DNA from: Felis catus
Taxonomy: Eukaryota
Length of the DNA: 64,000 bases
Direction: 5' to 3'
Assembly (NCBI RefSeq): GCF_018350175.1
Contig: NC_058368.1
Span: 82,710,001-82,774,000 of the forward strand
This document shows positions 1-64,000 of the stretch, one piece after another. Numbering within the stretch: the stretch's first letter is position 1; every line of letters begins with the position of its first letter. The notes beneath the pieces are model-generated. The model was not told where the DNA came from. It saw only the letters and a list, made by a program, of their open reading frames with translations, and searched no databases. A program made the position numbers and the translations under genes.

Positions 1-937
1 GTAGAGAAAGAGGAACTCTTTTGTACTGCTGGTGGGAATGCAAAATGGTGCGGCCACTCTGGAAAACAGTGTGGAGGTTCCTCAAAAAATTAAAAATGGA
101 ACTATCCTACGACCCAGCAATTGCACTGGTAAGTATTTATCCAAGGGATACAGGTGGGCTGTTTTGAAGGGACACATGCACCCCCATGTTTATAGTAGCA
201 CTACTGACAATAGCCAAAGTATGGAAAGAACTCAAATGTCCATAGACAGATAAATAAATAAAGAAGATGTGGTATCTGATATTCGACAATCAAAAAGAAT
301 GAAATCTTGCCATTTGCAGCTATGTGGATGGAACTGGAGGGTATTATGGTAAGCGAAATTAGTCAGTCAGAGAAAGACAAATATCATATGACTTAACTCA
401 TATGAGGACTTTAAGATACAAAACAGATGAACATAAGGGAAGGTAAACAAAAATAATATAAAAACAAGGAGGGGGACAGGGGCGCCTGGGTAGCTCAGTC
501 AGTTAAGCATCCAACTTCGGCTCAGGTCATGATCTCATGGTTCATGAGTTCAAGCCCCTCACTGGGCTCTGTGCTGACAGCTCAGAGGCTGGAGTCTGCT
601 TCCAGTTCTGTGTCTCCCTTTCTCTCTGCCTCTCCCCTGCTCATGCTCTGTCTGTCTCTCTGTCTCAAAAATCAATAAACATTAGGGAAAAAAATTTTTT
701 TAATGAGGAGGGGGACACAACAGAAGACACTCTTAAATACAGAGAACAAACTGAGGGTTGCTGGAGGGGTTGTGGGAGAGGGGATGGGCTAAATGGGCAA
801 AGGGCATTAGGGAGGACACTTGTTGGGATGAGCCCTGGGTATTATACACAGGGGATGAATCACTGAATCTATTCCTGAAATGGCTATAGCACTATGTGCT
901 AACTAACTTGGATGTAAATTAAACAATAAAAAATAAA
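1..937 (+). mobile_element. carnivore L1 3' end (ORF2 C-terminus + 3'UTR + A-rich tail), interrupted by a SINE
   Basis: Matches the 3' end of the L1 at 39550-40220 ([12 protein letters not shown] / WMELEGIM-type sequence); ends aaacaataaaaaataaaa. Confidence 0.92.
479..705 (+). mobile_element. Can-SINE (felid SINEC)
   Basis: ggggcgcctgggtagctcag head, CT tract, A tail; TSD aggagggggaca at 467-478 and 706-717. Confidence 0.95.
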
Positions 938-1586
938 AGTCAACTGTCTCACTGGCCCCAGAGGGACATGTTGACTATCAAAAAGGATGTCAATGGCAGT
1001 GTACTGAAACACATCAAATATGTTTGAATTTTTTACTTCCTAATGATGTTAAACAGAAACACCTTATCCACCCCCTTTGGAAGGTGCTAAGAACAACTTA
1101 TTATTTTGAAAATTAGTAAATAAAGAGAATGCAGTTATCCTGCAAAAGTGAAGTGTAGACGTATTCCAGCAAATAAATGTGGAATGGATGACAGAATCAG
1201 AATGTTTCTAATTTTCACAAAAACAGAGATAAGCAGAAATGTGTACCTTGTGATAAAATATCACCATGGGGTAGTCTTGCCAAGGAAAAAAATTGAACCT
1301 GAATTTCTATCAGTTTATAGGTAGTGCCAGGCATTCAGTCAGCAAAATCCAGACTGAGAAAGTCTACAGGACAAATTATCTGATTTCCCTACAACACATT
1401 GCAAGGGCGGAAATGGAGGCAAAAACTATAATTTAAAGAGGTGCAAGAGATACATCAAGTAAGTAAAATTTATGGACCTTTTGACCTAGGTCCTAAGTCC
1501 AACAAGCAAACAAGAGAGAGGAGAGGGGAGGGGATAATAGAAGACATGTGGGCGGTACCTGAATACTTAATTAAAGAACTGTTGTA

Positions 1587-1820
1587 GGGGCGCCTGGTGG
1601 CTCAGACAGTTAAGCGTCAGACCCCAGCCCAGGTTATGATCTCAGGGTTTATGAGTTCCAGCCCCGCGTCGGGCTCTGTGCTGATTTCCGATTCTGTGTC
1701 TGTTTCCAATTCTGTGCCTGTTTCCGATTCTGTGTCTCCCTCTCTCTCTGCCCTTCCCCTGCTCACACTCTGTGTGTCTCTCTCTCCAAAATAAATAAAC
1801 ATTAAAATTTTTTTTAAAAA
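1587..1820 (+). mobile_element. Can-SINE with internal 18-bp triplication
   Basis: SINE head and tail; tttccgattctgtgtctg-like unit x3 at 1685-1738. Confidence 0.93.
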
Positions 1821-4800
1821 AGAACTTGTCAACTTGGTGTGATTATGGTATTGTAAGCATGTACTTTTAAAAGGTTCCCTATGTTTTGGAGACATATATT
1901 AAGATGTTTAAGGATGAAAAAGATTTGCTTGGTTTGATTTGCTACAATCTCAGGTGGGGCAGGGACAGTGGGTGGGGGCAGGGATGAAACCAGATTGGCC
2001 CCTAGTTGGCTTTGGTGAAGCTGAGTGAGACTCCATGGGGGTTTGTTATACTATTTTTCTCATTTTTATTTATGGTTAAAATTTTATGCTACGTTTTTTT
2101 AAATTCATAATTTTGAGTGGAAAAAGAAGCAGAGTGGGTAGGTAAACATGGTTTCCATAAATTTAAAAAGATAATAATAGAAAATATTGGTTATGGGTGC
2201 CTTCATAGTGGTAAAAACGCAGACACAAGGTAGGAAGGATAGGGGCTGACTTCAGGATGGGGTGGCCTGGGGAGGTGCAGGGGGCGGGCTGAAGCAGGAT
2301 ACAGTGTCAGGTGCAATGTGATGTCTCTATAGGAGAGGATGTTCGCGCTTGTTAATTCTCTATGGGGGGAGGGGCTCTTCAATATCGTTGCTCCGGTCTC
2401 TGCCCCCTCCCCCCCACACTTCTGATGGTGCCCGTAGATGGTGCAACGAAGGAGGCAGAGCAGGGTCAAGGCTGCTGATCTTCCAGAGCCATCAGAACCC
2501 TCTATTCCATGTGCACACTCGTCTGGCAAAACCCAACTGGAAAGGACTGTTTACACTGTCTTCTAGCCACACCGGCAGCTGAGGTGGCCCAGGCTAGCCT
2601 TTCTGCGTCACCGAGGAGTCAGGCTCTTGCACTCTGCCAGGCTTGGCCGCCTCTCCTGTGCTGTTGGCCCTCGAGAACCTACACGGAGGATTATGCTTCT
2701 CTCCATTCTAGTACTCTCTGGACTGGATCTCTTCATTCGATAATTCTTCAGTTACTTTTAATTTTTGTCAGAGTAATGTAAGCACTTTTGAAAAAAATTA
2801 AAAAGTACCAAAACACTTTAAGAAAAACAGCAGCTTCTCCCCATGGCAAAGCCCCACTCCAAGGCAGCCGTGCTCAACGCTTCTGGCAGTTTCTCCTGGT
2901 TTTGACCTCCATTTTTCAGAAGAATATGCTCATTTGCCGTATCTTCTCAACATAAATATAATCGGTTTTTATTAAGTCAATAACCAGTTATAATGACTAT
3001 GCAAAACCACTTATTTTTGAGTCAAGTTGTAATTATATCTCCTTTCTTACAATTTCTTATAAGGGTTAATAGTTGCTTTGTTGTCACGTTGCTTGAGTTT
3101 TCTGTATATTTGTAGTTATTTTTTCTCAAATATTCCATCAGTCATCAAATGCTGATGAATAAATTCTCAAACACTCAAGAGCATCAAATAGTCTTTCAGT
3201 CCCCCACCCCCAACCCCTCTTCAGCAGTCCTCCCTCCACCTTCCTGCTTCTGGTGGGATGGCACATTGTGTACGCTCTGGGCCCGCTGAGCTGATGATGT
3301 GCTGGGAGCTCCCTGTGCCGTCTCCCATGTTGAAAACCCTTTTCCTGGACACCGTGTTTTCAGCACCTTGGTTTACGCCCTCGCTGAGATGAAGCACATC
3401 GTGCGGGAGCTTCCCAAGTGCAGCAGAGGTTTTCGTTTGCTTGGGTTTGTTTTGTTTTGTTTTTTCTTTTCTTTTTTGTCTCTGCATTAAAAATGCTTTT
3501 ATTCTCTCATCTCTCTTGATAGAAACTTTGGTATGAGATTCTAGGATCGAAATCACCTTCCCTCAGTATGTTAAAGGCACTGGCCCTCATCCTAAGTTGT
3601 GGTAATGAGACATGCTATAACAAATAGGCCCTAACATCATTCTCGTGTAATCCCTGCTCCTGTGCCCGTGTGTGGGCGACTCCAGACCAGCTCCACTCAC
3701 CTGTGGCTCCTCCACCATCAGGCTCTGTGAGGGGAGAGGACACAGAAAGCACACCTGCTTCCTAGAAAACCTGGCCTAAAACTGGAACTTCACTCTGCTG
3801 ATGCTGCATTGGCAAGAATTCATCACATGGCCACTCCCAAGTGCCAGGAGTCCTGGGAAATGCTGTCCCTGACAGGACATCCATTTCCCAGGGATAGCTC
3901 CAGACTGCGGCTGGGGGAGCATGAGCTATGTTAACGGATGGCCAGCTCTCTGCTGCAGCCACCACCTTCTTTTAAATATCCAGTGCCATTCTGACTCCTG
4001 TGTGACTGTGGGTGCTTCTTTCCGGAAACTTCTAGGAAGGACCTCATCTTTATTACTGATGTTTTCACATTCTGTAATGACATGTTTTTATGTGAGTTTC
4101 TTTGAGTTCATTCTGATGGATCCTTTCATTTGAGAGAATCTAAAAATTCCTTCCCTTTCCCTTTTCTAGGAACCCTACTAGTTACATGTCAGAGACCCAA
4201 TATCAAGCCTCTGGTTTCCTTTTATTTTCTCTTCTGCTGCCCATCTCTCTATTTTTGGCTCATTTTGGAGAGGTTCCTTAGTTTCATCCTCAGCTCCTTT
4301 GTTCAAGTTTTATTTCAGTTTTAATTTTCAAGGGCTAATATCAGTAGTCATTTCTTTTTCCTAGGATCTCATTCTTGTTTTATGGACACAGCACCCTCTT
4401 TTGTCTCCCCAAGCTTGTTACTTACAGTTTACTTGGTGTTTTTCTCTGATCCCTTCATCTTCCCTGTTTCTTCCACGCCCTGTTTAGTGTCCTTATCTCT
4501 CTCATTTTCATGTTGGAGACATCCCTCCAGTGTCTGGAGAAGGAGGTCGTGGACATTGACTGGAGGCTTTACATGCTCCGGCCAATCCGATTGTGTGGAC
4601 TCCCCATGTCAAGGCATGTGGTGTTTGGAGCAGTTTACTCTCCTTGGAGATCTGTCTGGGGAACCTGTGAAGTTTTAGGCACAGGGTTGGGAGAAGCACT
4701 GACCCCCACCTCAGCCGCACCTACTTTGCCCTCAGCCAGAGTCCCCCATACCCCATTTCTCCAGAGAAGAAGTTCTGGTATCTTCTGTGGGGAGAACTCA

Positions 4801-5277
4801 GCCACCTGCCTCAGGAGACAGTGAAGACAATGTCAAGGGTCTCAGTTTCTTGGAAAGACTCACAAAAGCCCCCATGCCGGGCCTCTCCAGGCATTTGTGG
4901 TTCCTGATATCTCTTGGTGCTAAGCCTGTCAGTGGTTCTTGGAGGTGAACCCTGTCACTTGCCATCATGTCCACCTTGGCAGCTGTCTCCAGCTGTTAGT
5001 TACTCCAGTTCCATCTTTTCCATCATACTTTCCCCCAAGACTAAACATCAGTTGGTGATTGTGCCAAGCCAATCTGTGCTATGGTGACTATAAAATGGCA
5101 ACTTTTCAGTGTCTCCACTCTTTCTTCATCTTTCAACTGGCATGTCTCTGTGAGAAAGAGCTTCCTTTCATTTGTATGTAATGTGCATAATAGGTAAGAG
5201 GAGCATCTAGGAAGACAGTGTGTTCCAAAGAACTTGGTCAAAAGCAAGTGCTATAATAAAGCAAGCTAGTGTCATAC

Positions 5278-5487
5278 TTTAATTTTTTTAATTTTTTAAT
5301 GTTTATTTTTGAGAGACAGAGAGACAGAGCATGAAGCAGGGAGATGCAGAGAGAGAGGGAAACACAGAATCCGAAGCAAGTTCCAGGCTCCAAGCTGTTC
5401 AGCACAGAGCACGACATGGGGCTCAAACTCCCAAAATGTGAGACCCTGACTTGAACCGAAGTCAGATGCTTAACTAGCTGAGCCACC
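5278..5487 (-). mobile_element. Can-SINE (5' few bases missing)
   Basis: reverse-complement SINE body; flanking tagtgtcata repeated on both sides. Confidence 0.92.
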
Positions 5488-6078
5488 ATAGTGTCATATT
5501 TTTAATAACCATAATTAGCCTAAAATTTTTACCTGTAGCCCAACTAACTTGCTTCTAGATAGCCCCGCCCAACACAGGGTTTACTGGCCACCCCCCAGAC
5601 TACTCACCATCTTTATTCCTGTCCTGGAGTCACCAGGCATCAAAGCTGCAAGACTTGGGCCATTCTTCAGCACCCCTTTCTCCCTCATCCCCACCCCAAC
5701 AGACACACGCCTCCCGGGAGGCCTGACTCCCGCAGACCCTACCCACAGCACAGGGCACACCTCTGCTCACCACCCCACAGCTGCATGACCGGATGAATAC
5801 CCCAGCTGTGTGGCCCACCAGCCCACCTCTGGTCTTGTCTTCTTCCACACTCAGTGACAGAGAACCTCCAGGTCATGTATGTGTTTGTGTTTCTCCCTTG
5901 TTTCTGTTCTTTAGTTCTCCCTCATGTTAGGGGCCAAGCGCCAATTCCTGCGCATGCTTTTCAACATTCTTGCCATCTAGCCCTTGGTCTACACCAAGGA
6001 TCTAGAATATGGAGGAGGGAGATTCCTTTTTATTGCAGATGGTAATACAGATAGCCCTTGCGTACTTACTCCATCACA

Positions 6079-6280
6079 TTTTATTTTATTTTTAAGTACT
6101 TATTTTAGAAAGAGAGAGAGAAAGAGCACATGCATGACAGGGGCAGAGAGAGAGGGAGACAGAGGATCCTATCTGCACTGAGAGCGCAGAGCCTGATGTG
6201 GGGCTCAGACTCACAAACCTTGAGATGTTGACCTGAACGGAAGTTGGATGCTTTTCCAACTGAGCCACCCAAGGCGTCCC
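6079..6280 (-). mobile_element. Can-SINE
   Basis: reverse-complement SINE ending tgagccacccaaggcgtccc. Confidence 0.9.
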
Positions 6281-6709
6281 AGTCCAACACATTTTAAACT
6301 GTAAATTTCTTCCCTTCTTTGCGCATTTTCTGATGGGAAACTGCAGAGATCGTTTTTCAGTTAATCAATGTTTCAGGTGCCCATCCTGGGCATGTTGCTG
6401 GAGGCTCAGAAAGTAGAATGAGGTGGACACGGTTTCATAATTCACAGTCTTAAAGGCCTGACAACAGAATAGAAATGTCCACTGGCAGTTACATTTCATG
6501 AGTCCTCACTCCATACCCACTTAATTCTCTACTTGAAAACGACTCATTTCCCAGGGCTGCCCCTTGGCCTCCGGGGGATACTTGGATTCTGAATCAAGCC
6601 CGAGCCTCATTCAGGAGTGTCTGTCCAAGGCTGACATGGTCTCTTCAGTGCCACAAACAATTATCTATACTTGTCCCCGGTGCCACAGCCCAGAAGCTGT
6701 CCAATCTGA

Positions 6710-6880
<171 letters not shown>

Positions 6881-7730
6881 TAACTGAGGAAACGTGGCCT
6901 CAGAAACCCCAGAAATGGAAACAGCCGGCTCGGCAAGGGATAAAGGTTCCCGTTGTTGACAATACCGGGCCATGTCAGCAGCCCGTTAACCTCACTCCGC
7001 CAGCACAGGCGGGTAGTAGGGGCATGGGGACCCTTCTCCAGTCTTCCTTCGGACATTTGTCTGCAGAGGAGAGGGCGGAAGGGGCAGGAAGGCGCAGTGG
7101 CAGGGCCGTTCTGGAGCAATCGGTACCCTTCCTTCAAACAAGACCATTTCTTGACCTCCACAGATATTTTATTTCTTGAAGTTTAAGCTGTCTGGTGCTC
7201 ATGGCTATTCTGACAGTAGTGCCTCCAGAACAAAATGCTGTGTGCTCTTTATGTGCCTATTAGTGATGGTATCTGAAGTGGGCAGAGAAGAAGCTAAACG
7301 TCATCCTCAAGCAAATCAATAGATCAGTGAACTTTAAAACCTAAAACAAGAGATTTTTCATTTCCTCTGGGCTCCAATCTCTTCTGCACAGTATAAAATC
7401 ACCTCTCTTAAAACATGAAGTGGTTTCCTCATTAGCATCATTCACTGAGTTTTGGACGGTAACCCAATTTCACAAAGAATCATAGCGTTCTTGCTGTTAC
7501 TTCCATTCTGAGCGTATGAAATTTGGCCCCTTCCTAAGGTATCCCGATTTATAGACAAAGGAGCCTGCATGTGTCATACTCGTTGTTGAAGCTTGCTACA
7601 ACAGCTCTTGCTGATATTTGAAGAGGCAGTGTAAACCTGCAGTGTGCCCAAGTCAAAGGAAATGTGGGGTTGAAGGAATCCGCTAAGTAAATCTGCACGG
7701 TAATGGCCTAGATGCAGCTGGTGCTTCTGA

Positions 7731-7961
<231 letters not shown>

Positions 7962-8169
7962 TAGCTGCCCCTGAGCCAGAACGGGGCCTTTCCTTCCCCT
8001 CCAGAGAGCCCTGTGCTTCCTGCTGTGTTGTCCACAAATCAGAGTATTGCCTGGGACTCAGGCTGATTCCGTGCCCACCGCAGAACAGGGACACAAACAG
8101 TAGCTCTCAGTGCTGTGAGCTCACTGTGCACCTGTGCTGTCCCACTGTGCTACATCATCTCATTGCCTA

Positions 8170-8330
8170 ACTCTCATACTTAGCCCGTGAGGAAGGGTCT
8201 ATTGTGCTTCTTGGTGTACAGATGGGGAAACTGAGGCACCGAGCGGTGACAGAACTTGGTGAGGACGGCACCTAGAAACTGGTGGAAGTAGGTTCCACCC
8301 CAGGGCCTGTGCCCAGGCATTTCTCCTAGG
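8170..8330. mobile_element. MIR fragment
   Basis: MIR core motif acagatggggaaactgaggcac. Confidence 0.7.
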
Positions 8331-10144
8331 TTTTCATTTGCAAAAGCAGCCAAGGCTGTTGTTTTCTGCCAGCACACCATGGGCCCAATATTTGCCTGGA
8401 AACGGCATCAAAGGCCACGCACTCCTGTCTCCAATGTGGGTGGTGACTGCTCCTGCTTGTTGCAGATGAGGTGGCCACTCCCAGCCTCGTGCTGGTGCTG
8501 CTTTTTCCCAACCACATTGTTTTTTACCCAAAGTGCAGTTCTCTGTAGAAATGGAGAATAGCAGGCCTCCATGGTCTTTAAAATCTGCCTATAAAAGTTT
8601 GGAGACAATTATGAATCCTAAAAGCCCCTCTCATTGTCCTTTCCTTTTAAATGCGACAGTTCAGTAGTGACAGTGATGGATAATTGTAATGCACGTGGGT
8701 TTTCAGAAGTGATCAGTCCTCTTAAAACCTTTAGCCTGTACCTGTCTCCAAGAAGCTCAGAATGGTTTCCAGATTCTGCAATAAATTAAAATTTAGTTGA
8801 CCCTCAAGCACAGGAAGTGCGTCTTATAGGAAGGCTGTAGTGGGCCCAGACCAAAGCTCCATGGGAAGAGTGGATCGTACAGTCCTGCTGGACTGGGTTT
8901 ATCAAAGTAATTTGTCTCCCAGTTCAGCAGTGGTTCACCTGGGGCTACACTCTGAGGGGTCTGGAAGGATGGGAAGCAGGCCTGCGTGTCAGGAATGGCC
9001 CCTATGCTTCATGGCTGCAGCCACTGTCCAGCCCGTCATTAAAAACCTGGAGCTATGGGTAGACCTCCATTCTCCTGGGATAGTTTACATTACATTTGGA
9101 ATCACTTTCTGCATTAAAGACAGATATTTCACCTGAGTATAAAAATCACTGTTGAGTGATTAAAGCTTAAAAGCTTAAAGCTTAAAGCTGTTATGAGGGA
9201 GCCTAGGCTAATAGTTAATCTCCATACAACTCAGGCCAAGATAGGCTCCTACAGGGAGCTTCTCACACAAGATGCCTGGATTCTCTTTGATAAGCGAGTT
9301 CCTAGCAGCCTGGAGGGGAATCCACACAATCAAATGGCTCCCCCCTCAGAACCTGCCTGATCTGTCACACACAGGAAATAAGGGAAGAAGGAGGGAAAAG
9401 AGGAAGCAGAAGTGATCCCGGGAGGTACCAGCCAGTCAGAAGCCCACAGGAAGTCCCTGGACTTGAACAAGGGAGCCAGACAGAACCAGACTTCAGGAAA
9501 CATGAAAGGGATGTGAGGGGCCAAAGGTGGCCTGTGAACCGACCCAGCTCCTCCCACACCAGGAAATTATTTTGGCCGGCTTTGCAAGCCACATACCCCC
9601 TCCTTGTCTTGCTTGGATTTAAAGCAGCAGAAGACCTCCTTTTCCCTTCCGACATATTTCTCATTGTTCAGCTCTGGGCCATATGCTGAGGACAAAGGGT
9701 GGTTGCTTTGCACGTTCAAACTCAAAGCGAATTCAGCTTCGCGCAACTCTTGACGTTTGGAGTGTGGAAGTAGGAGGCACCTAGCTAATTCAGCTAATGA
9801 CTCATCACAAAGTAGTGGTAGAAATGGTGTGTCTCTTTGTGATTAGTTTAATGGAGCCCCAGCAAAAATAAAAGTCAATGATTTCTGTCAAGAATACGTC
9901 AGTTTGGGCCTGATAACTGGCCATTTCATTTCTCTGTCCTTTATTTAATAAAAGACACTTGTCAAGTTAACACAGGGTGTGGAAGAGAATCAGCCAATTT
10001 TCAGGGAGATCTTGGCTATTCCCAGAACATTGCAAACTAGTTGGTTCAGATAGCATGGATGTACCTAGCTACCTAACTACTCAGTAGCAAAAGTCAACAC
10101 TATAGGAGAAACTATATGACCAACAATTGGGCTTTAATTCTTCA

Positions 10145-10600
10145 TTTTATTTTGTATGGCTTTATTGAGATATAATTGGCATATGGTATACTATATATTT
10201 TCAGTGTACCGTCTGATAAGTTTGATGTGCTTTACACCTGTGAGAATATCACCACAATCAAGATAATAACTATACTCATCACTCCTCCAGGTGTCCTGTT
10301 CCCATGAATAATTACCCCACCCCTCCTCTCTCCCATCCGCATACATCCACAGTTTTTTTGTCCCTGTGGACAAGTTTGCATTTTCTGAGTAGATCCATGC
10401 ATTGTCTGCCTTTTTCTGCCATTTACTCCACGTAATAGCATGGTTGAGTGAGTCAATAGACCATTCCTTTTTGTGGCTGAGTAGTGCTCATTGTAGGGAG
10501 CCATCACAGTTTGTTTATCCATTCACCTATTGGTGAGCATTTGGATTGTCTTTAATCTTTGACTATTAAACAAATAAGGGTGAAATGAGTATTCATGTTT
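10145..10600 (-). mobile_element. old L1M 3'UTR fragment
   Basis: ctttattgagatataattg...tttatccattcacct...catttggattg, typical antisense L1M 3' end. Confidence 0.8.
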
Positions 10601-10618
10601 TTAAAAAGTCAAAAACCA

Positions 10619-10838
10619 GGGGGCCTGTGTGGCTCAGTTGATTAAGTGACCGACTTTGGCTCAGGCTATGATCTCGCAGTTTGTGGGTTCAGGCCCCATG
10701 TGAGGCTCTGTGCTGACAGCTCAGAGCCTCGAGCCTGCTTCAGATTCTGTGTATCCTCTCTCTGTCCCTCCCTCACTCATGCTCTGCCTCTCTGTGTCTC
10801 TCAAAAATAAATAAATTTCAAAAAAAAATTTTTTTTTT
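10619..10838 (+). mobile_element. Can-SINE
   Basis: SINE body; degenerate TSD aaagtcaaaaacca / aaatcaagaacca. Confidence 0.92.
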
Positions 10839-12493
10839 AAATCAAGAACCAGTATCTGCCCAACTGAAAACTCAATGATAAATGAAGAGTCTTAAATATG
10901 AGTCACACAGAGAAAGTCTTCCAAGCATGACAGCATAAGGAGGTCTCTGGACCCACTCCCCAGTAAAACTGATAAAAATTATTTTTAAAACAATCATTTA
11001 AGGTTTATGGAAATGGTCCTAAGGACATACACCATATGAAGAAACATTTATCCAAGAAAATCTGCTGAAATGTGATGCGGCAAGAACAGATTCCATAGTA
11101 TTTGAACTGAGACACACTCCATCCCCCTCCCTCCCAACCCTTCCAGGCTGATGCAGCCAAGAGCAAAGGGCTCCTTCTCTCTCCCACTTCCCACTGGAGA
11201 AGCTTTCTTTCTGGAAAAGGCAGGACTTCAGCATTTATCATCCTGTCTCCAGCTGCCTATTACTGAGACCACGTCTCAGGTGAGAGTGGCCCAGAGATGA
11301 AGACTCCTTTCTGTCCAGCTTCCACTCAGAAAATGGAGGCTCCACCTTGAGTGGTATTGCTGAGAATACTGGGGCCTGATCCCCTTGGCTTAGTTCATAA
11401 AACAGGAGTTTGATGTTGGGACAGTCAAGCCATAAATATCTATGTGTTCTCCCCCACTACAATGGAAGAGCATGGGATGTCACACAGAGAGAAGCTTGCT
11501 ATTCTGAGCTCCAGAACTCTGAGATTTTGTGTAGGGTAAGATGCAAACCATGAAATAAATGGTTCTTGATGTTCCCTCAAAGCAGCTGACTTCATTTTCA
11601 GCAAAGTGTGGCAAGTTCCAAGCATCACTGAACATGAAATAAAAGACATTCAAATTGGAGAGGAAAACAAAAAACTGTCTCTATTCACAGATGATATGAT
11701 CTTGCATACAGAAAATCCTAAGGAAACCAGTTAAAAAAACCCAAAACTATTAGAACTAATACACAAGTTCACCAAGGTAGCAGGCACAAGATTAATATAA
11801 GAAGTCCATTGTATTTTTATATATTTGCTATTAACAACCTGAAACTGAAATTAAGAAAATTGTTTCATTTGCAAAAACATCAAAAATAATAAAATACTTG
11901 GGAACAAATTTAATAAAGAAAGTACAAAACTTACATTCTGAAAACTATAAAACATTGTTGAAAGAAATTAAAGAATAAATAAATGGGGGAACATCCTATG
12001 TTCATAAGTCAGAAGACTTCGTATTGTTAGCATGGCATACTCCACAAACTGATCTGATTCAGTGCCACCCCTACCAGAATCCTAGCTGATTTCTTTGTAG
12101 AAATTGCCAAGTGGATTTGAAAATTCATATGGAACTGACAAGGGACACCAAGTAGTCAATCTTGAAAAAGAAGAACAAAATAGGAGTCATGTATCCTGAT
12201 TCCAAAACTTTCTGCAAAGCAGTGGTAATCAAGACAATGTGGTGCCAACATAAGGGCAGACATGGATCAATGAAATAGAATTGAGAGTCCAGAAATAAAC
12301 CCATGTGTCTATATCAACTTATTTTCAATAAAGATGCCAGGACCATTCAATAGGGAAAGAATAGTCTTTTCAGCAAATGGTGTGGAACAATTCTATATTC
12401 ATATGCAGAAGAATAAAGTTGGGCTCTTATTTCACACCACATACAAGAATTAACTCAGAATGGATCAAAGACCAAAACATAAAAGCTGAGACA

Positions 12494-12700
12494 GGGGCAC
12501 TTGTGTGGCTTAGTCAGTTGAACAACTGAATCTTGGTTTCTGCTCACGTCATGATCTCCTCGTGGTTCATGAGTTCAAGTCACACATCAGGCTCACTGCT
12601 GTCAGCCTGTCAGTGCAGAGCCCTCTTTAGATCCTCTGCCCCCTCTCTTTGCCCCTCCCCTGCTTGTGCTTTCCTCAAAATAAATATTTTTTTAAAAAAA
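12494..12700 (+). mobile_element. Can-SINE inserted in old L1
   Basis: TSD aaaagctgagaca / aaaagctgaaaca. Confidence 0.92.
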
Positions 12701-13536
12701 GCTGAAACAAAATATAAAAACTCATATAAGAAAACATAGAAGTGAATCTTCCTGACCTCATCTTTGGCAATGGTATTAGATATGACACCAAAAGCATGAA
12801 AAAAGAGAAAACATTAAGCTGGATAAATTAGACTTAGTTAAAATTAAGGACTTCTGTGCTTCAAAGGACAGTATCAAGAAAGTGAAAAGACAGTCCACAG
12901 AATGGGCAAAAATATTTGCAAGTTATATATCTGATAAGGGACTTGCATATATTCAGAATATATGAAGAACTCTTACAGCCAAATGATAAAAAGAAAAATA
13001 GCCCAATTTAAAGATACGCAAATGATCTGAATAAATATTTCTCCAAGGAAGATATGCAAAAGGACAATAAATACATGAAAAAATGTTCAACATCATTAGT
13101 CATCATGGAAATGCAAGTCAAAACCACAATGTGATATCACTTTATACCCACAAGTTTGGCTAGAACCAAAGGCAGATAATAACAAATGTTGGTGAGGATG
13201 TGGAAAAATTGGAATCTTCATCCACTGCTGGCGGAAATGTAAAATGGTGCAGCTACTTTGGAAAAAAGTCTGGCAGTTTTTCAAATGTTTAAACATAGAG
13301 TTACCATATGATTCAATAATTCCACTCCTAGACACATACACAAGAGAAATGAAAATATGCCCACAGTAAAACTTGTATAGGAATATCTACATCAGTGTTA
13401 TTCATAATAGCCAAGGGTAGGAACAATACAAATATTCATCAACTGAAGAATGAATAAACAATATTTGGTATACCCACACACAATGGAATATTATTCAGGA
13501 ATTTAAAGGAGTGAAGTATTTAAAATAGCATAACAT

Positions 13537-13733
13537 GGGGGCATGACTTCGGCTCAGGTCATGATCTCGTAGTCTGTGAGTTCGAGCCCCGTGTCGGGCT
13601 CTGTGCTGACAGCTCAGAGCCTGGAGCCTGCTTTGGATTCTCTCTCTCTGCTCCTCTCTCTCTGCCCCTCCCCTGCTCATGCTCTGTCTCTCATTCTGTC
13701 AAAAATAAATAAACGTTAAAAATTTTTTTAAAA
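13537..13733 (+). mobile_element. Can-SINE lacking the A-box segment
   Basis: ggggca jumps directly to tgacttcggctcagg; degenerate TSD aaatagcataacatgg / aaacagtataacatgg. Confidence 0.9.
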
Positions 13734-13776
13734 TAAAACAGTATAACATGGATGAACCTTGAAAACTTTATGCTGA

Positions 13777-15033
13777 ATACAAAGAAATGGAAAAACATTC
13801 CATGCTCATGGATTGGAAGAATAAATATTGTTAAAATGTCAATACTACCCAAAGCTATCTACACATTCAATGCAATACCAATCAGAATTGCACCAGAATT
13901 CCTCTCAAAGCTAGAGCAAACAATCCTAAAATTTGTATGAAACCACAAAAGACCCCGAATAGCCAAAGTAATATTGAAGAAGAAAACCAAAGCAGGAGGC
14001 ATCACAATCTCAGACTTTAGCCTCTACTACAAAGCTGTAATCGTCAGGACAGTATGGTATTGGCACAAAAACAGACACAGTGGGATAGAATAGACAACCC
14101 AGAAATGGACCCACAAACGTATGGCCAACTCATCTTTGACAAAGCAGGAAAGAATATCCAGTGGAATAAAGACAGTCTCTTCAGCAAGTGGTGCTGGGAA
14201 AACTAGACAGTGACATGCAGAAGAATGAACCTGGACCACTTTCTTACACCATACACAAAAATGAACTCAAAATGGATGAAACACCTGAATGTGACACAGG
14301 AAACCATCAAAACCCTAGAGGAGAAGGCAGGAAAAAACCTCTTTGACCTCAACCGCAGCAATTTCTTACTCAACATGTCTCCAAAGGCAAAGGAATTAAA
14401 AGCAAAAACGAACTATTTTCTGCTCTGGAAAATAGTGTGGAGGTTCCTCAAAAAATTAAAAATAGAACTACCCTATGACCCAGAAATAGCACTGCTAGGA
14501 ATCTACCCAAGGGATACAGGAGTGCTGATGCATAGGGGCACTTGTACCCCAATGTTTACAGAAGCACTTTCAACAATAGCCAAACTATAGAAAGAGCCAA
14601 ACTATGGAAAGAGCCTAAATTTGTCAACTGACAAATGGATAAAGATGTGGTTTATATATACAATAGAATACTACTTGGCAATGAGAAAGAATGAAATCTG
14701 GCCATTTGCAGCAATGTGGATGGAACTGGAGGGTATTATGCTAAGTGAAATAAGCCAGGCAGAGAAAGACAGATACCATATGTTTTCACTCATATGTGGA
14801 TCTTGAGAAACTTAACAGAAGACCATTTTGGGGGGGGGGGGGAGTTACAGAGAGGGAGGGAGGGAAACCATAAGACACTCTCAAAGACTGAGAACAAACT
14901 AAGGATAGATGGGGGGTGGGGGAGAGGGGAAAGTGGGTGATGGGCAAGGAGGAGAGCACTTGTTGGGATGAGTACTGGGTGTTGTATGGAAACCAATTTG
15001 ACAATAAATTATATTTAAAAAAAGAAAAGAAAA
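13777..15033 (+). mobile_element. 5'-truncated younger carnivore L1 with internal deletion, nested in old L1
   Basis: ORF2 C-terminal peptides ([39 protein letters not shown]), AATAAA + A tail; perfect 16-bp TSD gaaaactttatgctga at 13761-13776 and 15034-15049. Confidence 0.95.
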
Positions 15034-17141
15034 GAAAACTTTATGCTGAGAGAAAGAAGCCAATATGTTATATGGTTCAATTTATATGAAATGTCCAGAA
15101 TAGGGAAATCCATAGAAATAAAAAGTAGATTAGTGGTCACTTAGGGTTGGGGGCAGGGAGGGATAGTGAGTTGATAGTTAAAGAGTACAAGGTTTCTTTT
15201 TGAGGATGATGAAACTATTCCCATTGACTATGCTGGTGGTTGCACATATCCAAGACATTTGTATGAGATCAGGAAGTTTTTCATCTTAAGAGAACAGGCC
15301 TTAAGAGGCTAAATAAAGCTCATTGCTAGGAAGATGGTAGAGTAGGAAGCACCAGGAATCTGTCTCTCTACCTAGACAATTGTGCAATTAAAATCTGTCT
15401 GAAGTAACTACTTTGGAGCTCTATTGAAACTACTTTGGAATCTATTGAAAACTTATAACTTCCAGGGGGAAGATTTGGGCATAAAATTGTGGTTAATTTC
15501 AGTCAATATCAGCTCTTAGCAAAGTAGCATCTACACATTGCCCGCCCACAGACTCATGATGGGCAGCTGTACACGTGGTCCTAGAGCAGCCTGTGATAGC
15601 CAAAGTAGGCAACAAAAGACCCTTACCTCCAAATATCAGGTCGATGCTGTGATCACTGATTGCTGCTTCTGATCACAAATGTGCAGATGAAGAGGTGACA
15701 ACCACTCTTGTTGCAAGACCATCCTGCTACTGCTGAAGTGACTTCCAGGGAATTTAAAGAACCAATGTCCTTTATCTACCCACCTCTTCTCATTTTTCCC
15801 TTTCCCCGCTTTGGGAGTCAGACACTAAAGACTCGGACATACAAAAACAACTGCATGTACATGGAAAATTAGAAAATGTCCTTTGAATGCTCAGAAAAAG
15901 GCTCAGAAAAGAAATTAGAAGGTTACACCTCAGGCTGATCCTCAGCACAGACTTAGCCTATTGCAACAAACAAACAAAATAAATAAATAAATTATAATAA
16001 AAACCAACTAGCTCTGAGGAAGGGGGAGAATCTTACTTCCAGAGTTACCACAGTACTGGATCCAAATGTCTAGTTTTCAATAAAAAATTATAAGGCATGC
16101 AAATAAACATGAAAGGCCTATTCAAAGGGAGAAAAAAGTGCATAAATGGAAACTGTCACTGAAAATGACCTGATGTCAGATATATAAAACAAAGATTTTA
16201 AAACAATGGTTTTAAATGCTCAAAGAACTGAAGAAAGATGTGGAGAAAGTCAAGAGAATTATGTATGAACAAAATGGAAATATTAACAAGGAGATAGAAA
16301 ACCTAAAAAGAAACCAAAAAGAAATTCTGAAGTTAAAAGTACCATCACTGAAAAGAAAAATTTACTAGAGGGATTCAAAGGAAGATTTAAGCAGGCAGAA
16401 GGAAGAATCAGTGAACTTGAAGGTAAGACAAAGGAAAGTATCCAGGCTGAGGAACAGAAAGAAAAAAGATTGAGGAAAAGCACAGAACCTGAAGGACCTT
16501 TGGGATATCATTAAGTGGATTAACATATATATTGTGAGAGTTCCAGAAGGACGAGAGAAAGGGGCAGAAAGGATATTTGAAGAAATAATGGCTAAGAACT
16601 TCCCAGATTTCATCCAAGAAGTTCAATGAACTTCAAGTAAGATGAACTCAAAGAGATCCATGCTGAGGCACATTATAATCATACTTCGGAAAGACAAAGA
16701 CAAAGAATATTAAAAGCTTCAAGTAAGAAGCTAATCTTACATACAGGGATCATAAATGAGATAATTAGCAGATTAGCAGAGTGTCAAAAGAAAAAAAAAA
16801 TGTCAACCAAGAATCCCATATCCGGAAAATCTGTCTTTCAAAAGTGAAGGAGAAATCAAGACATTCCCAAATAAATAAAGGCTGCGGGAGTTCATTACCA
16901 CTTGACCTTCTCCACCCTGAGTCCTTCAGGGTGAAATTACTAGTTACTATGCAGTAAATCAAAGCCATATGGAGAAATAAAGATCTCAATAACAGTAAAC
17001 ACATGAGCAAATATCAAAGCTACTATTACTGGAAATTTGGAGCTACAAATCTTATTTTATACATAATTTAAGAGACTAATTTATTTAAAAGAATTGTTAT
17101 TTTATGGGGCACATGATGTATTAGAATGTAATTTTATGATT

Positions 17142-17600
17142 GGGGTGCCTGGGTGGCTCAGTAGGTTGAGTATCCGACTTCGGCTCAGGTCATGATCTCA
17201 CAGTTCGTGGGTTCGAGCCCCACATCAGGCTCTGCTGACCGCTTACTCAGAGCCTGGAGCCTGCTTTGGATTCTGTGTCTCCTTCTCTCTCTGCCCCTCC
17301 CCTTCTCATGCTTTGTCTCACCCTGTTTCTCAAAAATAAATAAATGTGGGGCGTCTGGGTGGCGCAGTCGGTTAAGCGTCCGACTTCAGCCAGGTCACGA
17401 TCTCGCGGTCCGTGAGTTCGAGCCCCGCGTCGGGCTCTGGGCTGATGGCTCAGAGCCTGGAGCCTGCTTCCGATTCTGTGTCTCCCTCTCTCTCTGCCCC
17501 TCCCCCGTTCATGCTCTGTCTCTCTCTGTCCCAAAAATAAATAAAAAACGTTGAAAATAAATAAATAAATAAATGTAAAAAAAATTTTTTTTAAAAGAAA
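17142..17600 (+). mobile_element. Can-SINE (17142-17347) with a young SINEC_Fc-type SINE (17348-17562) inserted in its A tail
   Basis: Inner TSD aaataaataaatgt at 17334-17347 and 17563-17576. Inner copy is CpG-rich (gtggcgcagtcggttaagcgtccgacttcagccaggtcacg). Confidence 0.95.
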
Positions 17601-17917
17601 GTAAGTTTATGAAATCAATAACTAAAAAGGATGGGAAGACAGCAGTGAAAGAACAGTTTTTATATATTATTGAAGTTAATCTGATATTGATTAAATGTAA
17701 AGTGTTATAACTTTAGGATGTCAAATGCAATCCTCATGGTAACCACAAATAAAATAGCTATAGAATATACACAAAAAGAAACAAAGGAATTTAAATGTTT
17801 TACTACAAAAAATCAACTAAAGAAGACAGTAATGCAGGAAATAAAAGACAAAAAGCTATTAGGCATATGGAAAACAAATAGCAAAATAGCAAAAGTCCCT
17901 CCTTATTAGTAATTACT

Positions 17918-18103
17918 TTTTAAATTTATTTTAATGTTTATCTATTTTGAGAGGGGGAAGGGCAGAGAAAGAGGGAAAAGTGGATCTTAAGCAGGCTCTG
18001 TTCTGACAGCAGAGCCTGTTGCAAGGCTCCAACTCATGAGCTGTGAGATCACGGACCTGAACCAAAGTCAGACACTTACCTAACCGAGCCACCCAAGTGC
18101 CCC
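17918..18103 (-). mobile_element. Can-SINE
   Basis: reverse-complement SINE. Confidence 0.9.
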
Positions 18104-18121
18104 AGGAATTATTAAAAAAAA

Positions 18122-18329
18122 TTTTTTTAATCTTTATTTATTTTTGAGAGAGAGAGACAGAGTGCAAGCAGGGGAGAAGCAGAGAGAGAGGGAGACACAG
18201 AATCTGAAGCAGGCTCCAGGCTCTGAGCTGTCAGCATAGAGCCCGATGCAGGGCTCCAACTCATGAACTGTGAGATCATGACCTGAGCCAAAGTTGGATG
18301 CTTAACCGACTGAGCCACCCAGGTGCCCC
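18122..18329 (-). mobile_element. Can-SINE
   Basis: reverse-complement SINE directly adjacent to the previous one. Confidence 0.93.
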
Positions 18330-19052
18330 GGGAATTACTTTAAATATAAATGGATAAACTCTCCAATCAGAAGACAGAGATTGGCAGAATGGATAAAAAC
18401 ACATGATCAAACTATATACTGCCTACAAGAAACTCACTTCAGAGCCAAATAGATTGAAAGTTAAAGTATGGTAAAAAATATCTCATGCAAATAACAACCA
18501 AAATAGAGCAGAAGTGGCTATTCTACTATGAAACAAAATATACTTTAGATACAAAAAAGTTTACAAGAGACAAAGAAGGACATTATATATTAACAAAAGT
18601 TTTAATACAAGAAGATATAAAATTATAAACATTTGTGCACCTAAGGACAGACCACCAAAATATATGAAGCAAAAGTTGACATGATTGAAGGTAGAAATAG
18701 ACAGTTCTACAATAATAATTGGAGACTTCAGTATCCTGTTTACAACAATGGACAGAACAACCAGACAGAAGATAAGTAAATAAATAGAAGACCTAACACA
18801 ACAAGCCAACTAGACCCTACAGACATACACAGAACACTCTACCCAACAACAGCATACACATTCTTCTCAAGTGTACATGTGGCCTTTCCTAGAACAGATC
18901 ATATTTTAGGCCACAAAGCAAATACTGATAGATCTGAAAAGATAGGTATCATACAAAGTATCTTCTCTGACCATAACAGGATGAAATTAGGTATCAGTAA
19001 CAGAAGGAAAACTGGAAAATTCACAAAATTCTGGGAATTAGACAATAAACAC

Positions 19053-19284
19053 TTTTTTAAAAATGTTTATTTATTTATTTATTTTGAGAGAGAGAGTGTG
19101 AGAGAACAAGTGTCAGCACGTGGGGAGGGGCAGAGAGAGAGGGAGAGAGAGAGAGAATCCCATGCCGCATCTTCACTGTCAGCAAAGAGCCTGATGCAGG
19201 GCTTGAGCTCATGAACCATGAGATCATGACCTGAGCCAAAATCAAGATTTGGACACTTAACTGAGTGAGCCATCCAGGTGCCCC
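19053..19284 (-). mobile_element. Can-SINE
   Basis: reverse-complement SINE inside L1 ORF2. Confidence 0.92.
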
Positions 19285-19457
19285 TAAACAATATACTCAT
19301 AAATAAGTAATAGGTCAAAGAAGAAAACAAAAAACAGAAAATACTTAGAGACAAATGAAAATGAAAGCACAACATACCAAAACTTATGTGACGTGCAGGA
19401 AATTGGTGCCAGTGAGGGAAATTATAGCTGCACACACATTTAAAAAAAGGATCTCAA

Positions 19458-19690
19458 GGGGCGCCTGGGTGGCGCAGTCGGTTAAGCGTCCGACTTCAGC
19501 CAGGTCACGATCTCGCGGTCTGTGAGTTCGAGCCCCGCATCGGGCTCTGGGCTGATGGCTCGGAGCCCGGAGCCTGTTTCCGATTCTGTGTCTCCCTCTC
19601 TCTCTGCCCCTCCCCCATTCATGCTCTGTCTCTCTCTGTCCCAAAAATAAATAAAAACGTTAAAAAAAAAAAATTAAAAAAAAAAAAAAA
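19458..19690 (+). mobile_element. young SINEC_Fc-type SINE
   Basis: CpG-rich body, long A tail, perfect TSD aaaaaaggatctcaa. Confidence 0.96.
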
Positions 19691-20506
19691 AAAAGGATCT
19701 CAAAGAACAACCCAATTTTACTACTTGAGGAACTAGGAAAAGAAGAACAAACTAAATCTAAAGCTAACAGAAGGAAGGAAATAATAAAGTATAGAGCAGA
19801 GATAAATGAAATAAAGAGTAGAAAAACAATAGAAAAAGTAAATGAAACTAAAAGTTGGTTCTTCAAAAAGATTTAAAAAATTAACAAAATTTTAGGTAGA
19901 CACACTAAGGAAAATAGAGAAGAGACTCAACTTATGAAAATAAGAAATGAAAGTAGGGCCATTACTACCAATGCTATAGACATAAAAAGGATTATAGGAG
20001 AATGCTATGAAGGATCATATGCCAACAAATTGGATGCCTAGCTGAAACGGACAAATTCATAGAACCACAAAACCTACCAAGACTAAAACATGAAAACAGA
20101 GAATTTGAACAGACCTATAATTAGTAAGAAGATGGAATCAGTAATCAAAAATCCCCTAACAAAAAAAGCCCTGGACCCTACAGCTTAACTGGTGAATTAC
20201 ACGAAATAGTTAAAGAAAAAGTAATACCAATGCTTGTCAAACTTTTCCCCAAAAATGAAGAGGAAACACTTCCTAACTCATTCTATGAGGGCAATGTTAC
20301 CCTAATACTTAAGTTGGACAAAGACTCCACAAGAAAAGAAGACTACATACCAATATCCCTTATGAATATTGTCTCTTTAAATACTAGCAAATCGATTAGC
20401 AGCATATTAAAAATATCATATACCATGACTAAGTGAGATTTATTTCTGGAATACAAGGATGGTTCAACATATCAAAGCCAATCAATATAGTAAACCACAT
20501 TAACAC

Positions 20507-20730
20507 GGGGCACCTGGGTGACTCAGTTGGTTAAGTGTCCAACTTTGGCTGAGGTAATGATCTCATGGTTTGTGAATTTGAGCCCCGCATTGGGCTCTGT
20601 GCTGACAGCTTAGGGCCTGGAGCCTGCTTTAGATTCTGTGTCTCCCTCTCTCTCTCTGCCCTCCCCAACTCATGCCCTGTCTCTCTGTCTCTCAAAAATA
20701 AATAAATGTTAAAAAATCTTTTTAAAAAAA
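20507..20730 (+). mobile_element. Can-SINE
   Basis: TSD agtaaaccacattaaca at 20489-20505 and 20731-20747. Confidence 0.95.
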
Positions 20731-23000
20731 AGTAAACCACATTAACAGAATGAAGGGGAAAAATAGACATGATTATTTCAATTGACGAGAAAGAGCATTT
20801 GACAAAATTCAGCATCCTTTCATGATAACAACACTCAATAAACTTGGAATAGAATGGAACATACCTCCATATAACAAAAGCCACATAGGAAAACCCACAG
20901 TGAATATCATAATGGTAAAAGACTGAGAGCTTTTCCTCTAAGTTCAGGACAATTTTGTTTTCAGCACTTTTATTCAACATAGTACTGAAAGTTCTAGCTA
21001 GAACAAATAGTCAAGGGAAATAAAAGGCATCCAAATTGGAAAGAAAGAAGTAAAATGATGTCTGGTCACAGATGATATGCTCTTACATGTAGAAGATCTT
21101 AATAATTACACACACACACACACACAAACTGTTAGAACTAATAAATGAATTCAGCAAAGTAGCAGGACACTAAGTCAACACAAAAAATCAATTGCATTCT
21201 AGACATGAACAATGAAGAATCTGAAAATGAAATTATAAAAAATTCCATTTGCAATAGTCTCAAAAGGAATAAATACTTAGGAATTAACTAAGAAGGCGAA
21301 AGACTTGTACAATAAAAAGTACAACACATTGCCAAAAGAAATAAAAGAAGACATAAATAAATGGAAACACATGGCATGTTCACAGATTGGAAGAGTTAAT
21401 ATTGTTAAAATGTCAATACTACTCAAAGTGATCTATAAATTCAGTGTCATGCCTATCAAAACCCCAATGACAGTTTTGCAGAAATAGAAAAAAACCCATC
21501 CTAAAATTATATGGGATCTCAAGGGACCTGAAACAGCCAAAACAAAATCTCGAAAAAGAAGAAGCCTGGAGGGCTCACACTCCTTGACTTCACAATCAGG
21601 GAGTTACAGAGTTACAGTAATCAAAATGGTGTGGTATTGGCATAAAGACAGACATATGGACCAGTGGAATAGAATAGAATTCCCAGAAATAAACCCTTAC
21701 ATATATGGTCAAATAATTTTTGACAAGGATGCCAAGACCATTCAATGGGGAAAGGACAGTCTTTTCGACAAATAGCACTGGGAAACCTACATACCCACAT
21801 GCAAAAAAAAATGAAGTTGGACTCTTAAACTATAAGCAAAAAATCACATATGTATCAAAGAACTAAATGCACAACCTAAAACAATAAAACTCTTAGAAGA
21901 AAACAGAAAAAAAGCTTCCTATAATTGGATTTGGCAATGACTTCTTGGAGCAGTGCCGGGCCCTTCCTACCCCTCCGCCTTTGCTCCACACCACTCCTCT
22001 GCTGCACGTTCCTTCACACATCGTGTCTTTAACCCCGTTGCCCACCCCCCCACCAGCCATCAGCCTAACGGATGAGTCTACCTCAGTGTCCCACCCAGTT
22101 AGATCACACGCTCAAATCTAGTGCCACTACCCGTTCTCTGTGACTTTGGGTAAGTTTTAACCTTAGTAAGGCTAATGATAGAGTAGCTAGCTCTAAGGAC
22201 TAAGTGAGATAAACATACTCCACAGACTCTAAGATACAACCTCCCCCCCACTTCCATGCACACATACCCCTAAAGGGCTCTGAAATGGGAATGCATCTTA
22301 CAGGGCACAGCATGGCAGCGTTTTGCATGCAGCCCTGCCTCTGGCCTTCTCATCCATCACCTGGGCCCCTGCAGTGGCCCCTCCACGCACATTCTCTCTC
22401 ACCTGCTCTCCACCCTTTCTCTACAATGATCCTTTCGAAATGCAAGAATGTGCTTTACAGCCTTCTGTGGCCCTGCGCTGCCTGCACAGTAAGTCAGGAC
22501 TCCTCCAGCGGCACCTGGCCCTCCAGGGTCCAGCCTCTGTCAGGCTCCTAGATGCACCTGCCACCGGGCATGTCCTTCCTCTCCTTGCCTTCCTGCTCAC
22601 ACCTCTGTCGTTTCAGGGTTCTGTCCCAGCATCACTTCTGATTGCCACTTCTTCCCTCTGTCCTCAGGAAGCCCTGAGCATCCCCACCTCTGTGTCCCCA
22701 GCACATCGACATCACTGAGCTGCTTTTCCTCCTCTTCACCGTGCCTGCGTGCTCTCTCCCTCACCTGGGCCGTGAGGTCACCGCTCACCTCTGAAGCCCA
22801 GCTCCTCCCCAACCAGGAACCTGCAGCAAGATGCACTACCAAATGTTTGTCAGACAAGTGAGAAAGAGGAAATATACCATCTCTGGGAGCCCTTCCTGCC
22901 TTCTGAGCACTCCAGCCCATTCTCTCCAATGCAGTAGGAGGGCTTCCACTGGTTTTAACTCCGTCAGTACTTCAAGAACTATGTATGCTGTTTTTTGGAG

Positions 23001-23133
23001 TCTAAGCAGGGGGAGAAGAGAACAGGGACTTCATGGAATGCAAAGAGAAAGGAAAACCACTCTGGAAAGGATCACAAACCGAGAGCTGTTGTTACACAGA
23101 GCCCAGAGGTGGCAGAAGACCAGGAAGGGCTGA
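23001..23133 (+). pseudogene. CFAP97D2: degenerate downstream CFAP97D2-like exon (S)LSRGRREQGLHGMQRERKTTLERITNRELLLHRAQRW
   Basis: Resembles the C-terminal CFAP97-domain motif SLN..R..E..R...EN..IL.RI.....Y...W (recalled). Weak GAG acceptor (ttttttggag|); TGA at 23131-23133. Confidence 0.6.
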
Positions 23134-23363
23134 CGGGCACAAAGTTCCGGAGCAACGTGTCCTGGGAAATTGAAGACACGCACCGTGACAAGGTGCCTGT
23201 GGTTTCTTGTTTGCTGCACATCCACAGCTATTTGAAATTTCCATTCGCTTCATTGGAGTTATGCATTTGGACTCACTGATTCTTTCTTGTTTTATGGCAT
23301 TTTATTCTATTGCCTGAAAGCATTTGCCAAACGGTCCTCTCCTAATACTATTAAGACCCAGCA

Positions 23364-23588
23364 GGGGCGCCTGGGTGGCTCAGTCGGTTAAGCGGCCAAC
23401 TTCGGCTCAGGTCATGATCTCGCGGTCCGTGAGTTCGAGCCCCGCGTCGGGCTCTGTGCTGACAGCTCAGAGCCTGGAGCCTGTTTCAGATTCTGTGTCT
23501 CCTTCTCTCTGACCCTCCCCCATTCATGCTCTGTCTCTCTCTGTCTCAAAAATAAATAAACGTTAAAAAAAAAATTTTAAAAAAAAAA
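23364..23588 (+). mobile_element. Can-SINE
   Basis: TSD aagacccagca on both sides. Confidence 0.95.
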
Positions 23589-23950
23589 AGACCCAGCACA
23601 GTGACTCAGCTGATGAATGCACTGTTTCCTCACACAAAGAAGTCATAAGGAGACGAAAATGAACTCAACTGATTGATTACAGGTTGAGGGAGAGAGATAT
23701 GGTGAAAAATAACAACTTAGCAAGATGGTATGCAGGAAATCATGTGACAGTGCCAAATTGGTTATGGCACACTATGTCGAGAAAGGCAAAGAAAATTAGT
23801 AATTTGAAAAAGTTTGCCAAATAATTTAAATTCTAAACTCTCCCTCTTTATCTTATCCTTCTTGCTGGCAAAACCCTAACCCTGAATGAAGAAAAATAAG
23901 TATTTAATTTTGTCATTAATGTCATCTGTAATTAAATTAATTTGCTTATT

Positions 23951-24167
23951 GGGGCGCTGGGTGGCTCAGTCGGTTAAGCGTCCGACTTCGGCTCAGGTTG
24001 TGATCTCATTGTCTGTGAGTTCGAGCCCCGTGTCGGGCTCTGTGCTGACAGCTCAGAGCCTGGAGCCTGCTTCTGATTCTGTGCTCCTTCTCCCTCTGCC
24101 CCTTTCCTGCTCACACTCTGACTCTCTCTGACTTTCGATAATAAACAAACATTAAAAAAATTTAAGA
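23951..24167 (+). mobile_element. Can-SINE
   Basis: TSD aattaaatta(a/c)tttgcttatt. Confidence 0.95.
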
Positions 24168-27094
24168 AATTAAATTACTTTGCTTATTAATGTCCTGAGT
24201 GAATCACTTAAAGACTTGTAATATCGTCACTTACTCCTCTTATCTGAATATACAGCCACTATGTTGTGGAACATTTCAGCAGATTGCTTTCCCTCGAAGT
24301 CCAGTCCATTGTAAGAAATTGCATAGACACCAAAGTTTAAATAAACACCCCCCGCTCCAACGCCCCATCCCTGAGCAGGCCCCGTAGCCCCCCAAGCCCA
24401 GTTTGTCCAAGATGCCCTGCTCCTTTAGGTAGCCACTGGCCCCACAGGTATCTGGGTTGGCACTGGGAAGGATTTGAGAAGCCCCAGCTTTCCTGCCTGT
24501 TTGCCTTGGACATTTCTTACAGAATCTGGAGGTACAGAGAGAGTAAAGTACCTTTCCCAAAGATGCATAACCAATAAATAATTACTAATTGCTGAGGCAT
24601 TTGGAAAATCTAATTTATTTTTCAATTTACATCAAAACCTTGAATATTTCATTTCAAGTCTTTATTTTTAATTACAAAACTCATATTTATTTATTGTGAA
24701 AAATAAAATGTCAAACAGTAGAGTGTGTAAGTAAAATGTGGGGCTGCATTTGGATTGAACTCCTGAGAACTAATCACTGTTAACTTGCTGATGAACGTTG
24801 ACTTTTATTCATCATTTATATATATCTGTTTATTTAAACAAAAACGGGATCACAGTCTACTCAGTTTTCTGTAAAATGCTCATTTTCATCTATTATGTAT
24901 CATGGAAATTAGTCTCGTGTCAGTACATAAAGATCTCCATTCCTCCTTAGCAGTTACAAGGTAATTTTTGTAGAGATACACCTTGTTATTTAATCAGTTC
25001 CATAACTACAGAAATGTACGGTGTTTGCAGGTTTTCACTATTCCAGAGGAAACTATGACAGTAGTCCTGGTGCATGTGTCTCTTTCCATGTCATTTCTGT
25101 AACTTATATACCTAAAAGTAAATTGTTTAATCAAAAGGTATGCACATTTAATTTTCTGATACTACCGCACTGCCTTCCGATACAGTCTAACAACTTGCAC
25201 TTTGCAGTGGCTTCAAGTCCCTGTTTCCTCACAGTCCTGCCAGCACTTGGCATCATATGTGTTTTAGAGTCTCGCTCCATTCAATTTCTATGTATTAATT
25301 GTCTGGTGTGGTCTTTTTTACTGGTCTGTCTCTCTTCTAGTTGTTAATATGTAATGGCTGTTTATATATTATCAATATTTACTTTTTTCTATTATCAATA
25401 TCACAAATATTTTTTGCTACATTATTATCATTTCACCTAAGTTTATTTTTAGGGAGACAAATCAGCCACTGTTTTCTTTTATGGCATCTAGTTCTAGTGC
25501 CTTCCACGGAAAGGGGAGAGCACTTTCTCCCCTATATTCTCCTATATTTTCTCCTAATGCTTTTATGGTTTTCTTGATTTGCTTTAAATCTTTAATTAAT
25601 ATAGAATTTAATAAATATGGAATTTTTTATATTGTGTTAGAGATCAGAGTTCCTTTTTTCCAAATTTATTGTGAGTTAAAAATAGCAGTTTGCAATATCA
25701 AAAATTTTCATACTCTTTCTATTTCACACCAGCTGCTTTCCAGAGGCTTCCACTCCCAGCAGGTGAACAGCATGTGTCCCCCACCCCACTCCTTGCATCA
25801 CAGCAGGGAGGGGGGACCACCTCCTCCTCCTCCCCCTCCTCCTCCTCCACTCCTCTTCCTGGGGCAGGAACGCTGGTCTCTGGCCCCAGTTCTTGGCGTC
25901 CTGGGCCCAATCTACTGGGCCTCGTGTTTTATTCGTCTCTGCTGCCTCCTTCAGTTGGTTTCTGTCCCTCTCAGGCTCATTTGTTCTTTGACATCGCGGT
26001 ATACTTCATATCTGTGTCATTTTATTTCAGGTTTGTGTCTTTAAGCAGAACACTGTAAATTTGCTTTATAGTCTAGTCCCAGAGGCTTTTTCCCCTCAGT
26101 TTTATCCATTTGTTTATTGATGTAAGTATCGTGTTTGCTCTCATTTCTGGTTTTTTTTTCCTATGTTTTGTTTCCTTACTTTTTCCTCCTTTATATTGTT
26201 TTCTTTAGCAAATGTCAGGAAAATGCTTGGAACCTACGCTTCAAATCCATCCTTCACTTATTTACGTTGACTCTTGAAATTCCTCTTTTACAAAACAGGA
26301 AACAGATAAAGCCCAAGAGCAAAAGGAGATGTTAAGATAAAGTAAAACAAAGGAAGGGAAAACAGCCTCCTAGAAATAGTGTTTCCTGCAGCTGCAGCGC
26401 AGAGACTGCACTTTATTGAAGCGTCAGCTCGAGGCACCTGCTTGATGCAGTCGGGGAAACATGCCTGGGCACAAAAGCACTCACAGTTCTGACAAAGACC
26501 AGACCCTAGGGATGTGGGCCTCCTGCTGAGGTTATCCCTTCTGCAAGAAAAGACAAACAGGGATAGCCTAAGGAAACAACTCATTGCCTCTGGATCCCAG
26601 ATCAGAAACAATTACCATCTGAGCGTCCCAAATCAAAAGATGGCTCTGTCACAAGCATCCTTCCTGCCCTGTTTTAAGTTCCCATGGCCTTCAGCTTCCA
26701 TGTCTGTATGTGCAGAAGGAAGAGGGTGACAGGCCCAGGGGCAGAGGGAAGGATGCCCACTATGGGATTCCTCAGTCAAAAATTTCTTTCCTGCTGTTGG
26801 GTCTGTTGGCTTTGAAGTAGAAAGACTTTCTCTAAGGGTGCACTTGCTTTTCCCCCAACAAGTCCCAGCCTCCCAGCCTTGGAAACATCAGGAACATAGT
26901 CAGCATGGAAGTGAGGGTGGGGTTAGCAGGACACTTTTACAGGAGAGCTCCTCCCTTCAGAAAGAAAACCAAAATCAAACTATTTGAAAACCGTAGGTCT
27001 AGGGAGGAAAGAGCTGTTTTATATAAAGGACCAGAAGGCTAGAAAATGGTCCAAGAATCCACAGGAGCCCTTCTTGACCAGATACCCTTCCTTG

Positions 27095-27590
27095 TCCAAG
27101 AATGTTCATAGCAACACTATTTATAATAGCCAAAAAGTAGAAACAACCCAAACATCCATCAGCTGATGAACAGGTAAGCAAGGTGGTAGAACCAGCCAAT
27201 GGAATATTATGCAACTATAAAAAGAATAGAGTTTGGATATGTGCTTCTTTGTGGGTAACCCTATAAGACATCAGACCCTGTGAAAGAGGGCAGATCCAAA
27301 GGGCATATACTGTATGATTTCATTTAGATGAAATGCCCAGAATATGAAAACCCAGAGAGATGCAAAGTGAGTTAGTGGCTGCCAGGGTCTGTGGGAGGGG
27401 AGGTGGGGAGCAGGAGCTAAGGGGCACGGTGGTTTTCTCTTGGTGGGGAAGGGTCGTAAAAGCTTCTAAGCTGGATTTGGTGATGACTGCACAGCTCTGA
27501 ACATAACAAAACCACTCATATATATAGCTTAAAAGGAATAATTGTATGGTACAACACTATAGCTCAATGAAGCTGTTATGTTAAAAAAGG
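27095..27590 (+). mobile_element. old L1M 3'UTR fragment
   Basis: aagaatgttcatagca...aaacaacccaaa...tgtatgatttcattta...ctcaatgaagctgtt. Confidence 0.8.
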
Positions 27591-30500
27591 ATTATATGAT
27601 TGATTCTAAATGAAAAGAATTGTCAGTGAATTGAAATACCCCATTTCCCTTGCATTCGAGTGAATAGATATTTTAGTGCCCTTCCCTAGGGAAAGTGTTT
27701 CTGATATGTAATTCTGGTCCAGCAGGAACTGAAACTGGGATTTAGCAAGGCCACATCCAAGCCCAAGCCCCAACAGCAAAGGAGGAGGGGAAGACTCAAA
27801 ACGCAAAGTGGGAAAAGAAGGCAAATCTGAGCGGTGTGGTGAGAGAAACTTCGAGGCAGCCACGGGCTCCCTGAAGCCACAACATTGCTGGTCCTCGGGG
27901 TGCCGGCTCGGGAGGTCGGCCAGGCCCTCCTCACCGATATCACATGGAGGACAGCTGCACGTGTGCATAAGACAGCACTCCAGAACTGCGTGTGTTTACA
28001 CAGTGTGCCTGACAGGCTGATGCAACAGAACTATTCTTTGTGCTTCCGGGCTGATAACTAGAAACCAGTTATGCAGAGAAGTAATACTGGGAGCTAAAGG
28101 GCTTTGAATTAGATTTTTTCTCTGGCCTCTAACACTTAACTCTGTCACCATATTTGTGCCGTTGTGTATTTGTTTATAATTCTCAAGTGGATTGTGTAAT
28201 TCCCCTTAAAAACCTGTGATTGTTAGTTTAACAAATATCTAAATAAATCAGTTTAAAACTCCTCGATGTGAAAAAACTAGCCCTGATTCCAGAACACATA
28301 ATGTGGAGATGTGAAAGGAATCAGTGGGCCTTGGTCAGATGGATGGAGTGTGGCAGGTGCCTTGGAGACGGCTCACTTTATCCGTCACGTCCAGGCAGGA
28401 CCATGCTCACGCTGTTCCGCAGCAGAGAACGTCTATCCTGTACCAGCACCTGAAACAAATGATTGAAAGCCTCATACACACTTTCATTCATTCATTCAAC
28501 AAACTAAATCTAAAATTGAATTTGGTGATGATCGCACAACTCTGAAAATACCACAACCACTCAAGATACACTTTAAAAGGGTGCTTTTATTGTATGAAAT
28601 TATGTCCCAATGAAACTGCTGTGTTTAAAAAGATAATCTGATTAATTTTAGACTGAGTGGATGTGCTGGGCACTGAGTAGACCTGGGGTTCAAGATGAGG
28701 AAGACAGACGTGGATTCTGCCTCAGAGAGCCGGACCCCTCGGTGATGTCACAGGACGTAATCACTCTTCACCATATTCAACTCATACTATAAATTGAGGT
28801 TGAGTTCTCCACTAAAAAAAGAGAGAGAGAGAGGGAGAAAGGAGCTAATTTCATTCCTTTATGCATAAACCCTTTAAAGCATACTTGTAGATCAATAGTG
28901 AGTCTGGTTTCAGGTTTCTGTGTCTAAACAGAATCACCCCAGGTCCTTCACTGCTCCTTGCAGGCAGGGCCTTTAGTCAGTGGCGTTTAAAATCACCGAC
29001 CTGGAGTCAGACAGCCCTGGATGTGAATTTCGACTCTTTTCATTTGCTGCGTGGCTTTGAGCAGATTACTCAATGTCTGAATCCATGGAGCAAGGTAGTG
29101 CTAGAAGCCAGCTCACGGCTGCACATTAGGCCTTGTGTGCGAGGTAGGTGTGGGCTTCAGAATCCCTCCCTTTCCTATCATGAAACCTCAAACTGGGCAC
29201 AATGCTGTGTCGCGTCTAGTGCTAAATTTGATAGGAAAATGGTCTCTTGGTAATGATAGTATACCTGATCTACAAGCCTTCCTGTTTGCATCTTCTGTAC
29301 AGTCATTGTTTTCATGCCTCGGTCCTCTTCCCAGTGACTACATTATTCCCAGAGTTGTGTTTAGTGTGTCTCTGCAGCCCTGCCCTGAAAAACCCCCATG
29401 CAGTGAAATTTAAACAATCTACCACAGAATTGCAAATGTCGCTATTTGGACATGACGACATTGGTCTATTTCTCTGCCCGCCACTCCCAGAGAACCTCAG
29501 TCTGTGAAGACTGCCAGGTGACTCCACATGGGCAAGAAGCAGCTCTCTTCAAAAACAGCAGGGACCTTCTCATTCCAGGAAGGCTCAGAGAGTCTTTAGT
29601 GGGCGAATGGGTCTTACTTCACACACGCCTCTCAGAGTGAAAACTGGCTATGCAGGAGCTCTGATTTTGAAATTAACTTGAAAAAATAAGGTACCAGGTG
29701 TGTTTTTAGGTGAAGAGATGAGTTTGTCCCATAATACACTGTGTCAAATCAGTTTAAATATGTAGAACTTTCAAATGTTTTAAAATCACCATAAATATAA
29801 AGAATGGGAATAATGATGGGTTGGGGAAGATGAGGGGGAGCAGGAGGACAGCAGGAGAACAGCAGGAGGGACAGCAGGAGGAGAGGAGGTGCCCTCTGTG
29901 CAGGGTGGGCTCTGGGTGAGGCAAAGAGAGGCCTTGTGTAGGGTGGAGGATTGATCCCTGGGCCCCTCCTCTGTAACACCCAAGCCTCCAGGGACAGCCG
30001 CACAATGCAGTGGCCATTCTCTTTTTTCAAAGACAGTGACACATGGGCCTGCCAGAAACTCTGAAGTCTATTTTGGGACCAGAGTAAAGTTTTTATGTAA
30101 CTCATAAGTAGATTAGGGATAACCACAAATAGTACTGACCCTCAAGACAGTGACTGAAACAGAAAGCATAATAGTGGTTATTAACCTGCCCCCCCACCCC
30201 ACCCCATTGATTCTCAGGCTGTATTATCTGGACCTCATGACAAATGTCATTAACCTGACCAATCTCCTGTCCAGCCAGTAACTTGCACAGATATGAAGTC
30301 CCAGGCCAGCTATGGCCCCTTACAACGCTTTGAGGAAACCAGTGGATATGTGGAGAAGTGGCGGTCGCTAGTGGCGGTCCCTGGAACTGCGGTTCCAGCT
30401 CCTGAGTGGAAATGCGGGAGGGGCGGTAGGCTCCAACCACAGAGGGTCTGCCGGTTCAGAGCTTCTCTCTTTCTGCAAGTGTGGTGATGCTGATGCTCAT

Positions 30501-31345
30501 TTTCCCAAGCCTTAAACCCTGCTCTCCAGCAGGATTACTGTCCCTGAGCAATAGACAGTAATACCCAGTAAAGTTCCCGTAAAGTCCTGTGGGCATGAAT
30601 TACCTTAACTCCCACTGACACAGGTATGTGACGTGACCCCCAATCGCGTCTCTAACTTTGATCGACTGAATAAAGTAATTAATAAACCAACAGTACTCCA
30701 TAACAGAAGTACGCTCAAACTACCATACCACATACACTCGACTGTTAGAGCCTGGCAAAATGAAGAAGTAATCAATTTCCCTGTGCTCAGGTGAACACAC
30801 ACGGTCACAGAAGCAAACAGTCACCAGTACTTTAAAGATTCCGAAGTGATCATTTACCCTAAACTGTTTCCCCTAGAACTTGCATTTGCCCTAAAACCCC
30901 ACACTTAGAGTCACTAATGGAGGAAACAGCAGAAGTCATTGTTGCCCTGACATCCGAGTTTTAGCGGTGGCTTTGTGCCGATCGGCTCTGTGACCTTGCG
31001 CAGGTTAAGTTATCCTGGCAGGGTCCCATTTTCCATCAGAGTAGGTATTACAAAGCTGTACATTTATAAACTATCATAAAACCTCAATTTATATTAACAA
31101 ACAGTATTTATCTATGCGGAGGTTAATTCAAAAGACAATTGTTAACCAAGATTTTGTTTTCTCCTCAGGAGCCTTGGTAAACTGTTATTAAAGAGAACCT
31201 TCCAGGGCCCTGGTGTCTGGGCAACCATTGCCCAGCTCTCCTGGAGATGCTTAACAGACCATGAGAGCCTGACTGGGTCACTGACTGGTGTCTAAGTAGG
31301 TGTTTGGTGCAGCCACTTAGCAAGCCTGCAGGACGAAGGAAAATC

Positions 31346-31960
31346 TGTTATCAGTAGGAGAGTCTGTGTTGTGTGAATGGAGAACTCTGTTCTTGGATTC
31401 CCCAGGAAAGATTTACATGAGGATCTGCATTCAAATAGAGACAGCCAGGAGCAAGATAGCAAGCACAAAGCAGTTTATTAAGGATGTAGCTCTGCAGGTG
31501 GGGAGGGGCAAGCCCAGAGGTGGCAACTGCTCTGGGTCAGGCTGTCTTTTCTTCTCCTGTTTGTGTAGGTTGTGGGTCACAGCTGGGTGTGTCCTACTGA
31601 GGTGGTTTCCAGTCCTCTAAGGGACTCCTCCTATTGGCTGGGAGGCAGTTTTTGGCCCTACTAGATTCTTGTGGATTGTCAGGACCATCTTCCCCCAGGG
31701 GGTTGGGTGGAACCCACAATGTAGCAGTATTATAATGAAGCTATAGGTGATGCTGGGTCACAGTTTGAGGAGGAGATGGTTTGTTCGGGCACCTGTGATT
31801 CTTGGTCTGTCAGCCCTGGGTGCTGGAAGCTGTCAGGCCAGGAGGTTAAAACCCATGAAGTCAGGATGTTGTGCCCTCGGGCTTCTAATGTGTCACCTAC
31901 TTATCACCGTCCTTGCCTCCAGCTCACATCTAACTAACCTAACTAACCGCCTGCTCTATA
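31346..31960 (-). mobile_element. probable solo LTR (~615 bp), family not identified
   Basis: TG...TA termini (CA decayed) flanked by a near-perfect 5-bp TSD aaatc / aaacc; tttatt (AATAAA on - strand) near 31474. Confidence 0.65.
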
Positions 31961-32151
31961 AAACCCACAGTAAATGGAGAGTTGATATTTGGTTAATTCC
32001 AAATTTACACAATTGTCATGTAAAGTGGCAACAGAGATGTTTGAAATCATTGACTTTTGAATAATTACTTATGCCCTTCCAAAGCCTCAATATTTCTCCA
32101 ATGTCAGCCAACAAGGGTCTACCAATTCTCAAATTACTGTCCTGACTGTAT

Positions 32152-32173
32152 TTCTTTTTTTTTTAATGTTTAT

Positions 32174-32210
<37 letters not shown>

Positions 32211-32369
32211 GTGAGTGGGGGAGGGGCAGAGAGAGAGGGAAACCACGGAATCCGAAGCAGGCTCCAGGCTCTGAGCTGTCAGCACAGAGCCCTATGTGGG
32301 GCTCGAACTCACGAGCCATGTCCTGAGCCAAAGTCGGACGCTTAACCGGCTGAGCCACCCAGGCACCCC
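32152..32369 (-). mobile_element. Can-SINE
   Basis: reverse-complement SINE with (GA)n; TSD tgactgtattt / tgtctgtattt. Confidence 0.94.
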
Positions 32370-33273
32370 CTGTCTGTATTTTATGGACAGTTTAAGGAAA
32401 GAATTGTAAAACAGAGATTAATGTATATACAATTTCATAAAATTCAGTATTGCATAAAAATAACAATGTACAGTTGTTCCCCAGTATTTGTCTGACTTCA
32501 GACTAGTTACACATCAGAAAAAATCTTGGGTTAGGTTTAGAACCCCTTGATTGAAAATTTGTTATCTAATATAATTTGTGACTTGATTGGTGATCTCAGT
32601 GTCCTGTTCTCTTTCTTTACATGATTCTTCATTGTCCCATTTTGAAGGCAGTGGGAATTATTCTTGTAAAAGAGCGGGCAATTTGAGGGTTAGTCATCCT
32701 TCCCACGGCCCCATGTCACTCTGCTTGCTTTTGCAAACAGTCTATAGCTGTCCCTTGGCCTTTACCACCCCCTCAGACACTGAGCAGTGATTGGTGCATT
32801 TAGGTCATGGGCATAGGTGCAAGGGAGAAAGTGGAAGAAAGATTGTGCCTAACACACACACATGCCATCCTGGTCGTACATCTTTTTCAATTGCTGCCAC
32901 CTAAAATAATGCACCTCTCCCTGCATGTGGTGAGTCCGATAAGCATCATGGGCACTGACTACCATTTAACCTCATGTACTTGCTTAGAACTGTGAAGATG
33001 AATGTGGTGGTTACAAAGTGCACAGGTGTCCATCTGATGAAACATGAAAGGCAGAGAAAGCAAATTCAAATTCTGATGAAGCTGTTATTATGGAAATAAA
33101 AATGTGTCACTCCTTCTGTGGTAGGATACCAGTGTAGCCAACCTGCCATGCAGCAGCTGGCTGGGCCTTGGTACCCCAGGGCCCATGAGGGCTCACAACT
33201 GCATGCCTGGTGACTAAGCAGTGGAGCATCTGAGGTGAGGGAAAGCCTTGCATCTTCTTACTGTAACTGTGGC

Positions 33274-33296
33274 AGAAGAGGAAGAAGAAGGAGGAG

Positions 33297-33329
<33 letters not shown>

Positions 33330-33419
33330 AAGAAGAAGAAGAAGAAGAAGAAGAAGAAGAAGAAGAAGAGGGAGGGGGAGGAGAGAAGTGGGAGGTGAGG
33401 AGGGGGAGGAGGAGGAAGG
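33274..33419. repeat. compound (GAG)n/(GAA)13 polypurine tract
   Basis: 115 consecutive purines at 33274-33388; (GAA)13 at 33329-33367. Confidence 0.97.
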
Positions 33420-33825
33420 TGTGTGATCCTGGCTAGCTGACAAGTGGGCCAACTGGCCAGGCTGAGGCTGGCCTGGAGTTGCTGTGCAAATAACAAGCCA
33501 CCCTCCCAAGGGCAGGTAGGGAGCAGGTGTTAGTATGTTAGGTTTTAACATATGAATTTTGGTGGAGGAACACAGACCTCCAGTCTGTAGCAGACACCTA
33601 GTTTATGCTTGTGCTTTTTCTCCACCTATGCCCACTGCTACATCATCATCACTGATCTGATCATCATGCTTCTTAGGTTAGACCTTCTTCCACCATTATG
33701 TTTCCCCTACCACGCTTACTAACTTGGTAAGCTAATATGGCTTATAAATATTGCTAGCAAGAATGTTTGAAATGAGAAATTATATTAACTAGAACATTTT
33801 GGGACTCATTAATAGAAATGTTACC

Positions 33826-34072
33826 GAGTCGCCTGGGTGGCTCAGTCGGTTAAGCATCCAACTTCAGCTCGGGTCATGATCTCATGGTTTGTGAGTTCAA
33901 ACACTGCATTGAGCTCTGTGCTGACAGCTCAGAGCATGGAGCCTGCTTCAGATTCTGTGTCTCCCTCTCTCTCCCTGCCCCTCCCCCGCTCATGCTCTGT
34001 CTCTCTCTGCCTCTCAAAAATGAAGAAATGTAATAAAAAATTTTTTTAAATAAATAAATAAACATTTAAAAA
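33826..34072 (+). mobile_element. Can-SINE
   Basis: TSD aatagaaat(g/t)ttacc. Confidence 0.93.
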
Positions 34073-34404
34073 AATAGAAATTTTACCATAGTGAGGACAC
34101 TGCCTGCCCCTCCAGGGGACTGCTGTGCAAGCACAGGATTCAGAGTGAGCCAGCCCCCTCCACGTGAGGTGCACCCAATCCCTGAGGCTCAGACCCCATC
34201 CTCCACTGATGCACCCACGACACAGGAACGTGTGAAATGATTAACATGCTGCATGGAAGATACTTGGAAAATGGAGATGTCTCATACAGATATTGGTTAT
34301 TACTTAAATATCCTCAGGACTTTGAAACGAAATGTCCATGGTTGAGATTCTTCAGACAGTCAAATGCCTCACCAATCCTCTTGGTTTAAATGCAGTGAAG
34401 TGGA

Positions 34405-34555
34405 GGGGCACCTGGGTAGCTCAGTCGGTTGAGTGACTCTTGGTTTCTGCTCAGGCCATGGTCTCATGCTTTGTGGGATTGGGCCACACTGTCAGGCTCA
34501 AGTGCAGAGCTGGCTTGAGATTCTCTCTCTCAAAATAAATAAACCTAAAAAAAAA
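34405..34555 (+). mobile_element. short/older Can-SINE
   Basis: TSD aaatgcagtg(a/g)agtgga. Confidence 0.88.
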
Positions 34556-35718
34556 ATGCAGTGGAGTGGATTCCATAGCTGTTGTCAAGAGCAGGAAAGA
34601 ACAAGATGGAAAAAGTGATAAGCTGTACTTTCAAGGTATGTATTTACTCAATGAAGTCCCTTTGCAGCAAAATGTGTGTGTGGGAGAGCCTGGCTGTGCA
34701 GAATGGGGTAGCATGTGTGCACTTCAACACATCTGGGAAACATCAACATGATTTAGTTACTAAGGGCCTGTAATCCAAACTGAATTCAGTGTTTTTTTTT
34801 TGTCTTTTTTTAAATGAGTTTAGAGAGAAAATTTTAGACTATATTTGTGATTTTGCTAATCATTCATCTCAAATACATAACTTTAACCAGGACATATATA
34901 TTAATAAAAATATTCAATAAAGACTCTAAACATGAAGTCAGGAAGGACAAGTTGCCTGGCCAGCCTTACCAGGCCTATCTGAGGTTCCAAAAAATGTGTT
35001 CGGTGACCTGGTTACTGCCTTTCAGCTGTCACATAGAGCTGAATAGGCACAAAGGTAAGTGAGAACAGACTTCAAATGGCACTGGATCAGACCATCCAGT
35101 TTGGGGATGGACCTGAGAGATGGCTAAGAGAGATTTCCATGCTGCAAGTTTCTATCCCTCAGACTTGCTAGCAAGGCTGCTACTAATAAATGGCATTAAA
35201 ATATAATGTAACATAGTGTGATACAATATACACTGATATACATATATATTTTAATTACAATATGTTCAGCGTGATTCTAAGCACCTTACATAAAGTATTT
35301 CATTGAGTCTTTACATGCATCAATCATACGAAGTGTGAACTGTTATCATCCCATTTTATAAACGAGGAACTTGATGCACAGAGAGCTTGAGGAACTTGTC
35401 CAAGATATGAACCAAGGGAGTCTAACTCCAAAGGCCCTTGTTCTCCAAACAGCACACTGTTGCCTCCCCATGGTGTGGCCTTGCCAGATGGTTCTGAGGG
35501 TTTTTTTTTCATTTTCATATTTTATCGTAGTTTGGTATGGACATGAAAATTGTTTTATGTCCTTTGACAAAGTAAAAATGACCACTAGTTACACACTTTA
35601 TATAATATAGTAAATTCTTAGTTTTGGCACTGAAATTCTCACATCACAGGCAAATTGGGATGGTGGTTACCTTATAACTTGTGTGCTCAGCACAGTGCAG
35701 TTAGAAATTGTGGGATTA

Positions 35719-35921
35719 GGGGTGCCTGAGGGCTCGGTCGGTTGAGTGCCCGGCTTCAGCTCAGTCATGATCTCACAGTCAGTGAGTTTGAGCCCCACAT
35801 TGGGCTCTGCGCTGACAGCTCAGAGACTGGAGCCTGTTTCAGATTCTGTGTCTCCCTCTCTCTCTGCCCCTCCCCCCCTCACGCTCTGTTCTCTCTGTCT
35901 CTCAAAAATGAATAAATGTTA
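35719..35921 (+). mobile_element. Can-SINE whose tail is split by an L1 insertion (tail resumes 40217-40240)
   Basis: Outer TSD aa(a/g)ttgtgggatta at 35705-35718 and 40240-40253. Confidence 0.93.
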
Positions 35922-38900
35922 TTCTTTATCCAGCAAGGCTGTCATTCAAAATAAAAGGAGAGATAAAAAGTTTCCCAGATGAACAAAAATTAAAGGAGTT
36001 TGTGACCACTAAACCAGCCCTGCAAGAAATTTTAAGGGGGACTCTCTGAGGGGAGAAAAGATGAAAAAATATATATAAAAATAAATAAATACCAAAAGCA
36101 ACAAAAGATTAGAAAGGACCAGAGAACACCACCAGAAACTCCAGCTCTACAAGCATCATAATGACAATAAATTCACATCTTTCAGTACTCACTCTAAATG
36201 TCAGTGGACTCAATGCTCCAATCAAAAGACATAGGGTAACAGAATGGATAAGAAAACAAGATCCATCTATATGCTGCTTACAAGAGATCCACTTTAGACC
36301 TAAAGACACCTTCATTGAAAATAAGGGGATGGAGAACCATCTATCATGCTAATAGTCAACAAAAGAAAGCCGGAGTAGCCACACTTACATCAGACAATCT
36401 AGACTTTAAAATAAAGACTGTATCAAGAGATGCAGAAGGGCATTCTATCATAATCAAGGGGTCTATCCACCAAGAAGACCTAACAATCGTAAACATTTAT
36501 GCTCTAAATGTGAAACCCCCCAAATATATAAATCAACTAATCACAAACATAAACTCATCAATAGTAATACCATAATAGGAGGGGACTTCAACACCCACTT
36601 ATAGCAATGGACAGATCATCTAATCAGAAAAATCAACAAGGAAACAATGGCTTTGAATGACACACTGGACCAGATGGACTTAACAGATATATTCAGAACA
36701 CTTCATCCTAAAGCAGCAGAATATGCATTCTTCTTCAGTGCACATGGAACGTTCTCCAGGATAGACCATATACTGGGACACAAATCAGCCTTAAGTAAGT
36801 ACTAAAAGATTGAGATCATACTGTGCATATTTTCAGACCATAACGCTATGAAAGTCAAAATTAACCACAAGAAAAAGTTTGGAAAGGTAACAAATACTTG
36901 GAGACTGAAGAACATCCTACTAAAGAATGAATGGGCTAACCAAGCAGTTAAAGAGAAAATTAAAAAGTATATGGAAGTCAATGAAAATCATAACACCACA
37001 ACCCAAAACCTCTGGGACGCAGCAAAGGCAGTCATAAGAGGAAAGCATATAGCAATCCAAGCCTTCCTAAAGAAGGAAGAAAGATCTCAGATACACAACC
37101 TAACCTTACGCCTTAAGGAGCTGGAAAAAGAACAGCAAATAAAACCCAAAACCAGCAGAAGACAGGAAATAATAAAGATTAGAGCAGAAATTAATGCTAT
37201 CGAAACCAAAAAACAGTAGAACAGATCAATGAAACCAGAAGCTTGTTCTTTGAAAGACTTAACAAAATTGATAAACCACTAGCCACTTTGATCCAGAAGA
37301 AAAAGGAAAGGACCCAAATAAATAAAATCAAGAATAAAAGAGGAGAGATCACAACCAACAAGCAGAAATAAAAACAATAATAAGAGACTATTAGGAGCAA
37401 CTATATGCCAATAAAATGGGTAATCTGGGAGAAATGGACAAATTCCTAGAAACATATACACTACCAAAACTGAAAAAGGAAGAAATAGAAAATTTGAACA
37501 GACCCACAACCAGTAAAGAAATCGAATTAGTAACCAAAAATCTCCTCCCAAAAACCCAAGAGTCCGGGGCCAGATGGCTTTCCAGGGGAATTCTACCAAA
37601 CATTTAAGGAAGAGTTAACACCTATTCTCTTGAAGCTGTTCCAAAAAATAGAAATGGAAGGAAAACTTCCAAACTCTTTCTATGAAGCCAGCATTACCTT
37701 GATTCCAAAACCAGACAGAGACCTGACTGAAAAGGAGAACTATAGCCCAATTTCCCTGACGAACATGGATGCAAAAATCCTCAACAAGATATTAGCCAAT
37801 TGGCTCCAGCAATACATTAAAAAAATATTCACCATGACCAAGTGGGATTTATACCTGGGATGCAGGGCTGGTTCAATATCTGCAAAACAATTAATGTGAT
37901 TCATCTCATCAATAAAAGAAAGGACAAGAACCATATGATCCTCTCAATAGATGCAGAGAAAGCATTTGACAAAATACAGCATCCTTTCTTGATAAAAACC
38001 CTCAAGAAAGTAGGGATAAAAGGATCATACCTCGAGATCATAAAAGCCATATATGAACGACCCAACGCTAATATCATCCTCAATGGGGAAAAACTGAGAG
38101 CTTTCCCCCTAAAGTCAGAAACAAGACAGGGATGTCTGCTCTCACCACTGTTATTCAACATAGTGTTGGAAGTCTTAGCCACTGCAATCAGACAACACAA
38201 AGAAATAAAAGGCATCCAAATTGGCCAGGAGGAGGTCAAACTTTCACTCTTTGCAGATGACATGATACTCTATGTGGAAAACCCAAAAGATTCCACCAAA
38301 AAACTGCTAGAATTGATTCATGAATTCAGCAAAGTGGCAGGATCTAAAATCAATGCAGAGAAATTGGTTGCATTCCTATACACCAACAATGAAGCGACAG
38401 AAAGAAAATCAAGGAATCGATCCCATTTATAATTGCACAAAAAAACCATAAAATATCTAGGAATAAATCCAAGCAAAGATGTGAAAAATCTATGCACTGA
38501 AAACTATAGAAAGCTTATGAAAGAAGTTGAAGAAGACACACAAAAAAATGGAAAAATATTCCATGCTCCTGGGTAGAAAGAACAAATATTGTTAAAATGT
38601 CAATACTATCCAAACCAATCTACGTATTCAATGCAATCCCTATCAAAGTAACGCCAGCATTCTTCACAGAGCTAGAACAAATAATCCTAAAATTTTTATG
38701 GAACCAGAAAAGACCCTGAATAGCCAAAGCAATCGTGAAAAAGAAAACCAAAGCAGGAGGCATCATAATCCCAGACTTCAAGCTGTACTACAAGGCTGTA
38801 ATCATCAAGACCATATGGTACTGGCACAAGAACAGACACTCAGATAAGTGGAACAGAATAGAGAACCCAGAAATGGACCCACAAACGTATGGCCAACTAA

Positions 38901-40216
38901 TCTTTGACAAAGCAGGAAAGAATATCCAATGGAATAAAGACAGTCTCTTCAGCAAGTGGTGCTGGGAAAACTGGACAGCGACATGCAGAAGAACAAACCT
39001 GGGCCACTTTCTTACACCATACACAAAAATAAACTCAAAATGGATGAAAGACCTGAATGTAAGACAGGAAACCATCAAAATCCTCGAGGAGAAAGCAGGC
39101 AAAAACCTCTTTGATCTTGCCCACAGCAACTTCTTACTCAACATGTCTCCAGAGGCAAGGGAAACAAAAGCAAAAATGAACTACTGGGACCTCATCAAAA
39201 TAAAAAGCTTCTGCACAGTGAAGGAAACAATCAGCAAAACTATAAGGCAACCAACAGAATGGGAGAAGATATTTGCAAATGACATACCAGATAAAGGGTT
39301 AGTATCCAAAATCTATAAAGAACTTATCAAACTCAACACCCAAAAACAAATAATCCAGTGAAGAAATGGGCCAAAGACATGAATACACACTTCTCCAAGG
39401 AAGACATCCAGGTGGCCAACTGACACATGAAAAAATGCTCAACATCACTCATCACAGGGAAATACAAATCAAAACCACAATGAGATACCATCTTACACCT
39501 GTCAGAATGGCTAACATTAACAACTCAGGCAACAACAGATGTTGGCAAGGATGTGGAGAAAGAGCATCTCTTTTGCATTGTTGGTGGCAATGCAAGCTGG
39601 TGCAGCCACTCTGGAAAACAATGTGGAGGTTCCTCAAAAAACTAAAAATATAACTACCCTACAACCCAGCAATTGCACTACTAGGCATTTATCCACGGGA
39701 TACAGGTGTGCTGTTTTGAAGGGACACATGCACCCCCATGTTTATAGCAGCACTGTCAACAATAGCCAAAGTATGGAAAGAGTCCAAATGCCCATCGATG
39801 GATGAATGGATAAAGAAGATGTGGTATATATATACAATGGAGTATTACTTGGCAATCAAAAAGAATGAAATCTTGCCATTTGCAACTATGTGGATGGAAC
39901 TGGAGGATATTATGCTAAGTGAAATTAGGCAGTCAGAGAAAGACAAAAATCATATGACTTCACTCGTATGAGGACTTTAAGAGACAAAACAGATGAACAC
40001 AAAGGAAGGGAAACAAAAATAATATAAAAACAGGGAGGGGGACAAGACAGAAAAGACTATAAATATGGAGAACAAACTGAGGGTTGCTGGAGGGGTTGTG
40101 GGAGGGGGAATGGGCTAAATGGGTAAGGGGCATTGGGAATCTACTCCTGAAATCATTGTTTCACTATATGCTAACTAATTTGGATGTAAATTTTAAAAAA
40201 TAAAAAATAAAATTAA
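35922..40216 (+). mobile_element. carnivore L1, 5'-truncated in ORF1 (ORF1 3' end, entire disrupted ORF2, 3'UTR, A tail)
   Basis: ORF2 starts MTINSHLSVLTLNV at 36161; EN, RT (LFADDMILY) and C-terminal motifs broken by frameshifts and stops; 18-bp TSD aaaaatgaataaa(t/c)gtta at 35904-35921 and 40217-40234. Confidence 0.97.
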
Positions 40217-40725
40217 AAAAATGAATAAACGTTAAAAAAAAGTTGTGGGATTAGTATCAGATATTATGATATTTAAGACTTTTCTACTTTGGGCAAGTGA
40301 ATTTTCATAACTTTCTTATGCTATTACCTGTTTATTCATATACATTTGTGTATTTATATTTTTCATATTATTACATCATGATAACACTTCCTCCACTGTG
40401 TTAGATTTGGGATTACATGAGATAATGTGTTTAAAACACAGGGAGTAGTACATTATACTAAATACTGCATCACCCAATAACAACTTAAAGAATGAATGGA
40501 TGAATGCAAATATTGAATCTTACCTTACTGGCTAGGTGTTGAATCCTAAACTAAGACGTGGTTTTCAGAGTTAAAAAGGTTCATAACCAAAAATGACTAT
40601 CAGTATATTTAGGAGCTTCCTTGATGGTCTCAGGAGTCTACTTAAATCCTATATAATCCTATAAACAATAATATATCATTTCTTTGGAATAGCTGCTGTA
40701 GGAAATAGATTCTTATCCCATGAGG

Positions 40726-40940
40726 GTTTTTTTTTTTTTTAATGTTTATTTAGTTTTGAGAGAGCAAGAGACCGAGAGAGAATGAGAGGGGGAGGGACAG
40801 AGAGAGAAGGGGACAGAGGATCCAAAGCAGCCTCTGTGCTGACAGCAGAGAGCCTGACACAAGGCTCGAACTCATGAACCGTGAGATCATGACCTGAGCC
40901 AAAGCTGGATACTTAATCGACTGAGCCATCCAGGTGCCCC
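40726..40940 (-). mobile_element. Can-SINE
   Basis: reverse-complement SINE. Confidence 0.92.
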
Positions 40941-41222
40941 ATGGTCTGAGTTTTTTATAGGGCTTTCTTAGTCTGTACTTTTATTACTCCTCTGCCTCTG
41001 GTTGCATCTGAAAGGTCTGCCCTCCCCATCCCAAGGCTATCCTCCAGCAAGGAGTGGGTACATCACGGGCTATGGTGCTGGAAAGAACAGACAAGATGGT
41101 CTGGGAAGGGTGGTCCATGTACTTTAAATTGGTTTCAAGTAGGAAGGGTGGGTTTTCTCTGATCCTATTTCCTACCCTGTGTAATAAAGGCATGCCTTTG
41201 GGTGACTGACTTGGTTAAGCAG

Positions 41223-41570
41223 TGTGGAGGGCAGAGTAACAGCCCCAAAGATACCAAATTTCTGACCTAGTGAATGTTGTTTCAAATGGCAAAAAGGACT
41301 TTGCAGAGGTGGTTAAGGATTTTAAAGAAGGCAAATGTCCAGGGTTATTTGGGTGGGTGCAATGTAATCCCAAGGGTCATCATAAATGAAAGAGAGAGGT
41401 AAGAAGATCAAAGTCAAAGAGAGATTTGAAGATGGATAATGAAGCCATGCAGGCGGCCTCTAGAAGCTGGAAAAGCCCAAGAATTGGATTCTTCCCTAGA
41501 CCCTCTAGAAGGAAAACAGCACTGTCAACACCTGGATGCTAGTCAGGTGAGACTTATTTCAGGTACTGAC
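41223..41570 (+). mobile_element. MLT1-type (MaLR) LTR fragment
   Basis: tgtggagggcagagtaacagcccc...ggcaaaaaggactttgcag...ctctagaagctggaaaag motifs. Confidence 0.75.
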
Positions 41571-41828
41571 TAGAGATTAGGAAACAAAATTAAAACTTTG
41601 CCCAAGTGTGGTTTGACTAATAAAGGAAATTCTATTTATTTTCCTTTCCTCACATTCATCCCTAGCATTTGCCTTCAAGGAACACACAGACTTCAGTGAT
41701 ATGGAAAAAAGAACAGGCAGTTACCATCGTGTTTCTATGAGGAAAATACAGAGTGTTACTAAAAAGTATAGGAGGGACACACAATCCCAACTTGGGGAGC
41801 TCAAAGATTTCCTAAATGAAATGGCCAT

Positions 41829-42287
41829 TGTATTAATCTGAGTTTCCCAGAGAAATGGAGCCATGGAGAGAGGAGAGTGTGTGTGTGTGTGTGTGTGTGT
41901 GTCTGTGTGTGTACATATATAATTTATTATAAGGAATTGTCTAATGCAGTTATGGAGGCTGAGAAGTCTCAAGTCAGTAAGCTGGGGACCTGAGAGGACC
42001 AATGGTGTGAGTTTCTCTGAGTCTGAGTCCCAAGGCTGAAGATCAATGTCTCAGCTCAAGCAGTTAGGAAGAGACTAAATTCTCTTTTACTCTGCCTTTT
42101 TGTTCTATTCAGGCCTTTAATAGATTAGATGAGGCCTACCCTTATTGGGGACGGCAATCTATTTACTCAGTCTACTGATTCAAATATTAGTTTTGTCCCA
42201 AAACCTCACAAACATACCCAGTATCATGTTTGACCAAAAATATGGGCATCCTGTGCTCCAAACTGACACATAAAATTAACCATCACA
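41829..42287. mobile_element. MLT2-type (ERVL) solo LTR containing a (TG)n microsatellite (~41877-41912)
   Basis: tgtatta...ccagagaaa start, acataaaattaaccatcaca end; 5-bp TSD gccat / gccac. Confidence 0.85.
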
Positions 42288-42869
42288 GCCACTCAGGTAT
42301 GACGTGAAGGATTAGTTTGTATAGCATCATAATCCAGCTTGGTCCGATGAATATAACATGAAACATTTTTCGTGAAATATTTGTTCATAAAAAGAACAAA
42401 GCAGGTTCTGACAGGGAAATATCTCTAACGTATACAAGTGAACAAGGCAATTCTCAGAGTTATTACACATTACATCATCATGTTTTAGAAAAGAAAGATG
42501 TTTGTAAATGTGTATATGTACATTCAAAGCACAGAAAGGAGAGTATAAAGTGTATAACAATAATTGACAGTGATTCTTTCTGGGAAGATGTGAAGGAAAG
42601 GGAAAGATACAGAAGAAGAAATTTCAACATGTTACCAGTGTATGTGCATGCATAGAAAAAGACATGGCAGATTACTCACAGAAGTGTTAAGAGAAGAATT
42701 TTTGAGTGAGTGGGATTCTTTATGGGTAGTTTTATATTCTTTTAGTTATTCTGCATTTTCTTTCTTTTTTAGGCCTTTTATTTATAAAGGTTTTAGCTAC
42801 CTTTAAAAGGTAATACATGTACATAGTCTGAAATTCAAAAGGCACAAGATACCTAGGGAAAATCCTCCC

Positions 42870-43560
42870 ACGTTTGGAAATGACATGGTGATTTATGGGA
42901 AGGAAGATTTTATTCAAGCCCGGGAACTATCACCATAGGGTGATGGACAACTGTGATGGAAATCCGCAGTGAGGAAGAGAGATCCGGCTCAACTTTGAAT
43001 ACAGCACAAGCCAAGCGGGAATCTATAGCCAAGGAGCAAGGTGGGGGTCTCTGAATAGAATATTATTAAGAGGAAACATCAGAGTTAAGGGTGGGGGATT
43101 CGGTCTAAACCCACCCATGAGGCGGCGCCTGGGTGGCTTGGTGGGTTAAGCCTCCACTCTTGGTTTCAGCTCGTCATGATCTCACTGTTAGGGTCACCGT
43201 GGTGAGATCAAGTCCCGCTGTCGGCTCTGCGCTGACAGTGCAGAGGCCACTAGGGACTCTCTCTCTGCCCCTGCCCCACTCACTCTCTCTGCCTCTCTCA
43301 AATAAGTAAACTTACAAAAATAAAAATTAAAAAGATAAAGCCGAGGTGATCAGCCCCGACTGGGGGATGCAGGCGATGAGGACTTTGGTCATACGTCAAG
43401 GTAGAGCACACATGGAGGGTGGGGGATTCCGGCTGAACTGACACGGGAATTCCTGTTAAAATGGGTCGATGCAGAACGGCACGTGGAAGTCCAACAGTGA
43501 GGTCTGGTTGCACCGGGGTTGAGGGTCGCCTGAGTAGGGTTCAGTCAGTGGGCGAACCCT
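42870..43560. mobile_element. ancient LTR-like element just upstream of the CDC16 CpG island, interrupted by a Can-SINE (43121-43335, +)
   Basis: ggctcaactttgaatacagc...tatagccaaggagcaagg motif resembles ERVL-class LTRs; family uncertain. The SINE is clear. Confidence 0.55.
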
Positions 43561-43719
43561 CGCCAGTGGAATCAGGGTGTGTGGTCCTTGGGGGGCTGGC
43601 GTCCCTCACTAAGCAGGTGCCAACACTTCCCTTTCATTGCCGAATCCCACTCCATTCAAAGTTTTAACTGGCCAGCCCTTTTAGCTTACTTGTTTTTGGT
43701 CTCGGCTTCCTCTACCTAG

Positions 43720-44520
43720 GGCTTCGGGCCCTAGGGCCGCAAGACAACATGACGGGGAAGCGTGGCGACCCCCGCGGCGATCCCGGAGGCGGGCCACCCC
43801 CCTTCACGCCCCCGCTGCCACCCGGCTGCCGGCCTCGAGCGCCCCGCCCCCCAGAACGAGCTAAAGAGCGAACGGCGCCCGGACACAACAACCGGCCGTG
43901 CTACCAGAGCCCTCCAGTCGGGAGAAAAGGCGTCCGTGGTCCCCAAACCCCGGCAACCTAAGGGTCACGGGAGCGCGCCGGAACCATCAGCGCGCCCCCA
44001 GTATCTGGAGCCGGAGGGAACGCGTTTGCGGAGGACTTCCGGGGCGGGGCCTGGCGGGAGCGGAAGATCCCGGCGGCTCCGGACAGGGAGCTGGCAACAG
44101 CTGTGCGGGCTCGGGGCGGGCCAGGCCGGCAGCGGGAAGGAGGGCGCGCGCGGGGGCAGTGGACCACGCTCTGCCGGATTCTCCGGCCGCGCGGCCATGA
44201 ACCTGGAGCGGCTGCGGAAGCGTGTCCGGCAGTACCTGGACCAGGTGGGCGGCCCAACCCGGGGAGCGCAGGCCCCGGGGCTCGTTGAGGCCAGCGCGCC
44301 CGAGCCCTTGCCCGCAGGGTAACTGTCGTCAGGGTCTTGCTGGCGCTTCGTCCGGCGGGGCCTGGGCTGAAGCCCCGGAAGGGAGGGAGGCAGCCCCTCA
44401 ACCCTCTCTGCATCTGGGAGGATGAGGAGCCCTGGGAGCGCAAGCCACCAAAGCGCAGCGCGAGCTTTACACGTGTTGACTCCCGCTCTGCAGCCGTCCT
44501 AACAGCTGCGCGCAGTGGGT
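43720..44520 (+). promoter_or_regulatory. CDC16: CpG island / TATA-less promoter of CDC16
   Basis: Abrupt GC- and CpG-rich block around exon 1. ETS/GABP-type site ACTTCCGG (44035-44042, CCGGAAGT on - strand) abuts GC box GGGGCGGGGC (44041-44050). Second GC box near 44113-44121. Confidence 0.9.
44197..44244 (+). CDS. CDC16: CDC16 exon 1 (coding part) MNLERLRKRVRQYLDQ
   Basis: gcggccATGa start context; donor cag|gtgggc. Confidence 0.97.
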
Positions 44521-47500
44521 GCTCAGTACAAACTTACTGCTCAGTGGAAGTTAAAGGGTTATTTTAGGAGGAAAGTTGCAGGATGGCCTTTGAATTTACC
44601 TAGCTAATGGAAAAGTTTCGAGAAGCTTAGTTGTAATTCTTATTTGGCAGAATTTAAGTGAATAAAGATACAAACAAGCCTGTTGTGTCAAATCAGTACT
44701 TTAACAAATTCATGTTGGGACGCCTGGATGGCTCAGTCGGTTGAGCCACACGGACTTCAGCTCAGGTCATGATCTCAGGGTTTGTGAGTTCGAGTCCCGT
44801 GTAGGGCTCTGTGCTGACAGCTCAGAGCCTGGAGCCCGTTTCAGATTCTGTGTCTCCCTCTCTCTCTGCCCCTCCCCTGTTCATGCTCTGTCTCTCTCTG
44901 TCTCAAAAATAAATAAACGTTAAAAAAATTAAAAAAAATCATAAATTATCTACTGTCTTAGATACCTGCTTATACATTTTTACAATGTATAAGTTTAAAA
45001 AAATCCTACCTTCTTGAGCTGTATGTATCAAAGAGCCTACAATAATGTTTTTGTACCTTTGAACCAAAACTCACCTAGCTGAGATGTAAAATGGAGATAA
45101 GATTGGTAGACCTTTGCTACATGTAAAAAATTGTATTAAGATGTTGATTTATTATATAGCATTCTAACGATATTAGATATCTGTTTAAAACTATTGAAAT
45201 AACAAGGTGGTTACTTTTTATGTTTTGATACAGCAACAGTATCAAAGTGCTCTATTTTGGGCAGATAAAGTAGCTTCACTCTCTCATGGTAAGTGACAAC
45301 TTGAAATTTTTTTTTCTGATTTCTATGTTTTAAAAACTTTTCTATCTTTCCTTGTGCCTCTGACCATTTATGTAATTTTTTTCCTTCCAGAGGAACCCCA
45401 GGACATTTATTGGTTGGCTCAGTGTCTTTACCTGACAGCGCAATATCACAGAGCAGCTCATGCACTTCGGTCACGAAAACTGGACAAAGTAAGTGATTGT
45501 GTGAACTTTAAAGCTTCCCAAACTTTTCAAAAATGCTGTTAGATGAGGGGCACCTGGGTGGTCAGTTGTTTAAGTGTCCGACTCTTGGTTTCAGCTCAAG
45601 TCATGATCCCATGGTTTGTGAGTTCGAGCTCTGCATCGGACTCTGCACTGACAACATGGAGCCTGCTTGGAACTCTCTCTCTCCCTCTCTACCCCTCTTG
45701 AGCCCTTTCTCTGTCTCTCTCAAAATAAATAAACTTAAAAAAAAAATGAAAGGTATTAATTAAAAAAATATCATTAGATTAAATGTCAAAGTTATTTAAA
45801 AGGATTCAATTTTTCTTATTGAATGTAAAGAAAAATTTTCTTATTCCTAATCTCAGTCACTTTTGTCCCCCAATCTAATCACTCAGTTTTGAAAATTCTG
45901 TTTTCTAAGTAACTCTGAAATTATGGATATTCTTTTCCATTTCATTACTGCTCATACATGTCAGGCCTTTAATTTGTCTGTTTTGTTTTAGCTTCTTGTC
46001 TCTTTTCTTTGATAATATCTTTCCCACTTCCATTTTCCCTGACTCTTTTTAGCAGTCTTTTAAACTATCACAAGAGTGGTCTTCCTAAAACACAGAAACA
46101 CAGACCTGATTATAGCACTGACAGTATCAATCAGTGATTTCCCACCGCCTGCATAGGCACCAGAGTCCCTGTGGTTTCTCTCCATCGGTGTCGAACCCAC
46201 CACCACCACCAGTACAAGTAACGTGCAAACTGTCTGCAGTCCCATAGAGGAGTGTCCCTGCTCAGTGCCTGGAATGCTGGCTAGCCCCTCCACCTCTGTC
46301 CCTTGCACATGTTTTCTTAACTGCTAGTACTTTTATGCCGTTCTTCCAGAGTTTATATAGTTTACGTCTCACGAGTACTGTGTTTGCGTCTTCTTGCCGT
46401 AACCTCCTTAACAGATTGTTTTCTCTCCTAGCTGTATGAAGCATGCCGCTACCTCGCAGCTAGATGCCATGTAAGTATGCCATCTGTTTTAATTTTCTTG
46501 GTAAAAGTTTAATTATGTTGCTGTTATACAGAAATCTGGTGGTGGAGCTGGCAGGTTAGTAAAGTATTCATGAGGAAGTGTTCTTTTCTTTAGTATTGTG
46601 TGCTATAAAATATTGATTCTCTATTTACCAATGCCTGACATGCATGAAGAAAACTCTGCCTTAGAATTTGAAATTTTAAGCTCTACATTTTAAATATAAG
46701 TAATGAGTAGGTATATTCTATGACCCTTTTAAAATTGACAGTATTTGCTTGTATGTCTAGTGTTCGAAGTGATAGGTGATAAACAGTAGTTCTGGCTTTT
46801 GCACAACACAGTATGCTGCGAAAGAGCATCAGCAGGCACTTGATATTCTTGACATGGAGGAGCCAATCAACAAAAGGTTATTTGAGAAGTACTTGAAGGA
46901 TGAAAGTGGCTTGAAAGACCCCTCCAATGACTGGGAAATGTCACAGTCCTCCGTAAGTAATTCTGCAATAAGCATACTTCAGTAACATCAGTAAGAATTA
47001 CTCACACGACATGCAAAACATAAATCACTTTCTTTTATTTCAGTATCACCATGTTAAAACAGTTCAGTTGCCAACTTACTTAATTTGCCACTGAAACACA
47101 AGAAGATTCCGAGACATTTCTGAGTCATTAGATGGAAGCTATAGCTATGTCCTCATATGCTTGAGTCTGAAATAGGCTGACTTGAGAGCTTTCTTCTCAT
47201 ATTTGATGCCTTAAATTACTCCCACAGATGGAATAACCTTTCCCTTTCTTACTGTGTTTCAATACCTACCCCAGGAAACCATAGTTTGCTTCTTTCCAGG
47301 GAGTGGTTTGGTGTTACTCTTTATGTAATTTGTTTACTTCAGTTTGTATACTTCATATCTGCCTGAAATTGCAAATTCCTTGTTGGCAGAGATTATATAA
47401 TGTAACATAATAAATGACATTCACAGATTACTAATCTCAACTGTTATTATTTTTTCTTTTTTTCTGGTTTTTTTGTTTTTTTGACAGCCTTCTTGAGACT

Positions 47501-47648
47501 ATTTATGTGCTAAGGAGCACGTTTATTTTTCTGCTAATAAAGGTATTTATGAGGGAGTCTGGTATTACCATTATTATTTTTGGACTACTTACCATTTACC
47601 TGCTAAGAAATACATGGTTTGTTTGTAATGCATTATTTATCTTATGAA

Positions 47649-47684
<36 letters not shown>

Positions 47685-50600
47685 TACAAGTCATAAGATA
47701 CTGCATTGGTGTAAGATTCTCTTGTTACATCCTCTTATTTTTAAGTTTGGATTTTATGATGAATCTTCTTTGTCCCTTTACCAGTTTTAGCTGCCCGTCT
47801 CTGGATCATCTGTAGATTTAGTTGCATGTTTCTTAAGGCTCAGAGTCTAGAATCTAGGTTGGATTGCTGCCCACATCCTCTTGTTAGTGGTAGTGGTGAG
47901 GTGGCTACTCTGTGAACACCTCACATGTACTCGCTTTGCAGAAGACTAGCACCTCTGCTTCTTACAGGGCCCTGTAAGTTAGATGAGGAAAGGAAACTTG
48001 TCCAGGGTCACTAGGAAGCATCAGAGCTGGGGTTTTAACTCAGGTCTGTCCAATGCTACAAGTTCATGACCCTAATCGTGGTACCTTATTGCCACCAGTT
48101 TTTCAGTGTTTATTACTAAGATCCTTTCATTGCGATCCGCCTATCAAACTGTCTGAGTTTAATTTAATATTTGTATTCTGCTTGCTATCTAAATCATTAC
48201 CCTCTTTGAGACAGAACCGATAAGGACCCAAGTAGCAGTGATGTGCTGTAGTTCTAAAGATTGTTGAAGTGAGGAGTGCCTAGGGAAGATAGAGAAGTTT
48301 TACTTCGCTTTCCTGTTTCTGTTAATTTGTTGGGATTGAATAAATTATTTTAGAGGTCAGGAGAAGTCTCAGCCTTAAGATAATAGATCATTCTGATCAA
48401 AAATTAAATTTCGACGTATTGATTTAGTACATGACTCATCATATTTTTCCAACAGATAAAGAGTTCTATTTGTCTTTTACGAGGGAAAATCTATGATGCT
48501 CTGGATAACCGAGCCCTAGCTACCTATAGCTACAAAGAAGCTTTGAAGCTGGATGCCTACTGTTTTGAAGCATTTGATCTTTTAACATCACACCACATGT
48601 TGACAGCTCAAGAAGGTTTGGAAACTCAGGTGTTTTCATGTTTAGCACAATTAATATCATTTGGATTTTTTTTCTCTGAAACCTTTACAGTCAAGAGCAG
48701 ACTATGCATGTTTAAACAGACCTGAAGCACATTGCATAGGACGGTGGTGGATTGTGCAGTGCCCTTTGCTGTCAGAATCTTTAGGGTTGTGATGTGGTGA
48801 GGCCATCTTTTTGGGAAGTAACTTGAGGTAGTGTAAACCAAGATCTCAGTATCTGATTCAGAGATGCCCAACATGCTTTACCTCAAAGCCTTTAACAACA
48901 TCAGGGTGCAGGTCCCAGCTCCAGACAAGTGGAATGGAATCTCTGGCAGTGGGGCCCTGGCGTCAGATGTTTTAAAGCTCTCAGATGACCCTAAGGTGCA
49001 GCTAGGCTGAGAACCAACCACAGACCTAGTATGTCAGCAGTAATGTGAGGTGGATATGTGCAAGAAACACAGAGAAAATAGGGATGTTGTGTTAGTGGGG
49101 TTCAAGCACATTTTAGTCTATCTAGTGTAGTAGTTCTCAGGTTGATTTTGTGCCCTAGGGACACTTGATTTTTATAAATTGGGGACGGGATGGGAGGTTG
49201 CTAATGGCATCTAGTGGGTGGAGGTCAGAGATCCTGCTAACCATCCTGTGGTGGTGTGGGACAACCAACCGACAGAATTATCCACACAGAGTGTCAGCAG
49301 TGCTGAGGCTGGGAAACTGGCCGGGTGGTTCTTGGATCTGGTGGTGACCAGAATCGCCTAAAAGGCTTCATGGCTCAACCCTCCAGGTGGTTCTTATCAC
49401 CTGGGTCTGGAACCACTGTCTTAGATTTTCAAGTATATTTTGATCTTGTTATTCTCTCTTTTGAGTTTGATTTACTTAGACCAAGAACTTTAGAATATTT
49501 TTTATTGAAGCCTTTTTACCCCCATAAATACTGTGAGGACATTCTTTTTTCTTAACATTTTTAAGAGAAAGAACTTCTTGAGTCACTACCTCTTAGCAAG
49601 CTCTGTACTGAAGAACAGGAATTGCTACGCTTTCTATTTGAGAACAAATTAAAAAAGGTGAGTAAAAACACAAAATTAGTTTTGCTTTATGTAACTATTT
49701 TACTAAATTTGGCATCTATTCTTTTACTAGTTAAATTTTTAAAACTTAATTTTTATTAGCACATTTGCAAGAATAGATGATATGATTCCTTAAAAAGCAT
49801 CCAAAAACATGTCTTTTTTCTAGGGATTCCTTATGCTAAAAGATTGAACTGTAACATAAGTGGGACGTTGTGTGAAAATGAGGATTTTTTTCTTATGCTT
49901 AGTGAACTTTTTTTTTTTAATTTTTTTTATTTTTCAACGTTTACTTATTTTTGCGACAGAGAGAGACAGAGCATGAACGGGGGAGGGACAGAGAGAGAGG
50001 GAGACACAGAATCCGAAACAGGCTCCAGGCTCCGAGCCATCAGCCCAGAGCTTGACGTGGGGCTCGAACTCCCGGACCGCGAGATCGTGACTTGGCTGAA
50101 GTCGGACGCTTAACCGACTGCGCCACCCAGGCGCCCCTGAACTTTTTTTTTTTTTAATTTAATTTATTTCTGAGAGAGAGAGAGAGACAGAACATGAGCG
50201 GGGGAGGGGCAAAGAAAGAGGGAGACACAGAATCTGAAACAGGCTCCAGGCTCTGAGCTGTCAGCACAGAGCCTGACGTGGGGCTCGAACTCAGAAACTG
50301 TGAGATCATGACCTGAACCGAAGTTGGATGCTCAACTGACTGAACCACCAGGCACCCCTGAACTTCTGATTTGTAAAATACTTCCTGCCCTGGAATTCCG
50401 TGATAAAATTGAGAAGAGAGTCCAGCTGATTGAGAGGAGGGCTGATAAGATATAAAGTCAGGGCTCCCAGAGGTTCACACCTGCCCTGTGTAAACCCTTG
50501 AGCCATTGGGCCAGATCGAGTCTGCCATTTGATTTGTACTGCACATTGGGTTCATGTTTCCCTTTCTCTGTTGCAGTATAATAAACCCAGTGAAACTGTC

Positions 50601-53600
50601 CTCCCCGAGTCTGTAGATGGTTTGCAGGAGAATCTGGATGTGGTAGTGTCTTTGGCTGAAAGACATTATTATAACTGTGATTTTAAAATGTGCTACAAGC
50701 TTACTTCTGTGTAAGTATATCCACTTATTTCTGTGTAGGAGCATAGAGTCCATTCTCATTTTACCTAGGAAGTATGTAGGGCTGCTTTGTGAATAAGCTT
50801 GAACTAATTGGTGATAATTGAAGTTGCCTTTACAATTTGCAGAGTTTAATAGAAGGGTTATTGTTATCTTAAAAGAGCAATTTACAGACACAGGTTTATG
50901 GGCACTTATCGGTTTAGTCCATTGCCTTGGGAATAGACAATTCCCTCATCTCAGTGTTTTATAATTTGCAAATTTGAAAATACCATTCTGGCACATAGTC
51001 TCATAAAATCCCTTCTTTGTTAAAGTAGGGACTAGTCAAATCCTGTAGATGCTGGGTGCTCAGTCAGGCTTAGTAAGTAGCTAAGCCATCTCCCTGCTGC
51101 CCCCACCATACCAGTTTTCATGATTCAAACTTGTAGCTAAATTACATATGCTATTTTTAACAGATCTTTGGGATTACTTAACATCCTTGAATTCACAAAA
51201 ATATTAATTGACAAATACGATCTGTTTAATATTTCATATTGTTTTTAATCCTTCTTAGTAATTAGACTGCTTATTTTGTAATTCTGTTGATTTAAAATAA
51301 ATGTATGTGATAGTGTTTATTTTTATTCCTTCTAAATAAACCAGAATTTTCCCTTTCATTTATAAGATAATCATTACCTTAATTGAGCCAACCTGAAGGT
51401 AATGGAGTTAAAAAAGTAAAAAAAGTATTTTACATAAAGATGTAATGACTGTTTAGACATAGCTATTTTAATGCGGTATGTTCTGTTATGTATTGCTTCT
51501 GGCATGGTAAATGTTGCTTTGACTTTCAGAGTAATGGAGAAAGATCCTTTCCATGCAAACTGTTTACCTGTACATATAGGGACACTTGTGGAGCTGAATA
51601 AAGCAAATGGTAATTTTTTTTAAATCAAAATAATAATTGTTAAGACAAAAAAATTTTCTGTAACTTGAAATTATGTCTCACAAGTCCTGGATAATTGAGA
51701 TTGCAGTTAACAACATAATGGAGTTCTCTGACAAAAGTAACAGCTAGTGTAAGAAAAGCTTATCAGAGTGACTGAGGATCAATTCTCTTACGCCTACAGA
51801 ACAGTGTTTGTTTTCCCTTGCTTCCTGTTGTCAATTGTACTTTATGGTTTAAGTTGTATAAGCTTTAGAGTATCGGCAGATAGTTTTTCTTTTTTTTGTA
51901 AAATCCTAAGAAAACTGATAGAAAACTGATAGAAAATAGTTTAGAAACTGGGTGGGGGCAAAGTTTTTGCTTGTGTTTCCTATACTTTAACATTTCAGAA
52001 ACAATTTAGTTATGTTTGGATGTTATTTCCCCTTAAATCTTTTAAGCTGTGTCAGGAGTTTAAAAAGCTGACACTCCAATTCCAAACCCCTGCTGCTCCG
52101 GGTGTGGTCTATGGACCAGCAGCATCACATCTCCTAGAAGCTTGTTGGAGATGCGGACACTCCGGCTGTGCTGGTCTAATGGATCCAAATCTGCACATAG
52201 GAAACTTCATTATGATGTGTTAGGACTTACACGTTACTCAAGAAGAAATCATCTTGCTGATTTGAAACTTGAAAGTTTGATCACTCAAATTGGTTATGGG
52301 TAGTTAAGATGGTCCATAATAAGGGCACAGAGTGTGTGATACCAGTTATGAAGATAAGCGACGAGCTTTGAAATTACTTCTCAAGCACCATGACGTGCTT
52401 TATCATGAGAGACTCATCCAGTTTTCCAGTCACTCCAGAAGCACTCAGTGTCCACTTGTAGGGTAAGAGGTTGGTGGGGGGCTGTGAATGAAACAACTGT
52501 AGTAGTTGTATATTTTATTAAGTAAATAGAAAACTATGAAAGTGTTACTATGAGAATAAATTTGTTTGATCGTGAAGAGTTGTAACTAGAGGAAAGTCAT
52601 ATCTTAAAATTGACTGGATCTAATTCTTTTTTTTCTTTTTTTTCTTTTTTTAATGTAGAACTTTTCTACCTTTCTCATAAATTGGTGGATCTGTATCCTA
52701 GTAATCCTGTAAGTAAATGTAAACCTTTTTTTCTTATGGTGTTTTTTTCTTACCTGAACTCTAAAAAAATACTTAACTGGCTTTTAGGTAGTAACTTATA
52801 TTTAAGTTCAAGCAAATAATGTTTATTTACTTATTTTTATTTATTTATTTATTTATTTTTTTACATTTATTTATTTTTGAGAGACAGAGTGAGACAGGGT
52901 GCAAGCAGTGGAGGGGCAGAGAGAGAAGGAGACAGAATCCAAAGCAGGCTCCAGGCTCTGAGCTGTCAGCACAGAGCCTGACACGGGGCTCGAACCCACG
53001 AACCATGAGATCACAACCTGAGCCAAAGTCGGATGTTCAGCCAATTGAGCCACCAGGCACCCCCAAATAATGTTTATTTTAAGGTGTTGGAGGAGGACCT
53101 CCTAGTGCTATGATAATTAGAAGTAGCGTTAGCTTTTCAATCCATGAAAGTATTTTTTTTAAGTGTCTTGAAACAATAGCTTAAAACAAAAATCCTTTTA
53201 TTCTGGTTACAGAAATAATATATGCTTATTTTAATATACTTGATATACAGAAAAATAAAATGTTGAAAATGAAAGTCATACTCTCACCTCTCGTAAGTGA
53301 TGCTAATAATTACTTGGTGGCTTCCTCACCTTGCACGTACAGCATAACTTACTGAATTGTGCAGTAGTTGGGTCATTGGGTCTCTTAGGCTACCTTGGAA
53401 CACAACTGGGACCCAGAGATTAAAACTAATTCAGGAACTGTGTCCTTAGAGACAGAAGTTAGGGATCAAAGCCTAAGCCTCACCCAAGAATCTCTGCTCT
53501 TGGCCAGTATGAAAATAATTTAGAAAGAGGCAGAATCAGTGCAAGAGAAGTCTGCTAATGAGGTCGAGCCTGCATAGTGCTGGTGAGAACCTGGGTGGAG

Positions 53601-55818
53601 CCAGGGAGGACACGACTCAGGCTGGTGTTTGTACCAAGTGTGAAGGAACCTCATCTTGTATCGAATGCTGCAGGGACATCGTTGAAGGCACTTTGAGGAA
53701 GAATCTGTTCTTTTTTCATCTAGGACCCTTAGTAGACAGCCTGTCTCAGAGAAGTTTCTAACTTGAACTAGAATAACTTGAGCTAGAACACATAATGGAA
53801 TGTGTAGTCCACCCTCTGGCCTGGTATGTTAGAGATTTCCAGTTCCAAGTCAAGCATCTTTGGTCACAGTAAATTTTGAACTTTTTAGGTGTCTTGGTTT
53901 GCAGTGGGATGCTATTATCTCATGGTTGGTCATAAAAATGAACATGCCAGAAGATACCTCAGGTATGGATCTGTTGTCTTTCTCCCTCTGTAATGAGCCT
54001 ATAGTAAGGGATTTCTTGTTCATCCTTTTTAATACGATAATTAAGTACTTTAAAAGCAGTATGAAAGAATAATTTTTTTCAGATTCAGTTCAGTTGCATC
54101 AATTATGTACCTTTTTTTTTTTAATGTTTATTTATCTTAGAGTGAGAGAGAGTGCACACATGAGAGCAGGGGAGCGACAGAGAGAGAGTGAGAGAGAGAA
54201 TTCCAAGTAGGCTCTGCCCTGTCAGCACAGAGCCTGACGTGCGGCTCAAATTCACGAACTGTGAAATCGTGACCTGAGCCAAAATCAAGAGTCAGCTGCT
54301 TAATTGACTAAGCCACCCAGGTGCCCCAGTTACATACCTTTTAATAAGATGTCATGAGGGGATATAAAAGTCAGTGGTATAGACCTTATTCTCAAGGAAT
54401 TTACTATGTGTGTAAATTATAAGTGAGAAAAAACATGAAACAATAATAGACGTTTGGAAGGTCCTGTTTTTCATTTACAGAGATACTCGGCACCTTTTAA
54501 CTTTAGGACTTCTTTTGTTAATACTTGTGAAATTACATGAAACTACATGAGATTAGGGTCACTAAATGTGACTATAAAACAGAATTCTTGTCATAGTGAA
54601 CTGGTTTCTATAAGGATCTGCTGTGTGCAGCCCAGTCAAGCTACTTTATAAGTGTGATTTCAGCCACATGAACAAACTGGGAAAGTGGATCTAAGAAAAA
54701 GTGTGTAAACTTTGGACATAGATTTGAATTCTAATACAAGCCCTACCACTTGCTAGCTGTAATTCCTTGGGAAAGTTAATAACCTCTGACCCTCTCTTTT
54801 TTAAAAATGGGAATGATACAATACTTGTATCCCAGGATTGTTAGGAAAATTGGTAGGATGACTCATAAGGATCCTGCACTCGGAAAAACAGGGAGTTCTC
54901 TGGTCAGTTGAATGTTAAGCATTTTAGAAGAACTTGCTTGTGCTTTTTCCTGGAGTAGGCAGATGATTCAGATGTGATAATTCCTCTGAACTGTGCTTCT
55001 CTGATTTAGTGATGGACTCCATGTGAATCAAGGAACATTTGAGTGATAGAAAACTTAGAAAATAAAATGCTGGGAAATGGGCATCTCATCGTTTATATTT
55101 TCCTTGTTTTGTGGTGTGTTCTCTTTATTCTGGGTGTCCTGGGTCACCGGGTGTCTGCTGATTGAAGACTACTTATGACGGCTTAGACTGTGTGGTGCAG
55201 TCTGCAGGACCAGGGTGTTCTCCTGCTGCCGTCCACAGGGTGTCACTTAATCTTCCCAGCCTCAGTATACTGATGTTTAAAATACAAATAACGATTTATC
55301 TTGTAAGTTACTAGGTGATGCACATGAAGCATTTCACATGGAGTCTGGTGTAAAATATGCCCTCATTAAATGGTTGTTGCTACCACAATTACTGAAACAA
55401 AGCTCTTGGATTAAGTAATATTTGTAAATTCAGAGTGTATTTGTATTTGTAAATACAGAGTGCCAGTGGGTTCAACTATTGGACCTAAAAAGTTGTGGAC
55501 CTCTCTTAAAATGTCTTAAAATTTTGCTTGTACTATTAAACATTCTTTTATTTCAAATGAGATTAACAATTGTTATGTAAGTATTTAATATGTTAAGAGC
55601 TCATTTATTTAATTCCAATATCCTTGAAGCTATCAGCTTATATAAAATTAACAAGAATGAATCTCTCACTAGAATGACGTTTCTTGTTTCAGCAAAGCGA
55701 CAACACTTGAGAAGACTTACGGGCCTGCGTGGGTAGCGTACGGACACTCATTTGCAGTTGAGAGCGAGCATGACCAGGCCATGGCTGCTTACTTCACAGC
55801 CGCGCAGCTCATGAAAGG
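44197..55818 (+). CDS. CDC16: CDC16 / APC6 (anaphase-promoting complex TPR subunit), coding exons 1-12; 3' exons lie beyond the window
   Basis: Twelve exons with GT-AG boundaries join in frame (48+55+98+39+141+160+92+134+80+50+74+126 = 1097 nt). The product is MNLERLRKRVRQYLDQQQYQSALFWADKVASLSH...AMAAYFTAAQLMKG, recognised as mammalian CDC16. Confidence 0.98.
44717..44938 (+). mobile_element. Can-SINE in CDC16 intron 1
   Basis: complete SINE body and tail. Confidence 0.95.
45234..45288 (+). CDS. CDC16: CDC16 exon 2 QQYQSALFWADKVASLSH
   Basis: acceptor gatacag|, donor g|gtaagt. Confidence 0.96.
45391..45488 (+). CDS. CDC16: CDC16 exon 3 EEPQDIYWLAQCLYLTAQYHRAAHALRSRKLDK
   Basis: acceptor ttccttccag|, donor |gtaagt; phases match neighbouring exons. 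Confidence 0.97.
45547..45746 (+). mobile_element. Can-SINE in CDC16 intron 3
   Basis: SINE body and tail. Confidence 0.92.
46432..46470 (+). CDS. CDC16: CDC16 exon 4 LYEACRYLAARCH
   Basis: acceptor ttctctcctag|, donor |gtaagt. Confidence 0.96.
46812..46952 (+). CDS. CDC16: CDC16 exon 5 YAAKEHQQALDILDMEEPINKRLFEKYLKDESGLKDPSNDWEMSQSS
   Basis: acceptor caacacag|, donor |gtaagt. Confidence 0.97.
47649..47684. repeat. (ATT)12 microsatellite, CDC16 intron 5
   Basis: direct count. Confidence 0.97.
48456..48615 (+). CDS. CDC16: CDC16 exon 6 IKSSICLLRGKIYDALDNRALATYSYKEALKLDAYCFEAFDLLTSHHMLTAQE
   Basis: acceptor tttttccaacag|, donor g|gtttgg. Confidence 0.96.
48880..49020. mobile_element. MER5-type hAT DNA transposon relic
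   Basis: gaatctctggcagtggggccctggc...ttttaaagctctcagatgacc...ggctgagaacca. Confidence 0.65.
49126..49320. mobile_element. MER20-type DNA transposon relic
   Basis: tagttctca...ggcatctagtgggtggaggtcagagatcctgcta...cagtgctgaggctgggaaact. Confidence 0.75.
49566..49657 (+). CDS. CDC16: CDC16 exon 7 EKELLESLPLSKLCTEEQELLRFLFENKLKK
   Basis: acceptor atttttaag|, donor |gtgagt. Confidence 0.96.
49908..50358 (-). mobile_element. two tandem antisense SINEs in CDC16 intron 7: young SINEC_Fc-type (49908-50137) and Can-SINE (50143-50358)
   Basis: tgaactt occurs at all three junctions, consistent with sequential insertion at the same target. Confidence 0.95.
50577..50710 (+). CDS. CDC16: CDC16 exon 8 YNKPSETVLPESVDGLQENLDVVVSLAERHYYNCDFKMCYKLTSV
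   Basis: acceptor ctttctctgttgcag|, donor gt|gtaagt. Confidence 0.97.
51530..51609 (+). CDS. CDC16: CDC16 exon 9 VMEKDPFHANCLPVHIGTLVELNKAN
   Basis: acceptor gactttcag|, donor g|gtaatt. Confidence 0.96.
52659..52708 (+). CDS. CDC16: CDC16 exon 10 ELFYLSHKLVDLYPSNP
   Basis: long T tract then aatgtag|, donor |gtaagt. Confidence 0.96.
52830..53064 (-). mobile_element. Can-SINE in CDC16 intron 10
   Basis: TSD aaataatgtttattt. Confidence 0.94.
53889..53962 (+). CDS. CDC16: CDC16 exon 11 VSWFAVGCYYLMVGHKNEHARRYLS
   Basis: acceptor ctttttag|, donor ag|gtatgg. Confidence 0.96.
54112..54327 (-). mobile_element. Can-SINE in CDC16 intron 11
   Basis: reverse-complement SINE. Confidence 0.92.
55693..55818 (+). 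CDS. CDC16: CDC16 exon 12 KATTLEKTYGPAWVAYGHSFAVESEHDQAMAAYFTAAQLMKG
   Basis: acceptor ttcttgtttcag|, donor gg|gtacgg. Confidence 0.96.
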
Positions 55819-56182
55819 GTACGGCAGAATGCGTGGTGAAATCCATGAAGGGCTGCTCTTGCTAACAGAATGACGATTCTGTTATTACTGTCATTGCCAT
55901 TTGGTTGCTGAACTAAACAAAAATATCTTATTTGTATCTTGTTAGTAGCTTATGATTGAACATGGAGGGAAAGAGGCTGGTGTAGTGGTTTTGACCTAGC
56001 AGGTCACTTTCACCAGTACAGAATGGCACTAGGAAATTAAGCTGAGGGAAGAGAGGAGAGTTAGAGGCTCCTTCTCATGCAGGAATGAAAGTATTCGTGA
56101 GCAAATATGTTATCTGTATCCTATTTATGTCCAAAAGGTATTTGATGTAGGTTTTGTGGACTGTATTTGACAGCGTTCTTGA

Positions 56183-56395
56183 TTTTATTTACTTACTTTT
56201 TATTGATTTTTATGAGAGAAAGCATGCGCGTGTGCGCATGAACCAGGGAGGGACGGGCAGAGAGAGAATCCCAAGCAGGCTCTGTGCTGTCATTGCAGAA
56301 GTTGATGCGGGGTTCCATCTCATGACTATGAGATCATGACCTGAGCCTAAATCAGGAGTCAAGACACTTAACCAACTGAGCCACCCAGGTACCCC
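56183..56395 (-). mobile_element. Can-SINE in CDC16 intron 12
   Basis: reverse-complement SINE. Confidence 0.9.
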
Positions 56396-57198
56396 TCCAG
56401 TGTTCTAGATTTATATCAATATTAAGAGTATTGATATTAAGTGATATAAGTGCACCCTAAGAGTATCTTACTTTGTGGTGGGGCGTCAACTCTCCTGTCA
56501 ACTCTCTTTGGACTTGCCTAACACTTGTCCTAGCCCTACCACGTGGTGTTCTTTTGTGTGGGCTGTGTCCATTTCTGGAGAGGTAGTAGGAGTGCAGTAG
56601 TTCCAAGGGCTGGTCTGGAGTCAGACTCCTGGGGGTCTCAGCCAAGTATGTACCCTCTTGAAAAATAGGGAGAATTGCAGTACTTATTCCTGGGAATAAT
56701 TGAGACAATACCAGTTAAAGACTTGGAACAATGTCTGACATGCAGAAAGCAGTCAGTAAAAGTTAGCTGCCTTAATTTCTTTGCTTATAGTATTCAGAAG
56801 TGGGATCATATATTTATCTGCATTGAACGTCATCTCGTTAGGTTTGATTTACCTTTTCTATTTCCTTACAAGCATTCTAAGTGTAGTCACTGGGGTAGGG
56901 CTTTATATATGAATTTGGTCAGGGTGAGGATATATAATTCAGGCCTAATACCAACGTATTATTAGAAATAGTTCTCCAGGTTAAAATGGTTTCAGCAGTT
57001 ACCCACCTGAATGGTCCTCAGTACCAATCATGGAGAGTCCATGATTCTCCAGCTTATCCACTGTGATGTGTGAGACCTTTCTTTCCCAGTGTTTTGCTAA
57101 AACTTGGCTCCCGTGTCTACCAAGACCTCTAATCTATCAATCTGGTCAATTGGCAGGAAAAAAAGTCTCTGCAATTTACCTTGGGTTGTTTCTTACTA

Positions 57199-57409
57199 TT
57201 TTTTTTAACATTTATTTATTTTTGAGACAATGCGAAAGACACAGTGCAAGCAGTGGAGGGGCAGACAGAGGGAGACACAGAATCTGAAGCGGGCTCCAGG
57301 CTCTGAGCTGTCAGCCCAGAGCCCGACGCGGGGCTCGAACTCACAAACCGTGAGGTCGTGACCTGAGCCGAAGTCGGATGCCCAACCAACTGAGCCACCC
57401 AGGTGCCCC
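57199..57409 (-). mobile_element. Can-SINE in CDC16 intron 12
   Basis: perfect TSD cttgggttgtttctta at 57180-57195 and 57410-57425. Confidence 0.95.
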
Positions 57410-57689
57410 CTTGGGTTGTTTCTTATGAACACAGGCTAGAGTGTGCTTTTTAATTTTATTTATTTTATTTATTTATTTTTTCTGGGTGCTCACAAACCCA
57501 GAATAGTTATTATTTGTCAGTTTCTACCTAACAATCAAAACTAATTACAAAATTTTCCAATGTAACAAACTACATTCAAGTAAATTTTCAAATCCGCTCA
57601 CCAAGATAAGCATTATTCTTTTCATTTCTTCCCCATCAGAACAACTTTGCATTCTCTTAACTTCCCTGTGTTTGGATAAATGTTTGAAA

Positions 57690-59570
57690 TTGTGTAAATA
57701 CTTTAAGTGTTCCTTTATGATTTCTTCTTTGAGCCACTGGTTATGTAAGAATATGTTGTTTAATTCTCACATATTTGTGAATTTCCCAAATTTCCTTCTG
57801 TTAGGATTTCTGATTGAATTCCATTGTGGTTAGAGAGCATATTTTATGTATCTCAGTCCTTTCAAATTTATTGAGGCTTGTTTTATGACCTCACATGGTC
57901 TATTGGAGAATGTTCTAGGTGCCCTTGAGAATCTGCTTTTTTGGGGTGATTGTTGTACTGCAGTCCCTTGGGTCTGATTGGGTTCTAGTGTTGGTCATGT
58001 CTTCTGTTTCCTTGTTTATCTTTTGCCTAGTTATTTTATCCATTGTGGCAGGTGAGCTGTTGAAACCTCCCAACTATTATTTTTGAATTTTGTCTTTTTC
58101 CCTCCAATTCTGGCAGATTTTGCTACATGTATTTTGGGTCTCTATTGTTAGGTTTTGAGTGCAGTGAGTCTTTCACTATTATAGGAGGTCTTTCATTGTC
58201 TCCAGTAACAGCTTTTGTCTTAAGTCTATTTTGTCTGATACTAGTATAATCACACCAGTTCTCCCTTGTTACTGTTTGCATGGTCTTTTTCCATCCTTTT
58301 ACTTTTAACTTGTGTCTTCAAATCTAAAGTAGGTCTCTTATAGACAATATGTAGTTGGATCATTGTTTTATTATTCATTCTGCCAATTTCTTTCTGATGG
58401 AATTTTATGTGTTACTGTGTTATGTAATTACTGGTAAGTAGGATTTATGTTTACCATTTGCTCTGTTTTTATGTCTTTTTTGTTCTTCCTTGTTATTGCC
58501 TTTTTTGTTAGATATTTTGTAATATACCATTTTAATTCCTTGGTTTTTCCTTATACTATATTTTTTGAGCCTTTTGTTTTGGTTTGGGTTTTTAGTGGTT
58601 ATCTTGGGGATTACAGTTAACATCTTAGAAGAATCTAGTTTGTAGGGTGCTTTCCAGCACCAACAACCAATTCTCTGATTATCTGGACACTAGCTGGGTC
58701 CAGTTCTGACTGGTCAGTTCAGTTCTGACACTACCCGGATTTAGTACAGACCCTTCACAGGTTAAGCACTCAGTCCCATAAGACTGCTGCTCCCCACTTC
58801 AGACGCCAGTGGTAAGTCCCAGACCACTTTCACTTCTGACTGGCTAGAAATCGAGGCTTCCCATGACCCTCTCCTGACATTTGGTGATTTGCAGAATGAC
58901 CCACAGAATTCAGGAAGGCATTTTACTTAATTCTTCTGGCTTGTTATAAAGGGTATACTCCAGAATAGCCAGACAGAAGGTATCCACACCCTCTGCAGGC
59001 AAGCCACTCTCCTGGCAGTGCACTGTGTTCAGCAGCCCAGATACTCAGTCTCTTTGTTCGCAAGTTTTTATGGAGCTCAATTTCCGGCCCTTCCCTTCAT
59101 GGGAAGTCAGTTGGAACTTTTGTTCCCACCCTCTTATCACTTGGTCCTCCTGGTGACCAGCCCCTTACAAGGCTGTTTTGGGGCCCTACCCTGAGTCACC
59201 TTCATTAGTATAAACTCAGGTGTGATCAAAAGGGGTCACTGTGAATACCAAAGAGACTCCTGTCACTAAGGGAATTGCAAGGGTTTTTAGGTGCTCCGTA
59301 TCAAGAACCAAGGAGAAGACCAAATACATTTCTTACTTTACCACTGCAACTTAATTCCAGTTGTATAAAATTTTACTCTTCTGCAGTTCTGTTTCTTTCT
59401 GCCTCCTTTGTGCTCTTATCACACAGATTACATGTTACACATTGTAAGCCCCCAACACAAATTTATGATTGTTCTATTACTCAGTTATCTGTTAAATCAG
59501 GTAGAAGAATTGCAAACAAAATATATTTGTACTGTCTTGTGTTTACCTAGGTGGTAACTTTTATTAAATT
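57690..59570 (-). mobile_element. old L1M (ORF2 endonuclease and inter-ORF region), antisense to CDC16; continues at ~63770-64000
   Basis: reverse-complement L1 EN motifs (ttccattgtggttagagag, cctccaactattat, tctcttatagacaatatgtagttggatc). Confidence 0.8.
58641..59344 (-). mobile_element. MER21-like ERVL LTR inserted in the old L1
   Basis: accaacaaccaattctc...cagttctgacactacc...gaagaccaaatacatttctta motifs. Confidence 0.7.
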
Positions 59571-59582
59571 ACTTAAAAAAAA

Positions 59583-62500
59583 TTTTTTTTTAATTTACAT
59601 CCGAGTTAGCTAGCATATAGTGCAACAGTGGTTTCAGGAGTAGATTCCTTAATGCCCCTTACCCATTTAGCCCATCCCCCCCTCCCACAACCCCTCCAGT
59701 ACCCTTTGTTTGTTCTCCATATTTAAGAGTCTCTTCTGTTTTGTCCCCCTCCCTGTTTTTATATTATTTTTGTTTCCCTTCCCTTGTGTTCATCTGTTCT
59801 GTGCCTTAAAGTCTCATATGAGTGAAGTCATATGATATTTGTCTTTCTCTGACTGACTAATTTCATTTAGCATAATACCCTCTAGTTCCATCCACGTAGT
59901 TGCAAATGGCAAGATTTCATTCTTTTTGATTGCTGAGTAATACTCCACTGTATATGGAAACCACTTCTTTATCCATTCATCCATCGATGGACATTTGAGC
60001 TCTTTCCATACTTTGGCTATTGTTGATAGTGCTGCTACAGATATTGGGGTGCATGTGTCCCTTCGAAACAGCATACCTGAATCCCTTGGATAAATACCTA
60101 GTAGTGCAATTGCTGGGTCGTAGGGTAGTTCTATTTTTAATTTTTTGAGGAAGCTGCATACTGTTTTCCAGAGTGGCAGCACCAGTTTGCATTCCCACCA
60201 GCACTGCAAAAGAGATCCTCTGTCTCTGCATCCTCGCCAACATCTGTTGTTGCCTGAGTTGTTAATGTAAGCCGAATATTCTGACAGGTGTGGTTTTGAT
60301 TTGTATTTCCTTGATGATGAGTGATGTTGAGCATTTTTTCATGTGTTGGTTGGCCATCTGGATGTCTTCTTTGGAGAAGTGTCTATTCATGTCTTCTACC
60401 CGTTTCTTTACTGGATTATTTGTTATTTGGGTGTTGAGTTTGATGACTTCTTTATGGATTTTGGGTACTAACCCATTATCTGATACGTCGTTTGCAAATA
60501 TCTTCTCCCAGTCTGATGGTGGCCTTTTAGTTTTGCTGATTGTTTCCTTCATTGTGCAGAAGCTTTTTATTTTGATGAGGTCCCAATAATTCATTTTTGC
60601 TTTGCCCTTGCCTCTGGAGACGTGTTGAGTAAGAAGTTGCTATGGCTGAGGTCAGAGAGGTTTTTGCCTGCTTTCTCCTCGAGGATTTTGATGGTTTTCT
60701 GTCTCACATTTAGGACTTTCATCCATTTTGAGTTTATTTTTGTGTCTGGTGTAAGAAAGTGGTCCAGGCTCATTTTTCTGCATGTTGCTGTCCAGTTTTC
60801 CCAGCACCACTGGCTCAAGAGACTGTCTTTATTCCATTGGATATTTTCTCCTGCTTTGTCAAAGATTAGTTGGCCATACGTTTGTGGGTCCATTTCTGGG
60901 TTCTCTGTTCTGTTCCATTGATCTGAGTGTCTGTTTTTGTGTCAGTACTGTACTGTCTTCATAATGACAGCTTTGTAATACAGCTTGAGGTCTGGGATTG
61001 TGATGCCCCTTGCTTTGGTTTTCAAGATTGCTTTGGCTATTCAGAGTCTTTTTTGGTTCCATACACATGTTAGGATTGTTTGTTCTAGCTCTGTGAAGAA
61101 TGCTGGTGTTATTTTGATAGGGATTGCACTGAACATGTAGATTGCTTTGGGGATTATCGACATTTTTAACAATATTTGTTCTTCCTATCCAGGAGGAGTC
61201 TTTTTCCATTTTTTTGTGTCTTCTTCAACTTCTTTCATAAGCTTTCTATAGTTTTCAGTGTATAGATTTTTCACCTCTTTTGTTGGATTTATTCCTAGGT
61301 ATTTTATGGTTTTTGATACAATTGTAAATGGGATCGATTCCTTGATTTCTCTTTCTGTTGCTTCGTTGTTGGTGTGTAGGAATGCAACCAATTTCTGTGC
61401 GTTGATTTTAGATCCTGCCACTTTGCTGAATTCATGGTTCATTTCTAGCAGTTTTTTGGTGGAATCATTTGGGTTTTCCATGTAGAGTATCATGTCATCT
61501 GTGAAGAGTGAAAGTTTGACCTCCTCCTGGCCAATTTGGATGCCTTTTATTTCTTTGTGTTGTCTGATTGCAGAGGCTAAGACTTCTAATACTATGTTGA
61601 ATAACAGTGGAGAGAGTGGACATCCCTGTCTTGTTCCTGACCTTAGGGGGAAAGCTCTCAGTTTTTCCCCATTGAGGATGATATTAGCATTGGGTCGTTC
61701 ATATATGGCTTTTATGATCTCGAGGTATGATCCTTTTATCCCTACTTTCTTGAGGGTTTTTATCAAGAAAGGATGCTGTATTTTGTCAAATGCTTTCTCT
61801 GCATCTGTTGAGAGGATCATATGGTTCTTGTCCTTTCTTTTATTGATGGGATGAATCACATTAATTGTTTTGCGGATATTGAACCAGCCCTGCATCCCAG
61901 GTGTAAATCCCACTTGGTTGTGGTCAATGATTTTGTTAATGTATTATTGGATCCCGTTGGCTAATATCTTGTTGAGGATTTTTGCATCCATGTTCATCAG
62001 GGAAATTGGGCTATAGTTCTCCTTTTCAGTCAGGTCTCTGTCTGGTTTTGGAATCAAGGTAATGCTGGCTTCATAGAGTTTGGAAGTTTTCCTTCCATTT
62101 CTATTTTTTGGAACAGCTTCAAGAGAATAGGTGTTAACTCTTTCTTAAATGTTTGGTAGAATTCCCCTGGAAAGCCATCTGGCCCTGGACTCTTGGGTTT
62201 TTGGGAGGAGATTTTTGGTTACTAATTCGATTTCTTTACTGGTTGTGGGTCTGTTCAAATTTTCTATTTCTTCCTTTTTCAGTTTTGGTAGTGTATATGT
62301 TTCTAGGAATTTGTCCATTTCTTCCAGATTACCCATTTTATTGGCATATAGTTGCTCCTAATAGTCTCTTATTATTGTTTTTATTTCTGCTTGGTGGTTG
62401 TGATCTCTCCTCTTTTATTCTTGATTTTATTTATTTGGGTCCTTTCCTTTTTCTTCTGGATCAAAGTGGCTAGTGGTTTATCAGTTTTGTTAAGTCTTTC

Positions 62501-63576
62501 AAAGAACAAGCTTCTGGTTTCATTGATCTGTTCTACTGTTTTTTGGTTTCGATAGCATTAATTTCTGCTCTAATCTTTATTATTTCCTGTCTTCTGCTGG
62601 TTTTGGGTTTTATTTGCTGTTCTTTTTCCAGCTCCTTAAGGCGTAAGGTTAGGTTGTGTATCTGAGATCTTTCTTCCTTCTTTAGGAAGGCTTGGATTGC
62701 TATATGCTTTCCTCTTATGACTGCCTTTGCTGCGTCCCAGAGGTTTTGGGTTGTGGTGTTATGATTTTCATTGACTTCCATATACTTTTTAATTTTCTCT
62801 TTAACTGCTTGGTTAGCCCATTCATTCTTTAGTAGGATGTTCTTCAGTCTCCAAGTATTTGTTACCTTTCCAAATTTTTTCTTGTGGTTGATTTCAACTT
62901 TCATAGCGTTATGGTCTGAAAATATGCACGGTATGATCTCAGTCTTTTTGTACTTACTTAAGGCTGATTTGTGTCCCAGTATATGGTCTATCCTGGAGAA
63001 CGTTCCATGTGCACTGAAGAAGAATGTATATTCTGCTGCTTTAGGATGAAGTGTTCTGAATATATCTGTTAAGTCCATCTGGTCCAGTGTGTCATTCAAA
63101 GCCATTGTTTCCTTGTTGATTTTCTGATTAGATGATCTGTCCATTGCTGTAAGTGGGGTGTTGAAGTCCCCTACTATTACTGTATTACTATCAATGAGTT
63201 TATGTTTGTGATTAATTGACATATATTTTGGGGGGTTTCACATTTGGAGCATAAATGTTTACAATTGTTAGGTCTTTTTGATGTTTAGACCCCTTAATTA
63301 TGATATAATGCCCTTCTGCATCTCTTATTACAGTCTTTATTTTAAAGTCTAGATTGTCTGATATAAGTATGGCTACTCTGGCTTTCTTTTGTTGACAATT
63401 AGCATGATAGATGGTTCTCCACCCCCTTACTTTCAATCTGAAGGTGTCTTTGCATCTAAAGTGGGTCTCTTGTAAGCAGCATATAGATGGATCTTGTTTT
63501 CTTATCCATTTTGTTATCCTATGTCTTTTGATTGGAGCATTGAGTCCATTGACGTTTAGAGTGAGTATTGAAAGAT
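59583..63576 (-). mobile_element. carnivore L1 (nearly whole disrupted ORF2 + 3'UTR), antisense in CDC16 intron 12; same subfamily as 35922-40216
   Basis: ORF2 fragments 62533-63222 (EN), 61185-61913 ([11 protein letters not shown]), 59814-60893; T-rich tail at 59583. Confidence 0.97.
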
Positions 63577-63766
63577 TAAAAAAAATTTTCTTTTAATGTT
63601 TATTTATTTTTGAGAGAGAGAGAGCGCGAGTGAGTCACGGAGGGGCAGAGAGAGAGAGGGGGACACAGAATCCGAAGCAGCTCCAGGCTCTGAGCTGTCA
63701 GCACAGAGCCAGACATGGGGCTCAAACCCACAAACCGGTAGACCATGACCTGAGCTGAAGTCAGAC
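63577..63766 (-). mobile_element. Can-SINE, 5' head missing, abutting the 5' end of the L1
   Basis: reverse-complement SINE body that stops at tgagctgaagtcaga. Confidence 0.9.
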
Positions 63767-64000
63767 TGAAGTCTTCTAAATTCCTTTTTTTAATGTATAG
63801 TCTTCTTTCATTTCAGCGTGAGGGACACCCTTCAGTGTCTCTTGTCTTCAACAATATTTCTCAGTTTTTTGTTTCTCTGAGAAATGTTTAATTTCACCCT
63901 CATTTTCAAGAGTAGTTTTATTGGGTATGAAATTCTTGGTTGGTGCTCTGTTTCTTTCAGCACCTTGAATGTCCTCCCTCCACCTTTCCTGGTGTCCAGG

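Follow-up and report, generated by a model that had tools for sequence, protein, structure and literature searches.

Two broken L1 elements face each other across the first twelve coding exons of CDC16 in a 64,000-nucleotide stretch of Felis catus DNA (contig NC_058368.1), referred to here as the window. The two arms typically differ at ~9% of positions, and the question that they raise is why one bounded part of them should differ at less than 1%. The original prediction, drawn from the letters of the window alone, was ectopic gene conversion between the arms after both had inserted.

Structure and insertion history of the two L1 arms

Both arms (Table 1) carry the attributes of LINE-1 elements: homology to the ORF2 endonuclease and reverse transcriptase, a poly(A) tail and a target-site duplication. 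They are inverted, face to face, and lie 19 kb apart. Arm A landed in the A-rich tail of a SINE, which we take to be a Can-SINE, and is bordered by an 18-bp target-site duplication (35904-35921 and 40217-40234) matching at 17/18 positions. Arm B went into a second SINE, again in the tail, at a site downstream of exon 12 of CDC16, and is bordered by a low-complexity 14-bp duplication (63589-63576 and 59586-59573) matching at 14/14 positions. Since neither the target-site duplication nor the 5′ end is common to the arms, they are two separate insertions. The 5′ truncation points differ, and the flanks have no homology beyond the SINE tails; such unlike flanks rule out the duplication of one insertion. 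Additionally, a palindrome or inverted segmental duplication is ruled out by the arm A-arm B alignment, which ends at the L1 ends. There is likewise no net inversion of the kind produced by L1 recombination-mediated inversion (L1-RMI), as the target-site duplications match at both arms and a 12-bp SINE duplication encloses arm A.

The expectation that the arms enclose CDC16 exons 1-12 was borne out, and the exon at 48456-48615 matches human CDC16 residues 128-180 (E 7e-29). With arm A situated 4 kb upstream of the start codon of CDC16, an ordinary transcript of the gene would not be expected to contain both arms. Arm B is presumably within CDC16 intron 12, going by an 18-exon gene structure.

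Table 1. Features of the CDC16 locus and its two L1 arms, in window coordinates.
Feature	Position	Strand	Description
SINE split by arm A	35720..35921	+	12-bp duplication 35708-35719 / 40243-40254 encloses SINE and L1
L1 arm A	35922..40216	+	5′-truncated in ORF1, ORF2 broken, poly(A) tail
5′ satellite patch	36603..36802	+	partner ~63148-62950; 2 events / 200 columns
Unconverted island	36803..36877	+	7 events / 75 columns
Main homogenised tract, arm A	36878..37799	+	7 events / 919 columns
Four ORF2 lesions common to both arms	37200..37560	+	sequence of both arms, dog ORF2p numbering
Unconverted island	37800..37906	+	13 events / 108 columns
3′ satellite patch	37907..38112	+	partner 61848-61643; 2 events / 206 columns
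CDC16 (APC6) coding exons 1-12	44197..55818	+	12 exons with GT donors; 11 joined stop-free
L1 arm B	59587..63575	-	5′-truncated at ORF2 start, ORF2 broken
Main homogenised tract, arm B	61957..62874	-	partner of 36878-37799
SINE with arm B in tail	63590..63765	-	nested in older L1 fragment; read from sequence

Identity profile between the arms

Pairwise alignment of arm A (36177-40200) with arm B (63576-59584) gave 92.4% identity overall. As had been supposed, this identity is not uniform: divergence falls sharply to 0.66% in the main tract, compared with 8.5-9.4% outside it. Counted as events per column, the arms differ at 37/428 in the 5′ part, 7/919 in the tract and 197/2057 in the 3′ part, where nine mismatches fall within 39542-39601. 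The original prediction had counted about seven substitutions and one 4-bp indel. Six substitutions (37268, 37358, 37429, 37566, 37609 and 37760) and a sole indel, a 4-bp deletion in arm B, lie within 36878-37799 / 62874-61957, and the seventh substitution is at 36877. The perfect run of 390 bp (36878-37267) was reproduced by the alignment and was matched in 0 of 20,000 permutations, the longest permuted run being at most 226. Similarly, the fewest events in any 919 permuted columns was 32 (20,000 permutations), compared with the seven observed. By permutation, the identity within this bounded tract exceeds what chance would give, which is one of the marks of non-allelic gene conversion. Among 296 aligned pairs of other repeats in the window, the next longest identical run was only 62 bp.

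While the main tract stands as first described, the homogenised sequence is wider and patchier, with a satellite patch on each side (36603-36802 and 37907-38112) beyond an unconverted island. When the main tract was taken out, 200-column windows with two or fewer events, as in the 5′ patch, arose in 7 of 20,000 permutations. The three low-divergence patches are indistinguishable in divergence (p = 0.92), and the divergence of the islands fits the background rate (p = 0.76). The main tract and two patches look like one patchy tract of ~1.5 kb (36603-38112). Of the six residual substitutions in the main tract, five are transitions; polarised against distant L1s, three fall on arm A and three on arm B.

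Shared and private changes

The arms have four ORF2 lesions in common within the tract: in dog ORF2p numbering, one frameshift near residue 353, another near residue 404, a stop codon at 415 and an insertion of net 4 bp at 464-467. Three of these had been named before and are indeed present in both arms; the residue-404 lesion, a 1-bp loss at 37361/62391, had been missed. Frameshifts and stops divide into four shared and one private inside the tract and into two shared (a 4-bp deletion and a stop) and 20 private outside it (Fisher p = 0.004), a contrast that gives p = 0.03 once three slippage-prone lesions are dropped. As markers of conversion, however, the lesions are not all equal. The frameshift ending in ...KKQ* and an "odd" segment, both put forward originally, are weak, because A-runs there often slip in related copies and because the odd segment also occurs in P0266, a database protein. 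At the A-run at residue 353, the frame is lost in 10 of the 12 related fragments that reach it, and 46/114 related fragments are out of frame past residue 465.

Similar to the lesions, derived residues are shared inside the tract and private outside it. The main tract holds 16 arm-shared residues that related L1 fragments lack or seldom carry, compared with five private ones. Polarised residues are shared or private at 18/6 in the low-divergence patches and 1/14 elsewhere (p = 4e-5). In its first third, the tract is near the family majority, and just 3/105 of the polarised residues there are shared-derived, which is below the usual load of one copy. Close relatives of the arms are represented only by proteins. 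None of 147 protein fragments carries more than two arm-derived residues in the ORF2 frame, although such open-frame proteins hide stops and some frameshifts. P0266, the single member of its cluster, carries the odd segment plus the threonine next to it, but its upstream haplotype differs: it matches arm A along the last 31 residues and not before them. P0155, which is 82% like arm B, has the same deletion at residues 132-134 as the arms. Exact look-up of 10 arm-encoded peptides found 0/10, including two controls from outside the tract.

Outgroup L1 DNA came from a metagenome scan (14 loci, the best ~80% identical over long matches) and from viral scans (one distant locus); no L1 DNA copies were found in a prokaryote genome scan or in plasmids. 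DNA polarisation used 11 of these 15 loci, with L012-L015 omitted as short, patchwork or distant. Against such distant L1s the DNA-level signal is weak, with shared changes at 28/464 in the tract and 36/874 outside (p = 0.14), or 44/679 in the tract with the 3′ patch added (p = 0.049). GC-biased gene conversion left no signal: arm A has a GC content of 36.7% in the tract versus 36.6-38.9% outside, and AT-to-GC/GC-to-AT shared changes number 18/7 inside and 15/7 outside, a comparison of low power.

Probable gene conversion and its alternatives

The arms have patchy identity and share derived changes. Post-insertion non-allelic gene conversion between them, as originally proposed, is the best reading, and we put its probability at roughly 85%. 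It fits the separate duplications, the non-uniform identity, the confinement of shared derived residues to the patches and the split of differences over both arms. Two L1s of the same family would have inserted as separate events, in facing orientation and 19 kb from each other, before decaying to ~9% divergence. A germline DNA break in one arm would have been repaired with the other arm as template, presumably by homologous recombination, and resolved without crossover. About 1.3 kb would thereby have been overwritten in three patches within 36603-38112, probably in a single patchy event and not several, leaving two short islands unchanged; both arms would have drifted since then to their present 0.66%. 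The conversion probably dates to roughly 0.5-7 million years ago, varying with the rate assumed. A sister or homologue as ectopic partner yields the same product as an intrachromatid loop. A crossover would flip the CDC16 promoter and exons 1-12 off the rest of the gene, and therefore only non-crossover products would be expected to persist. Homozygous loss of CDC16 is expected to be lethal. Counting against conversion are the weak DNA-level excess of shared changes, the low shared-derived load in the first third of the tract, the two lesions common to the arms outside it and the partial match of P0266 to arm A. In addition, mismatch repair is described as a strong suppressor of recombination at such divergence (PMC3758752). 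Conversion between L1s is documented (PMC5829575).

An assembly or polishing artefact, in which the tract of one arm would have been built from reads of its partner, appears improbable. Although 24 runs (11 studies) contain 0.69-0.80 of the sampled words of 34500-42000, one real copy would suffice for the tract words. The tract is not identical, however, and its seven differences, which occur on both arms, resemble real mutations; it is interrupted by unconverted islands of 75 and 108 bp, and polishing towards the family majority would erase the 16 rare residues. It is very unlikely that a shared defective or mosaic source, mobilised in trans or acting as a recombinant master, gave both arms the tract with no later exchange. 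L1 retrotransposition has cis preference. The presence of the odd segment and neighbouring threonine in P0266, the residue 132-134 deletion in P0155 and the two lesions common to the arms outside the tract all favour such a source. Yet with 20 private frameshifts and stops having arisen outside the tract, the tract should have decayed too, rather than stand at 0.66% beside 8.5-9.4%; its multi-site haplotype is in no fragment, and P0155 reaches merely 82% likeness to arm B.

Conversion could also have accompanied an inversion that later reverted through two crossovers in the arms, as in recurrent human inverted-L1 inversions. The geometry resembles that of HsInv0341 (L1PA3 repeats of 6.2 kb and a 20.8-kb inversion, PMC3961182), conversion beside an L1PA7-flanked inversion is reported (PMC5829575), and the patchiness could reflect more than one event. 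We give this history very little credence: the target-site duplications match at both arms, a test used in PMC2603318, and the inverted state would split CDC16. Lastly, a third L1 copy or an L1 cDNA may have converted both arms or parts of the tract. P0266 combines some of the tract haplotype with a different background, the tract's first third stays close to the family majority, and a LINE break is reparable from LINEs in cis or trans (as cited in PMC3055243). The chance is slight, as one donor would have had to act twice at identical coordinates and four ORF2 lesions in the tract are unlike an active donor.

Significance and comparison with known systems

As a single locus, the CDC16 arm pair is a tidy outcome of known repair with no sign of function, and a clean example of a known process. 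Local overwriting can distort L1 ages and trees. Conversion would matter more if inverted neighbours genome-wide convert often across ~9% divergence, given that exchanges of this kind are said to be blocked by mismatch repair. It is possible, though rather doubtful, that inverted L1 pairs 10-25 kb apart in the cat are overwritten in kilobase-long, patchy and possibly two-way tracts far oftener than 9-15% divergence should allow, with the CDC16 pair as an example. If so, P0266 would be an arm from a lineage with only part of the tract exchanged, and, with CDC16 being essential, no crossover would survive and the record of non-crossover repair would be a clean one. The perfect run of 390 bp would also now be as long as the minimum given for recombination to be efficient (132-232 bp in mouse, 337-456 bp in human; PMC3758752), and the pair would therefore be re-armed for a CDC16-breaking inversion.

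Human L1 conversion is described for an L1PA3 pair and beside an inversion between oppositely oriented L1PA7s (PMC5829575). As in those cases, part of one L1 at CDC16 would have been replaced with the corresponding part of another close by. There the change is recent and comes from long reads compared with the reference, whereas the CDC16 tract is older, fixed-looking and patchy and lies between copies that are ~9% diverged and show no inversion. Non-allelic gene conversion of Alu and LTR copies, whose rate is set by distance and identity according to the review PMC6598467 (citing Aleshin and Zhi 2010), similarly gives mosaic identity and shared mutations in neighbouring dead copies. The raised rates named in that review are within 10 kb and for Alu, whereas the CDC16 arms are L1s with tracts 24 kb apart and ~1.3 kb probably overwritten. 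The locus also resembles L1-RMI (PMC2603318; HsInv0341, PMC3961182) in its inverted L1 pair, with a spacer of 10-40 kb that may include exons. In contrast to the crossovers and mismatched target-site duplications of L1-RMI, the CDC16 arms have matching duplications and CDC16 is unflipped.

Results

Both arms of the inverted pair are L1 copies: they match ORF2 proteins of dog and horse, starting with the endonuclease domain, and with the full-length dog protein the alignment extends to the C-terminal region. Arm A carries an 18-bp target-site duplication (17/18 matching). It interrupts the tail of a SINE, and that SINE's 12-bp duplication remains in place on either side of SINE and L1 together. 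The duplication of arm B is 14 bp, low in complexity (14/14 matching), and its insertion site is likewise a SINE tail. Because each arm has its own duplication, 5′ start and SINE tail, the arms are separate insertions. PMC2603318 uses matching duplications as a criterion for the absence of net inversion; as they match at both arms, a net inversion of the intervening segment was ruled out. The two SINE tails are A-rich (35904–35921 and 63589–63576), and the SINE of arm B itself lies within an L1 of greater age, so the elements there are nested three deep. We take these SINEs to be Can-SINEs.

For CDC16, the exon at 48456–48615 matched the human protein with an E value of 7e-29, and 11 exons can be joined without a stop (exon 4 is 46432–46470). 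Assuming an 18-exon structure, arm B would be placed in an intron. Two tandem minus-strand SINEs (49907–50360) occupy a CDC16 intron.

Features of the inverted L1 pair and CDC16 (each indel counted as one event)
Feature	Position	Strand	Events/columns	Remark
Arm A	35922–40216	+		starts in ORF1; poly(A) end at 40216
Arm B	63575–59587	-		5′ end at ORF2 beginning
5′ part	36177–36602		37/428	
5′ patch	36603–36802		2/200	
Main tract	36878–37799 (A), 62874–61957 (B)		7/919	
3′ patch	37907–38112		2/206	
3′ part	38113–40192		197/2057	
CDC16, 12 coding exons	44197–55818	+		

In a self-comparison of the window, the arms form the dominant inverted match (36177–40200 versus 63576–59584, 92.4% identity), with 265 events in 3993 columns. 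Pairwise alignment reproduced the divergence counts of the original prediction: within the main tract 6 substitutions, plus 4 bp deleted from arm B; a perfect run of 390 bp beginning at 36878; and 9 mismatches in 39542–39601. The proposed contrast between a near-identical tract and a far more diverged 3′ part is borne out by the event counts. Uniform identity, which would have spoken against the prediction, was looked for, and the profile is non-uniform beyond 20,000 permutations, where the longest identical run was 226 and the minimum per 919 columns was 32 events. The runner-up identical run in the window, among 296 aligned repeat pairs, is 62 bp.

The homogenised region is broader than predicted, with two extra low-divergence patches that match the main tract in likeness (difference p=0.92). 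With the main tract excluded, a 200-column window this alike arose in only 7 of 20,000 permutations. The islands separating the patches contain 7/75 and 13/108 events and are background-like (p=0.76). A single patchy event over ~1.5 kb is the simplest reading; several events near each other in time could also have left this pattern.

Lesions were scored against, and numbered by, a dog ORF2 protein (P0084). As predicted, lesions in the tract are common to both arms: four are shared (frameshifts near residues 353 and 404, a stop at 415 and a net 4-bp insertion at 464–467) and one is private. Outside it, 20 frameshifts or stops are private and two lesions are shared, a 4-bp deletion at 132–134 and a stop at 855. 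The enrichment of shared lesions in the tract is significant (Fisher p=0.004; p=0.03 without three slippage-prone lesions), and the indels are derived by comparison with distant L1 DNA. The frameshift near 353, which the original prediction stressed as a marker, is indeed shared, but it lies in an A-run where relatives often slip: the frame is left in 10 of the 12 fragments reaching there, a class that the search's length window favours; one fragment, P0122, is in the arms' own frame. Beyond residue 465, 46/114 fragments are out of frame. The A-runs at 37200–37216 and 37536–37560 (residues 353 and 465) frequently show length change or short microsatellites in related fragments. Residue 415 is tyrosine in 105/113 fragments, and all 89 are in frame at 404 (proteins cannot show stops); such fragments show only that lesions 404 and 415 are not the family state. 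The 132–134 deletion (36546–36565 / ~63200) lies outside the patches, inside a 21-bp run identical in both arms, and also occurs in an unlinked L1 protein, P0155 (1/8 fragments spanning the site). Its sharing may reflect recurrence or an older short conversion.

Close relatives were represented by protein fragments: from a set of 240 proteins, the 26 that resemble arm B at 79% or more, together with the 120 listed by another search. Departures from a clear majority in the tract were 16 shared and 5 private over 286 columns (3/0 over 105 and 13/5 over 181), the shared residues occurring in 0–9% of fragments. The low-divergence patches held 18 shared and 6 private departures, versus 1/14 in other covered parts (p=4e-5). 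Two arm-derived residues occurred in 5/147 fragments and more than two in 0/147. Three of the six residual substitutions, five of them transitions, are derived in A and three in B, so both arms mutated after being made alike. With 11 distant loci, the DNA-level excess of shared changes is weak (28/464 in the tract versus 36/874 outside, p=0.14); adding the 3′ patch gives 44/679 (p=0.049). Loci L001–L014 are mammalian L1 DNA that contaminates public metagenome assemblies and stems from host or food.

The odd segment at the net 4-bp insertion, also proposed as a marker, is present in both arms but recurs without the wider haplotype in P0266, a lone ENA protein whose contig is 595 bp long. Its last 31 residues equal arm A (window 37512–37604), including the odd segment and arm A's own allele at 37566; upstream the haplotype is a different one, in which the tract's other lesions are absent and P0266 has its own changes. 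Repeat reads may have been joined into a chimera by the assembler, or P0266 may represent an orthologue with partial conversion, a third copy or a minor sub-lineage; the odd segment may thus not be exclusive to the arms.

Further, mostly older L1 fragments (19682–21916, 11636–12429, 13779–14929 and 1–478) show 68–87% identity to the arms, the close ones all outside tract coverage. Neighbouring SINEs in direct orientation (17348–17584 and 19458–19693) are 93.2% identical, the top of 245 SINE-sized pairs (mean 78%), reflecting either the same young subfamily or conversion.

Discussion

As originally interpreted, the two dead L1s most likely underwent ordinary non-allelic gene conversion (probability roughly 0.85), a reading supported by the identity step, the shared derived changes and the separate insertions. 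Inheritance of the tract by both arms from one source element cannot explain the divergence step, from 0.66% in the tract (95% range 0.24–1.4%) to 8.5–9.4% in the remainder of the arms, where private lesions abound. That assembly collapse or polishing made the tracts alike is very improbable, since residual mutations are split between the arms, islands interrupt the tract and the shared residues are rare among relatives. Of words sampled from 34500–42000, a fraction of 0.69–0.80 was present in 24 runs from 11 studies, which cannot establish both tracts; exact look-up of arm peptides matched 0/10, controls among them.

We infer the recombination step from the sequence pattern. A germline break in one arm would have been repaired from the other arm as template, with non-crossover resolution, and the islands would be leftovers of patchy heteroduplex repair or template switching. 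A cis loop is one possible pairing geometry. A crossover between the arms would invert the promoter together with exons 1–12 and so separate them from the remaining CDC16; APC6 is essential, a basis for selection against that product. GC bias in the tract was looked for and none was found. At 0.86e-8 mutations per generation of 3.8 years, as given in bioRxiv 2021.04.06.438608, the tract is ~1.5 million years old (0.5–3.2); an assumed yearly rate of 1e-9 makes it 3.3 million (1.2–7.1). The arms would be separated by 21–47 million years, an upper figure because it includes source-element differences.

The process is of a known kind, as conversion among transposon copies is already documented. 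PMC5829575 describes conversion between L1PA3 copies and conversion flanking an inversion between opposed L1PA7s, PMC6598467 reviews conversion among Alu and LTR copies, and PMC3055243 cites a broken LINE repaired from other LINEs. PMC3758752 covers minimal identity lengths and the blocking of diverged partners by mismatch repair. A literature search reaching few subscription journals found no publication on this locus or surveying inverted-L1-pair conversion genome-wide. It seems unlikely that diverged inverted L1 neighbours often undergo long conversion, re-arming them for inversion. The geometry of the arm A/arm B pair resembles that of the 20.8-kb inversion flanked by L1PA3 listed in PMC3961182.
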